Part shown: positions 1 to 64,000 of the stretch, one piece after another
How the letters are laid out: every line of letters starts with the position of its first letter
Position numbering within the stretch: the first letter of the stretch is position 1
Origin: Felis catus
Lineage: Eukaryota
Length of the DNA stretch: 64,000 nucleotides
Assembly: GCF_018350175.1 (NCBI RefSeq)
Contig: NC_058377.1
Coordinates: forward strand, 60,760,001 to 60,824,000
Direction of reading: 5' to 3'
Notes under the pieces: generated by a model
Database searches by the model: none
Told to the model about the DNA's origin: nothing
Seen by the model: the letters and a program-made list of their open reading frames with translations, nothing else
Made by a program: the position numbers and the translations under genes

Positions 1-698
1 TTTTTCACTTCCTGATTTTTGTTGCTTTATTTAAAACTTATTTCCTTATCAACAGCGAGGGGAAATGGAAAGCTATTATTTTCTTACATGCTAAATTATT
101 AAGACCACTGGTAAAATGAATCATGCATGTTGGCTAATGATGCCTCCTGGAATCATGGATTTGAGCTATGGATACTTCTATTAGTGCTGCTCATTTTCAT
201 AGCCACTGCTGACCTATTTAACCTAAGTTAATTGACTTCACATGCATCTCTTCATTTTCAATCTGGCTTGAATGTCTTAATCTCTTTAAGAATATTACAG
301 TCTGTTATTCTGAATGGACCAGCATCATCCCTACTACAAGAAAAAGAACTAAAATTTCAAGCCTTACTAATAACGAATCACTATTATTTTTGGACAAAGT
401 ATTTACTTCTTTGAAATTCAACATTGGATTTGGGCATATGACTCTAGATATGCCATATTCTGTGTTTTTGCTTAAAGAAATTATATTGTACTTACTTTTT
501 ATGGCAGAATTCTACATTGATGACTCATTCAGTTTGGGGGCTATTCAGACTCCCTGTGTCTAGCACTATGAACAATACATTTTAGATATTTTATCTTATC
601 TAAGGAATCCCAGCCAGATTTTAAACTGACCACATGCTCTGGATTTTTGTATTTTCAAAATTTTGCTGTTTATGAATTTTTTCAGAATTGAGTTTCAA

Positions 699-832
699 GG
701 GGTACCTGGGTGGCTCAGTCAGTTCAGCATCCAACTCTTGGTTTTGGCTCAGGTTGGTTTTGGTGCTTACAAAGCAGAGTCTGCTTGAAACTTTCTCTCT
801 CTCAAAATAAATAAATAAACTTGAAAAAAAAA
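699..832 (+). mobile_element. CAN-SINE (internally deleted)
   Basis: ggggtacctgggtggctcagtc head, (CT)n, A tail, TSD agaattgag. Confidence 0.8.
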
Positions 833-1594
833 GAATTGAGATTCAGTAAATTGTGAATAATTTCTAATTTTTATTTCTAAGCTTTGCTGAAAACTCTATG
901 AGAATAGGACCTTTCCAGTAGTAGATTCTTAAATCAAAAGCAATTCCCAGCATCTTATGTTTACATGGTTGTTCTTATAATTTAATTTTATAAATGCTTC
1001 CTTTAATGAAGCCAAATTTCTTATTGCAGAATGAGCCCACATAAATCATCTAACATTAATACATATCCACAGTCTCTCTGATGCATCTGTACTTACATCA
1101 AGTGAAGACAATGAGGAAGAGACAAGGCTCTGAGGTCTCATTCACCTCTGAAGGAAGGGTATCTGTGAGAAACCCATTCTCAGGAGAGTTGTTTACCCCT
1201 CAGAAAAATCTATTTATTCATAAGGGATCTTTCTGGCTAATTGTTTTTGCTTCAGAGACACTCTGCATGCCTAAATCTACTTGCTCTCCCTTGTGGTTTA
1301 ATGTAGTGCAATTGCTGAGGTTGTTTTCTTTTTTGACTTGCTATGATTAATATTGAAATATATGCCAAGAAAATATAAATATTGAAGAAACATGGAAAGT
1401 GTATGAACATAGTTTTCACACCTGCTTTAGGAAGGAGACCACTGAAATCATTTGATATACTCTGGTATTGTAGACCCAGTTATTCCACATTGAGAAGATT
1501 TAAAGATTATTTTCTCCCCCCACCACCTCCTACAGGGATCAAAGCAAATGAATGTTATATTGAAGATAATAAACAACAGAGATATATATAGTTG

Positions 1595-1790
1595 GACCTT
1601 GTGGTCAGTTAAACATCAGACTTAGGCTTAGGTCATGATCTCATGGTTCATGAGTTTAAGCCCTGCATGGGGCTCTGTGCTGATAGCACAGAGCCTGGAG
1701 CCTGCTTCGGATTCTGTGTCTCCCTCTCTTTCTGCCCTTCCTCTTCTAGCTCTCTTTCTCTCTCAAAAATAAATTAAAAACATAAAAAAA
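1595..1790 (+). mobile_element. CAN-SINE
   Basis: Body ggtcatgatctc...gagcctggagcctgcttcggattctgtgtctccc and A tail. Confidence 0.85.
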
Positions 1791-2128
1791 ATTGAAAATT
1801 TTATTTTCTCCATATCTGTGGACATTAATGCATAGAAAAAGGAAGGAAAAAAATCTAATTTATACAGTGGTTTCCTATAGAGAAGACAGAAAGACTGAAC
1901 TTGAGGAAACATATCAAGGAGGACTTTCACCTTTTCTGTAAAATCTTTTATTAATAAGAGCATATTTATTATTTATTGTATAACTAAAATATAATTTAAA
2001 AGGCTTTTAAAAAGTTTTTTTCTTCTTCTGATTTTCTTATGGAAAACAGAGGGAGGAGAAAGGGATAAGATTGGACACCTGAAACCTAAAAGGAAAATGT
2101 GGTTTAATTTAAGAATTTTAGTGTCCTA

Positions 2129-2333
2129 TGGGTGCCTGGGTGGCTCAGTCAGTTAAATGTCTGACTCTTGATTTCAGTTCAGGTCATGATCTCATGGTTT
2201 GTGGGATTGAGCCCTGCGTTGGGCTGTGTGCTGACAGCATGGAGTCTACTTGGGATGCTTTTTCTCCCTCTCTCTCTCTGACCCTCTCCGGTACTCTCTC
2301 TCTCAAAAATAAATAAATACATATTTTTTAAAA
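2129..2333 (+). mobile_element. CAN-SINE
   Basis: Full head and tail; TSD aagaa(t/c)tttagtgtcct. Confidence 0.9.
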
Positions 2334-2679
2334 AGAACTTTAGTGTCCTGAACAAAGTCTAAAAGTGGAGATGAAGAGATGTTTTCTTGTTAGAATAGAA
2401 GAAATACAGATTCATTGGATGCAAGAGCAAATGGTAAGTGAGGAATTAAGGACGGTTTACTAGTTTTTGTCTTTGGCACCTGGGAAAATTTTTTTTAGTT
2501 ATATATAGTAGTTGGTTCTGGGAAGCCATTCATGGAGGAAAAAAGTGGCTAAAATTATTCTTAGTCAAGTTGGGCCTTATGCAAACTGGGATAAATTCCA
2601 GAGACTGTGATCTCAGGTTCCAAAATAGCCCTTTGCCTATGCAATTTGAATTGTTCAGATGGACTATTTGATAGTCCAA

Positions 2680-3480
2680 TATGTTCAGTTCAATTCAACA
2701 ACTATCACTGAGTATCTGCTATGTGAAAGGTATTCTGCTAGGTATTATAGAAGCTTCAAGGCTTTTTTTACTTAGGGAATTTATAGACTTGTGGCAGCCA
2801 TTTTATATTAATATTAATATATATTTATATTTCTAGTATTTCCATTTGTATGCCAAAAGTACATAAAGGCAAAAAAGATACTGGCAAAGTACTATAAAAG
2901 GTGAAATACAGGCAGGCAAGATCAAGTACCATTGGGCAATCATGAAAAATTTAATGACGAAGCTATTTAAAGATGAGCCTTGACATACCAGTAGAATTTC
3001 AAAGTGGAGGGTGGGTGTCAAGATTGAAGTAGAGTCAACAGTGAAGCTCAAGTCAACAGTGAACAGCTTTAGGAAAGTTGCATGTACATGAAGAAACAGC
3101 TGACTGCTTTTCTTAGACTGTGAGTATGTGAAAAGAGAGAGAGAGAGATAGATTAAATTTTAAAGGAAAGTTGAATCCAAATTTTGGAGGACTATATCAG
3201 AGATAGGAGCAGTTGCTTCATTTAGTTGGTGTATGAGAAGTGAACATGAAAGAGATACTTATTGTTTTGTTATTAAATTTTACTTGTGCTGTATATTTAG
3301 AAAATTAATTCAAAGGGAATGATGTGTGGTTTTAGGTGGAAACATCAGAGATACAGGAAGTCAGTTATCTATAGGAATAGGGTAACTGAGGGGTAGTGAG
3401 AATCTGAATCAATATTTTGGTGGTAGAAAAGATAAGATTGCCTTAGGTAGAACTAACAGCATTGTGGAGATATTTGAATT
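2680..3480 (-). mobile_element. L2 relic
   Basis: ttcaattcaacaactatcactgagtatctgctatgtg...tgctagg is an L2 3'-end signature, followed by purine-rich degenerate L2 body. Confidence 0.5.
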
Positions 3481-3585
3481 GGATGGCATCTAGTTCCACC
3501 CATCTCTAAAATTTCATGAGTTATAACTCCAATTTATGATCAATTTTCACTGACTTTGAAATGGGTCTTTATGGGCCAGTAATTG

Positions 3586-4530
3586 TTAAATATGAGTTCC
3601 CTTGGAACATACCAGTTTGAGCACAGATTTTTGAATCTGCTTTGTTTTCACACTATAAATGATGGGATTCATTACAGGGGGAATGAGCAAGTAAATATTA
3701 GCAATCAGTGTGGGCACATATGGTGGAGAATGTTTTCCAAATCTGTGAACAAAAGACAGGCTGATTAAAGGGATGTAGAATATGGCCACAGCCGTGATAT
3801 GAGAAATGCAGGTGCTGAAGGCCTTTTTCCTCTCCTCTGGGGATGCAATGTTGAGAACTGAGCGAATTATCAGGACATAGGAAATCAGGATAAAAATAGA
3901 GTCCACTCCAGCAGTAGAGATAATTGCAGTGAGTCCAAACGCACTGTTGATCTTTGTGTCTGAACATGAGAGCTTCATTACATCAGGATGGAAACAGTAG
4001 GAATGATGGAGCACATGACTGCGGCAGAATGATAGACGCTTGAGAAGAAGGACTAGTGGTATCAGAATGACAGTTCCCCTGGTAACGACTGCCAAACCAA
4101 TCTGTGCAATCCTTTCATGAGTTAGAATGGTAGCGTATCTCAAGGGGTTGGAAATGGCCACAAAACGATCAAAAGCCATAGCCAGGAGCACTGAAGATTC
4201 CATGAAAGTGAAGAGGTGAATGAAGAACATCTGTGATAAGCAGGCATTAAAGCTGATCTCCCTGGCATTGAGCCAGAATATTCCTAGTACTGTCACCAGT
4301 GTAGAGATGCATAAGCCAATGTCAGTGGTGGACAACATGGAGAGGAAATAGTACATGGGCTCATGGAGGCTTGGCTCAGTGAGGACTACGAACAGGATCA
4401 GGGTATTCCCAGAAAGAGCAGTTAAATAGAGGCAGCAGAAGGGGATGGAAATCCAGGCATGGGCCCATTCAAGTCCAGGCACCCCAGTCAAGAGGAAAGT
4501 AGGGAAAGTAGAATTATGGAAAACTGGCAT
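3586..4530 (-). CDS. Class I olfactory receptor, OR51 family (OR51F-subfamily-like), 314 aa, intact
   Basis: Intronless ORF with OR motifs: N-glycosylation NST, LHEPMYYFL, MAFDRFVAISNPLRY, SYCFHPDVMKLSC, KAFSTCISH, class I HRFG and PPVMNPIIYSVKTKQI. Clearly related to the OR51F1 ORF in this window; exact orthologue not recognised. Confidence 0.95.
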   Translation of the reverse strand: MPVFHNSTFPTFLLTGVPGLEWAHAWISIPFCCLYLTALSGNTLILFVVLTEPSLHEPMYYFLSMLSTTDIGLCISTLVTVLGIFWLNAREISFNACLSQMFFIHLFTFMESSVLLAMAFDRFVAISNPLRYATILTHERIAQIGLAVVTRGTVILIPLVLLLKRLSFCRSHVLHHSYCFHPDVMKLSCSDTKINSAFGLTAIISTAGVDSIFILISYVLIIRSVLNIASPEERKKAFSTCISHITAVAIFYIPLISLSFVHRFGKHSPPYVPTLIANIYLLIPPVMNPIIYSVKTKQIQKSVLKLVCSKGTHI

Positions 4531-4589
4531 TATGGTTTGCAGGAGCTGAATTATCTTGTAATATCTTGATTTTCTAAATTTAGAATTTA

Positions 4590-4960
4590 AAAATTACTTT
4601 TTGTTAAAGTTTAATACACAAAAACTTAGTAAAGTGCACAAAACTTTAAAGTACAGCTCAATAAAGTTTGGCATCTATATGGACTCATATAAATCCTTTC
4701 AAGATCAACTGATAGACTATTACCAGCAACCCAGAAGTCTTCCTAATGCCTCATCCTAATCAATCTCTTCTCCTATTGTAACCATTATTCTGACTTCTCT
4801 TACCATAATTAATTTTCCCTCTTCTTGATCTTTATATAAATAGAATCATACAGTATATACTACTTGCCTCTGGCTTCTTTCACTCAATATTATATCTGTG
4901 AGATTTGTCAGTGGAATGAGATAGTTAATTAAGTTCAATTTAATTTCATACCTAGCTATG
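4590..4960 (-). mobile_element. Ancient L1M 3' fragment
   Basis: aagtgcacaaaactttaaagtacagctcaat...aatcatacagtatatact...ggcttctttcactcaatat. Confidence 0.65.
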
Positions 4961-5579
4961 AAATTGGTGTTTGGTGTGTATCACTTACTACCCTGGACTC
5001 TGATTAATATTTTTTTGTTACATTTTTTATCCTTCAACTGGATTATAAGCTTATACTTATTAATATGGTCTCATGAAAATAAGAGGTTATTTTTAGCTAA
5101 TCTTTGCTTAGTAGAATTCTTTGCTCATAGGAGATATTCAATATGTTTTTTGCTAATTTCTGTTTTATTTGCCCTTTCTGAAATACTCTAACCATGAGTA
5201 GATCCTGGCCTAAGAAAATAATTGGTTCCTTTTTGCCTTGGAATTTTAGAATTATTAAATTCGGATTCCAAGTGAAAATTTATTTTGACTTAGCAGAGAA
5301 CATCAGGGACAACCCAGGAATCTACTTTAGATAAGGCCAGTTCATCCTATCTCATGACATATGTTTATTAGAGGGAACTAGAGGGAAGATGCTTCAGGTC
5401 CCGTGGATCTGAAGTGTGATACTCTTTTTACTTTGTAAACTAAAATACTGCCTTGTTTACCATTATGGAACCTGCCTCTATTGTGGTAAAAATCAATAAG
5501 GAAATTGATAATCTTCTTTTGTAGCATTTATACACTGCTGTTTCACCTGGCCTATAGGGTTATTTGGATATAGATTATA

Positions 5580-5810
5580 TGACTGATAAGACCATGTTCC
5601 AGATGATGTTCTAAGTATTTTACATAGATTACTTCATTTGAGCCTTTCAAAAGCCTAAGAGAGAAGTATTTTTTATTTATTACAGATGCATAAAGTGAAA
5701 TTTAGAAGTTTGGACAAATAGCTGAAAGCCACAAAATCTGAAAGAACAAACGTTGGGAATCATAGAAAATAAGAATTTAGAAATTGTGCTATTAACAACT
5801 GCACTACATT
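5580..5810 (-). mobile_element. MIR relic
   Basis: gttctaagtattttacatagattacttcattt...tacagatg, MIR core. Confidence 0.5.
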
Positions 5811-6204
5811 TTCCAATGATAATAATAATGGTACCAATAATAATGATATAAGGCAAATGTGCTAGAGATATCTATGTCTGCAAATCTCCTAATTATTTAT
5901 CATCTTTATGGTTCAGAGTTGAAACAATTATTTCAGGATTGCTTAAGTATTATATGATTGTAAATAAACTAATGAGACTTGATTTTAGCAGATTGTAATT
6001 TCTTAAGCATATTGTTGGATGCTATAATTTAAATTAATCCACTGGATACTATAAGTTAAATTAACCCACGGTGTATATATTATAAAAATGAATTTATTGC
6101 TCAAAATATATTTTAAATCTCTTTAGGATATCTATTATTCCTTTAGAATCCATCCATAATAATTTCCATTAAGAATGCCCATTTTTATACAATTTTATCA
6201 TTAA

Positions 6205-6426
6205 CATTTTTTTAATGTTTATTTTTGAGAGAGAGAGAAAGAGAGAGAGAGAGAGGGGGAGAGAGAGAGAGGCACTGAGCGTGAGTCGGGGAGGGGCAGA
6301 GAGAGAGACACACAGAATCTGAAGCAGGCTCCAGGCTTGGAGCTGTCAGCACAAAACCCATATACCATGAGATCCTCACCTGAGCCGAAGTCAGATGTTT
6401 AATCAACTGAGCCACCCAGGCGCCCC
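6205..6426 (-). mobile_element. CAN-SINE
   Basis: Ends gagccacccaggcgcccc; TSD caattttatcatt. Confidence 0.9.
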
Positions 6427-6915
6427 AATGCAATTTTATCATTTAAGTGACTATATAATTTACTTATGGATATAGATAAAAATTAGTTTGACTCTTTTAA
6501 TAAACATGTTACCTACTTCTACATACTTTGAATTCCATAGGCAATCTATGAACAATGTTTTTATTCATTTATTTTCCTAATTGCATACTTATCTTTATCC
6601 TAGGCTAACTTCCTAAATATTAGATCCATGTATCTTACTCTGTAATTTTTCTGCTTCAGTACCTCAAAGTCCACTTGAGCACAAGATGACTGCATCTGAA
6701 TTAGTCCCCAGAACCCCTACAACTTGTATGTTCTATTTTCCTCAGTTTGATAATAGCTCATGGTAGCTTGATGTGCCAGGCTGCCTGATCCAGAAATCTG
6801 AATGTATTTCCACCTCCCATCTGTTGATCATCAATTTCTGTCGGTACTGCAACTGTTTGTAATTCATACAGCATATTGCTCTCACAATTTTGTTTCTAAG
6901 AATTACAGTAGACTT

Positions 6916-7158
6916 TATTTTATTTTATTTTATTTTTTTTTAATTTTTTTTTTCAACGTTTATTTATTTTTTTGGGACAGAGAGAGACAGAGCATGAATG
7001 GGGGAGGGGCAGAGAGAGAGGGAGACACAGAATCGGAAACAGGCTCCAGGCTCTGAGCCATCAGCCCAGAGCCCGACACGGGGCTCGAACTCCCGGACCG
7101 CGAGATCGTGACCTGGCTGAAGTCGGACGCCCAACCGACTGCGCCACCCAGGCGCCCC
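6916..7158 (-). mobile_element. Young felid SINE (SINEC_Fc-like)
   Basis: CpG-rich, close to consensus; TSD taca(g/a)tagacttta. Confidence 0.92.
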
Positions 7159-8424
7159 ATACAATAGACTTTAATTATAAAATAATTTTAGCTAGTACTG
7201 TCTGAAACAGTCTCCCCCAGTTTTCTATTACATTTTCAAGGAAGATAAAGGATGAAAGGAACAGACCAAAGAAGTACTAATGCTAAAACTGATATCCTAC
7301 ATCTGAGATATTTTGAGGGTGATTAACTCCTAACTAAGGAATATGAGATCAGTTAAGTCAAAATATAGGATAGCACTTGGGTAATCAAAGAAAGGGTAAA
7401 ATTCCTCTGTTCTTTTAGGAAGAAGAATTGAAGTCTGATCTTCTAGATTAGTAGTCATTGCATATAAAGAAAGGTCTGGAGTTATATCCTGCTGCAGAGG
7501 AAAATCAGTTACCATCACACGATGGTCTGCCAAAACAATGAATAGCAACATAATCTCCCTGGAAAGACAAAATGCTGTTCCTATGATTGAAAATGTTGTA
7601 GATTCAATTAATTAAATTAATTTATGTATTCATTCACAGAAAACTATTTAAAAGAGTCCTTCATTGTATCTTACCGAATTTAGAAGCGGTGTCTGTGGAA
7701 TGTTACAAAGTTAACCACCTACATGGAGAGGAAGAAGTGCCTGCATGCTATGAACATGCTGACCTGAGAGGCACACTGGTCTTCATGTCCCGGGCCTGGG
7801 CTGAAACATGTACTAGGTGAAAGGTTGGAAGATTAATGAGAGAATAGTCCTAATATTCTTAGTGAGAAGAGAAATTAATATTGAGCCAGATTCTTTGCCC
7901 CACATAGCTCTACCTGTCATTGCTTTAATTGAATAGCACCATGAATAGGCTGTGACTAACATTCCTAGATTTTTTGTGAGAAGATTTTGGTTTTGGAGTG
8001 AAGGTTCCCCTAGACAGACATAACAGGACCAGTGTGTGAATCCAGGTCTGTCTGGCTCTCTAGATATGCTCATTTCACTGTGCCATACTGCTTCTGGTGT
8101 TCAGACAAAATGAAAAAGAAACAAATCAGATTGCTGAAGACTGAATGGAATGAATGTGCTACAGTAGGCATAAACCAATTAGAAACAGAAGTAAAACAAT
8201 GGTAAGGATGTGCCAGTGATTTTGGTTATTATATGTGTCAGGAAATATATACATAGAAGAAGCACAGCTTTGCTATGATTAGCTAAATAGTTGAAAACAA
8301 AATGTCTTTATGGAATTTGGAATTTTTGAGTAGGTATCAGGTTCATGGAAGTGAACTAAAGAATGGAGAGCAAGTATAATCGTTGGCTCCAAGGGTTTGG
8401 AGACCAGAGACCTGTGGTAGGTGG

Positions 8425-8790
8425 AGAGAGTCTTACCTTTCAAGATGTGGAGAATTACAGAGGATACAATACCAGAGACTAAATGAATTGTTGTCTTTAA
8501 CTTCCCTTCCAAGAAACTCTTCCTTGGGTTTAAGCTAAATTACTCATGATGGAGCTTAAAGTCATCAGATACATTTTATTATAGAGACAACTAAGTAGTG
8601 GTGCTGATCTGAGACCAGCTGCTTGACTTGGCCTTTAGATAGGGAGGAGAGCTTCTTTTATCCTTACTTAGAGTGGGGTATATGAAGGTCACCTATTTAC
8701 CTCTCCGTATGGAAAATTTTTACAAAGGACTTTGATGGTGTAGCCATTTACCCAACTGGGATAAATACACCCTTGGGGGATTTCTGTGTT
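8425..8790 (-). promoter_or_regulatory. Possible first exon/promoter of the OR51F-like gene
   Basis: Donor-like GAAAG|GTAAGA near 8437 and O/E-like TCCCCCAAGGG near 8770-8781, about 4 kb upstream of the CDS. Confidence 0.3.
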
Positions 8791-10418
8791 AGTTTACTGT
8801 GCTTCACCTCTCTGCCCCAAGTTATTTAGCTAGCACCAGGAAATGCGGATGCTCTGACAAGAGAAAAAGGACCAAAATAAATAAATAAATAAATAAAATA
8901 AACATACTGACACAATAACTCTGTGTTTATGTGTTTTAATTAAAAATGATATTGAACATGAATACAGCATTTAAGATGAGGATCCAATATTTCTTCTTGA
9001 TTTTTATTCTATTTGTTTCTTGTAAATAATGAATTACACAGATTTTTTTGTACAACTAAGTGGAATAACAAATATTTTGAAAGTATTTCCAGGTAATAGC
9101 ATAGTGCCAAGTACATAGTACATATAAATGAAATATTTGTTGAAATGAGCAAATGGATTCCTACAATTCAGAAGCAAACAGTAAAATAGAATTACAATGT
9201 TAAGGGATTCCATGCGGGTTACACTTTCAATAGAAGAAGAAAGATTTGTCAGCATAGCCAGTCAAATGGAAGCAACTCCTAGAAAAAAATAGATTGGTTC
9301 TTCTTCAGGGATTATGTTAATTAACATTCGTATAGTGATTAATTTTTGCAAGTAATTTTAGGTACCTTATCTTATTTTGTATTAGTCACCCAGGCTAAAA
9401 CAAACATTTTTAATTTACCTAACATATACTGATAAACAGTACTTAACACAAAATCAGTGGTCAGTAATGTTTGTCAAATTAATTTATCGCTCACTCTTGA
9501 AGATCTATTTCAAGTCTAGAAAAGAGAACCATATAAATAAGCAAAATAGAAGCCATTTTATTAAAGTCTATTTGGTTGATGATTAGGCTAATTAGCTAAT
9601 AAAGTTGGTTAAATGTAGGAGTCATAAAAGTAATTTTAACCTACACTGATCATTTTATTTTAACTTGAGACATATATGTAATTTATTCATCATTGTTTGA
9701 TATAGAGTTAGGGTCTTTCAATGTAGTTCTGCAAATTGCAATTTTATATTATCTTCCTTTGTAAACCATATCTTTAATAAGCTGTATACAATTTCCATTA
9801 TAATAATTATGATGACTGAAGGAAAAGCAAGTAGCCTACAGTGTACTTACTGGGGGCAATTAGGATTTGCTAACTAGAGAGTGATCTATGAGTGTTCAAC
9901 TGGCTGCTAGCATTAGTCAGTATGTTTTACAGAGGGAATACATATGGCAAGTTTATTCAGTAGAACTTGCATGGGAATCTTTTTTTAATTAAGTTTTATG
10001 GTATATAAAGAGCTGTATATATTTACTGTATACAATTTGATGAATTTGGGAATACATATACAACTGTGAAAGGCCATAAATGTATTCCTCCCACCCCCTT
10101 TTGTATTATTTTATGTGTGTGTGTGGTAAAACACTTATCATANNNNNNNNNNNNNNNNNNNNNNNNNNNNNNNNNNNNNNNNNNNNNNNNNNNNNNNNNN
10201 NNNNNNNNNNNNNNNNNNNNNNNNNNNNNNNNNNNNNNNNNNNNNNNNNNNNNNNNNNNNNNNNNNNNNNNNNNNNNNNNNNNNNNNNNNNNNNNNTCAT
10301 TGAAAAAAAAGAACAGCAACAAAAAACAAATACTGGTGAATATATGGAGAGAAGGGAACACAGCATTGATGGGAATTTAAATTGGCACAGTCTTATAGAA
10401 AACAGTATGGAGGTTTCT

Positions 10419-10543
10419 TGGGGTGCCTGGATAGCTCAGTAGGTTGAGTGTCCGACTCTTGATTTCAGTTCAGGTCATGATCCCAGGGTCATGGGATCAA
10501 GCCCCTTGTTGGGTCTGTGATGACAGCATGGAGCCTGCTTGGG

Positions 10544-10588
<45 letters not shown>

Positions 10589-10596
10589 TTCTCCTC
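10419..10596 (+). mobile_element. CAN-SINE running into an N gap
   Basis: Head ggggtgcctggatagctcagt and a long (CT)n. Confidence 0.85.
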
Positions 10597-10819
10597 NNNN
10601 NNNNNNNNNNNNNNNNNNNNNNNNNNNNNNNNNNNNNNNNNNNNNNNNNNNNNNNNNNNNNNNNNNNNNNNNNNNNNNNNNNNNNNNNNNNNNNNNNNNN
10701 NNNNNNNNNNNNNNNNNNNNNNNNNNNNNNNNNNNNNNNNNNNNNNNNGATGCCCCTGGAGAAGAGCTTGGTCAAGTATTTTCAAAGTAAAACTTTTAAT
10801 CATAAAACATACAGTTAAT

Positions 10820-11024
10820 GGGGCACCTAGGTGGCTCAGTTGATTAAGCATCTGACTTGATTTTGGCTCAGGTCATAATCTCACAGTTCCTGGGATCCAG
10901 CCCCACGTTGGTCTCTGTGCTGAGCCTGCTTGGGATTCTCTCCCTTTGCTCCCCCATGTGCACATGCTTGCACAGGAGCACACATTCTCATGCTCAAAAT
11001 AAATAAATAAACATTAAAAAAAAA
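10820..11024 (+). mobile_element. CAN-SINE
   Basis: Head ggggcacctaggtggctcagt and A tail. Confidence 0.88.
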
Positions 11025-11184
11025 GAGCACTGGGTGTTATATGTAAGGGATGAATCACTAAATTCTATTCCTGAAATCATTATTACACTATATGTTAACT
11101 AACTTGGATGTAATTTAAAAAATGATAATGAATTAAAAATAAATAAAACAATAAAACAAAAAAACAGAAACAACAACAAAAAAG
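11025..11184 (+). mobile_element. Very short carnivore L1 3' terminus fused to a SINE tail
   Basis: gagcactgggtgttata...gaatcacta...tacactatatgttaactaacttg matches the L1 end at 38135-38225. Confidence 0.8.
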
Positions 11185-12229
11185 AAACATAGAGTTAAGT
11201 TGCTACAGACATTTTGTGGTTGGTTTTGCATATTTTCTTCAATTCTTATAAATTGTCCCAGGCTAGAAATTACGTTTTTTTAAGGTTTAATGGTATATAG
11301 CATTATTTGTTATTAGTAACAAAGCATCTAGTATTATATTGAATTCATAAAACAGTAATTGTCAGAATAAGTAATTCTTTAATATAATAAATATGAAAAT
11401 TTTATGGAGAATCTAAATGTAGACATGAGAGACATTTTATTGTTTCTATGTCTAACACAGATTTTTAATCTTGATTATTTTTTAATCATTGCTTCAGAAT
11501 ATCTGAATCTGTCTCTGCTGGCCTGCAGGAAAGATATGACATGCTAATAATATATGTGTTTATACTTTATAAATTTACGTAACTCTCTTGCTATTCATCT
11601 AATCAGTGATTTTGTAATCCCTGGTACTTTTGCCTTGAGGAGTTTTGCTAATGGGAAATTTTCAAATTGAAATTTTCTTCTGTTTAATCAATCATTTAAT
11701 TCTTAGGATTCTGACCACTGCCTTAAAGACATTTGTCTTTAATCAAATGTTCTTAATGTAATCTATTGGATAAAAAACAGGTATATGAGTGGTGTTGAGC
11801 AATTTTTTGGTGAAATATTTCCCCTTTTCTGATAGACCCAAACATAGAAGTGGGCCCAATCTGCTGGTCCTGTAGATGTGAACCTGATTGATCACTACTA
11901 GAGACTTAGATACCTGACCTAAGAAGGGTCAATCAGATGTTTTTCTCATAAGCATTTTTAACATTGTATTTCAGAATAATTTCTGTGTTATAGAAAAGCT
12001 GCAAAAACAATAGTAAAATTTTCATATGTCCTTCACCCTGATACTTCATTTCCTGAGTATTTGTAACTTCAAGGGAAGCCTGTGAAGACTGAGAAATGGC
12101 AGGTTTTTAAACTTCTCCTGAGCAGCCCATAGCTTCTCTGGCTTCTTTGTCTTGGGTTTGGTTGTTTGGCTCCTCCTTGTATTGCCCTACATACTTTCTT
12201 AATTTGATAGATGTGCTTATTATTAAGTG

Positions 12230-12590
12230 TGCTCTTCACGTCTCTGATTATCTCAGTAGTCCTAGTTCTGAGCTTTTAATCCATCTTCACATTCCATGGA
12301 GGTCGTATTTCCATGAGCTGTTTTCAGCTGTTGATTGAATATGGCAGGGAAACTAAGACAGGCCCATTCCTAGAAGGCACAGGATTCCTCTGACAGATGA
12401 CTTTGACTTGAGGATACCTAATGGCCTTGACTAACTCTGTTTAGAACTGCATGGCAGTCTGGGATGATTCTTTCCACCAAAACTTTTTTTCCTTATTTTT
12501 CTGTTTAACTCAAGGTGAAGCTTACATTAAAGTATGACAGTTCTTCCAGCTTCCTTCTTGTCCATTCTTGACTTCTTCTTGAAATGTTCC
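12230..12590 (+). mobile_element. ERVL LTR16-like relic
   Basis: caggcccattcctagaaggcacaggattcctctgacagatgactttgacttgagga resembles the LTR16 consensus as recalled. Confidence 0.5.
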
Positions 12591-13188
12591 CTAGCCCCTT
12601 GTTGGCTGTTTGTCTATTTTGCTCCAGGGATGTCATGCTCTATTAACCATCCCCACAACTGCTTTCACTTTGAACTCTATTGCGTGTTCTTTGGATCTTG
12701 TTGGTTTTTATGATAATTGCAGCCCTCTGGTTTTTGGTGATTATCTGGCCTCTGTTATGTCCAGACCTCATCATATACATGGATATTAATGAGCCTGTCT
12801 CAGTGACCTTATCTCCTGTTGTTCCTGGTCAGCAGAAAAGAGCTACTTCTCAACTTCTTAGTGATGCTGGTTTCATTTTCACAGCTCATTCCTAATGAAC
12901 TTAGTGAATAGTGTGTCCTCTAGGCCTCTCATGGAACACACCCTAGGGCAGATCTTCTGATCTTATATAATCTATCCATCCTGGTGTGCTCACTTTTCTC
13001 AGCCACTATTCTATTGCTTAAAGAATTGTTCATAAAAGAAGTAGAATCAGGAAATCAACATAGATTAAAAGAAAAAGAGGAAGGAATATGGTATTTTGGG
13101 GTGGGAAGTAGCAGAATTCAACTTGAAGTTAACCTGTTGCATTTGAAGAATGGTAAGAATACAAGTCTAGTTAGAAAACCTAGCTAAT

Positions 13189-13350
13189 TGGGGTGTCTGG
13201 GTGGCTCAGTCAGTTAAGCGTCCAACTCTTGGTTTCAGCTCAGGTCATGATCTTGTGGGTCATGAGATTGAGCCCCACATCAGGCTCCACACTGACAGCA
13301 TGGATCCTGCTTGGGATTCTCTCTCTCCCTCTCTCTCTGCACCTCCCCCA

Positions 13351-13394
<44 letters not shown>

Positions 13395-13420
13395 ATAAAT
13401 AAATAAACTTTTAAAAAAAG
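13189..13420 (+). mobile_element. CAN-SINE
   Basis: TSD gaaaacct(a/g)gctaat. Confidence 0.9.
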
Positions 13421-14717
13421 GAAAACCTGGCTAATGAAGTAGATAAGCAAGCATGTTTTACTACAAGTCTAAGAGACTTTATCCATCCTTCTGAAGGAAA
13501 CATTTTGATTCCATTTTTTCCATAATTGATCAGATGACAGTTTCCTGGATGGATAAATTAAAGAGAGAATAAAAGGCAAGGGACACAACAGATGTGCATG
13601 AATGAAAGAATCAGGACATATACAGTGTATGGAAAAACATAATGAAAAAAATCATGCCTTCACACGCACAGAGCTTTTTTTTTTTTCTTGCCATCCTCTT
13701 TTATTTTCTCTTGTGACCTATAGGATGAACTATTCAGATCCTTAAGACTCCCCATGATAATCTTTTTTCAGTGGTTTCCCCTTGAGCTACAAACTATTAG
13801 AATGTTAATTTAGTGAATTTACCTCAATCCCACTCAATATACTAAGCCAAGTACTAGTTTATTCCCTTTAATGAATTATACTAAGTAACATGCATATGTA
13901 GTATGCCAGACATTTTGTAGATCAACAATATAACTCAACCTAAATAAAATTATGCAAATATTTTCTTGCACCTTATAAAGTTCCCTAAATATATCAAAAG
14001 CATTTCCCTTTTGCCATTATCTTGTTCACTTTCTTAACTCTAGATATCCTCCAGAGATAGGCTCAATCACAGCAAACTTGGCAATACTGTGGCCCTTTGA
14101 GCATCTCACATATAAGTCCCTCAACCTAATATTCCCAGGTGTTCTATCTTTCTGAAGCTCCAGTCAGCTAACAGACATATAGAATTACCAGAGCAAAAGT
14201 CCCCCATACATTCAGGAAGCACACCCAAATTTCTAAACTAAATCTACAAATCAATTCCTTTATAGAATAGTATTGTTCAAGCAAAAGATGTTCTTTAAGC
14301 AACTAATACAAATCCTACAATCTAAAGTCACTCAATAGAATCCAATGGGTAGAGAAAACAGAACAAAAAAAGAGGTAAAGTTTTGTATATTCTTCAATGC
14401 TGTGTCCAGATAGGACCTATGAATTTAAAACTCAGAAGAGTATTCTTTCATGAGGAGTAAAATGGTGATGCAGTACTTCTCACCTTCTTCTAGTTTCTTC
14501 CAAAATATACGTCTCCTCTATTTACCTTTGGAAACATTTTCAGCTTAGATGGCAACACAAACAAAAGGTATAATTTTGCCTTATCAAGTTAGTACATTAT
14601 ATATGTTTATGTCACTGCTTCACACACTAGACTTTAAGCTTCTTGAGTGCAGAGAATATGTTCTTTTGAATTTTTGATTTCTATTGCTTCTCACAAAGCC
14701 AAACATAAAGTAGGATC

Positions 14718-14905
14718 CCAGTTGCTTGTGTGCTGGCAAATTGAATCTCTGAAAACTAAGAAGTCCTCATTTGTAGTGTTTTTCAGTTCCCAGGTATAAA
14801 TGGTTTTTTCAAGCTGCCAATAGGACATGGTGGAACACAGAGTTGAGATGAGATGTACAGCATGGCTGCCTGTAAGCTGATGTGCGCTGGCTCCACGTGT
14901 GCTGG
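14718..14905 (+). mobile_element. MER63-like hAT DNA transposon relic
   Basis: gtgtgctggcaaat...ttcaagctgccaat...gagttgagatgagatg...gctggctcca resembles MER63. Confidence 0.55.
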
Positions 14906-15319
14906 CCCTTTTTTTTTTTTTTTTCAGGCTTGTATTATCCAGAGGAAAAGTTATCTGATGTTGTCCGTGACTCCATACAGGCCGTAACAGTTCAGAGAAA
15001 GTGACAAGTTCTAAATACAAGTCTAAATAATACAGCTTAACAATACAGCTGTATCCCAGTGTTTGTGGGCTACATGAAACATCCCTCCTATTGATTACTT
15101 TTACAACTGCAATAAAATTGATGTGACTCCACTTTCCTCTTCATTTTTGTACCATTTTATACAACTGACTTTTAAGCTTCTGCCTGTCTCTTAAATTGAT
15201 ATGGTTACCATAAGTTCTTTTTTAGGAACAAAATATTTTAGGTACGGCCATGTATAGCTGTTTATAGGCTGAACATCATAAATTATTTATCTCAATTCTT
15301 TGGTTGGTTAAGATAGCCA

Positions 15320-15468
15320 TAGTAGGTCCTTTGTGGCATTTGTGAAGCCTCTGAAATTTTATGGAAAATCTGAATGTGTTTATATGTGATTTTTCTGTGG
15401 AGAAGTCTTCATCCATTTCATTAAACTCCAAAGGGACTGTTATGCTTTAAAAGGTTAAGAAACTCTGC
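15320..15468 (+). mobile_element. hAT-Charlie relic
   Basis: Ends ...caaagggac...aaaaggttaagaaactctg, a Charlie-type terminus. Confidence 0.45.
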
Positions 15469-15774
15469 CTCAAACTATTTCTAGTTCTCCAAAGTTCCCA
15501 TTTCCTGTAATGAATTAGCAAATGCCCCTAATCCTTGAAGCTGTGCTATTGGCTGTCCAATACTAAATATTGATCTCTGGCTTACATGGCATGACATATC
15601 TATTCTAATCTTTTGAACTATTAACTATGAATGAAGAAAACAAACTATAGTCTAAGAAAGACAACACAACTTTCTTTTAAGGCATGATATATAAACATGA
15701 AGATTCTTACTTTTTCAGTTCTTACTTTTGATCTTATAATATTTTTCCTAGATGCTTTTGGCAGAGTGTTAATA

Positions 15775-16010
15775 CACTAGTGAAGAGCATGGCATCTAAG
15801 ACGCAGAAAGCCTGGATTCAAATCTCAACCCTCAGCCATGTCAGATGTCTGGCCTTTGATGGCCTAAATGTCTTTAGGCCTCACTTTCTTCATCTCTAAA
15901 ATGTAATTAATATTGTATAGTTCACTGAGCTCTTTGAAGAGTAAATGGAATATGTCTTAAAAGCTGTTAGTAGAACACATAGTATAAAGTAGTCACTAAA
16001 TGTTAATTAC
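15775..16010 (+). mobile_element. MIR relic
   Basis: aagagcatgg...cctggattcaaatc...ggcctcactttcttcatctctaaaatg. Confidence 0.65.
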
Positions 16011-16221
16011 TCTGAGTATTTTCTTATTTCATTATCAATGATTTTCATGTTTCCCTTTTGGACTATAAAATTCTTGGGATGTGACATATTTATGACTGAA
16101 AACACAAAGCCACTCTCTAAATATTTGTTGATTAAGGAATAAAATGACAAAAAAAATCTGATAGACAGTAACTTACCAGGACAACTTTTCTACAGTGAAA
16201 GTCACTTTTTTCAGGTTTTTC

Positions 16222-17178
16222 TCAAACAAACAGCTCTGTTTGTTTTGCAAGGAGAAGACTGAGTATAGCTTTGCGAATCTGTTTTGTTTTTACACTATAG
16301 ATGATGGGGTTGAGCACTGGAGGAAAAAGCAGGTATATATTAGCCATCATCGAATGGACCACTTTGGGGGCTGATGGACCATAGCGATGCACCAAGGATA
16401 GGCTCATCATGGGGATGTAGAAAATAGCGACCGCTCCAATGTGGGACACACAAGTGCTGAAGACCTTATGGCGTTCTTCAGGGGAGGCAATACGGACCAC
16501 ACAGCGAATGATCAAGATATATGACAGGATAATGCATGGTGTATCTACTCCTGTGGTCAGGATGAGATCAATTAATCCACAGATGCTGTTGGCCTGAGTA
16601 TCTGAACATGCTAATTTAATCACATCTGGGTGGTAGCAGTAGGAGTGGGAAAGGACATTTTCTCTACAGAAATAGAGAGGCTTAAGGAGCAAAAGTAGTG
16701 GTACTATTAATACTACACTACGTATAATCATTAACAAGCTCATCTGAATTATTCTGGAATTAGTGAGAATAGTAGTATACCTCAGAGGATCACAGATGGC
16801 CACATAGCGGTCAAAAGCCATAGCCACCAGCACCCCAGATTCTATGAATGTAAATCCATGAAGAAAAAACATCTGGATAATGCAGGTATCTAGATTGACT
16901 TCTGTTGCATCAAACCAGAGGATACCTAATGTTGTTGACATTGTAGAAATGGCCAACCCCAAGTCAGCAGTTGAAAGCATAGAGAGGAAATAGTACATGG
17001 GTTCATGGAGACTCTGCTGGGTGATGATGACAAACAGGATCATGCTGTTCCCAGAGAGGGCAATGGCATAGAGACAGCAGAAGGGGATAGAAATCCACGC
17101 ATGGACAGACTCTAGGCCAGGAATTCCAGTCAATAAGAAGGTTGGAAATTTAGATGTCAAGTTACTTAAGATCTGCAT
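16222..17178 (-). CDS. OR51F1: Olfactory receptor 51F1, 318 aa, intact
   Basis: MQILSNLTSKFPTFLLTGIPGLES...IITQQSLHEPMYYF...ICGLIDLILTTG...KVFSTCVSH closely matches human OR51F1 as recalled. It lies next to OR52R1, as in the human class I cluster. Candidate acceptor ttattattcctatAG at 17224-17223. Confidence 0.92.
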   Translation of the reverse strand: MQILSNLTSKFPTFLLTGIPGLESVHAWISIPFCCLYAIALSGNSMILFVIITQQSLHEPMYYFLSMLSTADLGLAISTMSTTLGILWFDATEVNLDTCIIQMFFLHGFTFIESGVLVAMAFDRYVAICDPLRYTTILTNSRIIQMSLLMIIRSVVLIVPLLLLLKPLYFCRENVLSHSYCYHPDVIKLACSDTQANSICGLIDLILTTGVDTPCIILSYILIIRCVVRIASPEERHKVFSTCVSHIGAVAIFYIPMMSLSLVHRYGPSAPKVVHSMMANIYLLFPPVLNPIIYSVKTKQIRKAILSLLLAKQTELFV

Positions 17179-18354
17179 GTTTTCCTGGATTCATAGCATG
17201 CTGTCCTCACAATGCTCACATCCTATAGGAATAATAAATTACATTGTCACACAAAAATTTCTAGATAAATTTTCTTCTGCTTAAGGAGAGCTATATAGGT
17301 CATAGATAAATTATCACTGAGAAAACTCTAAATCAAACTCTATTTTAAGTATATATACTCTTAAATTCAAGGAAAATATGTCTAATTTATGATGATAATT
17401 ATTTGCTATACTGACAGAATTTTAGTTCATAAGATTCTATGGATGGATAATTACTATATAATAGATAATATAATTCAATGTATTCCATTTTGAATAGGTT
17501 GTATATTAAATGACTAAGAGAAACCCACCTAAAGATATCCGTGGCTCTCCAGTGCCCACATGGGTATCAATTTCCAGGCAAAGTCTCCAGATTTTTGCTG
17601 ATAATATCCAGTTGGAAGTTATCATTATATAAGTGCCATTTCAATCCAACAGTGTGGGTGAACAACCTCAGAGGGTAGATTTACAAAAGAAAACCAATGA
17701 AGACCAACTCCATAGAAGTTACTGGAAAGGACTATATACACTAAAGCAAGGCTAGACGCTTTACAGGAACCATTAAAACCAAGAGAGATGATGATATGAC
17801 TGGGTGTTACATGAACAACAATGTCAAAGTGCTTAAGTGGTCAAATCTTCTAAGGATTAAAAATTTCAAATGCACCCAAGGAGCATAGTGACCCTAGAAA
17901 AAACAGTTGAGTCTAGGGATGACAGCTGAGAAGCTGCTACAGTGTCTTGAATGAATGGAAAAATGAGTAGTAGAGGCACAGGTAAATTATTTCGGGAAGT
18001 CATCAGTGAAGGCAAGTGGAGAAATAGGCCATCACTAAAGAAGACCAGAGGTGGATGGAAGATTTCTACAAGATTAGACAAACTTAGAGAAATATATATA
18101 TTTATAAACTGAGGCTACAGATACAGAAGATAGTGAGAGATTGAAAACATAGAACAATAGGGATTAATTGGTATAGAAAACTCAGTAAGAAAGTAGCAGG
18201 TGATTGAATACAGAGCATAACAGTAATTAACCCTCAGAAAGATAAGGATCACCATTTCCATTGACCCTCTAGAGTAAGTGGCAAAAGAGTAGATTGATGG
18301 AGGGTCATGTGAGGGAATTATGAGGCAGTACCTGTTTGGGATTTTTTTTTCCTT

Positions 18355-18690
18355 TTTTTAAAATAGTGGTCAAATAAATCTAATATAAAATTTACCATTG
18401 TTAGCATTTTTAAGTGTACATTTCAGTGGTATTAAATACATTCATAATATTGTACAAGCATTATCACCATCCATCTCCATAACTCTTTTCTTCTTGTAAA
18501 ACTGAACTGTATACCCATTAAACACTCAGTCCTCTTTTCCCAATTATCTATGTAGAGTTCTCACTACTCTTAACATCTCATATAAGTGGAATCACACAGT
18601 ATTTGTCCTTCAGTGACTGGTGTATTTCACTTAGTGTAATAACCTGAAGAGTCATCTGTGTCATTAAGTATGTCAGAATTTCCTTTTGTT
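18355..18690 (-). mobile_element. Ancient L1M 3' fragment
   Basis: ataaaatttacca...tttaagtgtaca...tcatataagtggaatcacacagtatttgtcc. Confidence 0.7.
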
Positions 18691-19299
18691 TCTAACCAGT
18701 GCCTACTTTTTTTCCTTATGAATTATTAGGAGGAAATTTGCTGCTGTTCAAAGCGTGTGGAGTGATGGAGGCTGGTTTGAGGACATGATAGAGGATTTAA
18801 ATAGATGTTACAGGGAATAGAGGAGACAGTTGAATCAATACACACAGAAATGTTATAAATATTATAAAATCTTGTTCAATTAAAATGTTTAACATAATTT
18901 TGAAAGCAATACGTTTAATTGTTGAATTGTTAAAATCAATTCTAGGAAGACTTAAATCAAATAATACCAATGGTAGTTATTGTAATGTTAATACTTTTCA
19001 ATCAAGCTTTTAACAGTACTAGGTAAAGTTTATTATCTGAGAGTAAATACCCCATAATAAGCATATATGTTACAATTCCTTTTAGGTACTTTCTGTGGTT
19101 CCTTTTTAAACTCTAGTTCTCAAGGTTTCCATTCAGTCTGTGAAAAATTGTAATTTTTATCTATCAGCTAGTAGGAATCAGATATCTGTGTGGTATGTGG
19201 ATCCCTTAAGACAAGATGAATCCTAGTGTTACCTGACTTTTCTGAAAGTTCATATGAATATTTGTGAATAGGCAACAAAGTGTAAATTCAACACAATGG

Positions 19300-20020
19300 A
19301 CACCTTTTTCTACCTTCTTACCAGCTCAACGTGGAAAGAGGAGCCTTCTTTGTCTTCACTCTCAGAGAGAGAACGAGATACAGTTCTGGAGCCATGGACT
19401 TTATACCAAAGTGAGTTTGAGCTGTGGGGCCATTGGTGAAATGTGCATCTCCCTGAGGCCATATTCAGAGGAAAACTGAAATCTTCTGTCTCCATCTGTA
19501 AATACAGGACAATGCTGTATAATCTCAGAAGGATTTTAGCCACTAACTCAAGTGACTAGTAATCCACAGGGATTAAATGCAAAACATGTAATTATCCATA
19601 TAAATGGAGAGTTTAGACAGTGTTCTAGGCCCTGTGGAATAGAGGGATGCATGTTATGGATTAAGGATTATCAGTATGCGGGGAAGGCAGTACAGCAAAC
19701 CAGTGTTCATTGGAATAAAAATTATAGTGACAATTAGGAGAGAACATATCCCCCCAGTTTCCAGGCCCCTATCCTTACATTTTTGCATTGACACATCGGG
19801 AGGATGATATATCCACTCCCAAACCTTCTCTGCCCAGACACTCACTAGCTTTTCCCCAAGAAATGGGTCAGCTCTTCACATATAAATTGGGACTTCTTAA
19901 ACTAGTAGTTGAGTCACTGTGGGTGAATGAGTTCTCATGTGCATGTGTTCTTGCTCTCATACTTGCTATTTTCCTGTGGTATTAAGTTCAGGGGCCTAAG
20001 ACTCCTCGGGGAGTGTGACC
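19300..20020 (-). promoter_or_regulatory. Possible 5' exon(s)/promoter of OR51F1
   Basis: Donor-like CTG|GTAAGA near 19321 and near-palindromic O/E-like ACTCCTCGGGGAGT at 20001-20014. Confidence 0.3.
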
Positions 20021-20094
20021 ATTGTTGTCAATGTGGACAGTTGCATCATGGAAGCAGGTTACTTTTTAGTCCTAGCAATTCTAATTCATTAAAA

Positions 20095-20298
20095 ATTTTT
20101 TTTTTCATGTTTATTTATTTTTGAGAGAGAGAGAGAGCAGGGGAGGGGCAGAGAGAGAAGGAGACACAGAATCTGAAGCAGGCTCCAGGCTCTGAGCTGT
20201 CAATACAGAGCCTGATGCGAGGCTTGAACTCACGAACTGTGAGTTCATGAACTGAGCCAAAGTCAGATGCTTAACCGACTGAGCCATCCAGGTACCTG
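20095..20298 (-). mobile_element. CAN-SINE
   Basis: TSD c(t/c)agcaattcta. Confidence 0.88.
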
Positions 20299-20715
20299 TA
20301 GGCCCAGCAATTCTAGATTCCTGGGAAAAAAGAAGACCCAGATATGAACAGTATGTTTCTCCTTTATAGAGAAGTCCCACACAGGCAAGAACAGTCTTAC
20401 GTTTACCTAGACATCAATAAAATCAGTAATCTCTTCTATATTTAGCTATTTTTCTTTAATTTCCATTTGGCTATTATTTCTATGCTTCCTTGTTTAAGAA
20501 CTCTTAATGCCAGGAAGTCTGAGGAGTTCAATTCAAGTGCTATAACTCTATGTGGAACCCCTCAAGTGTCTGGACTGATACTTCAAACACAAAAAATGAA
20601 ATATGAGCAAATCATAGCACAAAATTTTATGAGTCAGTGAGAAAAAATTCAAAGTTTTACCATTGTTGCCTTCATAGAGGTTACAATATAACTACAGTTT
20701 CCATCCAAATCTTTC

Positions 20716-21262
20716 TGTGGTGGCCAGACTATAAAATAATAAAATCAATCCTGATTATCCCTGCCTCCTTGAACTCTAGTGTAATCCTTTGCCCTTGAAT
20801 ATGGGTAGGATCTGTGACTTGCTTCTAACCAATGGAGTAATAGCAGAGGTGATAGGATATTACTTTCATGGTTATGTTACCTAAAATGTGGCTCTGATGA
20901 AATGACAGCATGGTGCTTTGGCACATGGCAAAGAACTGAGGGCCATCTGTAGCCACCAATCAGCTAGGAACCAAATATGGCTTCCTTTAGCAACAGCCAG
21001 CAAGAAACTGAATCCCTCAATCTAATAGGCCACAGGGAACTAATGGAATCCTGCCAACACCCATGTGATCTTGAATGCATATCCTTCCCCATTTGAGCAT
21101 CAAGTGAGATCATGGCCCTGATTATACCTTGATTACAGTCTTGCAGACTCAGCTAAGCTGTACCCAGAGTCCTGATTTACTGAAGTTGTGAGATAAATGT
21201 TTTGAGCTTTTTAAAGACACAACATTTGTGGTAATTGTTATGTAGCAATAGGTAATTTCTAT
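20716..21262 (+). mobile_element. MaLR LTR (MLT1E/F-like)
   Basis: tgtggtggccagac...ggatctgtgacttgcttctaaccaat...gtggtaattgttatgtagcaatagg is typical MLT1 sequence. Confidence 0.7.
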
Positions 21263-21616
21263 TGAAGGTCTAAAGCAATCTGTTTCAGTTGTTTTTCCAC
21301 TGCTCTGCTATCTTGGGGTTGCTAATGAGCATGAAAACACTAACATACCAAGTGACATTTACTTATTCCCTGAGTGATATGTCATGACTATGGAAGTTTT
21401 GAGGTTATTGAGGAAAATGATTGTGCTTTTTATGCTTTATGCATTACACAAAACACCCAGAACACATCTGGATACATCATAGGAAGCAAATAATGGCTTT
21501 CTGATGTAAATAAACTTGTTATAAAGATAGTAACATGCATTCAGCAAGGTATGCATGTGAGTGTACTGCTCACTGATTCATCACATATAATTGCAGGCCA
21601 GGTAATGGTATAGAAT

Positions 21617-21841
21617 AGAGGCCAGCAAGTTTTTTTCTTTTCTATAAGGAATGGATAGTAAATATTTTAGGCTTTTTCAGGCCATATAGTATTCTGTCTT
21701 AACTATGCAATTTTGATGCTGTAGCATGGAAATATCTATAGTCCATTCTTATTTGGTGTAACTCTCTTCAAATTGAACTTCATTTATAAAAACAGGTGGT
21801 AGGCCAGATTTGGCTTTTAGGCTGTAGTTTGTTAATTCTGA
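21617..21841 (+). mobile_element. MER58-like hAT MITE
   Basis: ggccagcaag...gatagtaaatattttaggc...ggccagatttggc...gtagtttgttaattctg. Confidence 0.65.
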
Positions 21842-22310
21842 TCCTTACTACATATTCTCTTCTAGCCCATCCTGATAACTGTCCTCTCCTCTTACAACCA
21901 AAGTAACTACCATCCTGACCTTCAACATCCTAAATTGGTTTTCCCTATAATTTCCATTTATAATATAATAAAATATATAAATTGAATAATACAGTATGTA
22001 TACTTCTGTTTTTGGCTCCTTTGACATTATCATATGAGATTTTTTCACATTGTGTATGACAGTTGTTAATTGTTTTTTTTTCTTTTAATTATATGAACAT
22101 AGCAAAAGTTAATCAATTTTTCCTTTCTTAGATACTTTCTTTGTTTTCAGGTTTTCGTTATAAATAATTATGCTTCTATAAACATTATTATGCCTTTCAG
22201 AGCACACATATATACATATCTGCTGGTTAATATACTAGGAACTAAATTGCTGGGTCAACTTTGAGATACTCTCAAATGTTTTTTGCTTTTTTGTATTTTT
22301 TTCTAATTTC

Positions 22311-22728
22311 TTTAAAAAAATTTTTTTTAACGTTTATTTATTTTTGAGACAGAGAGAGAGCATGAGTGGGGGAGGGGCAGAGAGAGAGGGAGACACAGAA
22401 TCGGAAGCAGGCTCCAGGCTCTGAGCCATCAGCCCAGAGCCCCACGCGGGGCTCGAACTCACCGACCGCAAGATCGTGACCTGAGCTGAAGTCGGACGCT
22501 TAACCGACTGAGCCACCCAGGCGCCCCATCTAATTTCAATGTTTATATATTTTTGAGAGAAAGAGAGACAGAGTGTGTGCAGGGGGGCAGAGAGAGAGAG
22601 GGAAACACAGAATTCAAAGCAGGCTCCAGGCTCTGAGCTGTCAGCACAGAACCCGAAGTGGGGCCACGAACCACAGGATCATGACCTGAGCCAGTCAGAG
22701 GCTTAACCTACTGAGCCACTCAGGCGCT
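22311..22728 (-). mobile_element. Two CAN-SINEs; the younger (22311-22528) is inserted in the tail of the older (22538-22728)
   Basis: TSD tctaatttc around the younger copy. Confidence 0.88.
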
Positions 22729-23004
22729 TCTCTCAAATGTATTTTGAAAGAATTTGTACCAGTTTACACTCAGACCAGCAGTATGTGAGAGTTTCTGTTG
22801 ATTCATACCTTTACCAGTATTTGATGTTATCATATTTTTAAAGTTAATCATTCCTATGGGTTTGTAGTCTGATTTTAGCATTAATTACCATTTTCCTAAC
22901 TAATGATATTGTATACCTTTTCAAATGTTTAATGGCACTTTGAATATAGTTTCTTATGACTGTTGCAGACTTTTCCCCATTTTTCATTGGCTTGTTTGAT
23001 TTTT

Positions 23005-23241
23005 CTTTTTTTTTTTTTTTTTTTTTTAATTTTTTTTTTCAACGTTTATTTATTTTTGGGACAGGGAGAGACAGAGCATGAATGGGGGAGGGGCAGAGAG
23101 AGAGGGAGACACAGAATCGGAAGCAGGCTCCAGGCTCTGAGCCATCAGCCCAGAGCCTGACACGGGGCTTGAACTCACAGACCGCGAGATCGTGACCTGG
23201 CTGAAGTCGGACGCTTAACGACTGCGCCACCCAGGCGCCCC
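23005..23241 (-). mobile_element. Young felid SINE
   Basis: TSD ttgattttt; CpG-rich. Confidence 0.9.
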
Positions 23242-23346
23242 TTGATTTTTCTTTAGAATGTTATAGAATTCCATGTATATACAGGACAGGAATTCTCTTT
23301 TTAATATTCACTTTCTGGAAAATGTCTGTGATGAATAGATTTCCAG

Positions 23347-24549
23347 TTTTTTTTTTTTTAATATGAAATTTATTGTCAAATTGGTTCCATACAACACCCA
23401 GTGCTCATCCCAACAGGTGCTCTCCTCAATACCCATTACCCACCCCCTCCTCCCTCCCATCCCCCATCAACCCTCAGTTTGTTCTCAGTTTTTAAGAGTC
23501 TCTTATGCTTTGGCTCCTTCCCTCTCTAACCTCTTTTCTTTTTTCTTCCTCTCCCCCATGGTCTTCTGATAAGTTTCTCAGGATCCACATAAGTGTGAAA
23601 ACGTATGGTATCTGTGTTTCTCTGTATGACTTATTTCACTTAGCATAACACTCTCCAGTTCCATCCATGTTGCTACAAAAGGCCATATTTCATTGTTTCT
23701 CATTGCCATGCAGTATTCCATTGTGTATATAAACCACAATTTCTTTATCCATTCATCAGTTGATGGACATTTAGGCTCTTTCCATAATTTGGCTATTGTT
23801 GAAAGTGCTGCTATAAACATTAGGGTACAAGTGCCCCTATGCTTCAACACTCCTGTATCCCTTAGGTAAATTCCTAGCAGTGCTATTGCTGGGTCATAGA
23901 CTTTAGCCTCTACTACAAAACTGTAATCATCATGATATTGGCACAAAAACAGACGCATAGACCAATGGAAAAGAATAGAGACTCCAGAATTGGACCCACA
24001 AAAGTATGGCCAACTAATCTTTGACAAAGCAGGNNNNNNNNNNNNNNNNNNNNNNNNNNNNNNNNNNNNNNNNNNNNNNNNNNNNNNNNNNNNNNNNNNN
24101 NNNNNNNNNNNNNNNNNNNNNNNNNNNNNNNNNNNNNNNNNNNNNNNNNNNNNNNNNNNNNNNNNNNNNNNNNNNNNGACAGGACACCATGAAAACCCTA
24201 GAGAAGAAAGCAGCAAAAACCTCTCCGACCCAGCCACGGCAATTTGTTACTTGACACATCTCCAAAGGCAAGGGAATTAAAAGTAAAAATAAACTATTGG
24301 GACCTCATGAAGGTAAAAATCTTCTGCACTGCAAAGGAAACAATCAACAAAATGAAAAGGCAACTGACAGAATGGGAAAAGATATTTGCAAATGACATAT
24401 CAGACGAAGGGCTAGTATATAAACTCTATAAAGAACTCACCAAACTCCACATCTGAAAAACAAATAATCCAGTGAAGAAATGGGCAGAATATATGAATAG
24501 ACACTTCTCTAAAGAAGACATCCAGATGGCCAACAGGCACATGAAAAGA
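23347..24549 (-). mobile_element. Young carnivore/felid L1 with 5' inversion (twin priming)
   Basis: Poly-T at 23347-23359 and a minus-strand 3' UTR/ORF2 C-terminus (YDPAIALLGIY...WMELESVMLSEIS) to about 23898. Plus-strand ORF2 (LIFDKA...EWEKIFAN...RHMKR) follows to 24549 and contains an N gap. Confidence 0.9.
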
Positions 24550-24710
24550 CTGACTCTTGATTTCAGCTCAGGTCAATATCTAGTCCCACATGGAGCTCTG
24601 TACTGGCAGCATAGAACCTGCTTGGGATTATTTCTCTTCCTCTCTTTCTTCCCCTCTCAAGTTCTCTCTCTCTCTCTCTCAAAATAAATAAACTTAAAAA
24701 AAAAAAAAGA
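24550..24710 (+). mobile_element. Headless CAN-SINE at the left edge of unit A (paralogue 49400-49540)
   Basis: ctgactcttgatttcagctcaggtca...(CT)n and A tail, fused directly to the L1. Confidence 0.8.
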
Positions 24711-25991
24711 AATAACATGGCTGGTAACTCTAGGGCTTCTAGAAATTAATGAATCCCAAAACTCTTCCATGATGGTCCATACCTAAGATACACACATTGA
24801 GAACTGGAAATCAAAGACTGAGTGAGACTCCAGGTTTATCTGGGATTGGGGATAAGGACAAGGCTCTGCTAAGTGAGGCATCATACCTCCTTGGGCCTTT
24901 CTTCTTCTTCTGCTTTCTGACCTCTAGCCTCAAAGATAAAGTAAGATTAGTTAGTGACCTCAGGCATAACAGATGTAGCAGAGAATCAATAATAAATACA
25001 TAATCAGGTCATCAGGGTATAAGTGGGTGAGGGTGATGACTGTAGATTGTAGCAGGTGCTGGAAGAGGTTGGAGGAGGGGATTTTAGGATGAACTATGAA
25101 CTTGTTATGTTCATAACCCCAGCACCAAACACAGTACTGGCACATAGTAAGTGGTGAAGAAATGCTTGTTGACTTTGAGCATGAAATACATCATACTAAT
25201 AACACTGTGTTTGGCTCCGTGCAGAGTAGACAATACTGATGGTGCATTATTCTCCTCTTGAAGTTACTGTAGAACTGAGCTCAGACAGCAGATCTCAGCC
25301 CCGAATAATGTTTAAAAACCAGGAGAAGCTGACCTGCTTTTGTTAAGTTCTGACTGGCTTCTCTTAGCCATTAGGTCACCTTAGAGGTGTGTGCTGAAAG
25401 AAGAGAGGCACTGGGATGACTCTGCCCAGTACAAATGGGAAATCAAGTCTCTTGCTCAAAGTACTCACTTGATAGTTTTTGGAAATGAGTACAGGTGCCT
25501 GGAGTTAGTTACAGATTTGATGTCCTGGACCCACTGGTTCTTCAGGTTATAATGAAGGCAATCTTCTATTTTCACTGATTCATGATACTTAAGGGTACTT
25601 CTAGTCATGATAGAGCTGCACAGTTTAAGTAAGTAGGTTTTCTACTGGAGCTGGAATTCAGTGTGCTTCATTTGATCATTTCATACTAACTAGGTTCTCT
25701 GATTGCCATTTTCTCCTGTCTCTATGGTAGTCCCATCCTCTTATAGAATAATATTTGGTGTAACATAATCACTTTATAGGTATTTCTTGAAGAGAAATGT
25801 AAAATGTTCCACATATTTTATATTTGTAAATAAAAAGAAGTGAGTGAGGGACAAATTGTTATTTATCTGTCAAAGGTATCTTATCAGACAGATAACAACC
25901 TTCAAAGTTTCCATGGGAATAATGAAAGAAGGCCTTAGCACTGAAATGTCTGGTATCCCATTTTGGAGGAAGGAGGCAAAAATGGACCTGC

Positions 25992-26023
25992 CAATGCCAT
26001 CTTGTGGTCAGGAGTGGAATTGT
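25992..26023 (-). promoter_or_regulatory. Candidate CTCF site (core plus upstream motif)
   Basis: Minus strand ACAATTCC-actcc-TGACCACAAGATGGCATTG fits the core CCASYAGRKGGCR (one mismatch), with an upstream-motif-like sequence at a 5-nt spacer. Confidence 0.6.
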
Positions 26024-26407
26024 TGTGACGATGGTAGCAGGCACATGTAAAAATTTAATCATTCATTCATGCAAGTAGGTTGTGTTTTTTTTTTTTTTTT
26101 TTAATAGTCAGCTAAGTTTGGGCAAGAATAGTGAATAATTATGTATAATTTTATATTCAAGTAAGAGGAACAGATGGTGAATAAGTTGGATATAAAATAT
26201 TTGTGTTGAAAGAAAATTGATGATATGTAAGTTGATACGTAAGATATGTTGAGGTATGTGAGTTAAGAAATACCTCACTGAGAAAGTGGTATTAGTTGAG
26301 ATCTAAACGGTGTTGAGAGGAAGATAGAATATTCTAGAAAATGACAGCTGGAGGAAGTGGGAAGATTTAGGTCAAAGCACTAAAACAGATAAGAAGTGAA
26401 TATATTT

Positions 26408-26850
26408 GAGGAGTGCCTGAGTAGCTCAGGAGGTTCAGTATCCGACTTTGGGTCAGGTCATGATCTCACGGTTAGTGAGTTCGAATCTTGCATCAGTCTC
26501 TGCTGTCTGCACAGAGCCTGCTTTGGATCCTCTGTCTTCCTCTCTCTCTGCCCCTCTCCTCTCTCTCTCTCAAAACGAGATATTTTTGTATAAAAATAAA
26601 TTTAAAAATATTTAAAAAAAAAGAAGTGAGGGGTACCTGGGTGGCTCAGTCAGTTAAGCGTCAGACTTCAACTCAGGTTATCATCTCACGATTCATGAGT
26701 TCAAGCCCCACGTCAGGCTCTGTGCTGATAGCTCAGAGCCTGGAGCCTGCTTCGGATTCTGTGTCTCCCTCTCTCTCTGCCCTTCCCCCATTCACGCGCT
26801 CTTTCTGTCTCTGAAAACTTAATACAAGTAAAAAAAAAAGTTAAAAAAAA
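26408..26850 (+). mobile_element. Two tandem CAN-SINEs, specific to unit A
   Basis: Repeated target agaagtga; empty site in unit C near 51390. Confidence 0.88.
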
Positions 26851-26929
26851 TAGAAGTGAATGTATTTCGAGGAAGAATAGAAAGGGCAGAAGCATTGGAA
26901 AAAGGTAAAAACTGGTATGTTGAAAAAAC

Positions 26930-27320
26930 AGAATATACTACTTAACAATAATAGGAAATGGATTACTTATAAAAAATGCAACAGTATGACTGAATCTGAA
27001 AATATTTATACTGAATGAAAGATACCAGACTCGAAAGAATGTATTATTTATTATTTCATTTATGAAAGTTTTAGTGAGAGAGAAATTAATCTATAGTGAA
27101 TGAAATCAGATCAGGGTTTTCCTGGTTTGGGTACAGAGGTGGTGATTGACTCCAGAGAGGCAAGAGAAACTTTTCTGAAGTGATGGAAATGTTCTATGTG
27201 TTAATTGGGCTGGTAGCTACAGAGGCATTTATATGTGTCAGTACTCTTCAAACTGTGTGTTAAAATACTTACATTTTATTGTCACAAGTTATACAACAAC
27301 AAAGCTGATTTTAAAAAGAG
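26930..27320 (+). mobile_element. Ancient L1M 3' end (paralogue at about 51470-51850)
   Basis: gaatgaaagataccagac...gaaacttttctgaagtgatggaaatgttctat...aaaactgattttaaaaa-type L1ME/MD terminus. Confidence 0.6.
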
Positions 27321-28236
27321 GAAGAGGCACTCACAATCACTAACTGATTTGCTGATAACAGTATCACAGTCCCTTGACAACCCTAAAATTTGGGAATCAT
27401 GAAAATGCTCCTTCAGAATACTTATTCATTTCTGGGGACACTTTTAGTCTCCAATAGTGTTTCTTCTGGGGGAAGCAAACATGTTTCTGATTCTTCTTAA
27501 AGTACTTTCAACTGATGTTGGTTTTCGTATCATAAAAGCCTGAGTTCCTAGACCCTCTTCACTGTTGGCTTTGATGGGAGAGTGTGCAGGATGATAAAAA
27601 GACCAATGCAACAATTGTATTGGATGTTTTTTACCTTGTTTGTGTGATGGTATTATGTATGCATGCATATATCCAAACTCATATAAATGTATATATTGAT
27701 GTATAAATAAATATGTATACCTATTTTATAAGTATACTCTATAAAGTTGAAAGACTAAGAAAAAGTAAGCAAAATACATTTTTCTAAAATAACTTGAAAT
27801 TTTAGTTTAAAAGGAAATTAAATATTTACAAATACTAAAACTCTTTGTGACTTTCTCATTCCCTTAACCATAAATATAGTTATCCTCAGAAGAAAATCTT
27901 TTTCATTCTTTTCCACAACTTCTTCATTCTGAAAATCCATTGTCATCTGGGAATAGGAAATTTTTGTAAGGAAAGACCAACACTCAGCATACCTAATACT
28001 CATGGTTTCTGGTCTCTGAAAGTTGTGATTCTGGCACCAATTTCATATCTGGATTTTCAAGCTTTTCGGGAAGTTATCCTATTCAGGAGTCCTTCATCTT
28101 TTTAGATTGTCCCCTCCATTCCCCTAGGGTTTGGCACTGAATTAACCTTTTCTGTACACTTCTGTTGTTGTTTCAATTACCTTTTTCTCATACTAAATTA
28201 AATCTCATCAACCAAGGATAATTTTAAAAAATAATT

Positions 28237-28460
28237 TGGGGCACTTAGGTGGTTCAGTTGGTTAAGCGTCTGACTTTGGCTCAGGTCATGATCTCGCAGT
28301 TGGTGAATTCGAGCCCCACGTAGGGCTCTGTGCTGACAGCTCAGAACCTGGAGCCTGCTTCAGATTCTGTGTCTCCCTTTCTGTCTGCCCCTTCTCTGCT
28401 CACACTCTGTCTCTCTGTCTCTGTGTCTCTCAAAAATAAATAAACATTAAAATTTTTTTA
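28237..28460 (+). mobile_element. CAN-SINE, specific to unit A
   Basis: Full head and tail; empty site near 52730. Confidence 0.88.
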
Positions 28461-28819
28461 AATACATTAAAATGCAGAAAGAAAATTAGAATGTCATAAA
28501 TCTCTCACTCCTCTGAGTTGCTATTATTAGTATTTGGATTAATTTCCAGAGTCTTTTTCTATGCTTATGTATTTCTTTTCAGAACTGGTATCACCCCTAT
28601 GGGCAAATGTTATTTTTCTTTTTTCTTTAATATTCTATCTTGTCCATTTTTTTTACATCTTTACATACTCTTTGCAAATACATTAGTTAAATGATATATG
28701 ATATTCAATTGCTCAGTCTTCATCTGGGTCTTATAGATCAATATATGAATGTTTTCCTCTTTTTTTGTTTTATAAAGAATGAATCTATACATTTTTTTTA
28801 CTTATAAAATAAAATCCTA

Positions 28820-29120
28820 ATTTTTAAAAAAATGTTTATTCATTTATTCTGACAGGGAGAGAGAGAGAGCAGGGAGGGACAGAGAAAGAGCAGGGAGAGA
28901 GAGAATCCCAAGCAGGCTCTGTGCTGTGAGTGCAGAGCCTGATGTGGGCTCTATCTCATGAACTGTGAGATCACGACCTGAGCTGAAATCAAAAGCTGGA
29001 GGCTTAACCAGCTGAGCCACCCAGGTGATCCTCAAATTCTATTTTTATAAAAGAGATTCCATGTGAGGAAAAATATGTACTTTTTAACTGTTTTGGTGGG
29101 AAAACAATTTTTAAGTTTGT

Positions 29121-29163
<43 letters not shown>

Positions 29164-29358
29164 TTTTTGAGAGAGAGAGAAAGAGAGAGCACATGTGTGA
29201 GGGGGGTAAGGGCACAGAGAGGGAGAGAGAGAATTCCAAACAGGCTCTGCACTGTCAGCATGGAGCCGTACATGGGACTGGATCCTAGGAATCATGAAAT
29301 TATGACCTGAGCCAAATTCAAGAGGTGAATGCTCAACTGACTGAACCCGCATGTGCCC
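28820..29358 (-). mobile_element. Two CAN-SINEs (28820-29031 and 29110-29358), specific to unit A
   Basis: The second has TSD ctgttttggtgg and a (TTTA)n tail. Confidence 0.85.
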
Positions 29359-29757
29359 CTGTTTTGGTGGAAGTTTGTAATCACCTTTTTAACAAGGTAT
29401 ACCAAGTTATACTTCTACTGACAGTTTAAAAGTATTTTCAACTTTGTGATCTGTGGAAGATGGTGTTCTTTTTAAATCTTCACTAATTTGATAGGTGGAC
29501 ATATTTTTTATTATTTTAATATTTTATTGTGTTGATGGGCATTGGTCAACTCAGGATTAATGATCAATCACATTTCCCAGAGAGCTTTTATGGGCATTCT
29601 AAAAATTGGTCCTTTTCCTCTAGAAGGTTGCTAACCTCTGGACCTTTTGTTCACAGAAAAGACTTTGTACTGGCCTGACAAACTATCTGCATCTATATGT
29701 TCCTGGATCAGTGTGGGGGGTGGGGCGTGGGTTGGCTATGTTGCCATGACCCTTGGC

Positions 29758-30702
29758 TCAGGGATCTTTTCCACAAAAACCTTGAATAACCCTGTTTCTG
29801 ATCTGCTTGGTTCTAACTCCATAGATGATGGGGTTGAGCATGGGAGGAACCAGGAGATAGAGATTGGCAAACATGATATGTACTGCTCGGGGCACATGAT
29901 GTCCAAAGCGGTGGGTGAGAAAAGTGAAGAGGGCAGGGATATATAAAGCCAAGATGACACAGATATGGGATGCACATGTGCCAAAAGCCTTGAGCTGGGC
30001 TTGACCAGAAGGCAACCCCAGAACAGTTCTCAAAATCATCACATAGGAGACACTGATAACAATCATATCAAAGCCAACCACAGAGAAGGCCACAAAGAGC
30101 CCATATGCACGATTTACTCTAGTGTCTGCACACACCAGCTTTAGCACAGCCATGTGTTCACAGTATGGCTGGGGAATGATCTGGTTGGGGCAGAAGGGCA
30201 TCCTGGAGACCATAATGCAGAAGGGGCTCACCAAAAGCAATGCTCTCATCATCACAGCTGCTCCCAATTTACCCACTACAGCTGGGGTCAGGACACTTGA
30301 GTGACGGAGTGGGAAGCAGATGGCCACATAACGGTCCAAGGCCATAGCCATGAGTACCCCAGACTCCACAGAGGAAAAGGCATGGATGAAGAACACCTGG
30401 ATGAGGCAGGCATGGTATTGAGTCTCATGAGCATGAAACCAGAGTATAGCCAGCATTTTAGGTTGGGTGGAAGACGAGAGGACCAGGTCAGTGATAGCCA
30501 GCATGGCTAGAAAGAGGTACATGGGCTCATGCAGAGTGTGGTCAATTCGGATTATATGGAGGACAGTGGTATTGCCAATTATAGCCACAACATACATGGC
30601 ACAGAGAGGAAAGGCAATCCAAAATTGGGAATTCTCGAGTCCTGGGATCCCAAGTAGGATGAAGGACACAGGATAAGATGAGTGGTTCCCTGAAGCCAAC
30701 AT
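29758..30702 (-). CDS. OR52R1: Olfactory receptor 52R1 paralogue A, 314 aa, intact
   Basis: MLASGNHSSYPVSFILLGIPGLE...IRIDHTLHEPMYLFLAMLAITDLVLSSSTQPKML...MALDRYVAICFPLRH matches OR52R1 as recalled. The first ATG is at 30702 (the track start at 30705 is GTG). Acceptor ccttctcAG at 30729-30728. Confidence 0.93.
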   Translation of the reverse strand: MLASGNHSSYPVSFILLGIPGLENSQFWIAFPLCAMYVVAIIGNTTVLHIIRIDHTLHEPMYLFLAMLAITDLVLSSSTQPKMLAILWFHAHETQYHACLIQVFFIHAFSSVESGVLMAMALDRYVAICFPLRHSSVLTPAVVGKLGAAVMMRALLLVSPFCIMVSRMPFCPNQIIPQPYCEHMAVLKLVCADTRVNRAYGLFVAFSVVGFDMIVISVSYVMILRTVLGLPSGQAQLKAFGTCASHICVILALYIPALFTFLTHRFGHHVPRAVHIMFANLYLLVPPMLNPIIYGVRTKQIRNRVIQGFCGKDP

Positions 30703-31316
30703 CACAGGACGGTTAATTTGTTCTCCCCTGAGAAGGTAAGGTACTATCTATAGATGATAATAATAAATTATCATTATTATTTATAATCTTTTGGAAGAGG
30801 CAGTTAAATAATAGGGCAATAATGTTTAATGGTAAGCTGGAATAATTTCAACTATTTTAATAAGTACATTTTTGCAACTTAAAGTAATGCCACTCTTTAT
30901 TCTTCATTCATGTTTATGTCATTCAAATGGGGTCAGAACATGCTAGCTGCAATTGTAATTTCTGTATACGAATTAATATTTTTCTTGAAAGTAGAATCTG
31001 CCAAGGGAAGACTATCTTGACAAATAACGTCACTAATAGTAATTCTTGCACTTCTATTCTTTAGAATGAACTGATATGTTTTACCTTTCCCAAGGTCCTT
31101 TTCAGCCCTTTGTTTAAGCCAGTTAGGCAACTTTTCAGGGTTGGAAACCAATTTGGAAAACATTTTGGCTGAGGGCTCATAACAATGTATGTAGTGATGA
31201 TGACTTATCTTTGACTCTAGGAGTTACCAGGAGAATTTGGGCTGGAGGATGACAGGCTGACAGATTGTACACCTGAAATTAAACCTGTTATCTATAGTGG
31301 ATGTTTCCTCCTAGAT

Positions 31317-31542
31317 TAGGGGCCAGCAACTGTTTTCTGTAAAAGGTCAGATAGATCACACATATTTTAGTCTTCATGGGCCATACATTCTCTGTTGCAA
31401 CTAGTCAGTTTAGCGATTGAAGCATGAAAGCAGCCACAGTCAATACAGACATTTGTGAGTGTGGCTACATTCCAATACAATTTCATTTTTAAAACAGACT
31501 AGAAGCTGGATTTGGTCTTCAGGTGATAGTTTACTAATTCCT
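31317..31542 (+). mobile_element. MER58-like MITE in the OR52R1-A intron
   Basis: aggggccagcaactgttttctgtaaaagg...ggatttgg...tagtttactaattcct. Present in all three units, so it predates the duplication. Confidence 0.65.
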
Positions 31543-33811
31543 CTCCTATATCATAAATTTTCATGATATCAGCCCTGAAGAGTGCACCAACATGAGCACC
31601 TCTGCATTTGGCATAGAACAGGGATTTAATAAATATTTGCTGAAGCAAACAAGAAATATGTGTCATTGTTCAAGGGCAATGGACTTTTCAACCGATTAGC
31701 CATTCTTAAAATGTCTTGACAGAACCTTCTAAACACTACTTTGATGCCATGTCACAAGACAGCTATATCTATTTCTCACACTAGAGTCTGAACTCCTGTC
31801 CATTGAAAGACGTGAATGTCATCTTCTGCTGATACTTGCATACATGGTTGATCTTGTCTGGTCTCTCTGGTGACTATGACCTACCTGAGAGTCAATGACA
31901 CAAAAGCTTACCTGGTTCTTAACACCTTTCCACTTTTTAATCTCACTTGACCTGAGCCTTTCCTGGAACACATTCATTCTTTCTCCTCCATAACAGTAAC
32001 ACCCAGAGATGAAGAATATCTTTTGAGATTTCCCTTAATCATTTATATCTGGGGACTAAGAAATGTTTCATTCAACCAGACTTAGTGGTTCCTAACAAGG
32101 GTTTCTTTGAGATCCCAGATAGACTAAACTCTCTGATTTTCACTAGATTTATAACATTATGAGAGAAATGGGACTCAGAACTTATAAATCTTACTCTAAA
32201 TTGGAAACTTTACTATTCTACCTAGACAATAGCTATAGGTTTGCTCAAACCAAATGCTCCTATCCAAGCCACAGTAAAAAATTAAGAAACACACACATTG
32301 TCTAGTGTCTAAGGCTCTGTTTCATCCCTTTCAGCCTGGTTTGGTCTTCCAGTGAAATATTCTGTTTGAATCAGAGTCTTCCTTTCTCCTTTTCTGTGCT
32401 CTGTAAGTCAGCCTCCATTTGTGAGGATGAAGTCACCGAGGCTCATAGGCACCTGGAAAAGCACTTAGACCATCTTCATTCCTGCACTGGGCACTAGTAA
32501 AGATACTGGCTAAAACTACACTTTAACAAAAGGTATGCTATTCTAATTAATTATGATAGACATTGCTGTTTTTATAAATATAACACTATATGCCTTTACA
32601 TGTTATTGTTTTTAACTCTCACACATTTCTGCCCATCATCCTTCATGGAGAACATACCTATTTTACATACTCCATTTGGAGTGGTGACTCTTCTTGGTGG
32701 TGACCAGGGACCCAAGTCTGAGATAGCAGATGGGGCCTCTTGACAGGTGTCTCTCGTTCTTTTCTGCACTTACATTCCCATGGAATCTGGTGTCCTCACT
32801 ATCAGCATTTCCTTAGTCTTTTTTCCCCCTCAGACTTATGAACCCAACATGTGCAGAGTGAAGGTTACAAGTCATATGGAGAGGACAGGGAGTTAACTAG
32901 TCTTGTATCAGTTTGTGCAGTGTGTGAGGTTTTCAATAGTAATTCCGAGGGGGAGACACAGGTTATCAATTTGCTGCTGGGTTGAGGGATGGAAATTTGC
33001 ATTTCCTAAAGAGTAGGAAAAGGAAGAGCAATGTAATTTCCCTTCTTGCTCAACATTCCTCCCCCTTTCCCTGCTTTTAAATATGTCCCTGTCCCTGCCC
33101 TTATGTGCTACACCTCTTGTGAGCATAGTGCATACTGAAAGAAGAAATTAAGTCATCTTTTCCAACATAATACCTAAGATGATCATACAACGAACTTCAG
33201 ATTCAATTTTTCTTTTCTCCAGAATACAATCTAATTTGTAAGAACTTGGCATAGCTTTTGGTTCAAGGATTCTGTTCTGACACTAATGGAGCTCAGCTTT
33301 CATCTGTGAGTATAGGTTTGAATCCAGTGCTGATACCATTACCTCTGTTGGCTTCCATTACTCCACTCATTATGTGGAAATAGTTATGTCCATCAGTTTA
33401 ACCAAGTTGCTCAAGGCTGAAAGGGTAGAGGAAAAATGGGCTGAGATCTTGCTAAGGAATAGCTGCAGGGAAATTTAGACTATTCTGTCACTTTGGGGTA
33501 TCTAAAACTAAGGCATGGAGCAAGAATGCTAGAGGAAGGCAGAGTTCAGATCCAGCGTCCTTTGTGGAGGGATTGTGTATGAGGCAAGCTTCCTACTTTT
33601 CTAGAATTTTCCTGGAGGACACAGTGTGAGCAGCGAATTATCTCCCCATCTCAGAAAGAAATCCAACAGTCATGGATCTCTTGACCTGGAGCCTCCATGA
33701 GTCATGCCATCCTTCAAAGTGTATTGCCTTATCTTTCAGCTTCTTAGAGCCTCTGTGAGTCCTGCTGTTCTTTGGGAAGGGCAGAGATGACTGAGGCACA
33801 GGGGACCAACC

Positions 33812-34030
33812 ACTCACCTTGAGCTCTGCTTTATCTCTGACCATAAGCAGCTTAACTGACTCCTCTGTGACTCAGCTTTTCACAGAGACTGTAGATTAAG
33901 ACCTATTTAAAGACCTGTAAAGTATGGCCCCTCTCTTCCCCAAGCATTAATTCTTTGCCTCCTCTTGGAACCCACTGCCTCATACACTGGCTTCCTCTGA
34001 GATTAGAGAATAAAACTGGAAACATTAACC
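33812..34030 (-). promoter_or_regulatory. Putative promoter and non-coding first exon of OR52R1-A
   Basis: On the minus strand: homeodomain-like TTAATG sites, O/E(EBF)-like CCAAGAGG and TCTCAGAGGAA, TATA-like CTTTAAATA (33912-33904), then consensus donor AAG|GTGAGT (33817-33812). The arrangement is conserved in all three units. Confidence 0.55.
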
Positions 34031-35101
34031 CCTAACTTGCCTCTCTCCTCTGTATACACATAAGCAAAGGCAGCGTATTTGAATGGATGCACAAAAGTGT
34101 GTGTTGTTGAGATTACAGGAGTATGAGCTTATCAGTATGCATGTATTTTTTGTTAGTAAATTCTCCTTTGTGAAGCTGGAAAGTCCTTCTCACTTAGCCC
34201 AAACAGTTAAGCCTATGCAGAACTTCCTCTCACTCCCTGTGTAGAGCCTTGCTGGTATTCTCTTATTTATTATTTCTTAGCATTCCCTGGTATAGGATAG
34301 GTCAAATGAAGACTTGACAGCAATTATTTAAAAACAGAGGGTAAGGCTTTATTTGCAGAGTTCAAAGCTGTCAGACTTCAGAAGCTATGCCTCACCAAAT
34401 CAAAATCCAACATACATTTACAGGGAAACAAATCACACAAAAATTCACCAAGAGTATCAAGTTTACAGCAATCTGTTTATGGTGAATTGCAATCATTATA
34501 TTCACAAAGGTCATGGTTTATTTTAATACATTAGTATAACAAAAATCTGACTACAACTGTTTTTGTTAGAGAGTCCAGGTTTAGAGGAAATAGTCAAGGT
34601 TTTATTATCCTGGGGATCAGGCTGACATTGTAATTTTGGAGTTATCTCTGTTTGCAGATTTTTCTCTTTGTCTATTTCTTTTAGCTGTCAGAGATTAAAC
34701 ACTTGGTGTAATGGAAGAGAAAGAAGTGCCAGGTTTTTCTTCTTCCTTCTTTTGTTCTTGTTCTTTTTTCTGCTCTTATTCTTGTTCCGATTGTCCTCTC
34801 TTTCTCCTTCTCCTTTGTCTTTGTCTCCATCTCAACTTCAGCAAGTTCCTGCGATGATACATTTCACTGAGTCAAAACTACTCTCTGTCAGGCAGAGACA
34901 TAATACTTGTTTTAATTATTCTACATCATGTAGTCTTAACAGCTACTTTAGAGGTAGTTCTATCTTCTGCATTTTACATATAAATAAATCGAGGTTTAGC
35001 TAGGTTAAGTTACTTCATTAAATACAAGTAAAGGGCAAATCTTTCTGACTCAAAGATGTCACTTTTCCTACTATATCATACTTTGCACATGTTATGAGTA
35101 T

Positions 35102-35631
35102 TAGGGCTGAAACTAAGGTGAGGTAAGGAACATATTTCTCTTGGGCATGAAAGAAGGGTGCTATAAAAAACTCATCCACCAATCAGATAAATAACATTTT
35201 ATGCAGTGTGTTAAAAAGTAAAAATTGATGCAAAAATCTTAATGAACAGAATATCAAAATTCTCATTAAAGACCAGAGCTGTACCAAGCAACAGTGTCCT
35301 GTAGCAAAATGCAAACTATGCACCCCTATGTACATATTTTTATGTATTTTTAATAATGTTTTCTTGAACATTAAAATATTTGAGACATTGAAAAGTAATT
35401 ATATTAAATACCACGCCATTATTTTCAATTTAAGTATTTTATTAATACCAAAATAGAATAAATTAAAATTTATATTTCATCTAAAGTCAAATAAAAATTA
35501 TTTAGAATCCTCATTTACTTACAAGAAAACTTCCAACATGGTGACTTTTTGAAATGACATAAGCAAAGAAGTACTTACGTACTTACTTACTTTATTTATT
35601 TATTTTTAAAGTTTATTTATTTATTTTGAGT

Positions 35632-35662
<31 letters not shown>

Positions 35663-35920
35663 TGGGGTAGGGGTAGAGACAGAGGGAGAGAGAGAGAATA
35701 CCAAGCAGGCTCCACACTGCCACTGCAGAGCCCAATGTGGGGCTTGAACTCATGAACAGTTAGATCATGTCCTGAGCTGAAACCAAGAGTAGACAGTCAC
35801 TTAACCAACTGAGCCACCCAGGCCCCAAGTACATATTTAAAATAGTAACAATAATTTATCTAAAGTACTAGTGCACATTTTTTTTTTCCTTTTGCTCTAA
35901 TACAGCTTGGCATGGCACTG
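35102..35920 (+). mobile_element. MER96-like hAT relic interrupted by a SINE
   Basis: Termini tagggctgaaactaaggtgagg... and ...gcttggcatggcactg. Confidence 0.5.
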
Positions 35921-36436
35921 TTATTTATTTAAAATTTTGATATTTTATGAATCATGGAATAAAAATTATTTTATTTTATTTATGTTTTTTAAACTTGATT
36001 TATTTATTTTGAGAGAGAGAGGGAGAGAGAGAGAGGGAAGGACAGAGAATCCCAAGAGGCTCTGTTCTGTCAGTGCAGAGACCACATGGGATTTGAACTC
36101 ACAAACCATGAGATCATGACCTGAGCCAAAATCCTGAGTCTGTAGCTTACTAACTGAGCCATTCAGGCACCACTGCCCACCCCCCAAATAATTTATTTTA
36201 TAAAAATATTGCATTAAAAAATTTTAAACATAATTACTGAATTTCTTTTTAAGAGAGAGAGAGCGCGCGCGTGCAAGTCCTGGGGGAGACACACAGGAAG
36301 ATGGAGAGAGAGGATCCCAAGCAGGCTCAATGTCCATCTAAGATTCTGATGTGGGGCTTGATCTCATGACCCTGAGGTCATGACCTGAAATGAAATCGAG
36401 GTTGACACTTAACTGAGTTAACCACCCAGGCACCCC
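35590..36436 (-). mobile_element. Cluster of three CAN-SINEs (35590-35826, 35970-36171, 36245-36436)
   Basis: Each has (GA)n, gagatcatgacctgag-type body and a ...ccacccagg-type head on the minus strand. Confidence 0.85.
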
Positions 36437-36899
36437 TAGTTACTGAATTATTGAATCCCTGTAATTTTACTCTCCTCAAAGTATTGTTGGCTATTAGCAA
36501 TTGTCCTTGGTGTATCTCCATCTTAATATGAATAAGGCCATGAGCACTTTCATGATTCTGAGTTTCAGGGGAAAGTTTGAAACACTCATATGTGTTTCAA
36601 ACTTCTAGAGAGTTTTTGCAGGATATTTTGTCCCTTCATTCATTCTCATTTCCATCTCTCTCCCTTTACTCTGCAAAGCCTAGAGAGGAAGAAAAGAGAT
36701 AGTATTTCCTCTTTCAAATTTCTACTCCAGTTTCTCCACCTCTCTGTCTCCTTGGTTCTTCTTCACCTCTTCTCCTGCTCCTTTATTTGTATCTTTACCT
36801 GCTGTTCGTGGGAGGGAGATATGACTTTGCCCTCACAGGACTCTATCAGAGAGAAGAGAAGTGAGAACAAAGAAGACCAACTCCTTGCAAAAGCCTCTG

Positions 36900-38342
36900 A
36901 AATGAAAATAAAGGAAGAGAGGAGGGATTACTCACCAATTTTCATTGAGCCTTGGAGTCCAGATGAGAAGACTCAGGCCCCATGCAGGATGCCAAAATGA
37001 AGTGAGTTGCAGTGGGGTCTGAGAGTGAATGGTCAAGAAAGAATTCTTGAGATGTTTTTCGTGCAAAAGGGTGTTTTCATTATAGCCTGCTGACAGGACC
37101 CATGAGCAGAAAGAGCTGCTCCCCCCACCCGTGACCCTTCCAGGGTGGGTTATGTGTGACATTCCTCAGGACAGAGGAATTAAGACAGAAATGACTGTCT
37201 TAATAATTTACAAGGAAAAGAGCAATCTCCAGAACCCCACAGACTCAATTTCCTAGAGCCCTAGTATCACCCTCTCCTCCATAATGATGTGGGGAACATA
37301 GGCAAGGAGAAAATGTAGACTAAATTAAATTTATTTATAACCTGCAGCCCTTTGACAAATACTTGAGATAGAGTATAACATTCCTCCAAAAAACTCCCAA
37401 CTGTCTTGTCTTAATGTTAATGCCTTACAAGAGAGAAAAATATCTTTAGCTCAACAATAGTAAGGCCTCCAGGATCTTATGAGTCCAAATTGGCACATGA
37501 AAGTCCTTTTGGAAGCCTTTCTTTTTCCTTAACTCTCCCAACTCCCAAACCTAAAATCACAATCCCAGTGCAGCTCTTTCAGTCCATGGGTCCTATTCAT
37601 GTGCTTTAAGAAAATCACCATTTTGCATAGAATTTACCCTATGACCCAACAATTGCACAAGTAGGCATTTATCCAGAGGCTACAAAAATACTGATTCGAA
37701 GGAGCACATGCACCCAATGTTTATAGCAGCTCTATCAACAATAGCCAAATTAGGGAAAGAGCCCAAATGTCCATCCACTGATGAATGGAAAAAGAGATGT
37801 GGTATATATATTTAATGGAATAATATTTGGTGATTAAAAAGAATGAAATCTTGTCATTTGCAACAACGTGGATGGAAGTAATGTATTATGCTAAGCAAAA
37901 ATAAGTCAATCAGAGAAAGACGAATATCATATGATTTCACTCATATGTGGAATTTAAGAAACAAAGCAGATGAACATAAGGGAAGGGAAGGAACAATAAG
38001 ATAAAAACAGAGAGGGAGGCAAATCATAAGAGATTCTAAAATACAGAGAACAAACTGAGGGTTGCTGGAGGGGAGGTAGGTGGGGGGGATGGGCTAATGG
38101 GTGATGGGCATTAAGGAAGACACTTGTTGGGATGAGCACTGGGTGTTATACATGAGTGGTGAATCACTGGGTTCTGCTCCTAAAACCAGTACTACACTGT
38201 ATAGTAAGTAACTTGAACTTAAATAAGTAATTTTTTAAAAACTCAATGTTTTGAACCAAAGATATCTCAAGAATTCTTTCCTGGCCTCCACTCCAGATCC
38301 CTGCTCACCCCATCCCCCCCCCCCAACTCCAAAACCACATCA
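36900..38342 (+). mobile_element. ERV solo LTR (carnivore LTR-like) split by an L1
   Basis: LTR-like sequence ending ...ccaaaaccacatCA. The text aaaatcaccattttgca / aaaactcaatgttttgaa resumes across the L1. Family not identified. Confidence 0.55.
37628..38240 (+). mobile_element. Older carnivore L1 3' fragment inserted into an LTR
   Basis: ccctatgacccaacaattgcac...gagcactgggtgttata...aaataag: L1 ORF2 C-terminus and 3' UTR. Confidence 0.85.
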
Positions 38343-39013
38343 AGAGGACCTCTATTATGAAAGCTGTAAGGGCTAGGAAGAAATACATAGTTCATAGAGG
38401 TAGCCAGTGCAGGCCACATCAAAGAAGGGAGTTGTTTCACCACAACCATAGCATAGTTGATCTAGAACAGGAAGCAGATCCAGAATTGAGAATCCTCCCA
38501 TCTTGGAAAGACACAGGAAGTGGGTTGGTGCCAGTCCCTGGTGGTGGCATTAGAGGATCACTGCTGATGGGGAAGGAAACTATCCTCTAAAGAGACTAAG
38601 CAAGTAATAAACATGCTGTTTTTGAGAAGGCTGGGAACTATGAGAGCTGAGTGACCAGAAAATTGTCTGAACAAGAAACACTAATTATATGTTATAAATA
38701 CACATATTTTTCCTAAACTAAATTAAAGAAAAATTGAGTTATCCTGTTTCTCCTGATGGCTGTGTTTATAAATCACATGCCCAGATATAGAATGAATAAT
38801 AAACACTTCAAATATTAAATTTCCAAATGGAAATGAATCACAGTAAATGCTATGTTAACCCCTGTCCTTTTCTGCTCATAAAAGTCAATTGCATCTAAAG
38901 AAAGATACTATGTTTTCATGATGCCTATGGGCATATCTGAATACTCTTCTGTTTTAGAAACATTACTTAAGATAAATTTGAAAAATCAAAAAAATGGATA
39001 GAAGAAAGGAGGG

Positions 39014-40330
39014 TGTGATCAGTTATGATTAATAATAAATATATATTTGGTCTTTGTCTACTTTTCTGGCAGAGAGCTCCCAAAACTCTTGGACTTTCCT
39101 AAGTGATAAAAGCCATTAAGGTGTCTTTTATTATGTCAATGACATGACATTCTGACCCCACACAAGGATAGGGCCCACTTGCCAGAGGAACCAGCCACGT
39201 GATTGGAGAGTGGGAACTTTCAGTTCCAATAGACCTCCAGGGAGGAGAGAGGGGCTGGAGTTTGAACCAATTGCCAATGGCCAATGATTGCATCTATCAA
39301 TCATGCCTATGTAATGGAGCCTCCATAAAAACCCAGAAGGACAGGTTCTGAGAGCTTCAATGTTGGTGAACACTTGAAGAGTGGAGAGAATTGTGTGAGA
39401 AAAAGCCCACCGACCCAAACAAAGGAGGGATGTGGAGACTTAGAACACAGTGAAGCCAGGTTTTAATCAACATTCTTGCAAGAGCAGCTGTCTGATGGAC
39501 AGGCACACTAGGGACAGTTATAGCAAACAATTTATTTCCTAGTGTGCAAGTCCCTCCCCTAGTTCCTCATTGGCTAAGTACTACAAAGGTTTCAGCCCTA
39601 CCCAGGTGTTGCCTATGCCCATGTAAGGCAAAAACTAGTGTGATTGGAACAAATGTACATTCCCTGAAGTGAGGCAGAGACTTTTAGTCACTCCTCCTTG
39701 TGTTTTTTGGTGTATGCTCATTGCAAAGCCTACAAAAATAAGCCCTTGAAAAGGAGAGGGGAAGAAGAACCAGGAAGTAGAGTGTCCAAGAGTTTCAGAC
39801 TCCACTGTGGAGGGAGTTCGAACATATTTCCAATAGGTTGTAAACCTACTGTTAACTATACAGCACAGCTTTTATTTGGTATTTCTGAAAATGAATAATC
39901 TCCCTTACTTCTCACAATAGTACCCCTGGCAAAGGCATATGGGTTCAATGCCCTTTCCCCATCCTTTGTGCTATGCATCTCCTCCCTCTGGTTGCTCCTG
40001 AGTTATGTCCTTATAATACACTGGTAATCTAGTAAGTAATATGTTTCTCTGAGTGCTATAGGTTGCCCTAGCAAATTAATTGTGCACAAGACGCAGGCCA
40101 AGGGACACTGATTTATACTCAGTAGGTTAGAAGCACAGGTAACAACTGTTCTTATGATTAGTGTGAGAGGTCAGGTGGGAGGTGCAGTCTTGCAAGATTG
40201 AACCTTGAAGTTGCAGAATCTGATGCTGTCTCCTGAACTGAATTGTAGGATACCCAGTTGGTGTCCAGAGAATTGCTTGCTGGTGTGGAGTACCACCATA
40301 CAAACTGTGATTTGGTCTCAGAATAGTCAT
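39014..40330 (+). mobile_element. MER21-like LTR interrupted by a second LTR
   Basis: Starts TGTGAT...aaatatatatttggtc...ctggcagagagctcccaaaactcttgg, resembling the MER21-type consensus as recalled. Confidence 0.6.
39394..39916 (-). mobile_element. Nested solo LTR, 523 bp (ERV1-like)
   Basis: Termini TGTGAGAA...TTCTCACA (8-bp inverted), 4-bp TSD attg/atag, ATTAAA on the minus strand near 39465. Confidence 0.75.
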
Positions 40331-40749
40331 TTAGAGGGAGGGGGAGAGACAGAAAGTGAGACCTAATTTCATCAGGAGTTTGTCCATCTCTCTCCTTGTG
40401 TTGCCTGACGGACTGGGAGATCTCTGAGCTCTGAGGCCTCTAGAATCTTTTTCTATGCATATGTATTTCTATTTAGAATTGGCATCAGCCTATGGGAAAA
40501 TGTTATTTTTCTTTTTTCTTTAATATTCTATCTTGATCATTTTTTACATCTTTACATACTTTGTGCAAACACATTAATTAAATGATACATGATATTCAAT
40601 TGCTCATTCTTCATCTGTGTCTTATGGATCAATATTTGAATGTTTTCTGTTTTTGTTTTTATAAATAATCTATACATGTCATTGTACTTTTTTTTTTCTC
40701 AAATTCTATTTTTATAGAGATATGAGATGGGGAAAGTATACCTACTCTT

Positions 40750-40935
40750 TATTTTAAATGTTTATTTTTGAGAGATAGAGAGAGAGGGAAAGGCATAGAG
40801 AGAGGGAAACAGAGGATCCAAAGCAGGCTCTGTTCTGTGAGGAGTGACCCCACGTGGGGCTCGAATTCACCAGCTGTGAGATCATAACCTGAGCCAAAGT
40901 TGGACACTGAACTCAACTGGGCCACCAAGATGCTC
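40750..40935 (-). mobile_element. CAN-SINE, specific to unit B
   Basis: TSD aaagta(t/c)ac(c/a)tact. Confidence 0.82.
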
Positions 40936-41330
40936 CAAAGTACACATACTTGTTAACTGTTTTGGTGGAAATTTCTAATCTCCTTTTTAACAAGGTATAC
41001 CAACTTATACTTCTAGTGACAGTGTCAAAGTAATTTTCACATTAGTCTGTGGCAAATGGCATTGTTTTCAAATCTTCACTAATTTGATAGGTCGACATAG
41101 TTCTTACTGGTTTCTTGTGCTGATGAACATTCATCATCTCATTATTTATGATCACCAATCACATCTCTCAGAGAGCTCCTATTCTGGGCATCCTGAAAAT
41201 TGATTCTTTTCTTCTGGAGGTTTACTAACCTCTGTACTGATATGTGATGGCTTGGAAGACTTTCTTTTTGTGTTTATGTTCCCAGATCACAGTGGGTGAT
41301 TGGCTTGATTGTGATGCTGTCATCCTTGAC

Positions 41331-42275
41331 TCAGGGACCTTTTCCACAACAACCCTGAATAACCCTGTCCTTTATCTGCTTGGTTCTAACTCCATAGATG
41401 ATGGGGTTGAGCATAGGAGGTACCAGGAGATAGAGATTAGCGAACATGATATGTACTGCTCCGGGCACATGATGTCCAAAGCGGTGGGTGAGGAACGTAA
41501 AGAGCGCTGGAATATAAAAAGCCAAGATGACACAGATATGGGACGCACATGTGCCAAAAGCCTTGAGCTGGGCTTCACCAGAAGGCAACCCCAGAACAGT
41601 TCTCAAAATCATCACATAGGAGACACTGATGACACTCATATCAAAGCCAACCACAGAGAAGGCCACAAAGAGCCCATATGCACGATTTACTCTAGTATCT
41701 GCACACACCAGCTTTAGCACAGCCATGTGTTCACAGTATGGCTGGGGAATGATCTGGTTGGGGCAGAAGGGCATCCTGGAGACCATAATGCAGAAGGGGC
41801 TCACCAAAAGCAATGCTCTCATCATCACAGCTGCTCCCAATTTACCCACTACAGCTGGGGTCAGGACACTTGAGTGACGGAGTGGGAAGCAGATGGCCAC
41901 ATAACGGTCCAAGGCCATAGCCATGAGCACCCCAGACTCCACAGAGGAAAAGGCATGGATGAAGAACACCTGGATGAGGCAGGCATGGTATTGAGTCTCA
42001 TGAGCATGAAACCAGAGTATAGCCAGCATTTTAGGTTGGGTGGAAGACGAGAGGACCAGGTCAGTGATAGCCAGCATGGCTAGAAAGAGGTACATGGGCT
42101 CATGCAGAGTGTGGTCAATTCGGATTATATGGAGGACAGTGGTATTGCCAATTATAGCCACAACATACATGGCACAGAGAGGAAAGGCAATCCAAAATTG
42201 GGAATTCTTGAGTCCTGGGATCCCAAGTAGGATAAAGTATTCAGGATGAGCAGAGCTGTTCCCTGAAGCCAGCAT
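41331..42275 (-). CDS. OR52R1: Olfactory receptor 52R1 paralogue B, 314 aa, intact
   Basis: Same motifs as copy A. ATG of MLASGNSS at 42275 and acceptor tcttctcAG at 42302-42301. The open frame upstream to 42467 is probably intronic. Confidence 0.92.
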   Translation of the reverse strand: MLASGNSSAHPEYFILLGIPGLKNSQFWIAFPLCAMYVVAIIGNTTVLHIIRIDHTLHEPMYLFLAMLAITDLVLSSSTQPKMLAILWFHAHETQYHACLIQVFFIHAFSSVESGVLMAMALDRYVAICFPLRHSSVLTPAVVGKLGAAVMMRALLLVSPFCIMVSRMPFCPNQIIPQPYCEHMAVLKLVCADTRVNRAYGLFVAFSVVGFDMSVISVSYVMILRTVLGLPSGEAQLKAFGTCASHICVILAFYIPALFTFLTHRFGHHVPGAVHIMFANLYLLVPPMLNPIIYGVRTKQIKDRVIQGCCGKGP

Positions 42276-42875
42276 CACAGGACGGTTAAATTGTTCTCCC
42301 CTGAGAAGATAATGTATGATTATAATCAATAAATTAGTATTATTTTTAATCTTTTGTAGGGGCCACTTAATGATAGGACCATTGAGTTTAATGGTAAAAT
42401 GGAATAATTTCAATTGTTTTAATAAATACATTTTTTCAACATAATGTGATGCTACTCTCTTCTTCATTCATGTTTGTGTCATTCAAAATGGGGTCAGAAC
42501 ATGCTAGCTGCAAGTGTAATTTCTGTATAAGAATCAGTATTTTCCATGAAAGTCAAACCTGCTAAGGGAAAAGTATCTTAACAAATAATGTCACTGATAG
42601 TAATTTTTGCTCTTCTATTCTTTAGAATATTTTATTTGTTTAACCTCTCCCATAGGTTCTTTTCACCCTCTGTTTAAGCCACCTAGGCAACTTTTCAGGA
42701 TAGGAAACCAATTTGGAAAAACCACTTTGTCTTAATGGCTCATAGCATTGTATATAGTGATGATGAGTTACCTTTGATTTAGGAGTTACCAGGAGTATTT
42801 GGGCTGGAGGATGACTGATGACAGATTGTACACCTGCAGTTAAACCTGTTATCCACAGTGGATGTCTCCTCCTAG

Positions 42876-43100
42876 ATTAGGGGCCAGCAAATGTTTTCTG
42901 TAAAAGGTCACATCACACATATTTTAGACTTTGTGGACCATATAGTTTTGTTGCAACTAGTCAGCTTAGCCATTGTAGCATGAATGCAACCATAGTCAGT
43001 ATAGAAATGTGTGAATGTGGCTACATTCCAATACAAATTTATTTTCAAAATCAGGCTACTAGCTGGATTTGGTCGGCAGGTGATAGTTTGCTAATTCCAT
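42876..43100 (+). mobile_element. MER58-like MITE (unit B copy)
   Basis: Paralogue of 31317-31542. Confidence 0.65.
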
Positions 43101-45394
43101 TTTATACGACAAATTTTCATGAGGTCAGCCCTGAATTGTGCACCATCCCTAGTACCTCTGTGCATGGCACAAAACAGGGGTTTAATTACCATTTTCAAAG
43201 CAAATAATGAATAAATATCATTGTTCAGGGGTAATTGCTTTTTTAACTGATTAGCCATATCTTACAATGTCCTGATAGAATCCTCTAAACATTACTTTGA
43301 TGCCGTGCCACAGGACAGCTACATATATTTCTCATAGTAAAGTCTGACCTCCTGTCCATTGAAAGACGTGAATGTCATCTTCTGCTGATACTTGCATACA
43401 TTGTTGATCTTGTCTGATCCCTCTGGAGACTATTACCTATCTGAGAGTCAATGACACAAAAGCTTACCTGGGTCTTACTCAACACCTTCCCACTATTTAA
43501 TTTCACTTGACCTGAGACTTTCCTTGAATTCATTCATTCTTACCTCCTCCATAACAGAAACACCAAGTTAAGAAGAGTATCTTTTCAAATCTCCCTTAAC
43601 CAATCACCTATGGGGATTAACAATTGTTTCAGTCTACAGATACAATAGTTTTATAAAAGGGTTTCTTTGAGATCCCAAATACACTTAATCTATTTTGGAT
43701 TTTCCCTAGATTTATAACATTATGAGAGAAATGTGGCTCAGAGTTGGTAAATCTGGCTCTAAATTGGAAACTTTACTATCCTACCTAGATAATAGCTGTA
43801 GGTTTGCTGAAAAGAAATACTCCTCTCCAGGGCATAGTGAAAATTCAGAAGCATACACATGATCTGATGTGTAAGGCTCTTGTTTCATTCCCTTCTGCTG
43901 GCTTGGTCTTCCAGTTATACATTCTGTTTGAATCAGAGTCTTCCTTTCTCCCTCCTTTCTCCCCCCTGTAAGTCACCTTCCATTTGTGAGGACAAAGTCA
44001 CTGAGGCTCATAGGCACCTGGAAAAGCACTTAGACCATATTCGTTTCTGCATTAGGCACTGGTGAGTAAAGTGGCTAAACCTTCAATTTCTCAAACTGCA
44101 TAACAATCTCTTTAATAATATGTAAGACATTGCTATTTTTGTAAATATAACACTATAAGCTTTTACATGTTATTGGTTTTAACTCCCACAAACTTCTGCC
44201 TGTTAGCCTTAACAGGGAAATTACCTGTTTGTTTTACATACTGTTTTTGGAGTAGTGACTCTTCTTAGAGGGTGACCCAGTCTGAAGAGGGAAATGGGGG
44301 CTCTTGACAGGTGCCTTTCTTTCTTATCTACACTTAACAATCCCATGAAATATGGTGTCATCACTACAAGAAATTCTTTTGTCTTTTTTTCCTCCTCAGA
44401 CGTATGAACTCAACACATGAAGAATTAAGGTTACAAGTCATGTGGAGTAGACAGGGAGTTAACCAATCTTGGGTCATTTTTGTGCAGTGTGTGAGGTTTT
44501 CAGTAGTAATTCTGAGGGGAGACACAGGTCATCAACTTGCTGCTGAGTTGGGGGAAAGAGATGTACATTCCCTAAAAAGTAGGAAAAAGAAGGGCAATAT
44601 AATTTCCCTTCTTGCCCAAAATTCCTTCCCCCTTTCCCTGCTTATAAATATGTCCCTGTCCTTGCCTACCATATGCTAGACCTCATGTGAGCATAGTGCT
44701 TATTGGCAGAAGAAATTAAGCCATCTTTTTTTCTATGTTACAGCCAGGGTGATCACACATTGAACTTCAGATTCAATGTTGCTGTTCTCCAAAGTACAAA
44801 ATAATTTGTGAGAACTTGGCGTAACTTTTGTTTCAGGGAATATGGTTGCAAGAAAAATGTTCTCACACTGCTGGAGCTCAGTTTTCATCTGTGAGTATGG
44901 GTTTGAATCCAGTGCTGATACCACTACCTCTGTTGACTTCAATTACCCCACTCATTATGTAGAAATAGTTATGTTCATCAGTTTAATCGAGTTGCTCAAG
45001 TCTGAAAGGGTAAAGGATAAAATGGGTTGAGATTTTGCTAAGGAATGGCTTCAGAGAAATTTAGTCTGTTCTCTCACTTTGGGGTATCTAAAACTAAGGC
45101 ATGTAGCAAGATTGCCGAAGTGGGGTAGGGTTCAGATCCTGCGTCCTTTGTGGAGGGATTGAGTGTGGAGGCAGGCTGCCTACTTGTCTAGAATTTCCCT
45201 GGAGGACACAGTGTGAGCAGCGAATTGTCTCCCCATCTCAGAAGGAAATTCACCAGTCATGGATCGCTGGACCTGGAGCCCGCATAAGTCAGGTCATTCC
45301 GCACAGTGCATTGCCTTGCATTTCAGATTCTTAGAGACCCTGTGAGTCCTACTGTTCTCTGGGAAGGGCAGAGATGACTGGGGCATAGGGGACC

Positions 45395-45612
45395 ACTCAC
45401 CTTGAGCTGTGCTTTATCTCTGACCATAAGCAGCTCTAACTGGCTCCTGTGATTTAGCTTTTTACAGAGACTATGAGTTTGGACCTATTTAAAGACCTGT
45501 TTAAGTCTGGCCTTTCCCTTCGCCAGCATTAATTCTTTCCTTCCTCTTGGGCCCCACTGCCTCATACTCTGGCTTCCTCTGAGACTGGAGGGTAAGCTGG
45601 AAACATTAACCC
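45395..45612 (-). promoter_or_regulatory. Putative promoter and first exon of OR52R1-B
   Basis: Donor GTGAGT 45400-45395, TATA-like 45494-45486, AATTAATGC 45534-45526, O/E-like CCCAAGAGG 45551-45543. Confidence 0.55.
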
Positions 45613-46363
45613 CTAACTTGCCCTCTTTCCTCTGTATACACATAGCTGAAGCAGGGGATTTGAATGCATGTGCAAGAATGTGTGTTGTTGAGATTACAGG
45701 AGTGTGAGCTTATCTGTATGCATGCATTTTTTGTTAGTGAAACAAAATGTGGAATGTGGAATGCGAAAGTGTGTTGATATGTTTGTTGATGTGTATCTGG
45801 GAGATGTGTTAATGAACACGTGTAAGGATTGGATTTGCATGTGAATGTATGTGTATAAGCTGTGTTTGTGTAGGTATAAATAATCATTTGCTGTTGGTAT
45901 ACATATTTAGTGGGATAGTGTGGCTTTGTGAGTACAAAGCCACTAAATACACATGTTTTATGAAGGCATACACTGAGCTCCAAACCCGACACTGTGATTA
46001 CACATCACTGTGTGTCTATACGAGTATGTATAGGCAATATTGTGGGTTTGATGAGGGTGTTGACAATCTGTTGGTGCTTCTGTGTGTCCCAAGGTACAAT
46101 GGTCTAAGCCCTTTCACTTCTTATTAGGAGAGGGAAAACAAATTCCAGATGGAGGTCTTGCCATAGTTGTTTGTGGAAAGTTGTGAAGCTGGAAAGCCCT
46201 CCTAGCTCAGCCTGAACAGTTAAGTCTGTGCAGAGCTTCCTGTCACTCCCTGTGTAGGCCTAGCTGGTATTCTCATATTTATTTTTCTCAGCATTCCTTG
46301 ATATAGGATATGTCAAAGGAATATTTGACAAATAAATAACTAAAAATAGAAAGTAAGGATTTA

Positions 46364-46588
46364 GGGGCGCCTGGGTGGCGCAGTCGGTTAAGCGTCCGAC
46401 TTCAGCCAGGTCACGATCTCGCAGTCCGTGAGTTCGAGCCCCGCGTCAGGCTCTGGGCTGACAGCGCAGAGCCTGGAGCCTGTTTCCGATTCTGTGTCTC
46501 CCTCTCTCTCTGCCCCTCCCCCGTTCATGCTCTGTCTCTCTCTGTCCCAAAAATAAAAAAATAAACATTGAAAAAAAATAAAAAAAAA
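46364..46588 (+). mobile_element. Young felid SINE, specific to unit B
   Basis: Perfect TSD agaaagtaaggattta. Confidence 0.93.
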
Positions 46589-46983
46589 AGAAAGTAAGGA
46601 TTTATTTGCACAGATGAAATCTGTCAGACTTCAGAAACCATGCTTTGCAAAATCTAAAACCCAACATATAATTATAGGGAAACAAATCACACGTAATATT
46701 ACCACCATTATCAGGATGACAATAACCTGTTTATGGTGAATTGCCATCATTACGTTCACAAAGGTCATATTTTAGTTTAGACTATCAGCAGAAGAAAAAA
46801 TCTGGGATACAACTGGTTTTGTTAGGGAGTCCAGGTTTATAGGAAATATTCAAGGTTTTATTATTCTAGGGAGCAGGGGACATTGTAATTTTGGAGTTAT
46901 CTCTGGTTGCAAATTAGTTTTCTTTGCTTCTTTTAGCTGTCATAGATTAAACACTTGGTGTAATGAAAGTAGAAGAAAGTGCC

Positions 46984-47205
46984 GGGGCGCCTGGGTGGCG
47001 CAGTCGGTTAAGCATCCGACTTCAGCCAGGTCACGATCTCGCGGTCCGTGAGTTCGAGCCCCGCATCAGGCTCTGGGCTGATGGCTCAGAGCCTGGAGCC
47101 TGTTTCCGATTCTGTGTCTCCCTCTCTCTCTGCCCCTCCCCCATTCATGCTGTGTCTCTCTCTGTCCCAAAAATAAATAAACATTGAAAAAAAATTAAAA
47201 AAAAA
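46984..47205 (+). mobile_element. Young felid SINE, specific to unit B
   Basis: Perfect TSD aaagtagaagaaagtgcc. Confidence 0.93.
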
Positions 47206-48119
47206 AAAGTAGAAGAAAGTGCCTTGTTGTTGATGATGTTGTTGTTGTTTTTTTCCTCTTCCTCCTCCTCCCTCCTCTTCCCCTTCTTCCTTCTTCTCTT
47301 CTTATTCTCCTCCTCCTCCTCTTCCGTCCTTCAACTCTCCCCCCCCCTTTTTCTTTTGTAATGAGAGGAGCTTTTCTCCTTCAATAAAATGTCACATCTA
47401 AGGGTAGGAACTGAGTTTCCTCATCTCATGAATCTTCCCAAGATTCTCAGTGCCATGGTGCTTCCAAGCAGACATGGTACCCAAGTTCTTATAGAAGTAA
47501 CTCGTGAGGTCAGCCACACTGTTTTTCAAGTTTAGTTCGGTATTGCTTGCTGAAATCAATGTGTAGTAGGCAGGTCAGTACTTTCCTGATTTACTCTTGT
47601 AAAGTTCTTTTCATGGTTTGTGTGTTTCAAAAGGTGGTGTTTCTGCAGGATCCATGGAGGACTTGTGAACCAGGCTCACACCCGTGCTCTAAATCTCAGT
47701 CTTTGGTAGAATGTACAGATTTGTGGGAAGTATTGAGAGCCTAGTTAGGGTGTTTTACTATGAACTTGTAGCCACACTAATCTTTAAGTTAGGTTTTGTG
47801 GGGTTATGATGGCAGAGTCAGAGAAAAACGTTTGGAAAGGAAGTTTTGATGGAAGAAGATGTTGTTGAGAATATTGACCTAAGAATCCTGGGACACTTCA
47901 GTGTAACTATGTCAAAAGATCCCCATCCAGAGCCTCATAGCTTTTTGATCCTCACTTGTGTTTTCCTCTGTCTCCATATAGATACTTAGTCAATATCGAA
48001 TGGACATGTCCTGAACCTTGCCACAGCATATCAGTCAATCTCTGAATCCTTGAGCATGTTATTCTAATGACACCATTGTATCTTTCTACTTTTTTTTACT
48101 CATTTTGTGTTTCCTGTTT

Positions 48120-48374
48120 TAAAATTTAANNNNNNNNNNNNNNNNNNNNNNNNNNNNNNNNNNNNNNNNNNNNNNNNNNNNNNNNNNNNNNNNNNNNNNN
48201 NNNNNNNNNNNNNNNNNNNNNNNNNNNNNNNNNNNNNNNNNNNNNNNNNNNNNNNNNNNNNNNCAGGCTCTGAGCTGTCAGCACAGGTCCTAACGGGGCT
48301 CAAACTCACACACCGTGAGATCATGACCTGAGCTGAAGTTGGATGCTTAACTGACTGAGCCATCCAGGTGCCCC
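48120..48374 (-). mobile_element. CAN-SINE spanning an N gap, specific to unit B
   Basis: Head ...gagccatccaggtgcccc; flanks tttc(c/t)tgtttt. Confidence 0.8.
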
Positions 48375-49125
48375 TCATTTCTTGTTTTTCACATCATCAA
48401 TTCCTTCAAAACTTATATATTTATAGCCAATCTTTTCAGTACTCTTTTCAAGTTCTTTTCTATGAAATATAGTCCTCATAGTTCATCATTTCAACCATAC
48501 TTGTGTGAATAACCTCAACACTATCTATCCATCACAGCTACTATTATGTCATTGTCTCCTGCTACCCCTGTACCACTGAGCAACTGCTAGAAGCAATAGC
48601 ACCAATGATCAGATTGGGACCATTGCAAGTTCATGGCAACTGACTTTACCTGGGCTCTCAAAGCAGCCCAAACTATTTTCACATTTCTCTCCCCTTAATT
48701 GTGCAGAGACATTGTGTTTGGAAACTGTAATAACTGACCTCCTTGACTAAGTTTATTGTTCAGACTCTGTCCACTAATTACAATGAATATCTTTTGTTAC
48801 TTTGTGCATCTTCTCAAGAGGCAGAACTTCCAACCATAATGTAGAAGGTTAAACTGTCTGTTATCTGACCTCAGAAGGTGTATAACGATGGTTTTTTGTC
48901 CTCATTTCTTACTCTCCTGAAGAAAGTGCTCTCACTGCCAGTTGCTCCACCATGCAGGGTTCATTACCACATTCAGGAAGGAAATCAAATATGGTTAGAG
49001 GGGAAATAATCAGGGCTATGCTCTGCTTTCTCAAAGTTCAGGGAGAAGCTTGCTGATGTTAACACTGTAGTGAAGGCCCTGGAGACCGAAAAAGACAAGA
49101 AAATGTATGTGCACTGCTTGGACAA

Positions 49126-49380
49126 TTGTTGCGGGTTGAATTGTGTCCCCCCCACCCCAATTTATATGTTGAATTTCTACTCCACTGTACCTCAGAATGT
49201 GACTTTGTCATCAGAGTGTAGGTGGATAAAATGAGGTCACGTTGGAGTAGGGTGGGCCCTAATCCAATTGACTGCTGTCTTCATACAAGGGGAAATTTGG
49301 AAACACAGATGTACAGGTAGAGAGAAATTGCCATTTGGCCACGAAGGTAGTTATCAAGATGATGTGTCTATAAGCCAAAG
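49126..49380 (+). mobile_element. MLT1B/C-like LTR, 3'-truncated at the unit B/C junction
   Basis: Its 5' end matches 61546 onward; it stops just before a SINE half at about 49400. Confidence 0.75.
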
Positions 49381-49458
49381 TTTCCGGGAAAAAAGTTCCC
49401 ACACTGACAGCATGGAGCCTCCTTGGTATTCTCTCTCTCCTCTTTCTGCCCCTCCAAT

Positions 49459-49508
<50 letters not shown>

Positions 49509-50816
49509 AAAACAAATAGATAAAGTTTAGAAAACAAAAGAAATAACATGGCTGGTAACTCTAGGGCTTCTAGAAAGTAGTGAATCCCAAACACTTCTGT
49601 GATGGTCCATACCTAAAATATGCACATTCAGAACTGGAAATCAAAGACTGAGACTCCAGGTTTATCTGGGATGGGGATGAGGCCAAGGCTCTGCTAAGTG
49701 AGGCATCATACCTCCTTGGGCCTTTCTTCTTCTGCTGCTTTCTGACCTCTAGCCTCAAAGATAGAGTAAGATTAGTTAGTGACCTCAGGCATAACAGACG
49801 TAGCAGAGAATCAATAATAAATACATAATCAGGTCATCAGGGTATAAGTGGGTGAGGGTGATGACTGTAGATTGTAGCAGGTGCTGGAAGAGGTTGGAGG
49901 AGGGGATTTTAGGATGAACTATGAACTTGTTATGTTCATAACCCCAGCACCAAACACAGTACTGGCACAGAGTAAGTGGTGAAGAAATGCTTGTTGACTT
50001 TGAGCATGAAATACATCATACTAATAACACTGTGTTTGGCTGTGTGCAGAGTAGACAATACTGATGGTGCATTATTCCCCTCTTGAAGTTACTGTAGAAC
50101 TGAGCTCAGACAGCAGATCTCAGCCCCGAATAATGTTTAAAAACCAGGAGAAGCTGACCTGCTTTTGTTAAGTTCTGACTGGCTTCTCTTAGCCATTAGG
50201 TCACCTTAGAGTTGTGTGCTGAGAGAAGAGAGGCACTGGGATGACTCTGCCCAGTACAAATGGGAAATCAAGTCTCTTGCTCAAAGTACTCACTTGATAG
50301 TTTTTGGAAATGAGTACAGGTGCCTGGAGTTAGTTAAAGATTTGATGTCCTGGACCCACTAGTTCTTCAGGTTGTAATGAAGGCAGTCTTCTATTTTCAC
50401 TGATTCATGATACTTAAGGGTACTTCTAGTCATGATAGAGCTGCACAGTTTAAGTAAGTAGGTTTTCTACTGGAGCTGGAATTCAGTGTGCTTCATTTGA
50501 TCGTTTCATACTAACTAGGTTCTCTGATTGCCATTCTCTCCTGTCTCTGTGGTAGTCCCATCCTCTCATAGAATAATATTTGGTGCAACATAATCCCTTC
50601 ATAGGTATTTCTTGAAGAGAAATGTAAAAGGTTCCACATATTTTATATTTGTAAATAAAAAGAAGTGAGTGAGGGACAAACTGTTATTTATCTGTCAAAG
50701 GTATCTTATCAGACAGATAACAACCTTCAAAGTTTCCATGGGAATAATGAAAGGAGGCCTTAGGACTGAAATGTCTGGTATCCCATTTTGGAGGAAGGAG
50801 GCAAAAATGGACCTGC

Positions 50817-50848
50817 CAATGCCATCTTGTGGTCAGGAGTGGAATTGT
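50817..50848 (-). promoter_or_regulatory. Candidate CTCF site, duplicate copy
   Basis: Same sequence as 25992-26023. Confidence 0.6.
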
Positions 50849-50985
50849 TGTGACAATGGTAGCAGGCACATGTAAAAATTTAATCATTCATTCATGTAAG
50901 TAGTTTTTTCTGGTGAGCTAGGTTTGGGATAGAATAGTGAACAAGTATGCTATACTTATGGAAGTTATATTCAAGTCATACTAAC

Positions 50986-52112
50986 CTCCTATTAAAGCCA
51001 ATACTGAAAAGGTTCTAGGCACTGAGGCTTTTATGTTACTAAAACCAACATCAGTTGAAGGTACTTTAAGAAGAATCAGGAACATGTTTGCTTCTCCCAG
51101 AAGAAACACGATTGGAGACTAAAAGTGTCCCCAAAAATGAATAGGTTGGTGAATAAGTATTTGAATATTTACATATTCTGTTAGGATAAGGAGGAAATAA
51201 AATATTTATGTTGAAAGAAAATTACGGTGGGGGGGCAAGAATTAGTTGACATATATGAGTTAAGCACACTTCACTGATAAGGTTGTATTAGTTGATATCT
51301 AAAGGATGTTGAGAGGAAGATAGAATATTCTAGAAAATAACAACTGGGGGACGTGGAACGATTTAGAGCAAAACCCTAACACAGATAAGAAGAGAATATG
51401 TTTGGAAGAAGAATAGAAGGGCTGAAGTAAAGGAAAATGGTGACAACTGGTATGTTGAAAAAATAGAATATACTGCTCAGAAATAATAGTAAATAACTAC
51501 TTATCATACATACAACAGCATGGCTGAATCTGAAAATCTCTATACTGAGTGAAAGACACCAGAATTAAAAGAATATATTATTTGTTCTTAGATTTATGAA
51601 AGTTTTAGTGAGAGAAAATAAATATATATTGAAAGAAATCAGATCAGGCTTTGCCTGGTTTGGGTACAGAGGTGGCGACTGGCTCCAGAGAGGCAAGAGA
51701 AACTTTCCAAAGTGTTGAAAATGTTCTATGTCTTAACTGGGGTGGGAGCTACAGAGGCATTTATATGTGTTAGAACTCTTCAAACTGTGCATTAAAATAC
51801 TTACATTTTATTGTCACAAGTTATACAGAAATAAAGTTGATTTTAAAAAGAGGGAGAGGGGCTCACAATCACTAACTGATTTGCTGATAACAGTATAACA
51901 GTCCCTTGATAACTCTAAAATTTGAGGATCATGAAAATGCTCCTTCAGAATACCTATTCATTTTTGGGGACACTTTTAGTCTCTAATAGTGTTTCTTCTG
52001 GGAGAAGCAAACATGTTCCTGATTCTTCTTAAAGTACCTTCAACTGATGTTGGTTTTAGTAACATAAAAGCCTCAGTGCCTAGAACCTTTTCAGTATTGG
52101 CTTTAACAGGAG
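50986..52112. repeat. Inverted repeat: 161-bp arms (50986-51146 and 51952-52112), 805-bp spacer
   Basis: The arms are reverse complements with about 3 mismatches. The left arm is absent from paralogous unit A. Confidence 0.92.
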
Positions 52113-53242
52113 AATGGTGCAGGATGATAAAAAGACCAATTCAATAATTGTGGTGGGTGATTGTACCTTGTTTGTGGTGATGGTATTATGTCTGTAGCAT
52201 ATGTTCAAACCATCAAAATATATACATTAAATAAGTACAACTTTTTGTAGAAGTATACCTCATAAAGAAAAAATGAAAGTAAAAAATGCAGTTTCTAATA
52301 ATAGTTGAAATTTTAATATAAAAGGAAATTAAATATTAACAAATACTAAAACTTCTAGTGATTTTCTCACTACCTTTAACGATACAGTATAGTTATCTTC
52401 AGAAGGGAAATTCTCCTTCATTCTTTTCCCACACTCTGTCATTCTGAAATCCATTGAATCAGGGATTTAGGAAATTTTGGAAGGAGAATTCAATGCTCAG
52501 CATACCTAATCCTCATTCTTACCAGTCTCAAAAGGTTGTGATTCTGGTTTAATTTCACATCTGGAGTTTCAAGATTTTCTGGAAGTTATTCTAGAGTCCT
52601 TCATCTTTCAGATTGCCCACTGCCTTCCCCTAGGCTTTGGCACTCAAATAACCTCTTTGTACACTTTTTTTGTTTCAATTACATTTGCTCACACTAAAAT
52701 TAAGCTTCCTCAATCAAGGATAATTTTAAAGAATACATAAAAATGAAGAAATAAAATTAAGAAACCACAAATATCACTCCTCTGAGTTGCTATTATTAGA
52801 TTTTGGATGTCTTTCCAGAGTATTTTTCTATGCCTTCTATTTCTTTTTGAATTGGCCATAGCCTTATGGGCAAATGTTTTTTTCTTTTTTCTTTAATGTT
52901 CTATCTTGGTCATTTTACATACCTTTCCATACTCTTTGCAAATACATTAGTTAAATGTTACATGATATTCAATTGTTTATTCTTCATCTGGGTCTTATAG
53001 GTTATTATTAGAATGTTTTCCAGTTTTTGTTTTTATAAGTAATGAATCTGTATGTGCCTTTGAATTTCTTTTTCAAATTCTATTTTTATAAAGAGATCCC
53101 AAGATGGGGAATACATGTGTTTTCTAATTGTTCTGGTAGAAATTTCAAGTATCCTTTTTAACAAGGTTTACCAACTTGTACTTCTAGTGATAGTGTAAAA
53201 ATAATTTTCACCTTGGTGGTCTGTGGAAATGGCATTCTTTTA

Positions 53243-53682
53243 TTTATTTATTTATTTATTTTTTCAATATATGAAATTTATTGTCAAATTGGTTTCCATA
53301 CAACACCCAGTGCTCTTCCCAAAAGGTGCCCTCCTCAATACCCATCACCCACCCTCCCCTCCCTCCCACCCCCCATCAACCCTCAGTTTGTTCTCAGTTT
53401 TTAAGAGTCTCTTATGCTCTGGCTCTCTCCCACTTTAACCTCTTTTTTTTTTTTTTCCTTCCTCTCCCCCATGGGTTTCTGTTAAGTTTTTCAGGATCCA
53501 CATAAGAGTGAAAACATATGGTATCTGTCTTTCTCTGTATGGCTTATTTCACTTAGCATCACACTCTCCAGTTCCATCCACGTTGCTACAAAGGGCCATA
53601 TTCCGTTCTTTCTCATTGCCCTGTAGTACTCCATTGTGTATCAAAACCACAATTTCTTTATCCATTCATCAGTTGATGGACA
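53243..53682 (-). mobile_element. 5'-truncated young L1 3' end
   Basis: Nearly identical to the L1 3' end at 23360-23770. Perfect 18-bp TSD ggaaatggcattctttta (53225-53242 and 53683-53700); empty site in units A and B. Confidence 0.93.
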
Positions 53683-54001
53683 GGAAATGGCATTCTTTTA
53701 AAATCTTCACTAATTTGGTAGGTTGACATATTTTTCACTGTTTTCTTATGATGATGAACATTGGTCAACTCAGCATTTATGGTTAATCACATCTCTTGTT
53801 GTGGGCTCTTGTTGAGAGCTCTTGTGGGCATCCCGAAAATTGGTCCTACTCTGGAGGGTTACTAAACTCTGGGCCTTTTGTTCACAGAGATGACTTTGTG
53901 CTGATATGTGATGGCATGACAAATTATCTGCATTTGTGTTCCTAGATCAGTGAGGTGATTGGGTTGGTTGTTATACTATGACTTTTGGCTCAGGGATCTT
54001 T

Positions 54002-54934
54002 TCAACAACAACCTTGAATGACCCTGTTCCTGATCTGCTTGGTTCTAACTCCATAGATGATGGGGTTGAGCATGGGAGGAACCAGGAGATAGAGATTGGC
54101 AAACATGATATGTACTGCTCGGGGTACATGATGTCCAAAGCGGTGGGTGAGGAACGTAAAGAGCGCTGGGATATAAAAAGCCAAGATGACACAGATATGG
54201 GATGCACATGTTCCAAAAGCCTTGAGCTGGGCTTCACCAGAAGGCAACCCCAGAACAGTTCTCAAAATCATCACATAGGATACACTGATGACAATCATAT
54301 CAAAGCCAACCACAGAGAAGGCCCCAAAGAGCCCATATGCACGATTTACTCTAGTATCTGCACACACCAGCTTTAGCACAGCCATGTGCTCACAGTATGA
54401 CTGGGGAATGATCTGGTTGGGGCAGAAGGGCATCCTGGAGACCATAATGCAGAAGGGGCTCACCAAAAGCAATGCTCTCATCATCACAGCTGCTCCCAAT
54501 TTACCCACTACAGCTGGGGTCAGGACACTTGAGTGACGGAGTGGGAAGCAGATGGCCACATAACGGTCCAAGGCCATAGCCATGAGCACCCCAGACTCCA
54601 CAGAGGAAAAGGCATGGATGAAGAACATCTGGATGAGGCAGGCGTGGTATTCAGTCTCATGAGCATGAAACCAGAGTATAGCCAGCATTTTAGGTTGGGT
54701 GGAAGATGAGAGGACCAGGTCAGTGATAGCCAGCATGGCTAGAAAGAGGTACATGGGCTCATGCAGAGTGTGGTCAATTCGGACTATATGAAGGACAGTG
54801 GTATTGCCAATTATAGCCACAATATACATGGCACAGAGAGGAAAGGCAATCCAAAATTGGGAATTCTCGAGTCCTGGGATCCCAAGTAGGATGAAGTATG
54901 CAGGATGTGAAGAGCTGTTCTCTAAAGCCAGCAT
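54002..54934 (-). CDS. OR52R1: Olfactory receptor 52R1 paralogue C, 310 aa; GGA>TGA removes the last 4 residues
   Basis: Same motifs; ATG at 54934. Ends TGT TGT TGA AAA GAT CCC TGA, against TGT GGA AAA GAT CCC TGA in copy A. All 7 TM helices are retained. Confidence 0.9.
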   Translation of the reverse strand: MLALENSSSHPAYFILLGIPGLENSQFWIAFPLCAMYIVAIIGNTTVLHIVRIDHTLHEPMYLFLAMLAITDLVLSSSTQPKMLAILWFHAHETEYHACLIQMFFIHAFSSVESGVLMAMALDRYVAICFPLRHSSVLTPAVVGKLGAAVMMRALLLVSPFCIMVSRMPFCPNQIIPQSYCEHMAVLKLVCADTRVNRAYGLFGAFSVVGFDMIVISVSYVMILRTVLGLPSGEAQLKAFGTCASHICVILAFYIPALFTFLTHRFGHHVPRAVHIMFANLYLLVPPMLNPIIYGVRTKQIRNRVIQGCC

Positions 54935-55567
54935 CACAGGATGGTTAATTTGGTTTCCTTGGGAAGGTAATCTATGCTCTACAAGTGATAACAATGAAAT
55001 AACAATGAAATAAGTTGAATAAGTTGAATGAAATAAGTTGTTAGTATTTTTTATAATATTTTAGAAGAAGCCATTGAATAATAGGTTGATTGGCTTTAAA
55101 AGTAAACTGGAATAATTTCGAATGTTTTAATAAATTAAATTTTGGAACATAAAGTGATGTCATTCCTTAGCCTTCATTCATATTTATGTCACTCAAAGTA
55201 GTGTCAGAACATACTAGCTGCAAGTGTAGTTTCTGTATAAGTATCAATATTATCCATGAAAGTAGAATCTGTTAAGAGAAAACTATCTTAACAAATAATG
55301 TCATTAATAGTAATTCTCGTCCTTCTATTCTTTAGGACAAAATGATTTGTTTAACCTTTCCAACAGGTTGTTTTCAGCCATTTATTTAAGCCACTTGGGA
55401 ACTTTTCAGGACAGGAAAGCACTTTGTCTTAATGGCATTGTACGTAGTGCTGATGAGTTATTTTTGATTCTAGGAGTTACCGGGAGAATTTGGGCTGGAG
55501 GGTAACTGAGTGACAGATTGTACACCTGCCGTTAAACCTGTTATGTATAGTGAATGTCTCCTCCTAG

Positions 55568-55792
55568 ATTAGGGGCCAGCAACTGTTTTCTGTAAAAGGC
55601 CAGATCACGCATATTTTAGTCTTTGTGGGCCATACAGTCTTGTTGGTATTAGTCAGCTTGGGCATGGTAGCATGAAAGCAGCCACAGTCAATATGGAAAT
55701 GTGTGAGTGTGGCTACATTCCAATACAATTTTATTTTCAAAAACAGGCTGCAAGCTGGATTTGGTCTGCAGGTGATAGTTTACTAACTCCTG
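55568..55792 (+). mobile_element. MER58-like MITE (unit C copy)
   Basis: Paralogue of 31317-31542. Confidence 0.65.
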
Positions 55793-58051
55793 TCCTGCAT
55801 GATGAATTTTCATGAGGTCGGCCCCAACGAGTACACCAACCTGAGCACTTTTCTACTTGGCACAGAACAGGGTTTTAATAAATGTTTGCTGAAGCAAACA
55901 ACAAATAAATGTCATTGTTCAGGGGCAATGGACTTTTTACCTGGTTAGCCATATCTTAAAAATGTCCTAATAGAACCTTCTAAACACTACTTTGATGCCA
56001 GGTCACAAGACAGCTATATGTATTTTTCATGCTGGAGTCTGAGCTGCTGTCTGTTGACAGGCATGAATGTCTTCCTGTGCCAATACTTGCATTACAATGG
56101 TTGACCCTGGCTGATCCCTCTGCTGACTGTTACCTATGTAGAGTCAATGACCAATTTAATCTCAATTGACCAGAGCCTTTGTTTGAATGTCCTCCCTAAC
56201 GGAAACACCCAGATAAGAAGAGTATCTTTTCAAATCTCCCTTAACCAGCCTCTGGAGACTAACAAAATTTCATTCAACCTGATGTAATGGTTCCTAAAAA
56301 GGTTTTGTCCGAGATCCCAAATAAACTTAATCTCTTTCTGACTTTCCCTATATTTATAGCATTATAAGAGAAATGTGGGTCAGAACTTAAAAATTTTGCT
56401 TTAATTTGGAAACTTTACTATCCTACCTAGATAATAGCTAGGGCTTTGCTCAGAACAAATACTCCTCTCCAGGGCATAGTGAAAATTCAGAAACACACAC
56501 GTTATCTGGTGTTTAACATTCTTTTTCATGCGCTTCTGCCTGGCTTTCAGTTTATCTTCTGTTTGAACCAGAATCTTCTTTTCTCCTTCCCTTCTGCCCC
56601 CTGTAAGTCACCCTCCATTTGTGAAGACATACTCACTGGGTCACATGGGCACCTGGGAGAGCATAATAAGGCCATTTTTGTTCCTGCACTGAACACTGAT
56701 AAAGGTGCTGGGTAAACCTACAATGTCTCAAAGTGCATAATAATCTAATTACTCATAGAAAATGTTGCTATTTTTGTAAATATAACACTATTTGCTTTTA
56801 CATGTTATTGTTTTCAATACACACTTACACACTTCTGCCCATCAGCCTTCATGGGCAATTTACCTGTTCTACATACTCTTTTTGGAGTGGTGACTCTTCT
56901 TAGGTGGGGACCAGGAACCCAAGTCTGAGGTAGGAGATGGGGCTCTTGACTGGTGCCTCTCTTTCTTCTCTACATTTACATTCCCATGGAATCTGATGTC
57001 CTCACTATCAGCATTTCCTTTGTCTTTTTCCCTCCTCAGACTTGCAAGGAGTTAAGTCTGCAACTAATGTGGAGTGGACAAGGACTTAACCAATTAACCA
57101 TTAGCCAAGAATAACCAATCTTAGGTCATTTTTTTTTTATACAGTGTGTGAGGTTTTCAATAGTAATTCTGAGGGGAGACACAAGTCATCAACTTGCTGC
57201 TGAGTTGGGGGAAAGAGATGTACATTCCCTAAAAAGTAGGAAAAAGAAGGGCAATATAATTTCCCTTCTTGCCCAAAATTCCTTCCCCCTTTCCCTGCTT
57301 ATAAATATGTCCCTGTCCTTGCCTACCATATGCTAGACCTCACGTGAGCATAGTGCTTATTGGCAGAAGAAATTAAGCCATCTTTTTTTCTATGTTACAG
57401 CCAGGGTGATCACACATTGAACTTCAGATTCAATGTTGCTGTTCTCCAAAGTACAATATGATTTGTGAGAACTTGGCATAACTTTTGTTTCAGGGAATAT
57501 GGTTGCAAGAAAAATGTTCTCACACTGCTGGAGCTCAGTTTTCATCTGTGAGTATGGGTTTGAATCCAGTGCTGATACCACTACCTCTGTTGACTTCAAT
57601 TACCCCACTCATTATGTAGAAATAGTTATGTTCATCAGTTTAATCGAGTTGTTCAAGTCTGAAAGGGTAAAGGATAAAATGGGCTGAGATTTTGCTAAGG
57701 AATGGCTTCAGAGAAATTTAGTCTGTTCTCTCACTTTGGGGTATCTAAAACTAAGGCATGTAGCAAGATTGCCGAAGTGGGGTAGGGTTCAGATCCTGCG
57801 TCCTTTGTGGAGGGATTGAGTGTGGAGGCAGGCTGCCTACTTGTCTAGAATTTCCCTGGAGGACACAGTGTGAGCAGCGAATTGTCTCCCCATCTCAGAA
57901 GGAAATTCACCAGTCATGGATCGCTGGACCTGGAGCCCGCATAAGTCAGGTCATTCCGCACAGTGCATTGCCTTGCATTTCAGATTCTTAGAGACCCTGT
58001 GAGTCCTACTGTTCTCTGGGAAGGGCAGAGATGACTGGGGCATAGGGGACC

Positions 58052-58270
58052 ACTCACCTTGAGCTGTGCTTTATCTCTGACCATAAGCAGCTCTAACTGG
58101 CTCCTGTGATTTAGCTTTTTACAGAGACTATGAGTTTGGACCTATTTAAAGACCTGTTTAAGTCTGGCCTTTCCCTTCGCCAGCATTAATTCTTTCCTTC
58201 CTCTTGGGCCCCACTGCCTCATACTCTGGCTTCCTCTGAGACTGGAGGGTAAGCTGGAAGCATTAACCCC
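58052..58270 (-). promoter_or_regulatory. Putative promoter and first exon of OR52R1-C
   Basis: Essentially identical to the copy B element; donor at 58057-58052 and TATA-like at 58151-58143. Confidence 0.55.
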
Positions 58271-58949
58271 TAACTTGCCCTCTTTCCTCTGTATACACAT
58301 AGCTGAAGCAGGGGATTTGAATGCATGTGCAAGAATGTGTGTTGTTGAGATTACAGGAGTGTGAGCTTATCTGTATGCATGCATTTTTTGTTAGTGAAAC
58401 AAAATGTGAATGTGGAATGCGAAAGTGTGTTGATATGTTTGTTGATGTGTATCTGGGAGATGTGTTAATGAACACGTGTAAGGATTGGATTTGCATGTGA
58501 ATGTATGTGTATAAGCTGTGTTTGTGTAGGTATAAATAATCATTTGCTGTTGGTATACATATTTAGTGGGATAGTGTGGCTTTGTGAGTACAAAGCCACT
58601 AAATACACATGTTTTATGAAGGCATACACTGAGCTCCAAACCCGACACTGTGATTACACATCACTGTGTGTCTATACGAGTATGTATAGGCAATATTGTG
58701 GGTTTGATGAGGGTGTTGACAATCTGTTGGTGCTTCTGTGTGTCCCAAGGTACAATGGTCTAAGCCCTTTCACTTCTTATTAGGAGAGGGAAAACAAATT
58801 CCAGATGGAGGTCTTGCCATAGTTGTTTGTGGAAAGTTGTGAAGCTGGAAAGCCCTCCTAGCTCAGCCTGAACAGTTAAGTCTGTGCAGAGCTTCCTGTC
58901 ACTCCCTGTGTAGGCCCTTGCTGGTATTCTCTTATTTCTTTTCTCTTAA

Positions 58950-59167
58950 AAAAACGTTGTTTTAATGTTTGTTTATTTTTGAAGGAGAGAGGGAGAGAGC
59001 ATGAGTGGGGGAGGGGCAGAGAGTGAGGGAGACACAGAATCTGAAGCAGGCTCTAGGGATCTGAGTTGTCAGCACAGAGGCCGATGTGGGACTCGAACCC
59101 ACAAACTGTGAGATCATGACCTGAGCTGAAGTCAGACACTTAACCGACTGAACCACCCAGGCGCCCC
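58950..59167 (-). mobile_element. CAN-SINE, specific to unit C
   Basis: Full element; empty site in units A and B. Confidence 0.88.
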
Positions 59168-59311
59168 TCATATATTTTTTTCTCAACATTCCCTAATGTG
59201 AAGGATATGTCATAAATGAAGATTTGACAAAAATGTGTTTAAAAACAGAGACTAATAATTTTTTTGCAGAGTTCAGAGTTGTCAGACTCAGAAGATACGC
59301 TCTGCCATTTA

Positions 59312-59529
59312 AATTTTTTTTTTTTAATGTTTATTTATTTTGGGGACAGAGAGAGACAGAGCATGAATGGGGGAGGGGCAGAGAGAGAGGGAGACACAGA
59401 ATGGGAAGCAGGCTCCAGGCTCTGAGCCATCAGCCCAGAGCCCGACGCAGGGCTCGAACTCAAGGTCTGTGAGATGGTGACCTGAGCTGAAGTCGGAAGC
59501 TTAACCGACTGAGCCACCCAGGCGCCCCC
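59312..59529 (-). mobile_element. Young felid SINE, specific to unit C
   Basis: Perfect TSD gctctgccatttaa. Confidence 0.92.
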
Positions 59530-60057
59530 GCTCTGCCATTTAAGCCCAACATTCATTTATAGGGAAATAAATCACACAAAATGTTACCAACATTATCAGG
59601 GTTATAGTAATCTGTTTATGGTGAATTGCCATCATCAAGTTCACAAAGGTCATGGTTTAAGATATCAGCATAACAAAAATCTAGGGTACAACTGTTTTTG
59701 TTAGGGAGTCCCAGTTTACAGGAAATATTCAAGGTTTTATTATTCTTGGGATCAGGGTCACATTGTAATTTTGGAGTTATCTCTGGTTGTAACTTTTTCT
59801 GTGTCTGCTTCTGTTAGCAGTTGTGGATTAAACACTTGGTGTAATGAAAGTAGAAGAGAGTGCCACATGCTTCTCTTTCTCCTTCTTTCTTAACTAGAGG
59901 AATTTTCTCCCAAATAACATGAAACATCTCGGGATAGGACCTGAGTTTCCTCATCTCATGAATCTTCCCATGATCCCCAATGCTATGGTGGCTCCAAGCA
60001 GACATGATATCCAAGCTCTTATTGAAGTAACTTGTTAGACCATCCACAGTGTTTTTC

Positions 60058-60272
60058 TTTTTTTTTTTTTAATGTTTATTTATTTTTGAGACAGAGAGAG
60101 ACAGAGCATGAATGGGGGAGGGGCAGAGAGAGAGGGAAACACAGAATCGGAAGCAGGCTCCAGGCTCTGAGCCATCAGCCCAGAGCCCGACGCGGGGCTC
60201 GAACTCCCGGACCGCGAGATCGTGACCTGGCTGAAGTCGGACGCTTAACCAACTGCGCCACCCAGGCGCCCC
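60058..60272 (-). mobile_element. Young felid SINE, specific to unit C
   Basis: Perfect TSD ccacagtgtttttc. Confidence 0.92.
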
Positions 60273-61545
60273 ACCACAGTGTTTTTCAACTCTAGCGGGG
60301 CATGACTTGCTGAAATGAGTGTGTAGCAGGCAGGTCAGTACTTTCCTGATTTGGTCTCGTAAAGTTCTCCTCATGGTTTGTGTGTTTCAAAAGCTGGTGT
60401 CTCTGCAGGATGCACAGAGGACTTGTGCACTTGGCTTGCAGACCTCTAAACCTCAGTCTCCAGTAGACAGTGAAAAGATTTGTGGGCAATATTGAGAGTC
60501 TAGTTAAGGTTGGTTACCACGAACTTGTAGCCACACCAATCTGTGAGTTAGGTTTTGTGGGGTTGTGAGGGCAGAGACAGAGAAAAATGTTTGGAAAGGA
60601 AGTTTTGATGGATGAAAAAGCTGTTGAGGATATTGACCTGAGAATACTGAGATACTTGCATGTAATTATGTCAAAAGCTTGTCCCCATCCATAGCCCCAT
60701 AGCTCTTCTATCCTCACTTGTGTTGTCCTCTATCTCCACAGTGGATACTCAGTCAATCATGAATGGACATGGCCTGAACCTTGCCAAAGCTCAGAGATAC
60801 TCAGTCTCTGAATCCTTGAACATACCCTATGTATATTTTCCCAATCTTTTCAGTCCTCTTTTCTTTTCAAGTTCTTTTCTATGAAATATAGTCCTCATAG
60901 TTCATCATTTCAACCATACTTGTGTGAATAACCTCAACACTATCTATCCATCACAGCTACCATTATGTCATTGTCTCCTGCTACCCCTGTACCACTGAGC
61001 AACTGCTAGAAGCAATAGCACCAATGATCAGATTGGGACCATTGCAAGTTCATGGCAACTGACTTTACCTGGGCTCTCAAAGCAGCCCAAACTATTTTCA
61101 CATTTCTCTCCCCTTAATTGTGCAGAGACATTGTGTTTGGAAACTGTAATAACTGACCTCCTTGACTAAGTTTATTGTTCAGACTCTGTCCACTAATTAC
61201 AATGAATATCTTTTGTTACTTTGTGCATCTTCTCAAGAGGCAGAACTTCCAACCATAATGTAGAAGGTTAAACTGTCTGTTATCTGACCTCAGAAGGTGT
61301 ATAACGATGGTTTTTTGTCCTCATTTCTTACTCTCCTGAAGAAAGTGCTCTCACTGCCAGTTGCTCCACCATGCAGGGTTCATTACCACATTCAGGAAGG
61401 AAATCAAATATGGTTAGAGGGGAAATAATCAGGGCTATGCTCTGCTTTCTCAAAGTTCAGGGAGAAGCTTGCTGATGTTAACACTGTAGTGAAGGCCCTG
61501 GAGACCGAAAAAGACAAGAAAATGTATGTGCACTGCTTGGACAAT

Positions 61546-61999
61546 TGTGGGTTGAATTGTGTCCCCCCACCCCAATTTATATGTTGAATTTCTAACCCCC
61601 AGTACCTCAGAATATATCTTATTTTGAAATAGAGTCATTAAAGACATAGTTAGCTAAGATGAACTTACACTGGAGTAGGGTGGGTCTTGGTCCAATATGA
61701 CTGATGTCCTTATAAAAATTGAAATTTGGACCCAGAGACATATAAATAGATAGAGAATACCATGTGGACATGAAGGCAGAAATCAAGATGATGTGTTATA
61801 AGCCAGTTTTATAGCAAACCACCAGAAGCCAGGAGAGAAGCATTGAACAGATTCACTTTCATAGCCAACAGAAGAAACCAACATGTCTGATACCTTAATC
61901 CTAGACTTCTAAGCTCCAGAACTATAACGCAATACATTTCTGTCAGTTAAGCTATTCAGTTTGTGGCACTTTATTATGGCAGCCTAACAAACTAATACA
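61546..61999 (+). mobile_element. MaLR LTR (MLT1B/C-like), full length
   Basis: tgtgggttgaattgtgtcccc...ggcagcctaacaaactaataCA; 5-bp TSD acaat/gcaat. Confidence 0.8.
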
Positions 62000-62751
62000 G
62001 CAATAAATCCATTTTATCCTTAATTTTAAATCTTCATCTATAAATAATTATAGTCCACATGAGCCAGTGGATTTTTTTTTTTTTTTAACTAGGCTTCATG
62101 CCCAGCATAGAGTCCAATGTGGGGCTGAACTTGTGATCCTTAGATCAAGACCTGAGCTGAGATTAAGAGTTGGGCAGTTAACTAACTGAGCCATTCAAGA
62201 TCAGCAGCCAGTGGATTTTAAACATAGTTTTTATTAGTTTATCTAATTAATTGCTAAATGTAATTTAATTCAATTATTTATCTAATTAAATTGTTTTCTA
62301 TTTAGGCAGTGATCCTACTGTATCCCACATAACTTAGGGGTGGCCTTGTATGCATGTAAGGATAGATCAATACATTATTGAAAAAAATGATAAAGAAACC
62401 AGAAATAGCTTCAAGCAGAATTAATTTTCAGCAGAGAAAGTAATGCACTTCAGGGACAGAAAAATGTCTTTATGGCACTAAACTAATTGTCTGTATAAAA
62501 GAAAAATGAACCTTAACTCCTACCTCAAAAAAATCTTTATTGAATTATAATATAAACCTAGATTTGAAAGCTAGAACTATAATATTCTAAAAGAAAAAAT
62601 AGAATAATATTGTCATGAACTTTAGGAAAGCAAAGATTTCTTAGCCTGCAAAAAGCACTAGCTATGAAAGAAAAAAATACAGTTGAGCTTCATCAAAATT
62701 TTAAAAAATCAATCTCAAAAGGTGGCATTATAAATTTGAAAAGGCAAACAT

Positions 62752-62945
62752 GGGGTGCCTGGGGGGATTGGTCAGTTGAGTGTCTGACTTGGGGGTCATG
62801 ATCTCACAGTTTGTAAGTTCAAGCCCCGTGTGGGGCTCTGTTCTGACAGCTCAGAGCCTAGATCCTGCTTCGGATTCTGTGTCTCCCTCACGCTCTCTCT
62901 GTTTCTGTCTTTCTCTCAAAAATAAATAGACATTAAAGAAAAAAG
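62752..62945 (+). mobile_element. CAN-SINE
   Basis: TSD gaaaaggcaa. Confidence 0.85.
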
Positions 62946-63059
62946 AAAAGGCAAGTCACAGATGGAGAAAATATTCACAATGCCTATAACTGAAAAATAA
63001 AGTTCCATAATCAATTAATGAAAAAACAAGCAGCTTATTAAAATTTTAAGCAAATGATT

Positions 63060-63118
63060 TATTAAACTGATAAGAACAGATTCTACACTTGATCTTAGCC
63101 AAAAGGCCGAGAAGCGAT
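63060..63118 (-). pseudogene. RNU2: U2 snRNA 5' fragment (about nt 1-59), tailless retropseudogene
   Basis: Reverse complement ATCGCTTCTCGGCCTTTTGGCTAAGATCAAGTGTAGAATCTGTTCTTATCAGTTTAATA is the U2 5' end with one mismatch. Flanked by the direct repeat ttaagcaaatgattt (63046-63060 and 63119-63133). Confidence 0.95.
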
Positions 63119-63384
63119 TTAAGCAAATGATTTAAATAGGCACTTCACAAAAGACAGTAGATGAATACACACGTGGAAAGTGCTCAGCATTGTTATTCAT
63201 AGGAAATAAAATACCAAATCACAGTGAGATACCAATATAAACTTTTTAGCATAACAAAAATTAAATACATTGACAACACTAAGTATTGGCAAAAATATGG
63301 GTCAATTGACACACTCAGGTTCTAAGTACAGCCACATCAGGAAACTTTTTGGCAATTTCTAATAAAGGTGAGCATCTCTCTTAA

Positions 63385-63588
63385 AAAAATTTTTTTAATG
63401 TTTATTTTTGAGAAACAGAGAGAGACAGCATGAGTGGGAAAGGGACAGAGAGAGACACACAGAATCCAAAGCACACAGAATCTGAGCTGTCAGCACAGAG
63501 CCTGATGCGGGGCTTGAACGCATGAACTGTGAGATCATGGCCTGAGCTGAAATTAAATGCTCAACCATCTGAGTCACCCAGGTGCCCC
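63385..63588 (-). mobile_element. CAN-SINE
   Basis: TSD aaggt(g/a)ag(c/t)atct. Confidence 0.85.
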
Positions 63589-64000
63589 CAAGGTAAGTAT
63601 CTTTTTGACCAAGCAATTCCGCTTATAGTTCATACCCCAAATAAGTGTTTTATATATGTACCAAAAGTGTCAAAGAATGTTTATAATAGCTGTATGTATA
63701 AACAGCTAAGATGTGAAAACAACTCAAATCTGTCAATTGGAGATTAAACAAATTTGCTACATTTATCCAATTGAATACTACTGAGCAAAGAAGGAAAAAA
63801 GAATAAAGAACTGGAAAAAAAAAAGCATATATAAAAACAATATTGTGAAATTTCAAAGTACCAAGGATAAGAAAAGTAGAACCTAATGCTTTAGAGTAAA
63901 GACCTGTAAAGAAAGACCAGAAAGTTTAATTTTGGTTTATACAAACCTAGCTATGAATAGGGGAGATTTGCTTGATAGTTTCTATATGCCAATTTGTATT

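Follow-up and report, generated by a model that had tools for sequence, protein, structure and literature searches.

How can tandem receptor genes be almost identical over some stretches and long diverged over others, with a different pair of copies alike from one stretch to the next? This is the question raised by a 64,000-nt stretch of Felis catus DNA (hereafter the window), which holds three intact OR52R1-like open reading frames (ORFs) in tandem, all on the minus strand, whose receptor proteins share 95-96% mutual identity. We consider it very probable that the near-identical islands in these copies are remnants in which ectopic gene conversion between neighbours has repeatedly maintained similarity since an old duplication, likely of early-Carnivora age or older.

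The OR52R1 array and its diverged flanks

The original prediction placed the starts of the three units 11.6 and 12.7 kb apart, and the measured ATG-to-ATG distances agree closely (A–B 11,573 bp; B–C 12,659 bp). The array consists of:

29758..30702, minus strand: OR52R1-like copy A, intact CDS, 314 aa (ORF and homology)
41331..42275, minus strand: OR52R1-like copy B, intact CDS, 314 aa (ORF and homology)
54002..54934, minus strand: OR52R1-like copy C, intact CDS, 310 aa (ORF and homology)
34752..40439: unique spacer that separates unit A from unit B, with SINEs and an L1 fragment (sequence comparison)

The length of copy B is counted from the homologous ATG (the listed ORF opens at an in-frame upstream ATG, 42467), and the earlier stop of copy C is also found in the C copies of cheetah and clouded leopard. 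The nearest named relatives are OR52R1 or OR52R1-like proteins (tiger 98%, then 96%, meerkat 91%, other mammals 85-89%), and the best solved-structure relative of copy A is OR52cs (8HTI, E 1e-131). Two more OR ORFs lie in the window at 3586-4530 and 16222-17178 (43-45% identity); they may be OR51F genes, the neighbours expected of OR52R1 in the class I cluster. Multi-copy OR52R1 is common among mammals, and thus the single-copy state of the gene in human does not mark the triplication as unusual. The spacer stands in place of the distal part of unit A and the downstream part of unit B, and the window contains four N gaps of 134-154 bp each, one of them 180 bp from the B/C distal tract described below.

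The flanks of the three copies are old. Between the ATG and the upstream block the aligned columns are 84.9% (A/B), 83.1% (A/C) and 83.0% (B/C) identical, the A/C downstream flank is 86.1% and the B/C DNA between tracts 85.1% identical, with flank K2P values of 0.15-0.19 and a longest identical B/C block of 36 bp. SINE/L1 insertions are independent between copies, and an automated TSD search found plausible duplications for some of them only. These values bear out the earlier expectation of flanks only about 80-90% alike, with copy-specific SINE/L1 insertions.

Near-identical tracts in coding and non-coding DNA

Within this diverged DNA lie four tracts of 97.3-99.9% identity, with abrupt edges, diverged DNA on either side and copy order preserved; they are listed here with features that lie in or near them:

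30125..30635: coding conversion tract, codons 23-193, copy A (alignment)
44490..46260: B/C upstream tract, B side, 99.5% identical (alignment)
57147..58916: B/C upstream tract, C side (alignment)
45741..46181: 440-bp segment that B and C share and A lacks, the A junction lying near 34160 (comparison)
45395..45620, minus strand: candidate promoter and non-coding exon 1 of B (motifs)
48443..49179: B/C distal tract, B side, 99.9% identical, without a copy in unit A (alignment)
60862..61594: B/C distal tract, C side (alignment)
24710..26075: A/C downstream tract, A side, 97.3% identical, without a copy in unit B (alignment)
49541..50900: A/C downstream tract, C side (alignment)
50986..51146, minus strand: C-specific insertion, templated and inverted, that duplicates 51952-52112 with 3 mismatches in 161

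Sliding identity along the units, a check named beforehand, proved non-uniform, and at the tract edges mismatches per 100 bp drop from ~15-20 to 0-3 inside one bin. In a three-way alignment with 1,273 polymorphic sites the longest B=C run spans 86 sites, against a maximum of 16 in 10,000 permutations (0/10,000 reach 86). The discrete near-identical tracts that had been predicted are real features of the alignment. The A/B and A/C run tests on this alignment did not pick out the coding tract, because C has been homogenised there too. Tract identities form a gradient (97.3, 98.0, 98.5, 99.8 and 99.9%), exact-match runs of 575, 509 and 587 bp join the copies, and the leftover differences favour transitions over transversions (B/C upstream tract 8:1, A/C tract 25:12). 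An indel of at least 12 bp lies within ~30 bp of 5/6 non-coding tract ends, compared with ~1 per kb in the aligned flanks when SINE insertions are left out of the count (P 4e-4 even at an assumed 15% per end).

The B/C upstream tract, which had been put forward as a shared promoter block, has 9 mismatches and one 1-bp gap in 1,770; its proximal 538 bp are 98.5% and its distal 1,232 bp 99.9% identical, and its C side stops ~25 bp short of a C-specific SINE. In OR promoters, O/E and homeodomain sites lie no more than ~200 bp from the start site and a TATA box is frequent; a non-coding exon and then an intron follow (PMC3247239). A layout of this type is found at the B upstream block and is also retained in A: in B a splice donor consensus (45395-45402), a TATA-like element (~45486-45493), an O/E-like site (45575-45584) and TAAT motifs, with donor homologues at A 33812 and C 58052 and an O/E-like homologue at A 33993. 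We therefore regard the block as a candidate promoter on the strength of its motifs. Its 300-bp core has a single O/E-like match, which is at chance level (P 0.23), and the upstream tract as a whole, one of 8 regions tested, has 5 such sites vs 1.09 expected (P 0.012); the same published-consensus scan found none in the A/C tract. Because the tract takes in ~900 bp of predicted intron as well as 860 bp past the donor, mRNA-templated transfer is rejected. A GC bias in it appears weak: B/C carry GC at 91 sites and A at 62 (P 0.023, unpolarised), and comparing 91:62 with 62:65 in the intron gives a Fisher P of 0.09. Six RNA runs sharing words with the B upstream region are metagenomes and give no expression evidence.

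The distal and downstream blocks were also recovered much as predicted. The B/C distal tract has 1 mismatch and 2 small gaps in 733, and its B side begins beside a B-specific SINE and an N gap. Its O/E content is not taken as support: under a relaxed O/E pattern combined with TAAT motifs it is joint top of the 250-bp windows, but the published consensus gives 1 site vs 0.39 expected (P 0.33). The A/C tract has 37 mismatches in 1,360; its C side opens just inside the B/C unit junction (near 49385-49400), and the inverted insertion sits ~85 bp past its end. The A/C tract, the distal tract and the 440-bp segment were each searched for in the window as a third, diverged copy, and none was found.

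In the coding tract A 30125-30635 differs from B 41698-42208 by 1 mismatch in 511, as had been noticed. The core is however not exclusive to A and B, since copy C (54357-54867) differs from A by 10 mismatches and is 98.0-98.2% identical to both, so that all three coding regions are homogenised and the supposed A-type core is separated from that of C by 10 nt and 5 residues. Across the three pairs four-fold sites differ at 1/84, 3/81 and 2/81 in codons 23-193, compared with 8 of 57-58 in codons 194-310 and 15-17% in the flanks, and selection at the protein level alone is thus insufficient to explain the core. GC3 is 0.60 in codons 23-193 vs 0.47-0.49 downstream of them. The core leaves out TM5-TM7.

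Other felids and the binding pocket

The terminal signatures of A, B and C recur in Panthera, Neofelis, Lynx, Prionailurus and Acinonyx, where the copy labels are assigned by terminal residues rather than synteny. Across 19 felid rows paralogs differ by 3.0-3.4 of 185 residues in the core and 10.8-11.3 of 125 in the ends, vs ortholog distances of 2.2 and 2.6. Same-species paralogs are at 3.0 in the core vs 3.42 across species, which is not significant (permutation P 0.11), and species-level clustering within felids therefore rests on few residues. I142 is found in all 3 clouded-leopard copies and is missing from the other 18/21 felid rows, jaguar A equals C over residues 16-200, and one leopard/lion protein joins an A-type N-terminus to a B-type C-terminus. 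Copy-specific residues are nonetheless held across felids (G204 in 8/8 C rows, L253 in 7/7 full A rows and G272/K302/D303 in 5/5 B rows). Q95, the one polarisable residue, occurs in 3/21 felid rows only (window A, window B and leopard-cat B, the leopard-cat A copy lying outside the rows compared), and three outgroups have E, which suggests that it arose in B and was then copied into A. This is opposite to the direction first proposed, in which B received the core of A. In a protein tree of 122 rows OR52R1 copies cluster by lineage (felid clade 95, caniform clade 98), and paralogs are closer within than between families. When metagenomes were scanned with protein A, none of the 40 pattern matches was confirmed as a locus, and the scan thus yielded no orthologous flanking DNA.

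The original prediction further saw an exchange of ligand-binding modules, which the residues do not support. The OR52cs structure paper (PMC10703812) supplies 16 pocket and ECL2/TM6 network positions, and all 16 are identical in A, B and C and in 20/20 felid rows. The three copies have intact 7TM ORFs and the carboxylate-binding R6.59 (R265) together with G5.39 (G201). Position 179, in the ECL2 network of that paper, alternates P/S among copies.

Ectopic conversion as the probable mechanism, and its rivals

Taken together these data favour an old triplication followed by recurrent ectopic gene conversion, as originally proposed, since different pairs are near-identical in different tracts, synonymous sites are homogenised, the tracts are bounded by diverged DNA on both sides with 5/6 non-coding ends at an indel, and these three copy classes are found in other felids too, where the swaps differ. 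In such a process a break in one copy would be repaired with a misaligned paralog, 12-25 kb away, as the template. Repair would need a surviving long near-identical stretch, so that each island would renew itself, flanks fragmented by SINE/L1 insertions and indels would have left the exchange, and large heterologies would by now form barriers around the islands. The CDS is under purifying selection, as the promoter and exon 1 probably are too, and this likely helped to keep those parts above the identity threshold.

Adaptive conversion that sets distinct ligand-binding cores under distinct promoters would also let the homogenised pair differ by tract and the swaps by lineage, and could account for the persisting copy-specific residues and the flips at position 179. 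We find it improbable nonetheless, as the converted core lacks TM5-TM7, cores differ by 0-5 residues only, the pocket is invariant and Q95 points to transfer from B to A; nor can three sequences tell the donor of the B/C upstream block, hence a C-type promoter in B is unproven. That a collapse or mis-join in the assembly pasted one copy's non-coding tract into both places is quite improbable in our view. The N gaps, one adjoining the distal tract, and the long exact runs speak for it, and the tracts are known from assembled rather than read-level sequence. However, the A/C tract (2.7% mismatches, plus indels) differs too much for a collapse, copies 83% identical without common words longer than 36 bp could collapse only if they were already near-identical, and coding homogenisation is seen again in records of other felids, on contigs of 113-116 Mb. 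In addition, 14 non-RNA runs (4 flagged as a possible source, 10 not) contain 0.96-0.98 of sampled 42300-46300 words, while of 3,971 words 244 (6.1%) are B-only ones inside the upstream tract; this is a weak point, as such a listing favours the best holders. The two 99.9% tracts could still have been slightly polished by assembly. Very improbable, and in this window largely refuted, is an origin by recent duplication, by turnover through unequal crossing-over or by strong purifying selection alone: the lineage clusters of the 122-row tree fit recent duplication, but flank distances and independent insertions do not, a single crossover would leave identity up to the unit end rather than two-sided islands, and the homogenised sites include synonymous and non-coding ones.

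Known systems and consequences

The trio clearly adds another case to the known phenomenon of mosaic concerted evolution. Sharon et al. reportedly described gene conversion among OR paralogs in 1999, as cited in a review. In tandem OR genes, as here, conversion yields mosaic receptors or homogenised coding regions (PMC1995454), and the available passages of that review concern coding regions only, whereas three kilobase-scale non-coding tracts, one with a candidate promoter, are involved in OR52R1. Three further systems offer parallels. HBB-to-HBD conversion in cat and dog beta-globin genes made promoter and exon separately identical (PMC5299747); these are likewise old carnivore tandem paralogs whose converted segments group by species, but donor and regulatory effect are known there and the OR52R1 case is a sequence comparison alone. 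BMP8A/B, DDX19A/B and TUBG1/2 show long-lasting mosaic concerted evolution (PMC2720389), similarly with identity peaks amid divergence and trees mimicking repeated duplication; their converted parts are GC-raised, of which OR52R1 shows a weak, unpolarised signal. In contrast, their upstream regulatory regions diverged, where in OR52R1 the B/C upstream block is converted and three copies exchange pairwise. The KRTAP1 tandem genes (bioRxiv 10.1101/282418) share concerted coding regions, diverging flanks and abrupt transitions, which fall at start and stop codons there, whereas in OR52R1 strong homogenisation is confined to codons 23-193 and the termini keep copy identity. A literature search outside subscription journals, by title and start of abstract, found among the papers listed none on this array and no felid OR52R1 conversion study.

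OR52R1 trees and copy-number histories are misleading in that apparently recent lineage-specific duplicates, whose proteins are 95-96% identical, are embedded in DNA whose divergence dates back tens of millions of years, and three near-identical coding regions with 500-bp exact repeats will confound read mapping and expression counts at the locus. The predicted outcome is three receptors with one acid-binding pocket, B and C probably under a near-identical proximal promoter, and thus homogenisation and redundancy rather than novel receptor-promoter combinations. The kilobase non-coding islands are the one feature meriting follow-up. We doubt, while giving it some chance, that the array is an ancient mammalian concerted locus with non-coding islands that are cis-regulatory elements held identical by selection; if so, the islands would be promoter and exon 1, a distal element and a downstream element, neurons would choose B and C as one dosage-doubled receptor, and conversion islands could map OR regulatory DNA by sequence alone. 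The array can likewise serve as a natural experiment on OR gene choice, in which the candidate promoters of B and C are near-identical, their positions and flanks differ, and that of A is 13% diverged.

Layout of the array and its near-identical tracts

In the window of mammalian DNA we find five odorant-receptor ORFs, all on the minus strand, of which three are OR52R1-like; these genes and their surrounding units are here called A, B and C (ORF scan and self-alignment, respectively):

29758-30702, minus strand, OR52R1-like A ORF
41331-42275, minus strand, OR52R1-like B ORF
54002-54934, minus strand, OR52R1-like C ORF
~24633-34752, collinear unit A
40439-49377, collinear unit B
49461-61805, collinear unit C

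In the self-alignment unit A lacks the distal part and unit B the downstream part. Similar to what the original prediction described, the start codons lie 11,573 bp (A-B) and 12,659 bp (B-C) apart, and flanks put at about 80-90% identity measure 83.0-86.1% over aligned columns (K2P 0.15-0.19), with SINE and L1 insertions independent between copies and, 3' of the stop codons, three different insertions within ~150 bp of a homologous site. Top named matches of the window proteins are felid OR52R1-like (96-98%, protein search), and the A, B and C proteins are three separate entries in the public collection. From an in-frame ATG further upstream, gene B can also be read as a 378-aa ORF (41331-42467, also in UniRef); this ORF crosses the predicted splice acceptor and probably arose as a by-product of annotation. 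At 49130-49400 B/C homology stops within an old LTR-like repeat, presumably MLT1-type, which in B breaks off against a truncated SINE, a probable B/C unit junction. The class I OR genes at 3586-4530 and 16222-17178 are intact and 68% identical at the DNA level, and show no sign of conversion between them.

All four proposed near-identical tracts are present as islands within this diverged DNA: A/B coding (1 mismatch in 511), B/C upstream (9 in 1,770), B/C distal (1 in 733) and A/C downstream (37 in 1,360). Their edges are abrupt: on entry into the B/C upstream tract from its proximal side, mismatches drop from 15/87 to 2/100 between one bin and the next. In the three-way alignment the longest B=C run spans 86 consecutive sites of 1,273 polymorphic ones, a length reached by 0 of 10,000 permutations (maximum 16). 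Islands bounded on two sides exclude single unequal crossovers, and together with this run and the homogenised four-fold sites (see below) they uphold the earlier inference of ectopic gene conversion. GC is weakly higher in converted parts (91:62, P 0.023; GC3 0.60 versus 0.47-0.49), and raised GC accompanies long-term conversion according to the available text of PMC2720389. In unit C only, ~85 bp beyond the A/C tract end, a 161-bp inverted copy of 51952-52112 is inserted at 50986-51146, which differs from its C source, ~800 bp away, at 3 positions and from the A homologue at 16; it resembles a scar of template-switch repair, similar in age.

That the near-identical tracts are instead an assembly artefact, and the mosaic false, is unlikely: tract differences are graded and transition-rich, the A/C tract is 2.7% diverged, and outside the tracts there are no long shared words to seed a collapse. 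The four N gaps in the window, one of them 180 bp from the distal tract, count in favour of an artefact. Coding homogenisation is moreover found in other felid records, and a weaker argument comes from 14 non-RNA runs among the best holders (10 not flagged as possible source), which contain 0.96-0.98 of sampled words, B-only tract words being 6.1%. The 99.9% identities may be slightly inflated.

The upstream block and the persistence of islands

A strict splice-donor pattern, searched on the minus strand over 17-64 kb, matches exactly only at the homologous sites 33812, 45395 and 58052, ~3.1 kb above each ATG, and an AG acceptor lies 25 nt above every ATG. Above the donor are a TATA-like element, TAAT motifs and an O/E-like site retained in A, the same layout that the accessible part of PMC3247239 reports for OR promoters. 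The B/C upstream tract, one of 8 regions tested, has 5 O/E-like matches versus 1.09 expected (P 0.012), and motif enrichment was not found in the distal and A/C tracts. On these sequence features we regard the upstream block as a reasonably probable candidate promoter. Acceptor-like and donor-like signals in the distal tract, at 48907-49080 (minus strand) and 61326-61500, could bound a further non-coding exon. The two copies of the A/C block sit 7-9 kb upstream of gene B and of the OR gene at 16222-17178, respectively (donor-like sites at 50288 and 25463), so the block could belong functionally to the 5' region of the following gene instead of the 3' end of A and C.

Conversion in rodents reportedly requires more than ~80% identity and a ~200-bp identical stretch (available text of PMC3924818). 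Within the proximal flank, B and C share no identical block longer than 36 bp, so flanks are likely past starting conversion events while islands would still be able to. Of the six non-coding tract ends, five have an indel of at least 12 bp no more than ~30 bp away, namely a 25-bp insertion, a 238-bp SINE, a SINE combined with a deletion, and length differences in a microsatellite (30 bp) and a poly-T run (19 bp). In the aligned flanks, indels of this size number 10 in 9,577 columns, leaving SINE insertions aside. Either heterologies stop tracts or insertions survive only outside them, and the island model would fit both. A 440-bp segment within the upstream block is missing from A, which may have dropped A from this island; A's divergence in that block is K2P 0.147, compared with 0.17-0.19 in the flank next to it.

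OR paralogs are already established to undergo conversion (PMC1995454, in the part available). Among the beta-globin genes of cat and dog, a promoter is known to have passed between old tandem paralogs (PMC5299747, likewise in part), and KRTAP1 shows a coding-versus-flank contrast (abstract of 10.1101/282418). We found no description of the felid OR52R1 array in the literature searched.

Coding homogenisation and the ligand pocket

Coding sequences of A, B and C are 96.0-96.5% identical (proteins 95-96%). The original prediction described the near-identical core for A and B; their near-identity holds, and C is 98% identical there too, which is also why the run test on the three-way alignment did not pick out the A/B tract. 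Coding homogenisation thus takes in all three copies, our main correction. In codons 23-193 four-fold sites differ at 1/84 (A/B), 3/81 (A/C) and 2/81 (B/C), so selection alone is rejected as the cause; in codons 194-310 they differ at 8/57-58 in every pair, near the 15-17% of the flanks, and conversion therefore acted mainly on TM1 to ECL2. The TM5-TM7 third has near-background silent divergence with small patches of alternating affinity, those around TM6-TM7 being likely older small conversion tracts. At 29842-29944 (codons ~253-287), A stands apart (B=C) at 7 sites in 25 bp, and B (A=C) at 5 adjoining sites.

Residue numbering of the three proteins matches OR52cs, for which the available text of PMC10703812 gives residues that contact octanoate or hold the active state. 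All sixteen (107, 110, 111, 158, 161, 198, 201, 208, 209, 258, 261, 264, 265, 275, 280 and 282) are identical in 20/20 felid rows, which contradicts the proposed combinatorial exchange of ligand-binding modules; judged by these residues the converted core carries no distinct pocket. Outside this set each copy retains residues of its own (C: G204; A: L253; B: G272/K302/D303), and position 179, in the ECL2 network, is P in some copies and S in others, making small tuning differences among the copies possible.

Copies in felids and other mammals

We surveyed 21 felid proteins out of the 48 members of two clusters, leaving out a 176-aa fragment. Terminal residues, not synteny, divide them into classes A, B and C, in Pantherinae as well as Felinae, and clouded leopard has all three with consecutive accessions. 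Over 19 rows (a partial snow-leopard and a chimeric protein excluded), paralogs differ by 3.0-3.4 and orthologs by 2.2 over residues 16-200, and at the protein ends by 10.8-11.3 and 2.6. Lineage-specific swaps are visible in I142 (3/3 clouded-leopard copies, 0/18 other felid rows), in jaguar A and C (identical over 16-200) and in a leopard/lion protein (P0124) with an A-type N-terminus and B-type C-terminus, either an independent conversion of the B 5' end or a hybrid gene; a full A is also found in lion. Among felid rows same-species paralogs were not significantly closer overall than cross-species ones (P 0.11). The suggestion that B carries an A-type core under a C-type promoter is not upheld: Q95, shared by the window's A and B and by leopard-cat B but by no other row, instead fits B-to-A transfer, tentatively because leopard-cat A is not among the rows.

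Assuming 1-2.2 x 10^-9 neutral substitutions per site per year, flank divergence corresponds to ~35-97 My, the A/C tract to 6-14 My, the C-versus-A/B core to 4-10 My and the 99.8-99.9% tracts to 1 My or less. A and C have in common, at the same left-edge site, a degenerate SINE tail that may be a CanSINE; if so, and if inherited through duplication, the duplication falls within Carnivora, but old conversion could also have carried the tail between them.

Ferret, bear, dog, horse, muntjac, shrews, tenrecs, sloth, galagos and marsupials have at least two OR52R1-like records, and in a quickly built tree of 122 rows chosen by hand, one long-branch row being unreliable, the copies group by lineage (felids 95, caniforms 98). 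In one copy class of mustelids (P0312, P0303, P0307, P0019) the pocket bottom has L208/A209, and mustelid paralogs, unlike felid ones, differ at contact residues. Several caniform pairs repeat the felid contrast between core and ends (2 versus 12 differences in polar bear, 4 versus 10 in otter), which the dingo pair lacks (7 versus 4). At the protein level, the mammalian pattern is compatible both with repeated duplication and with an ancient array evolving in concert.
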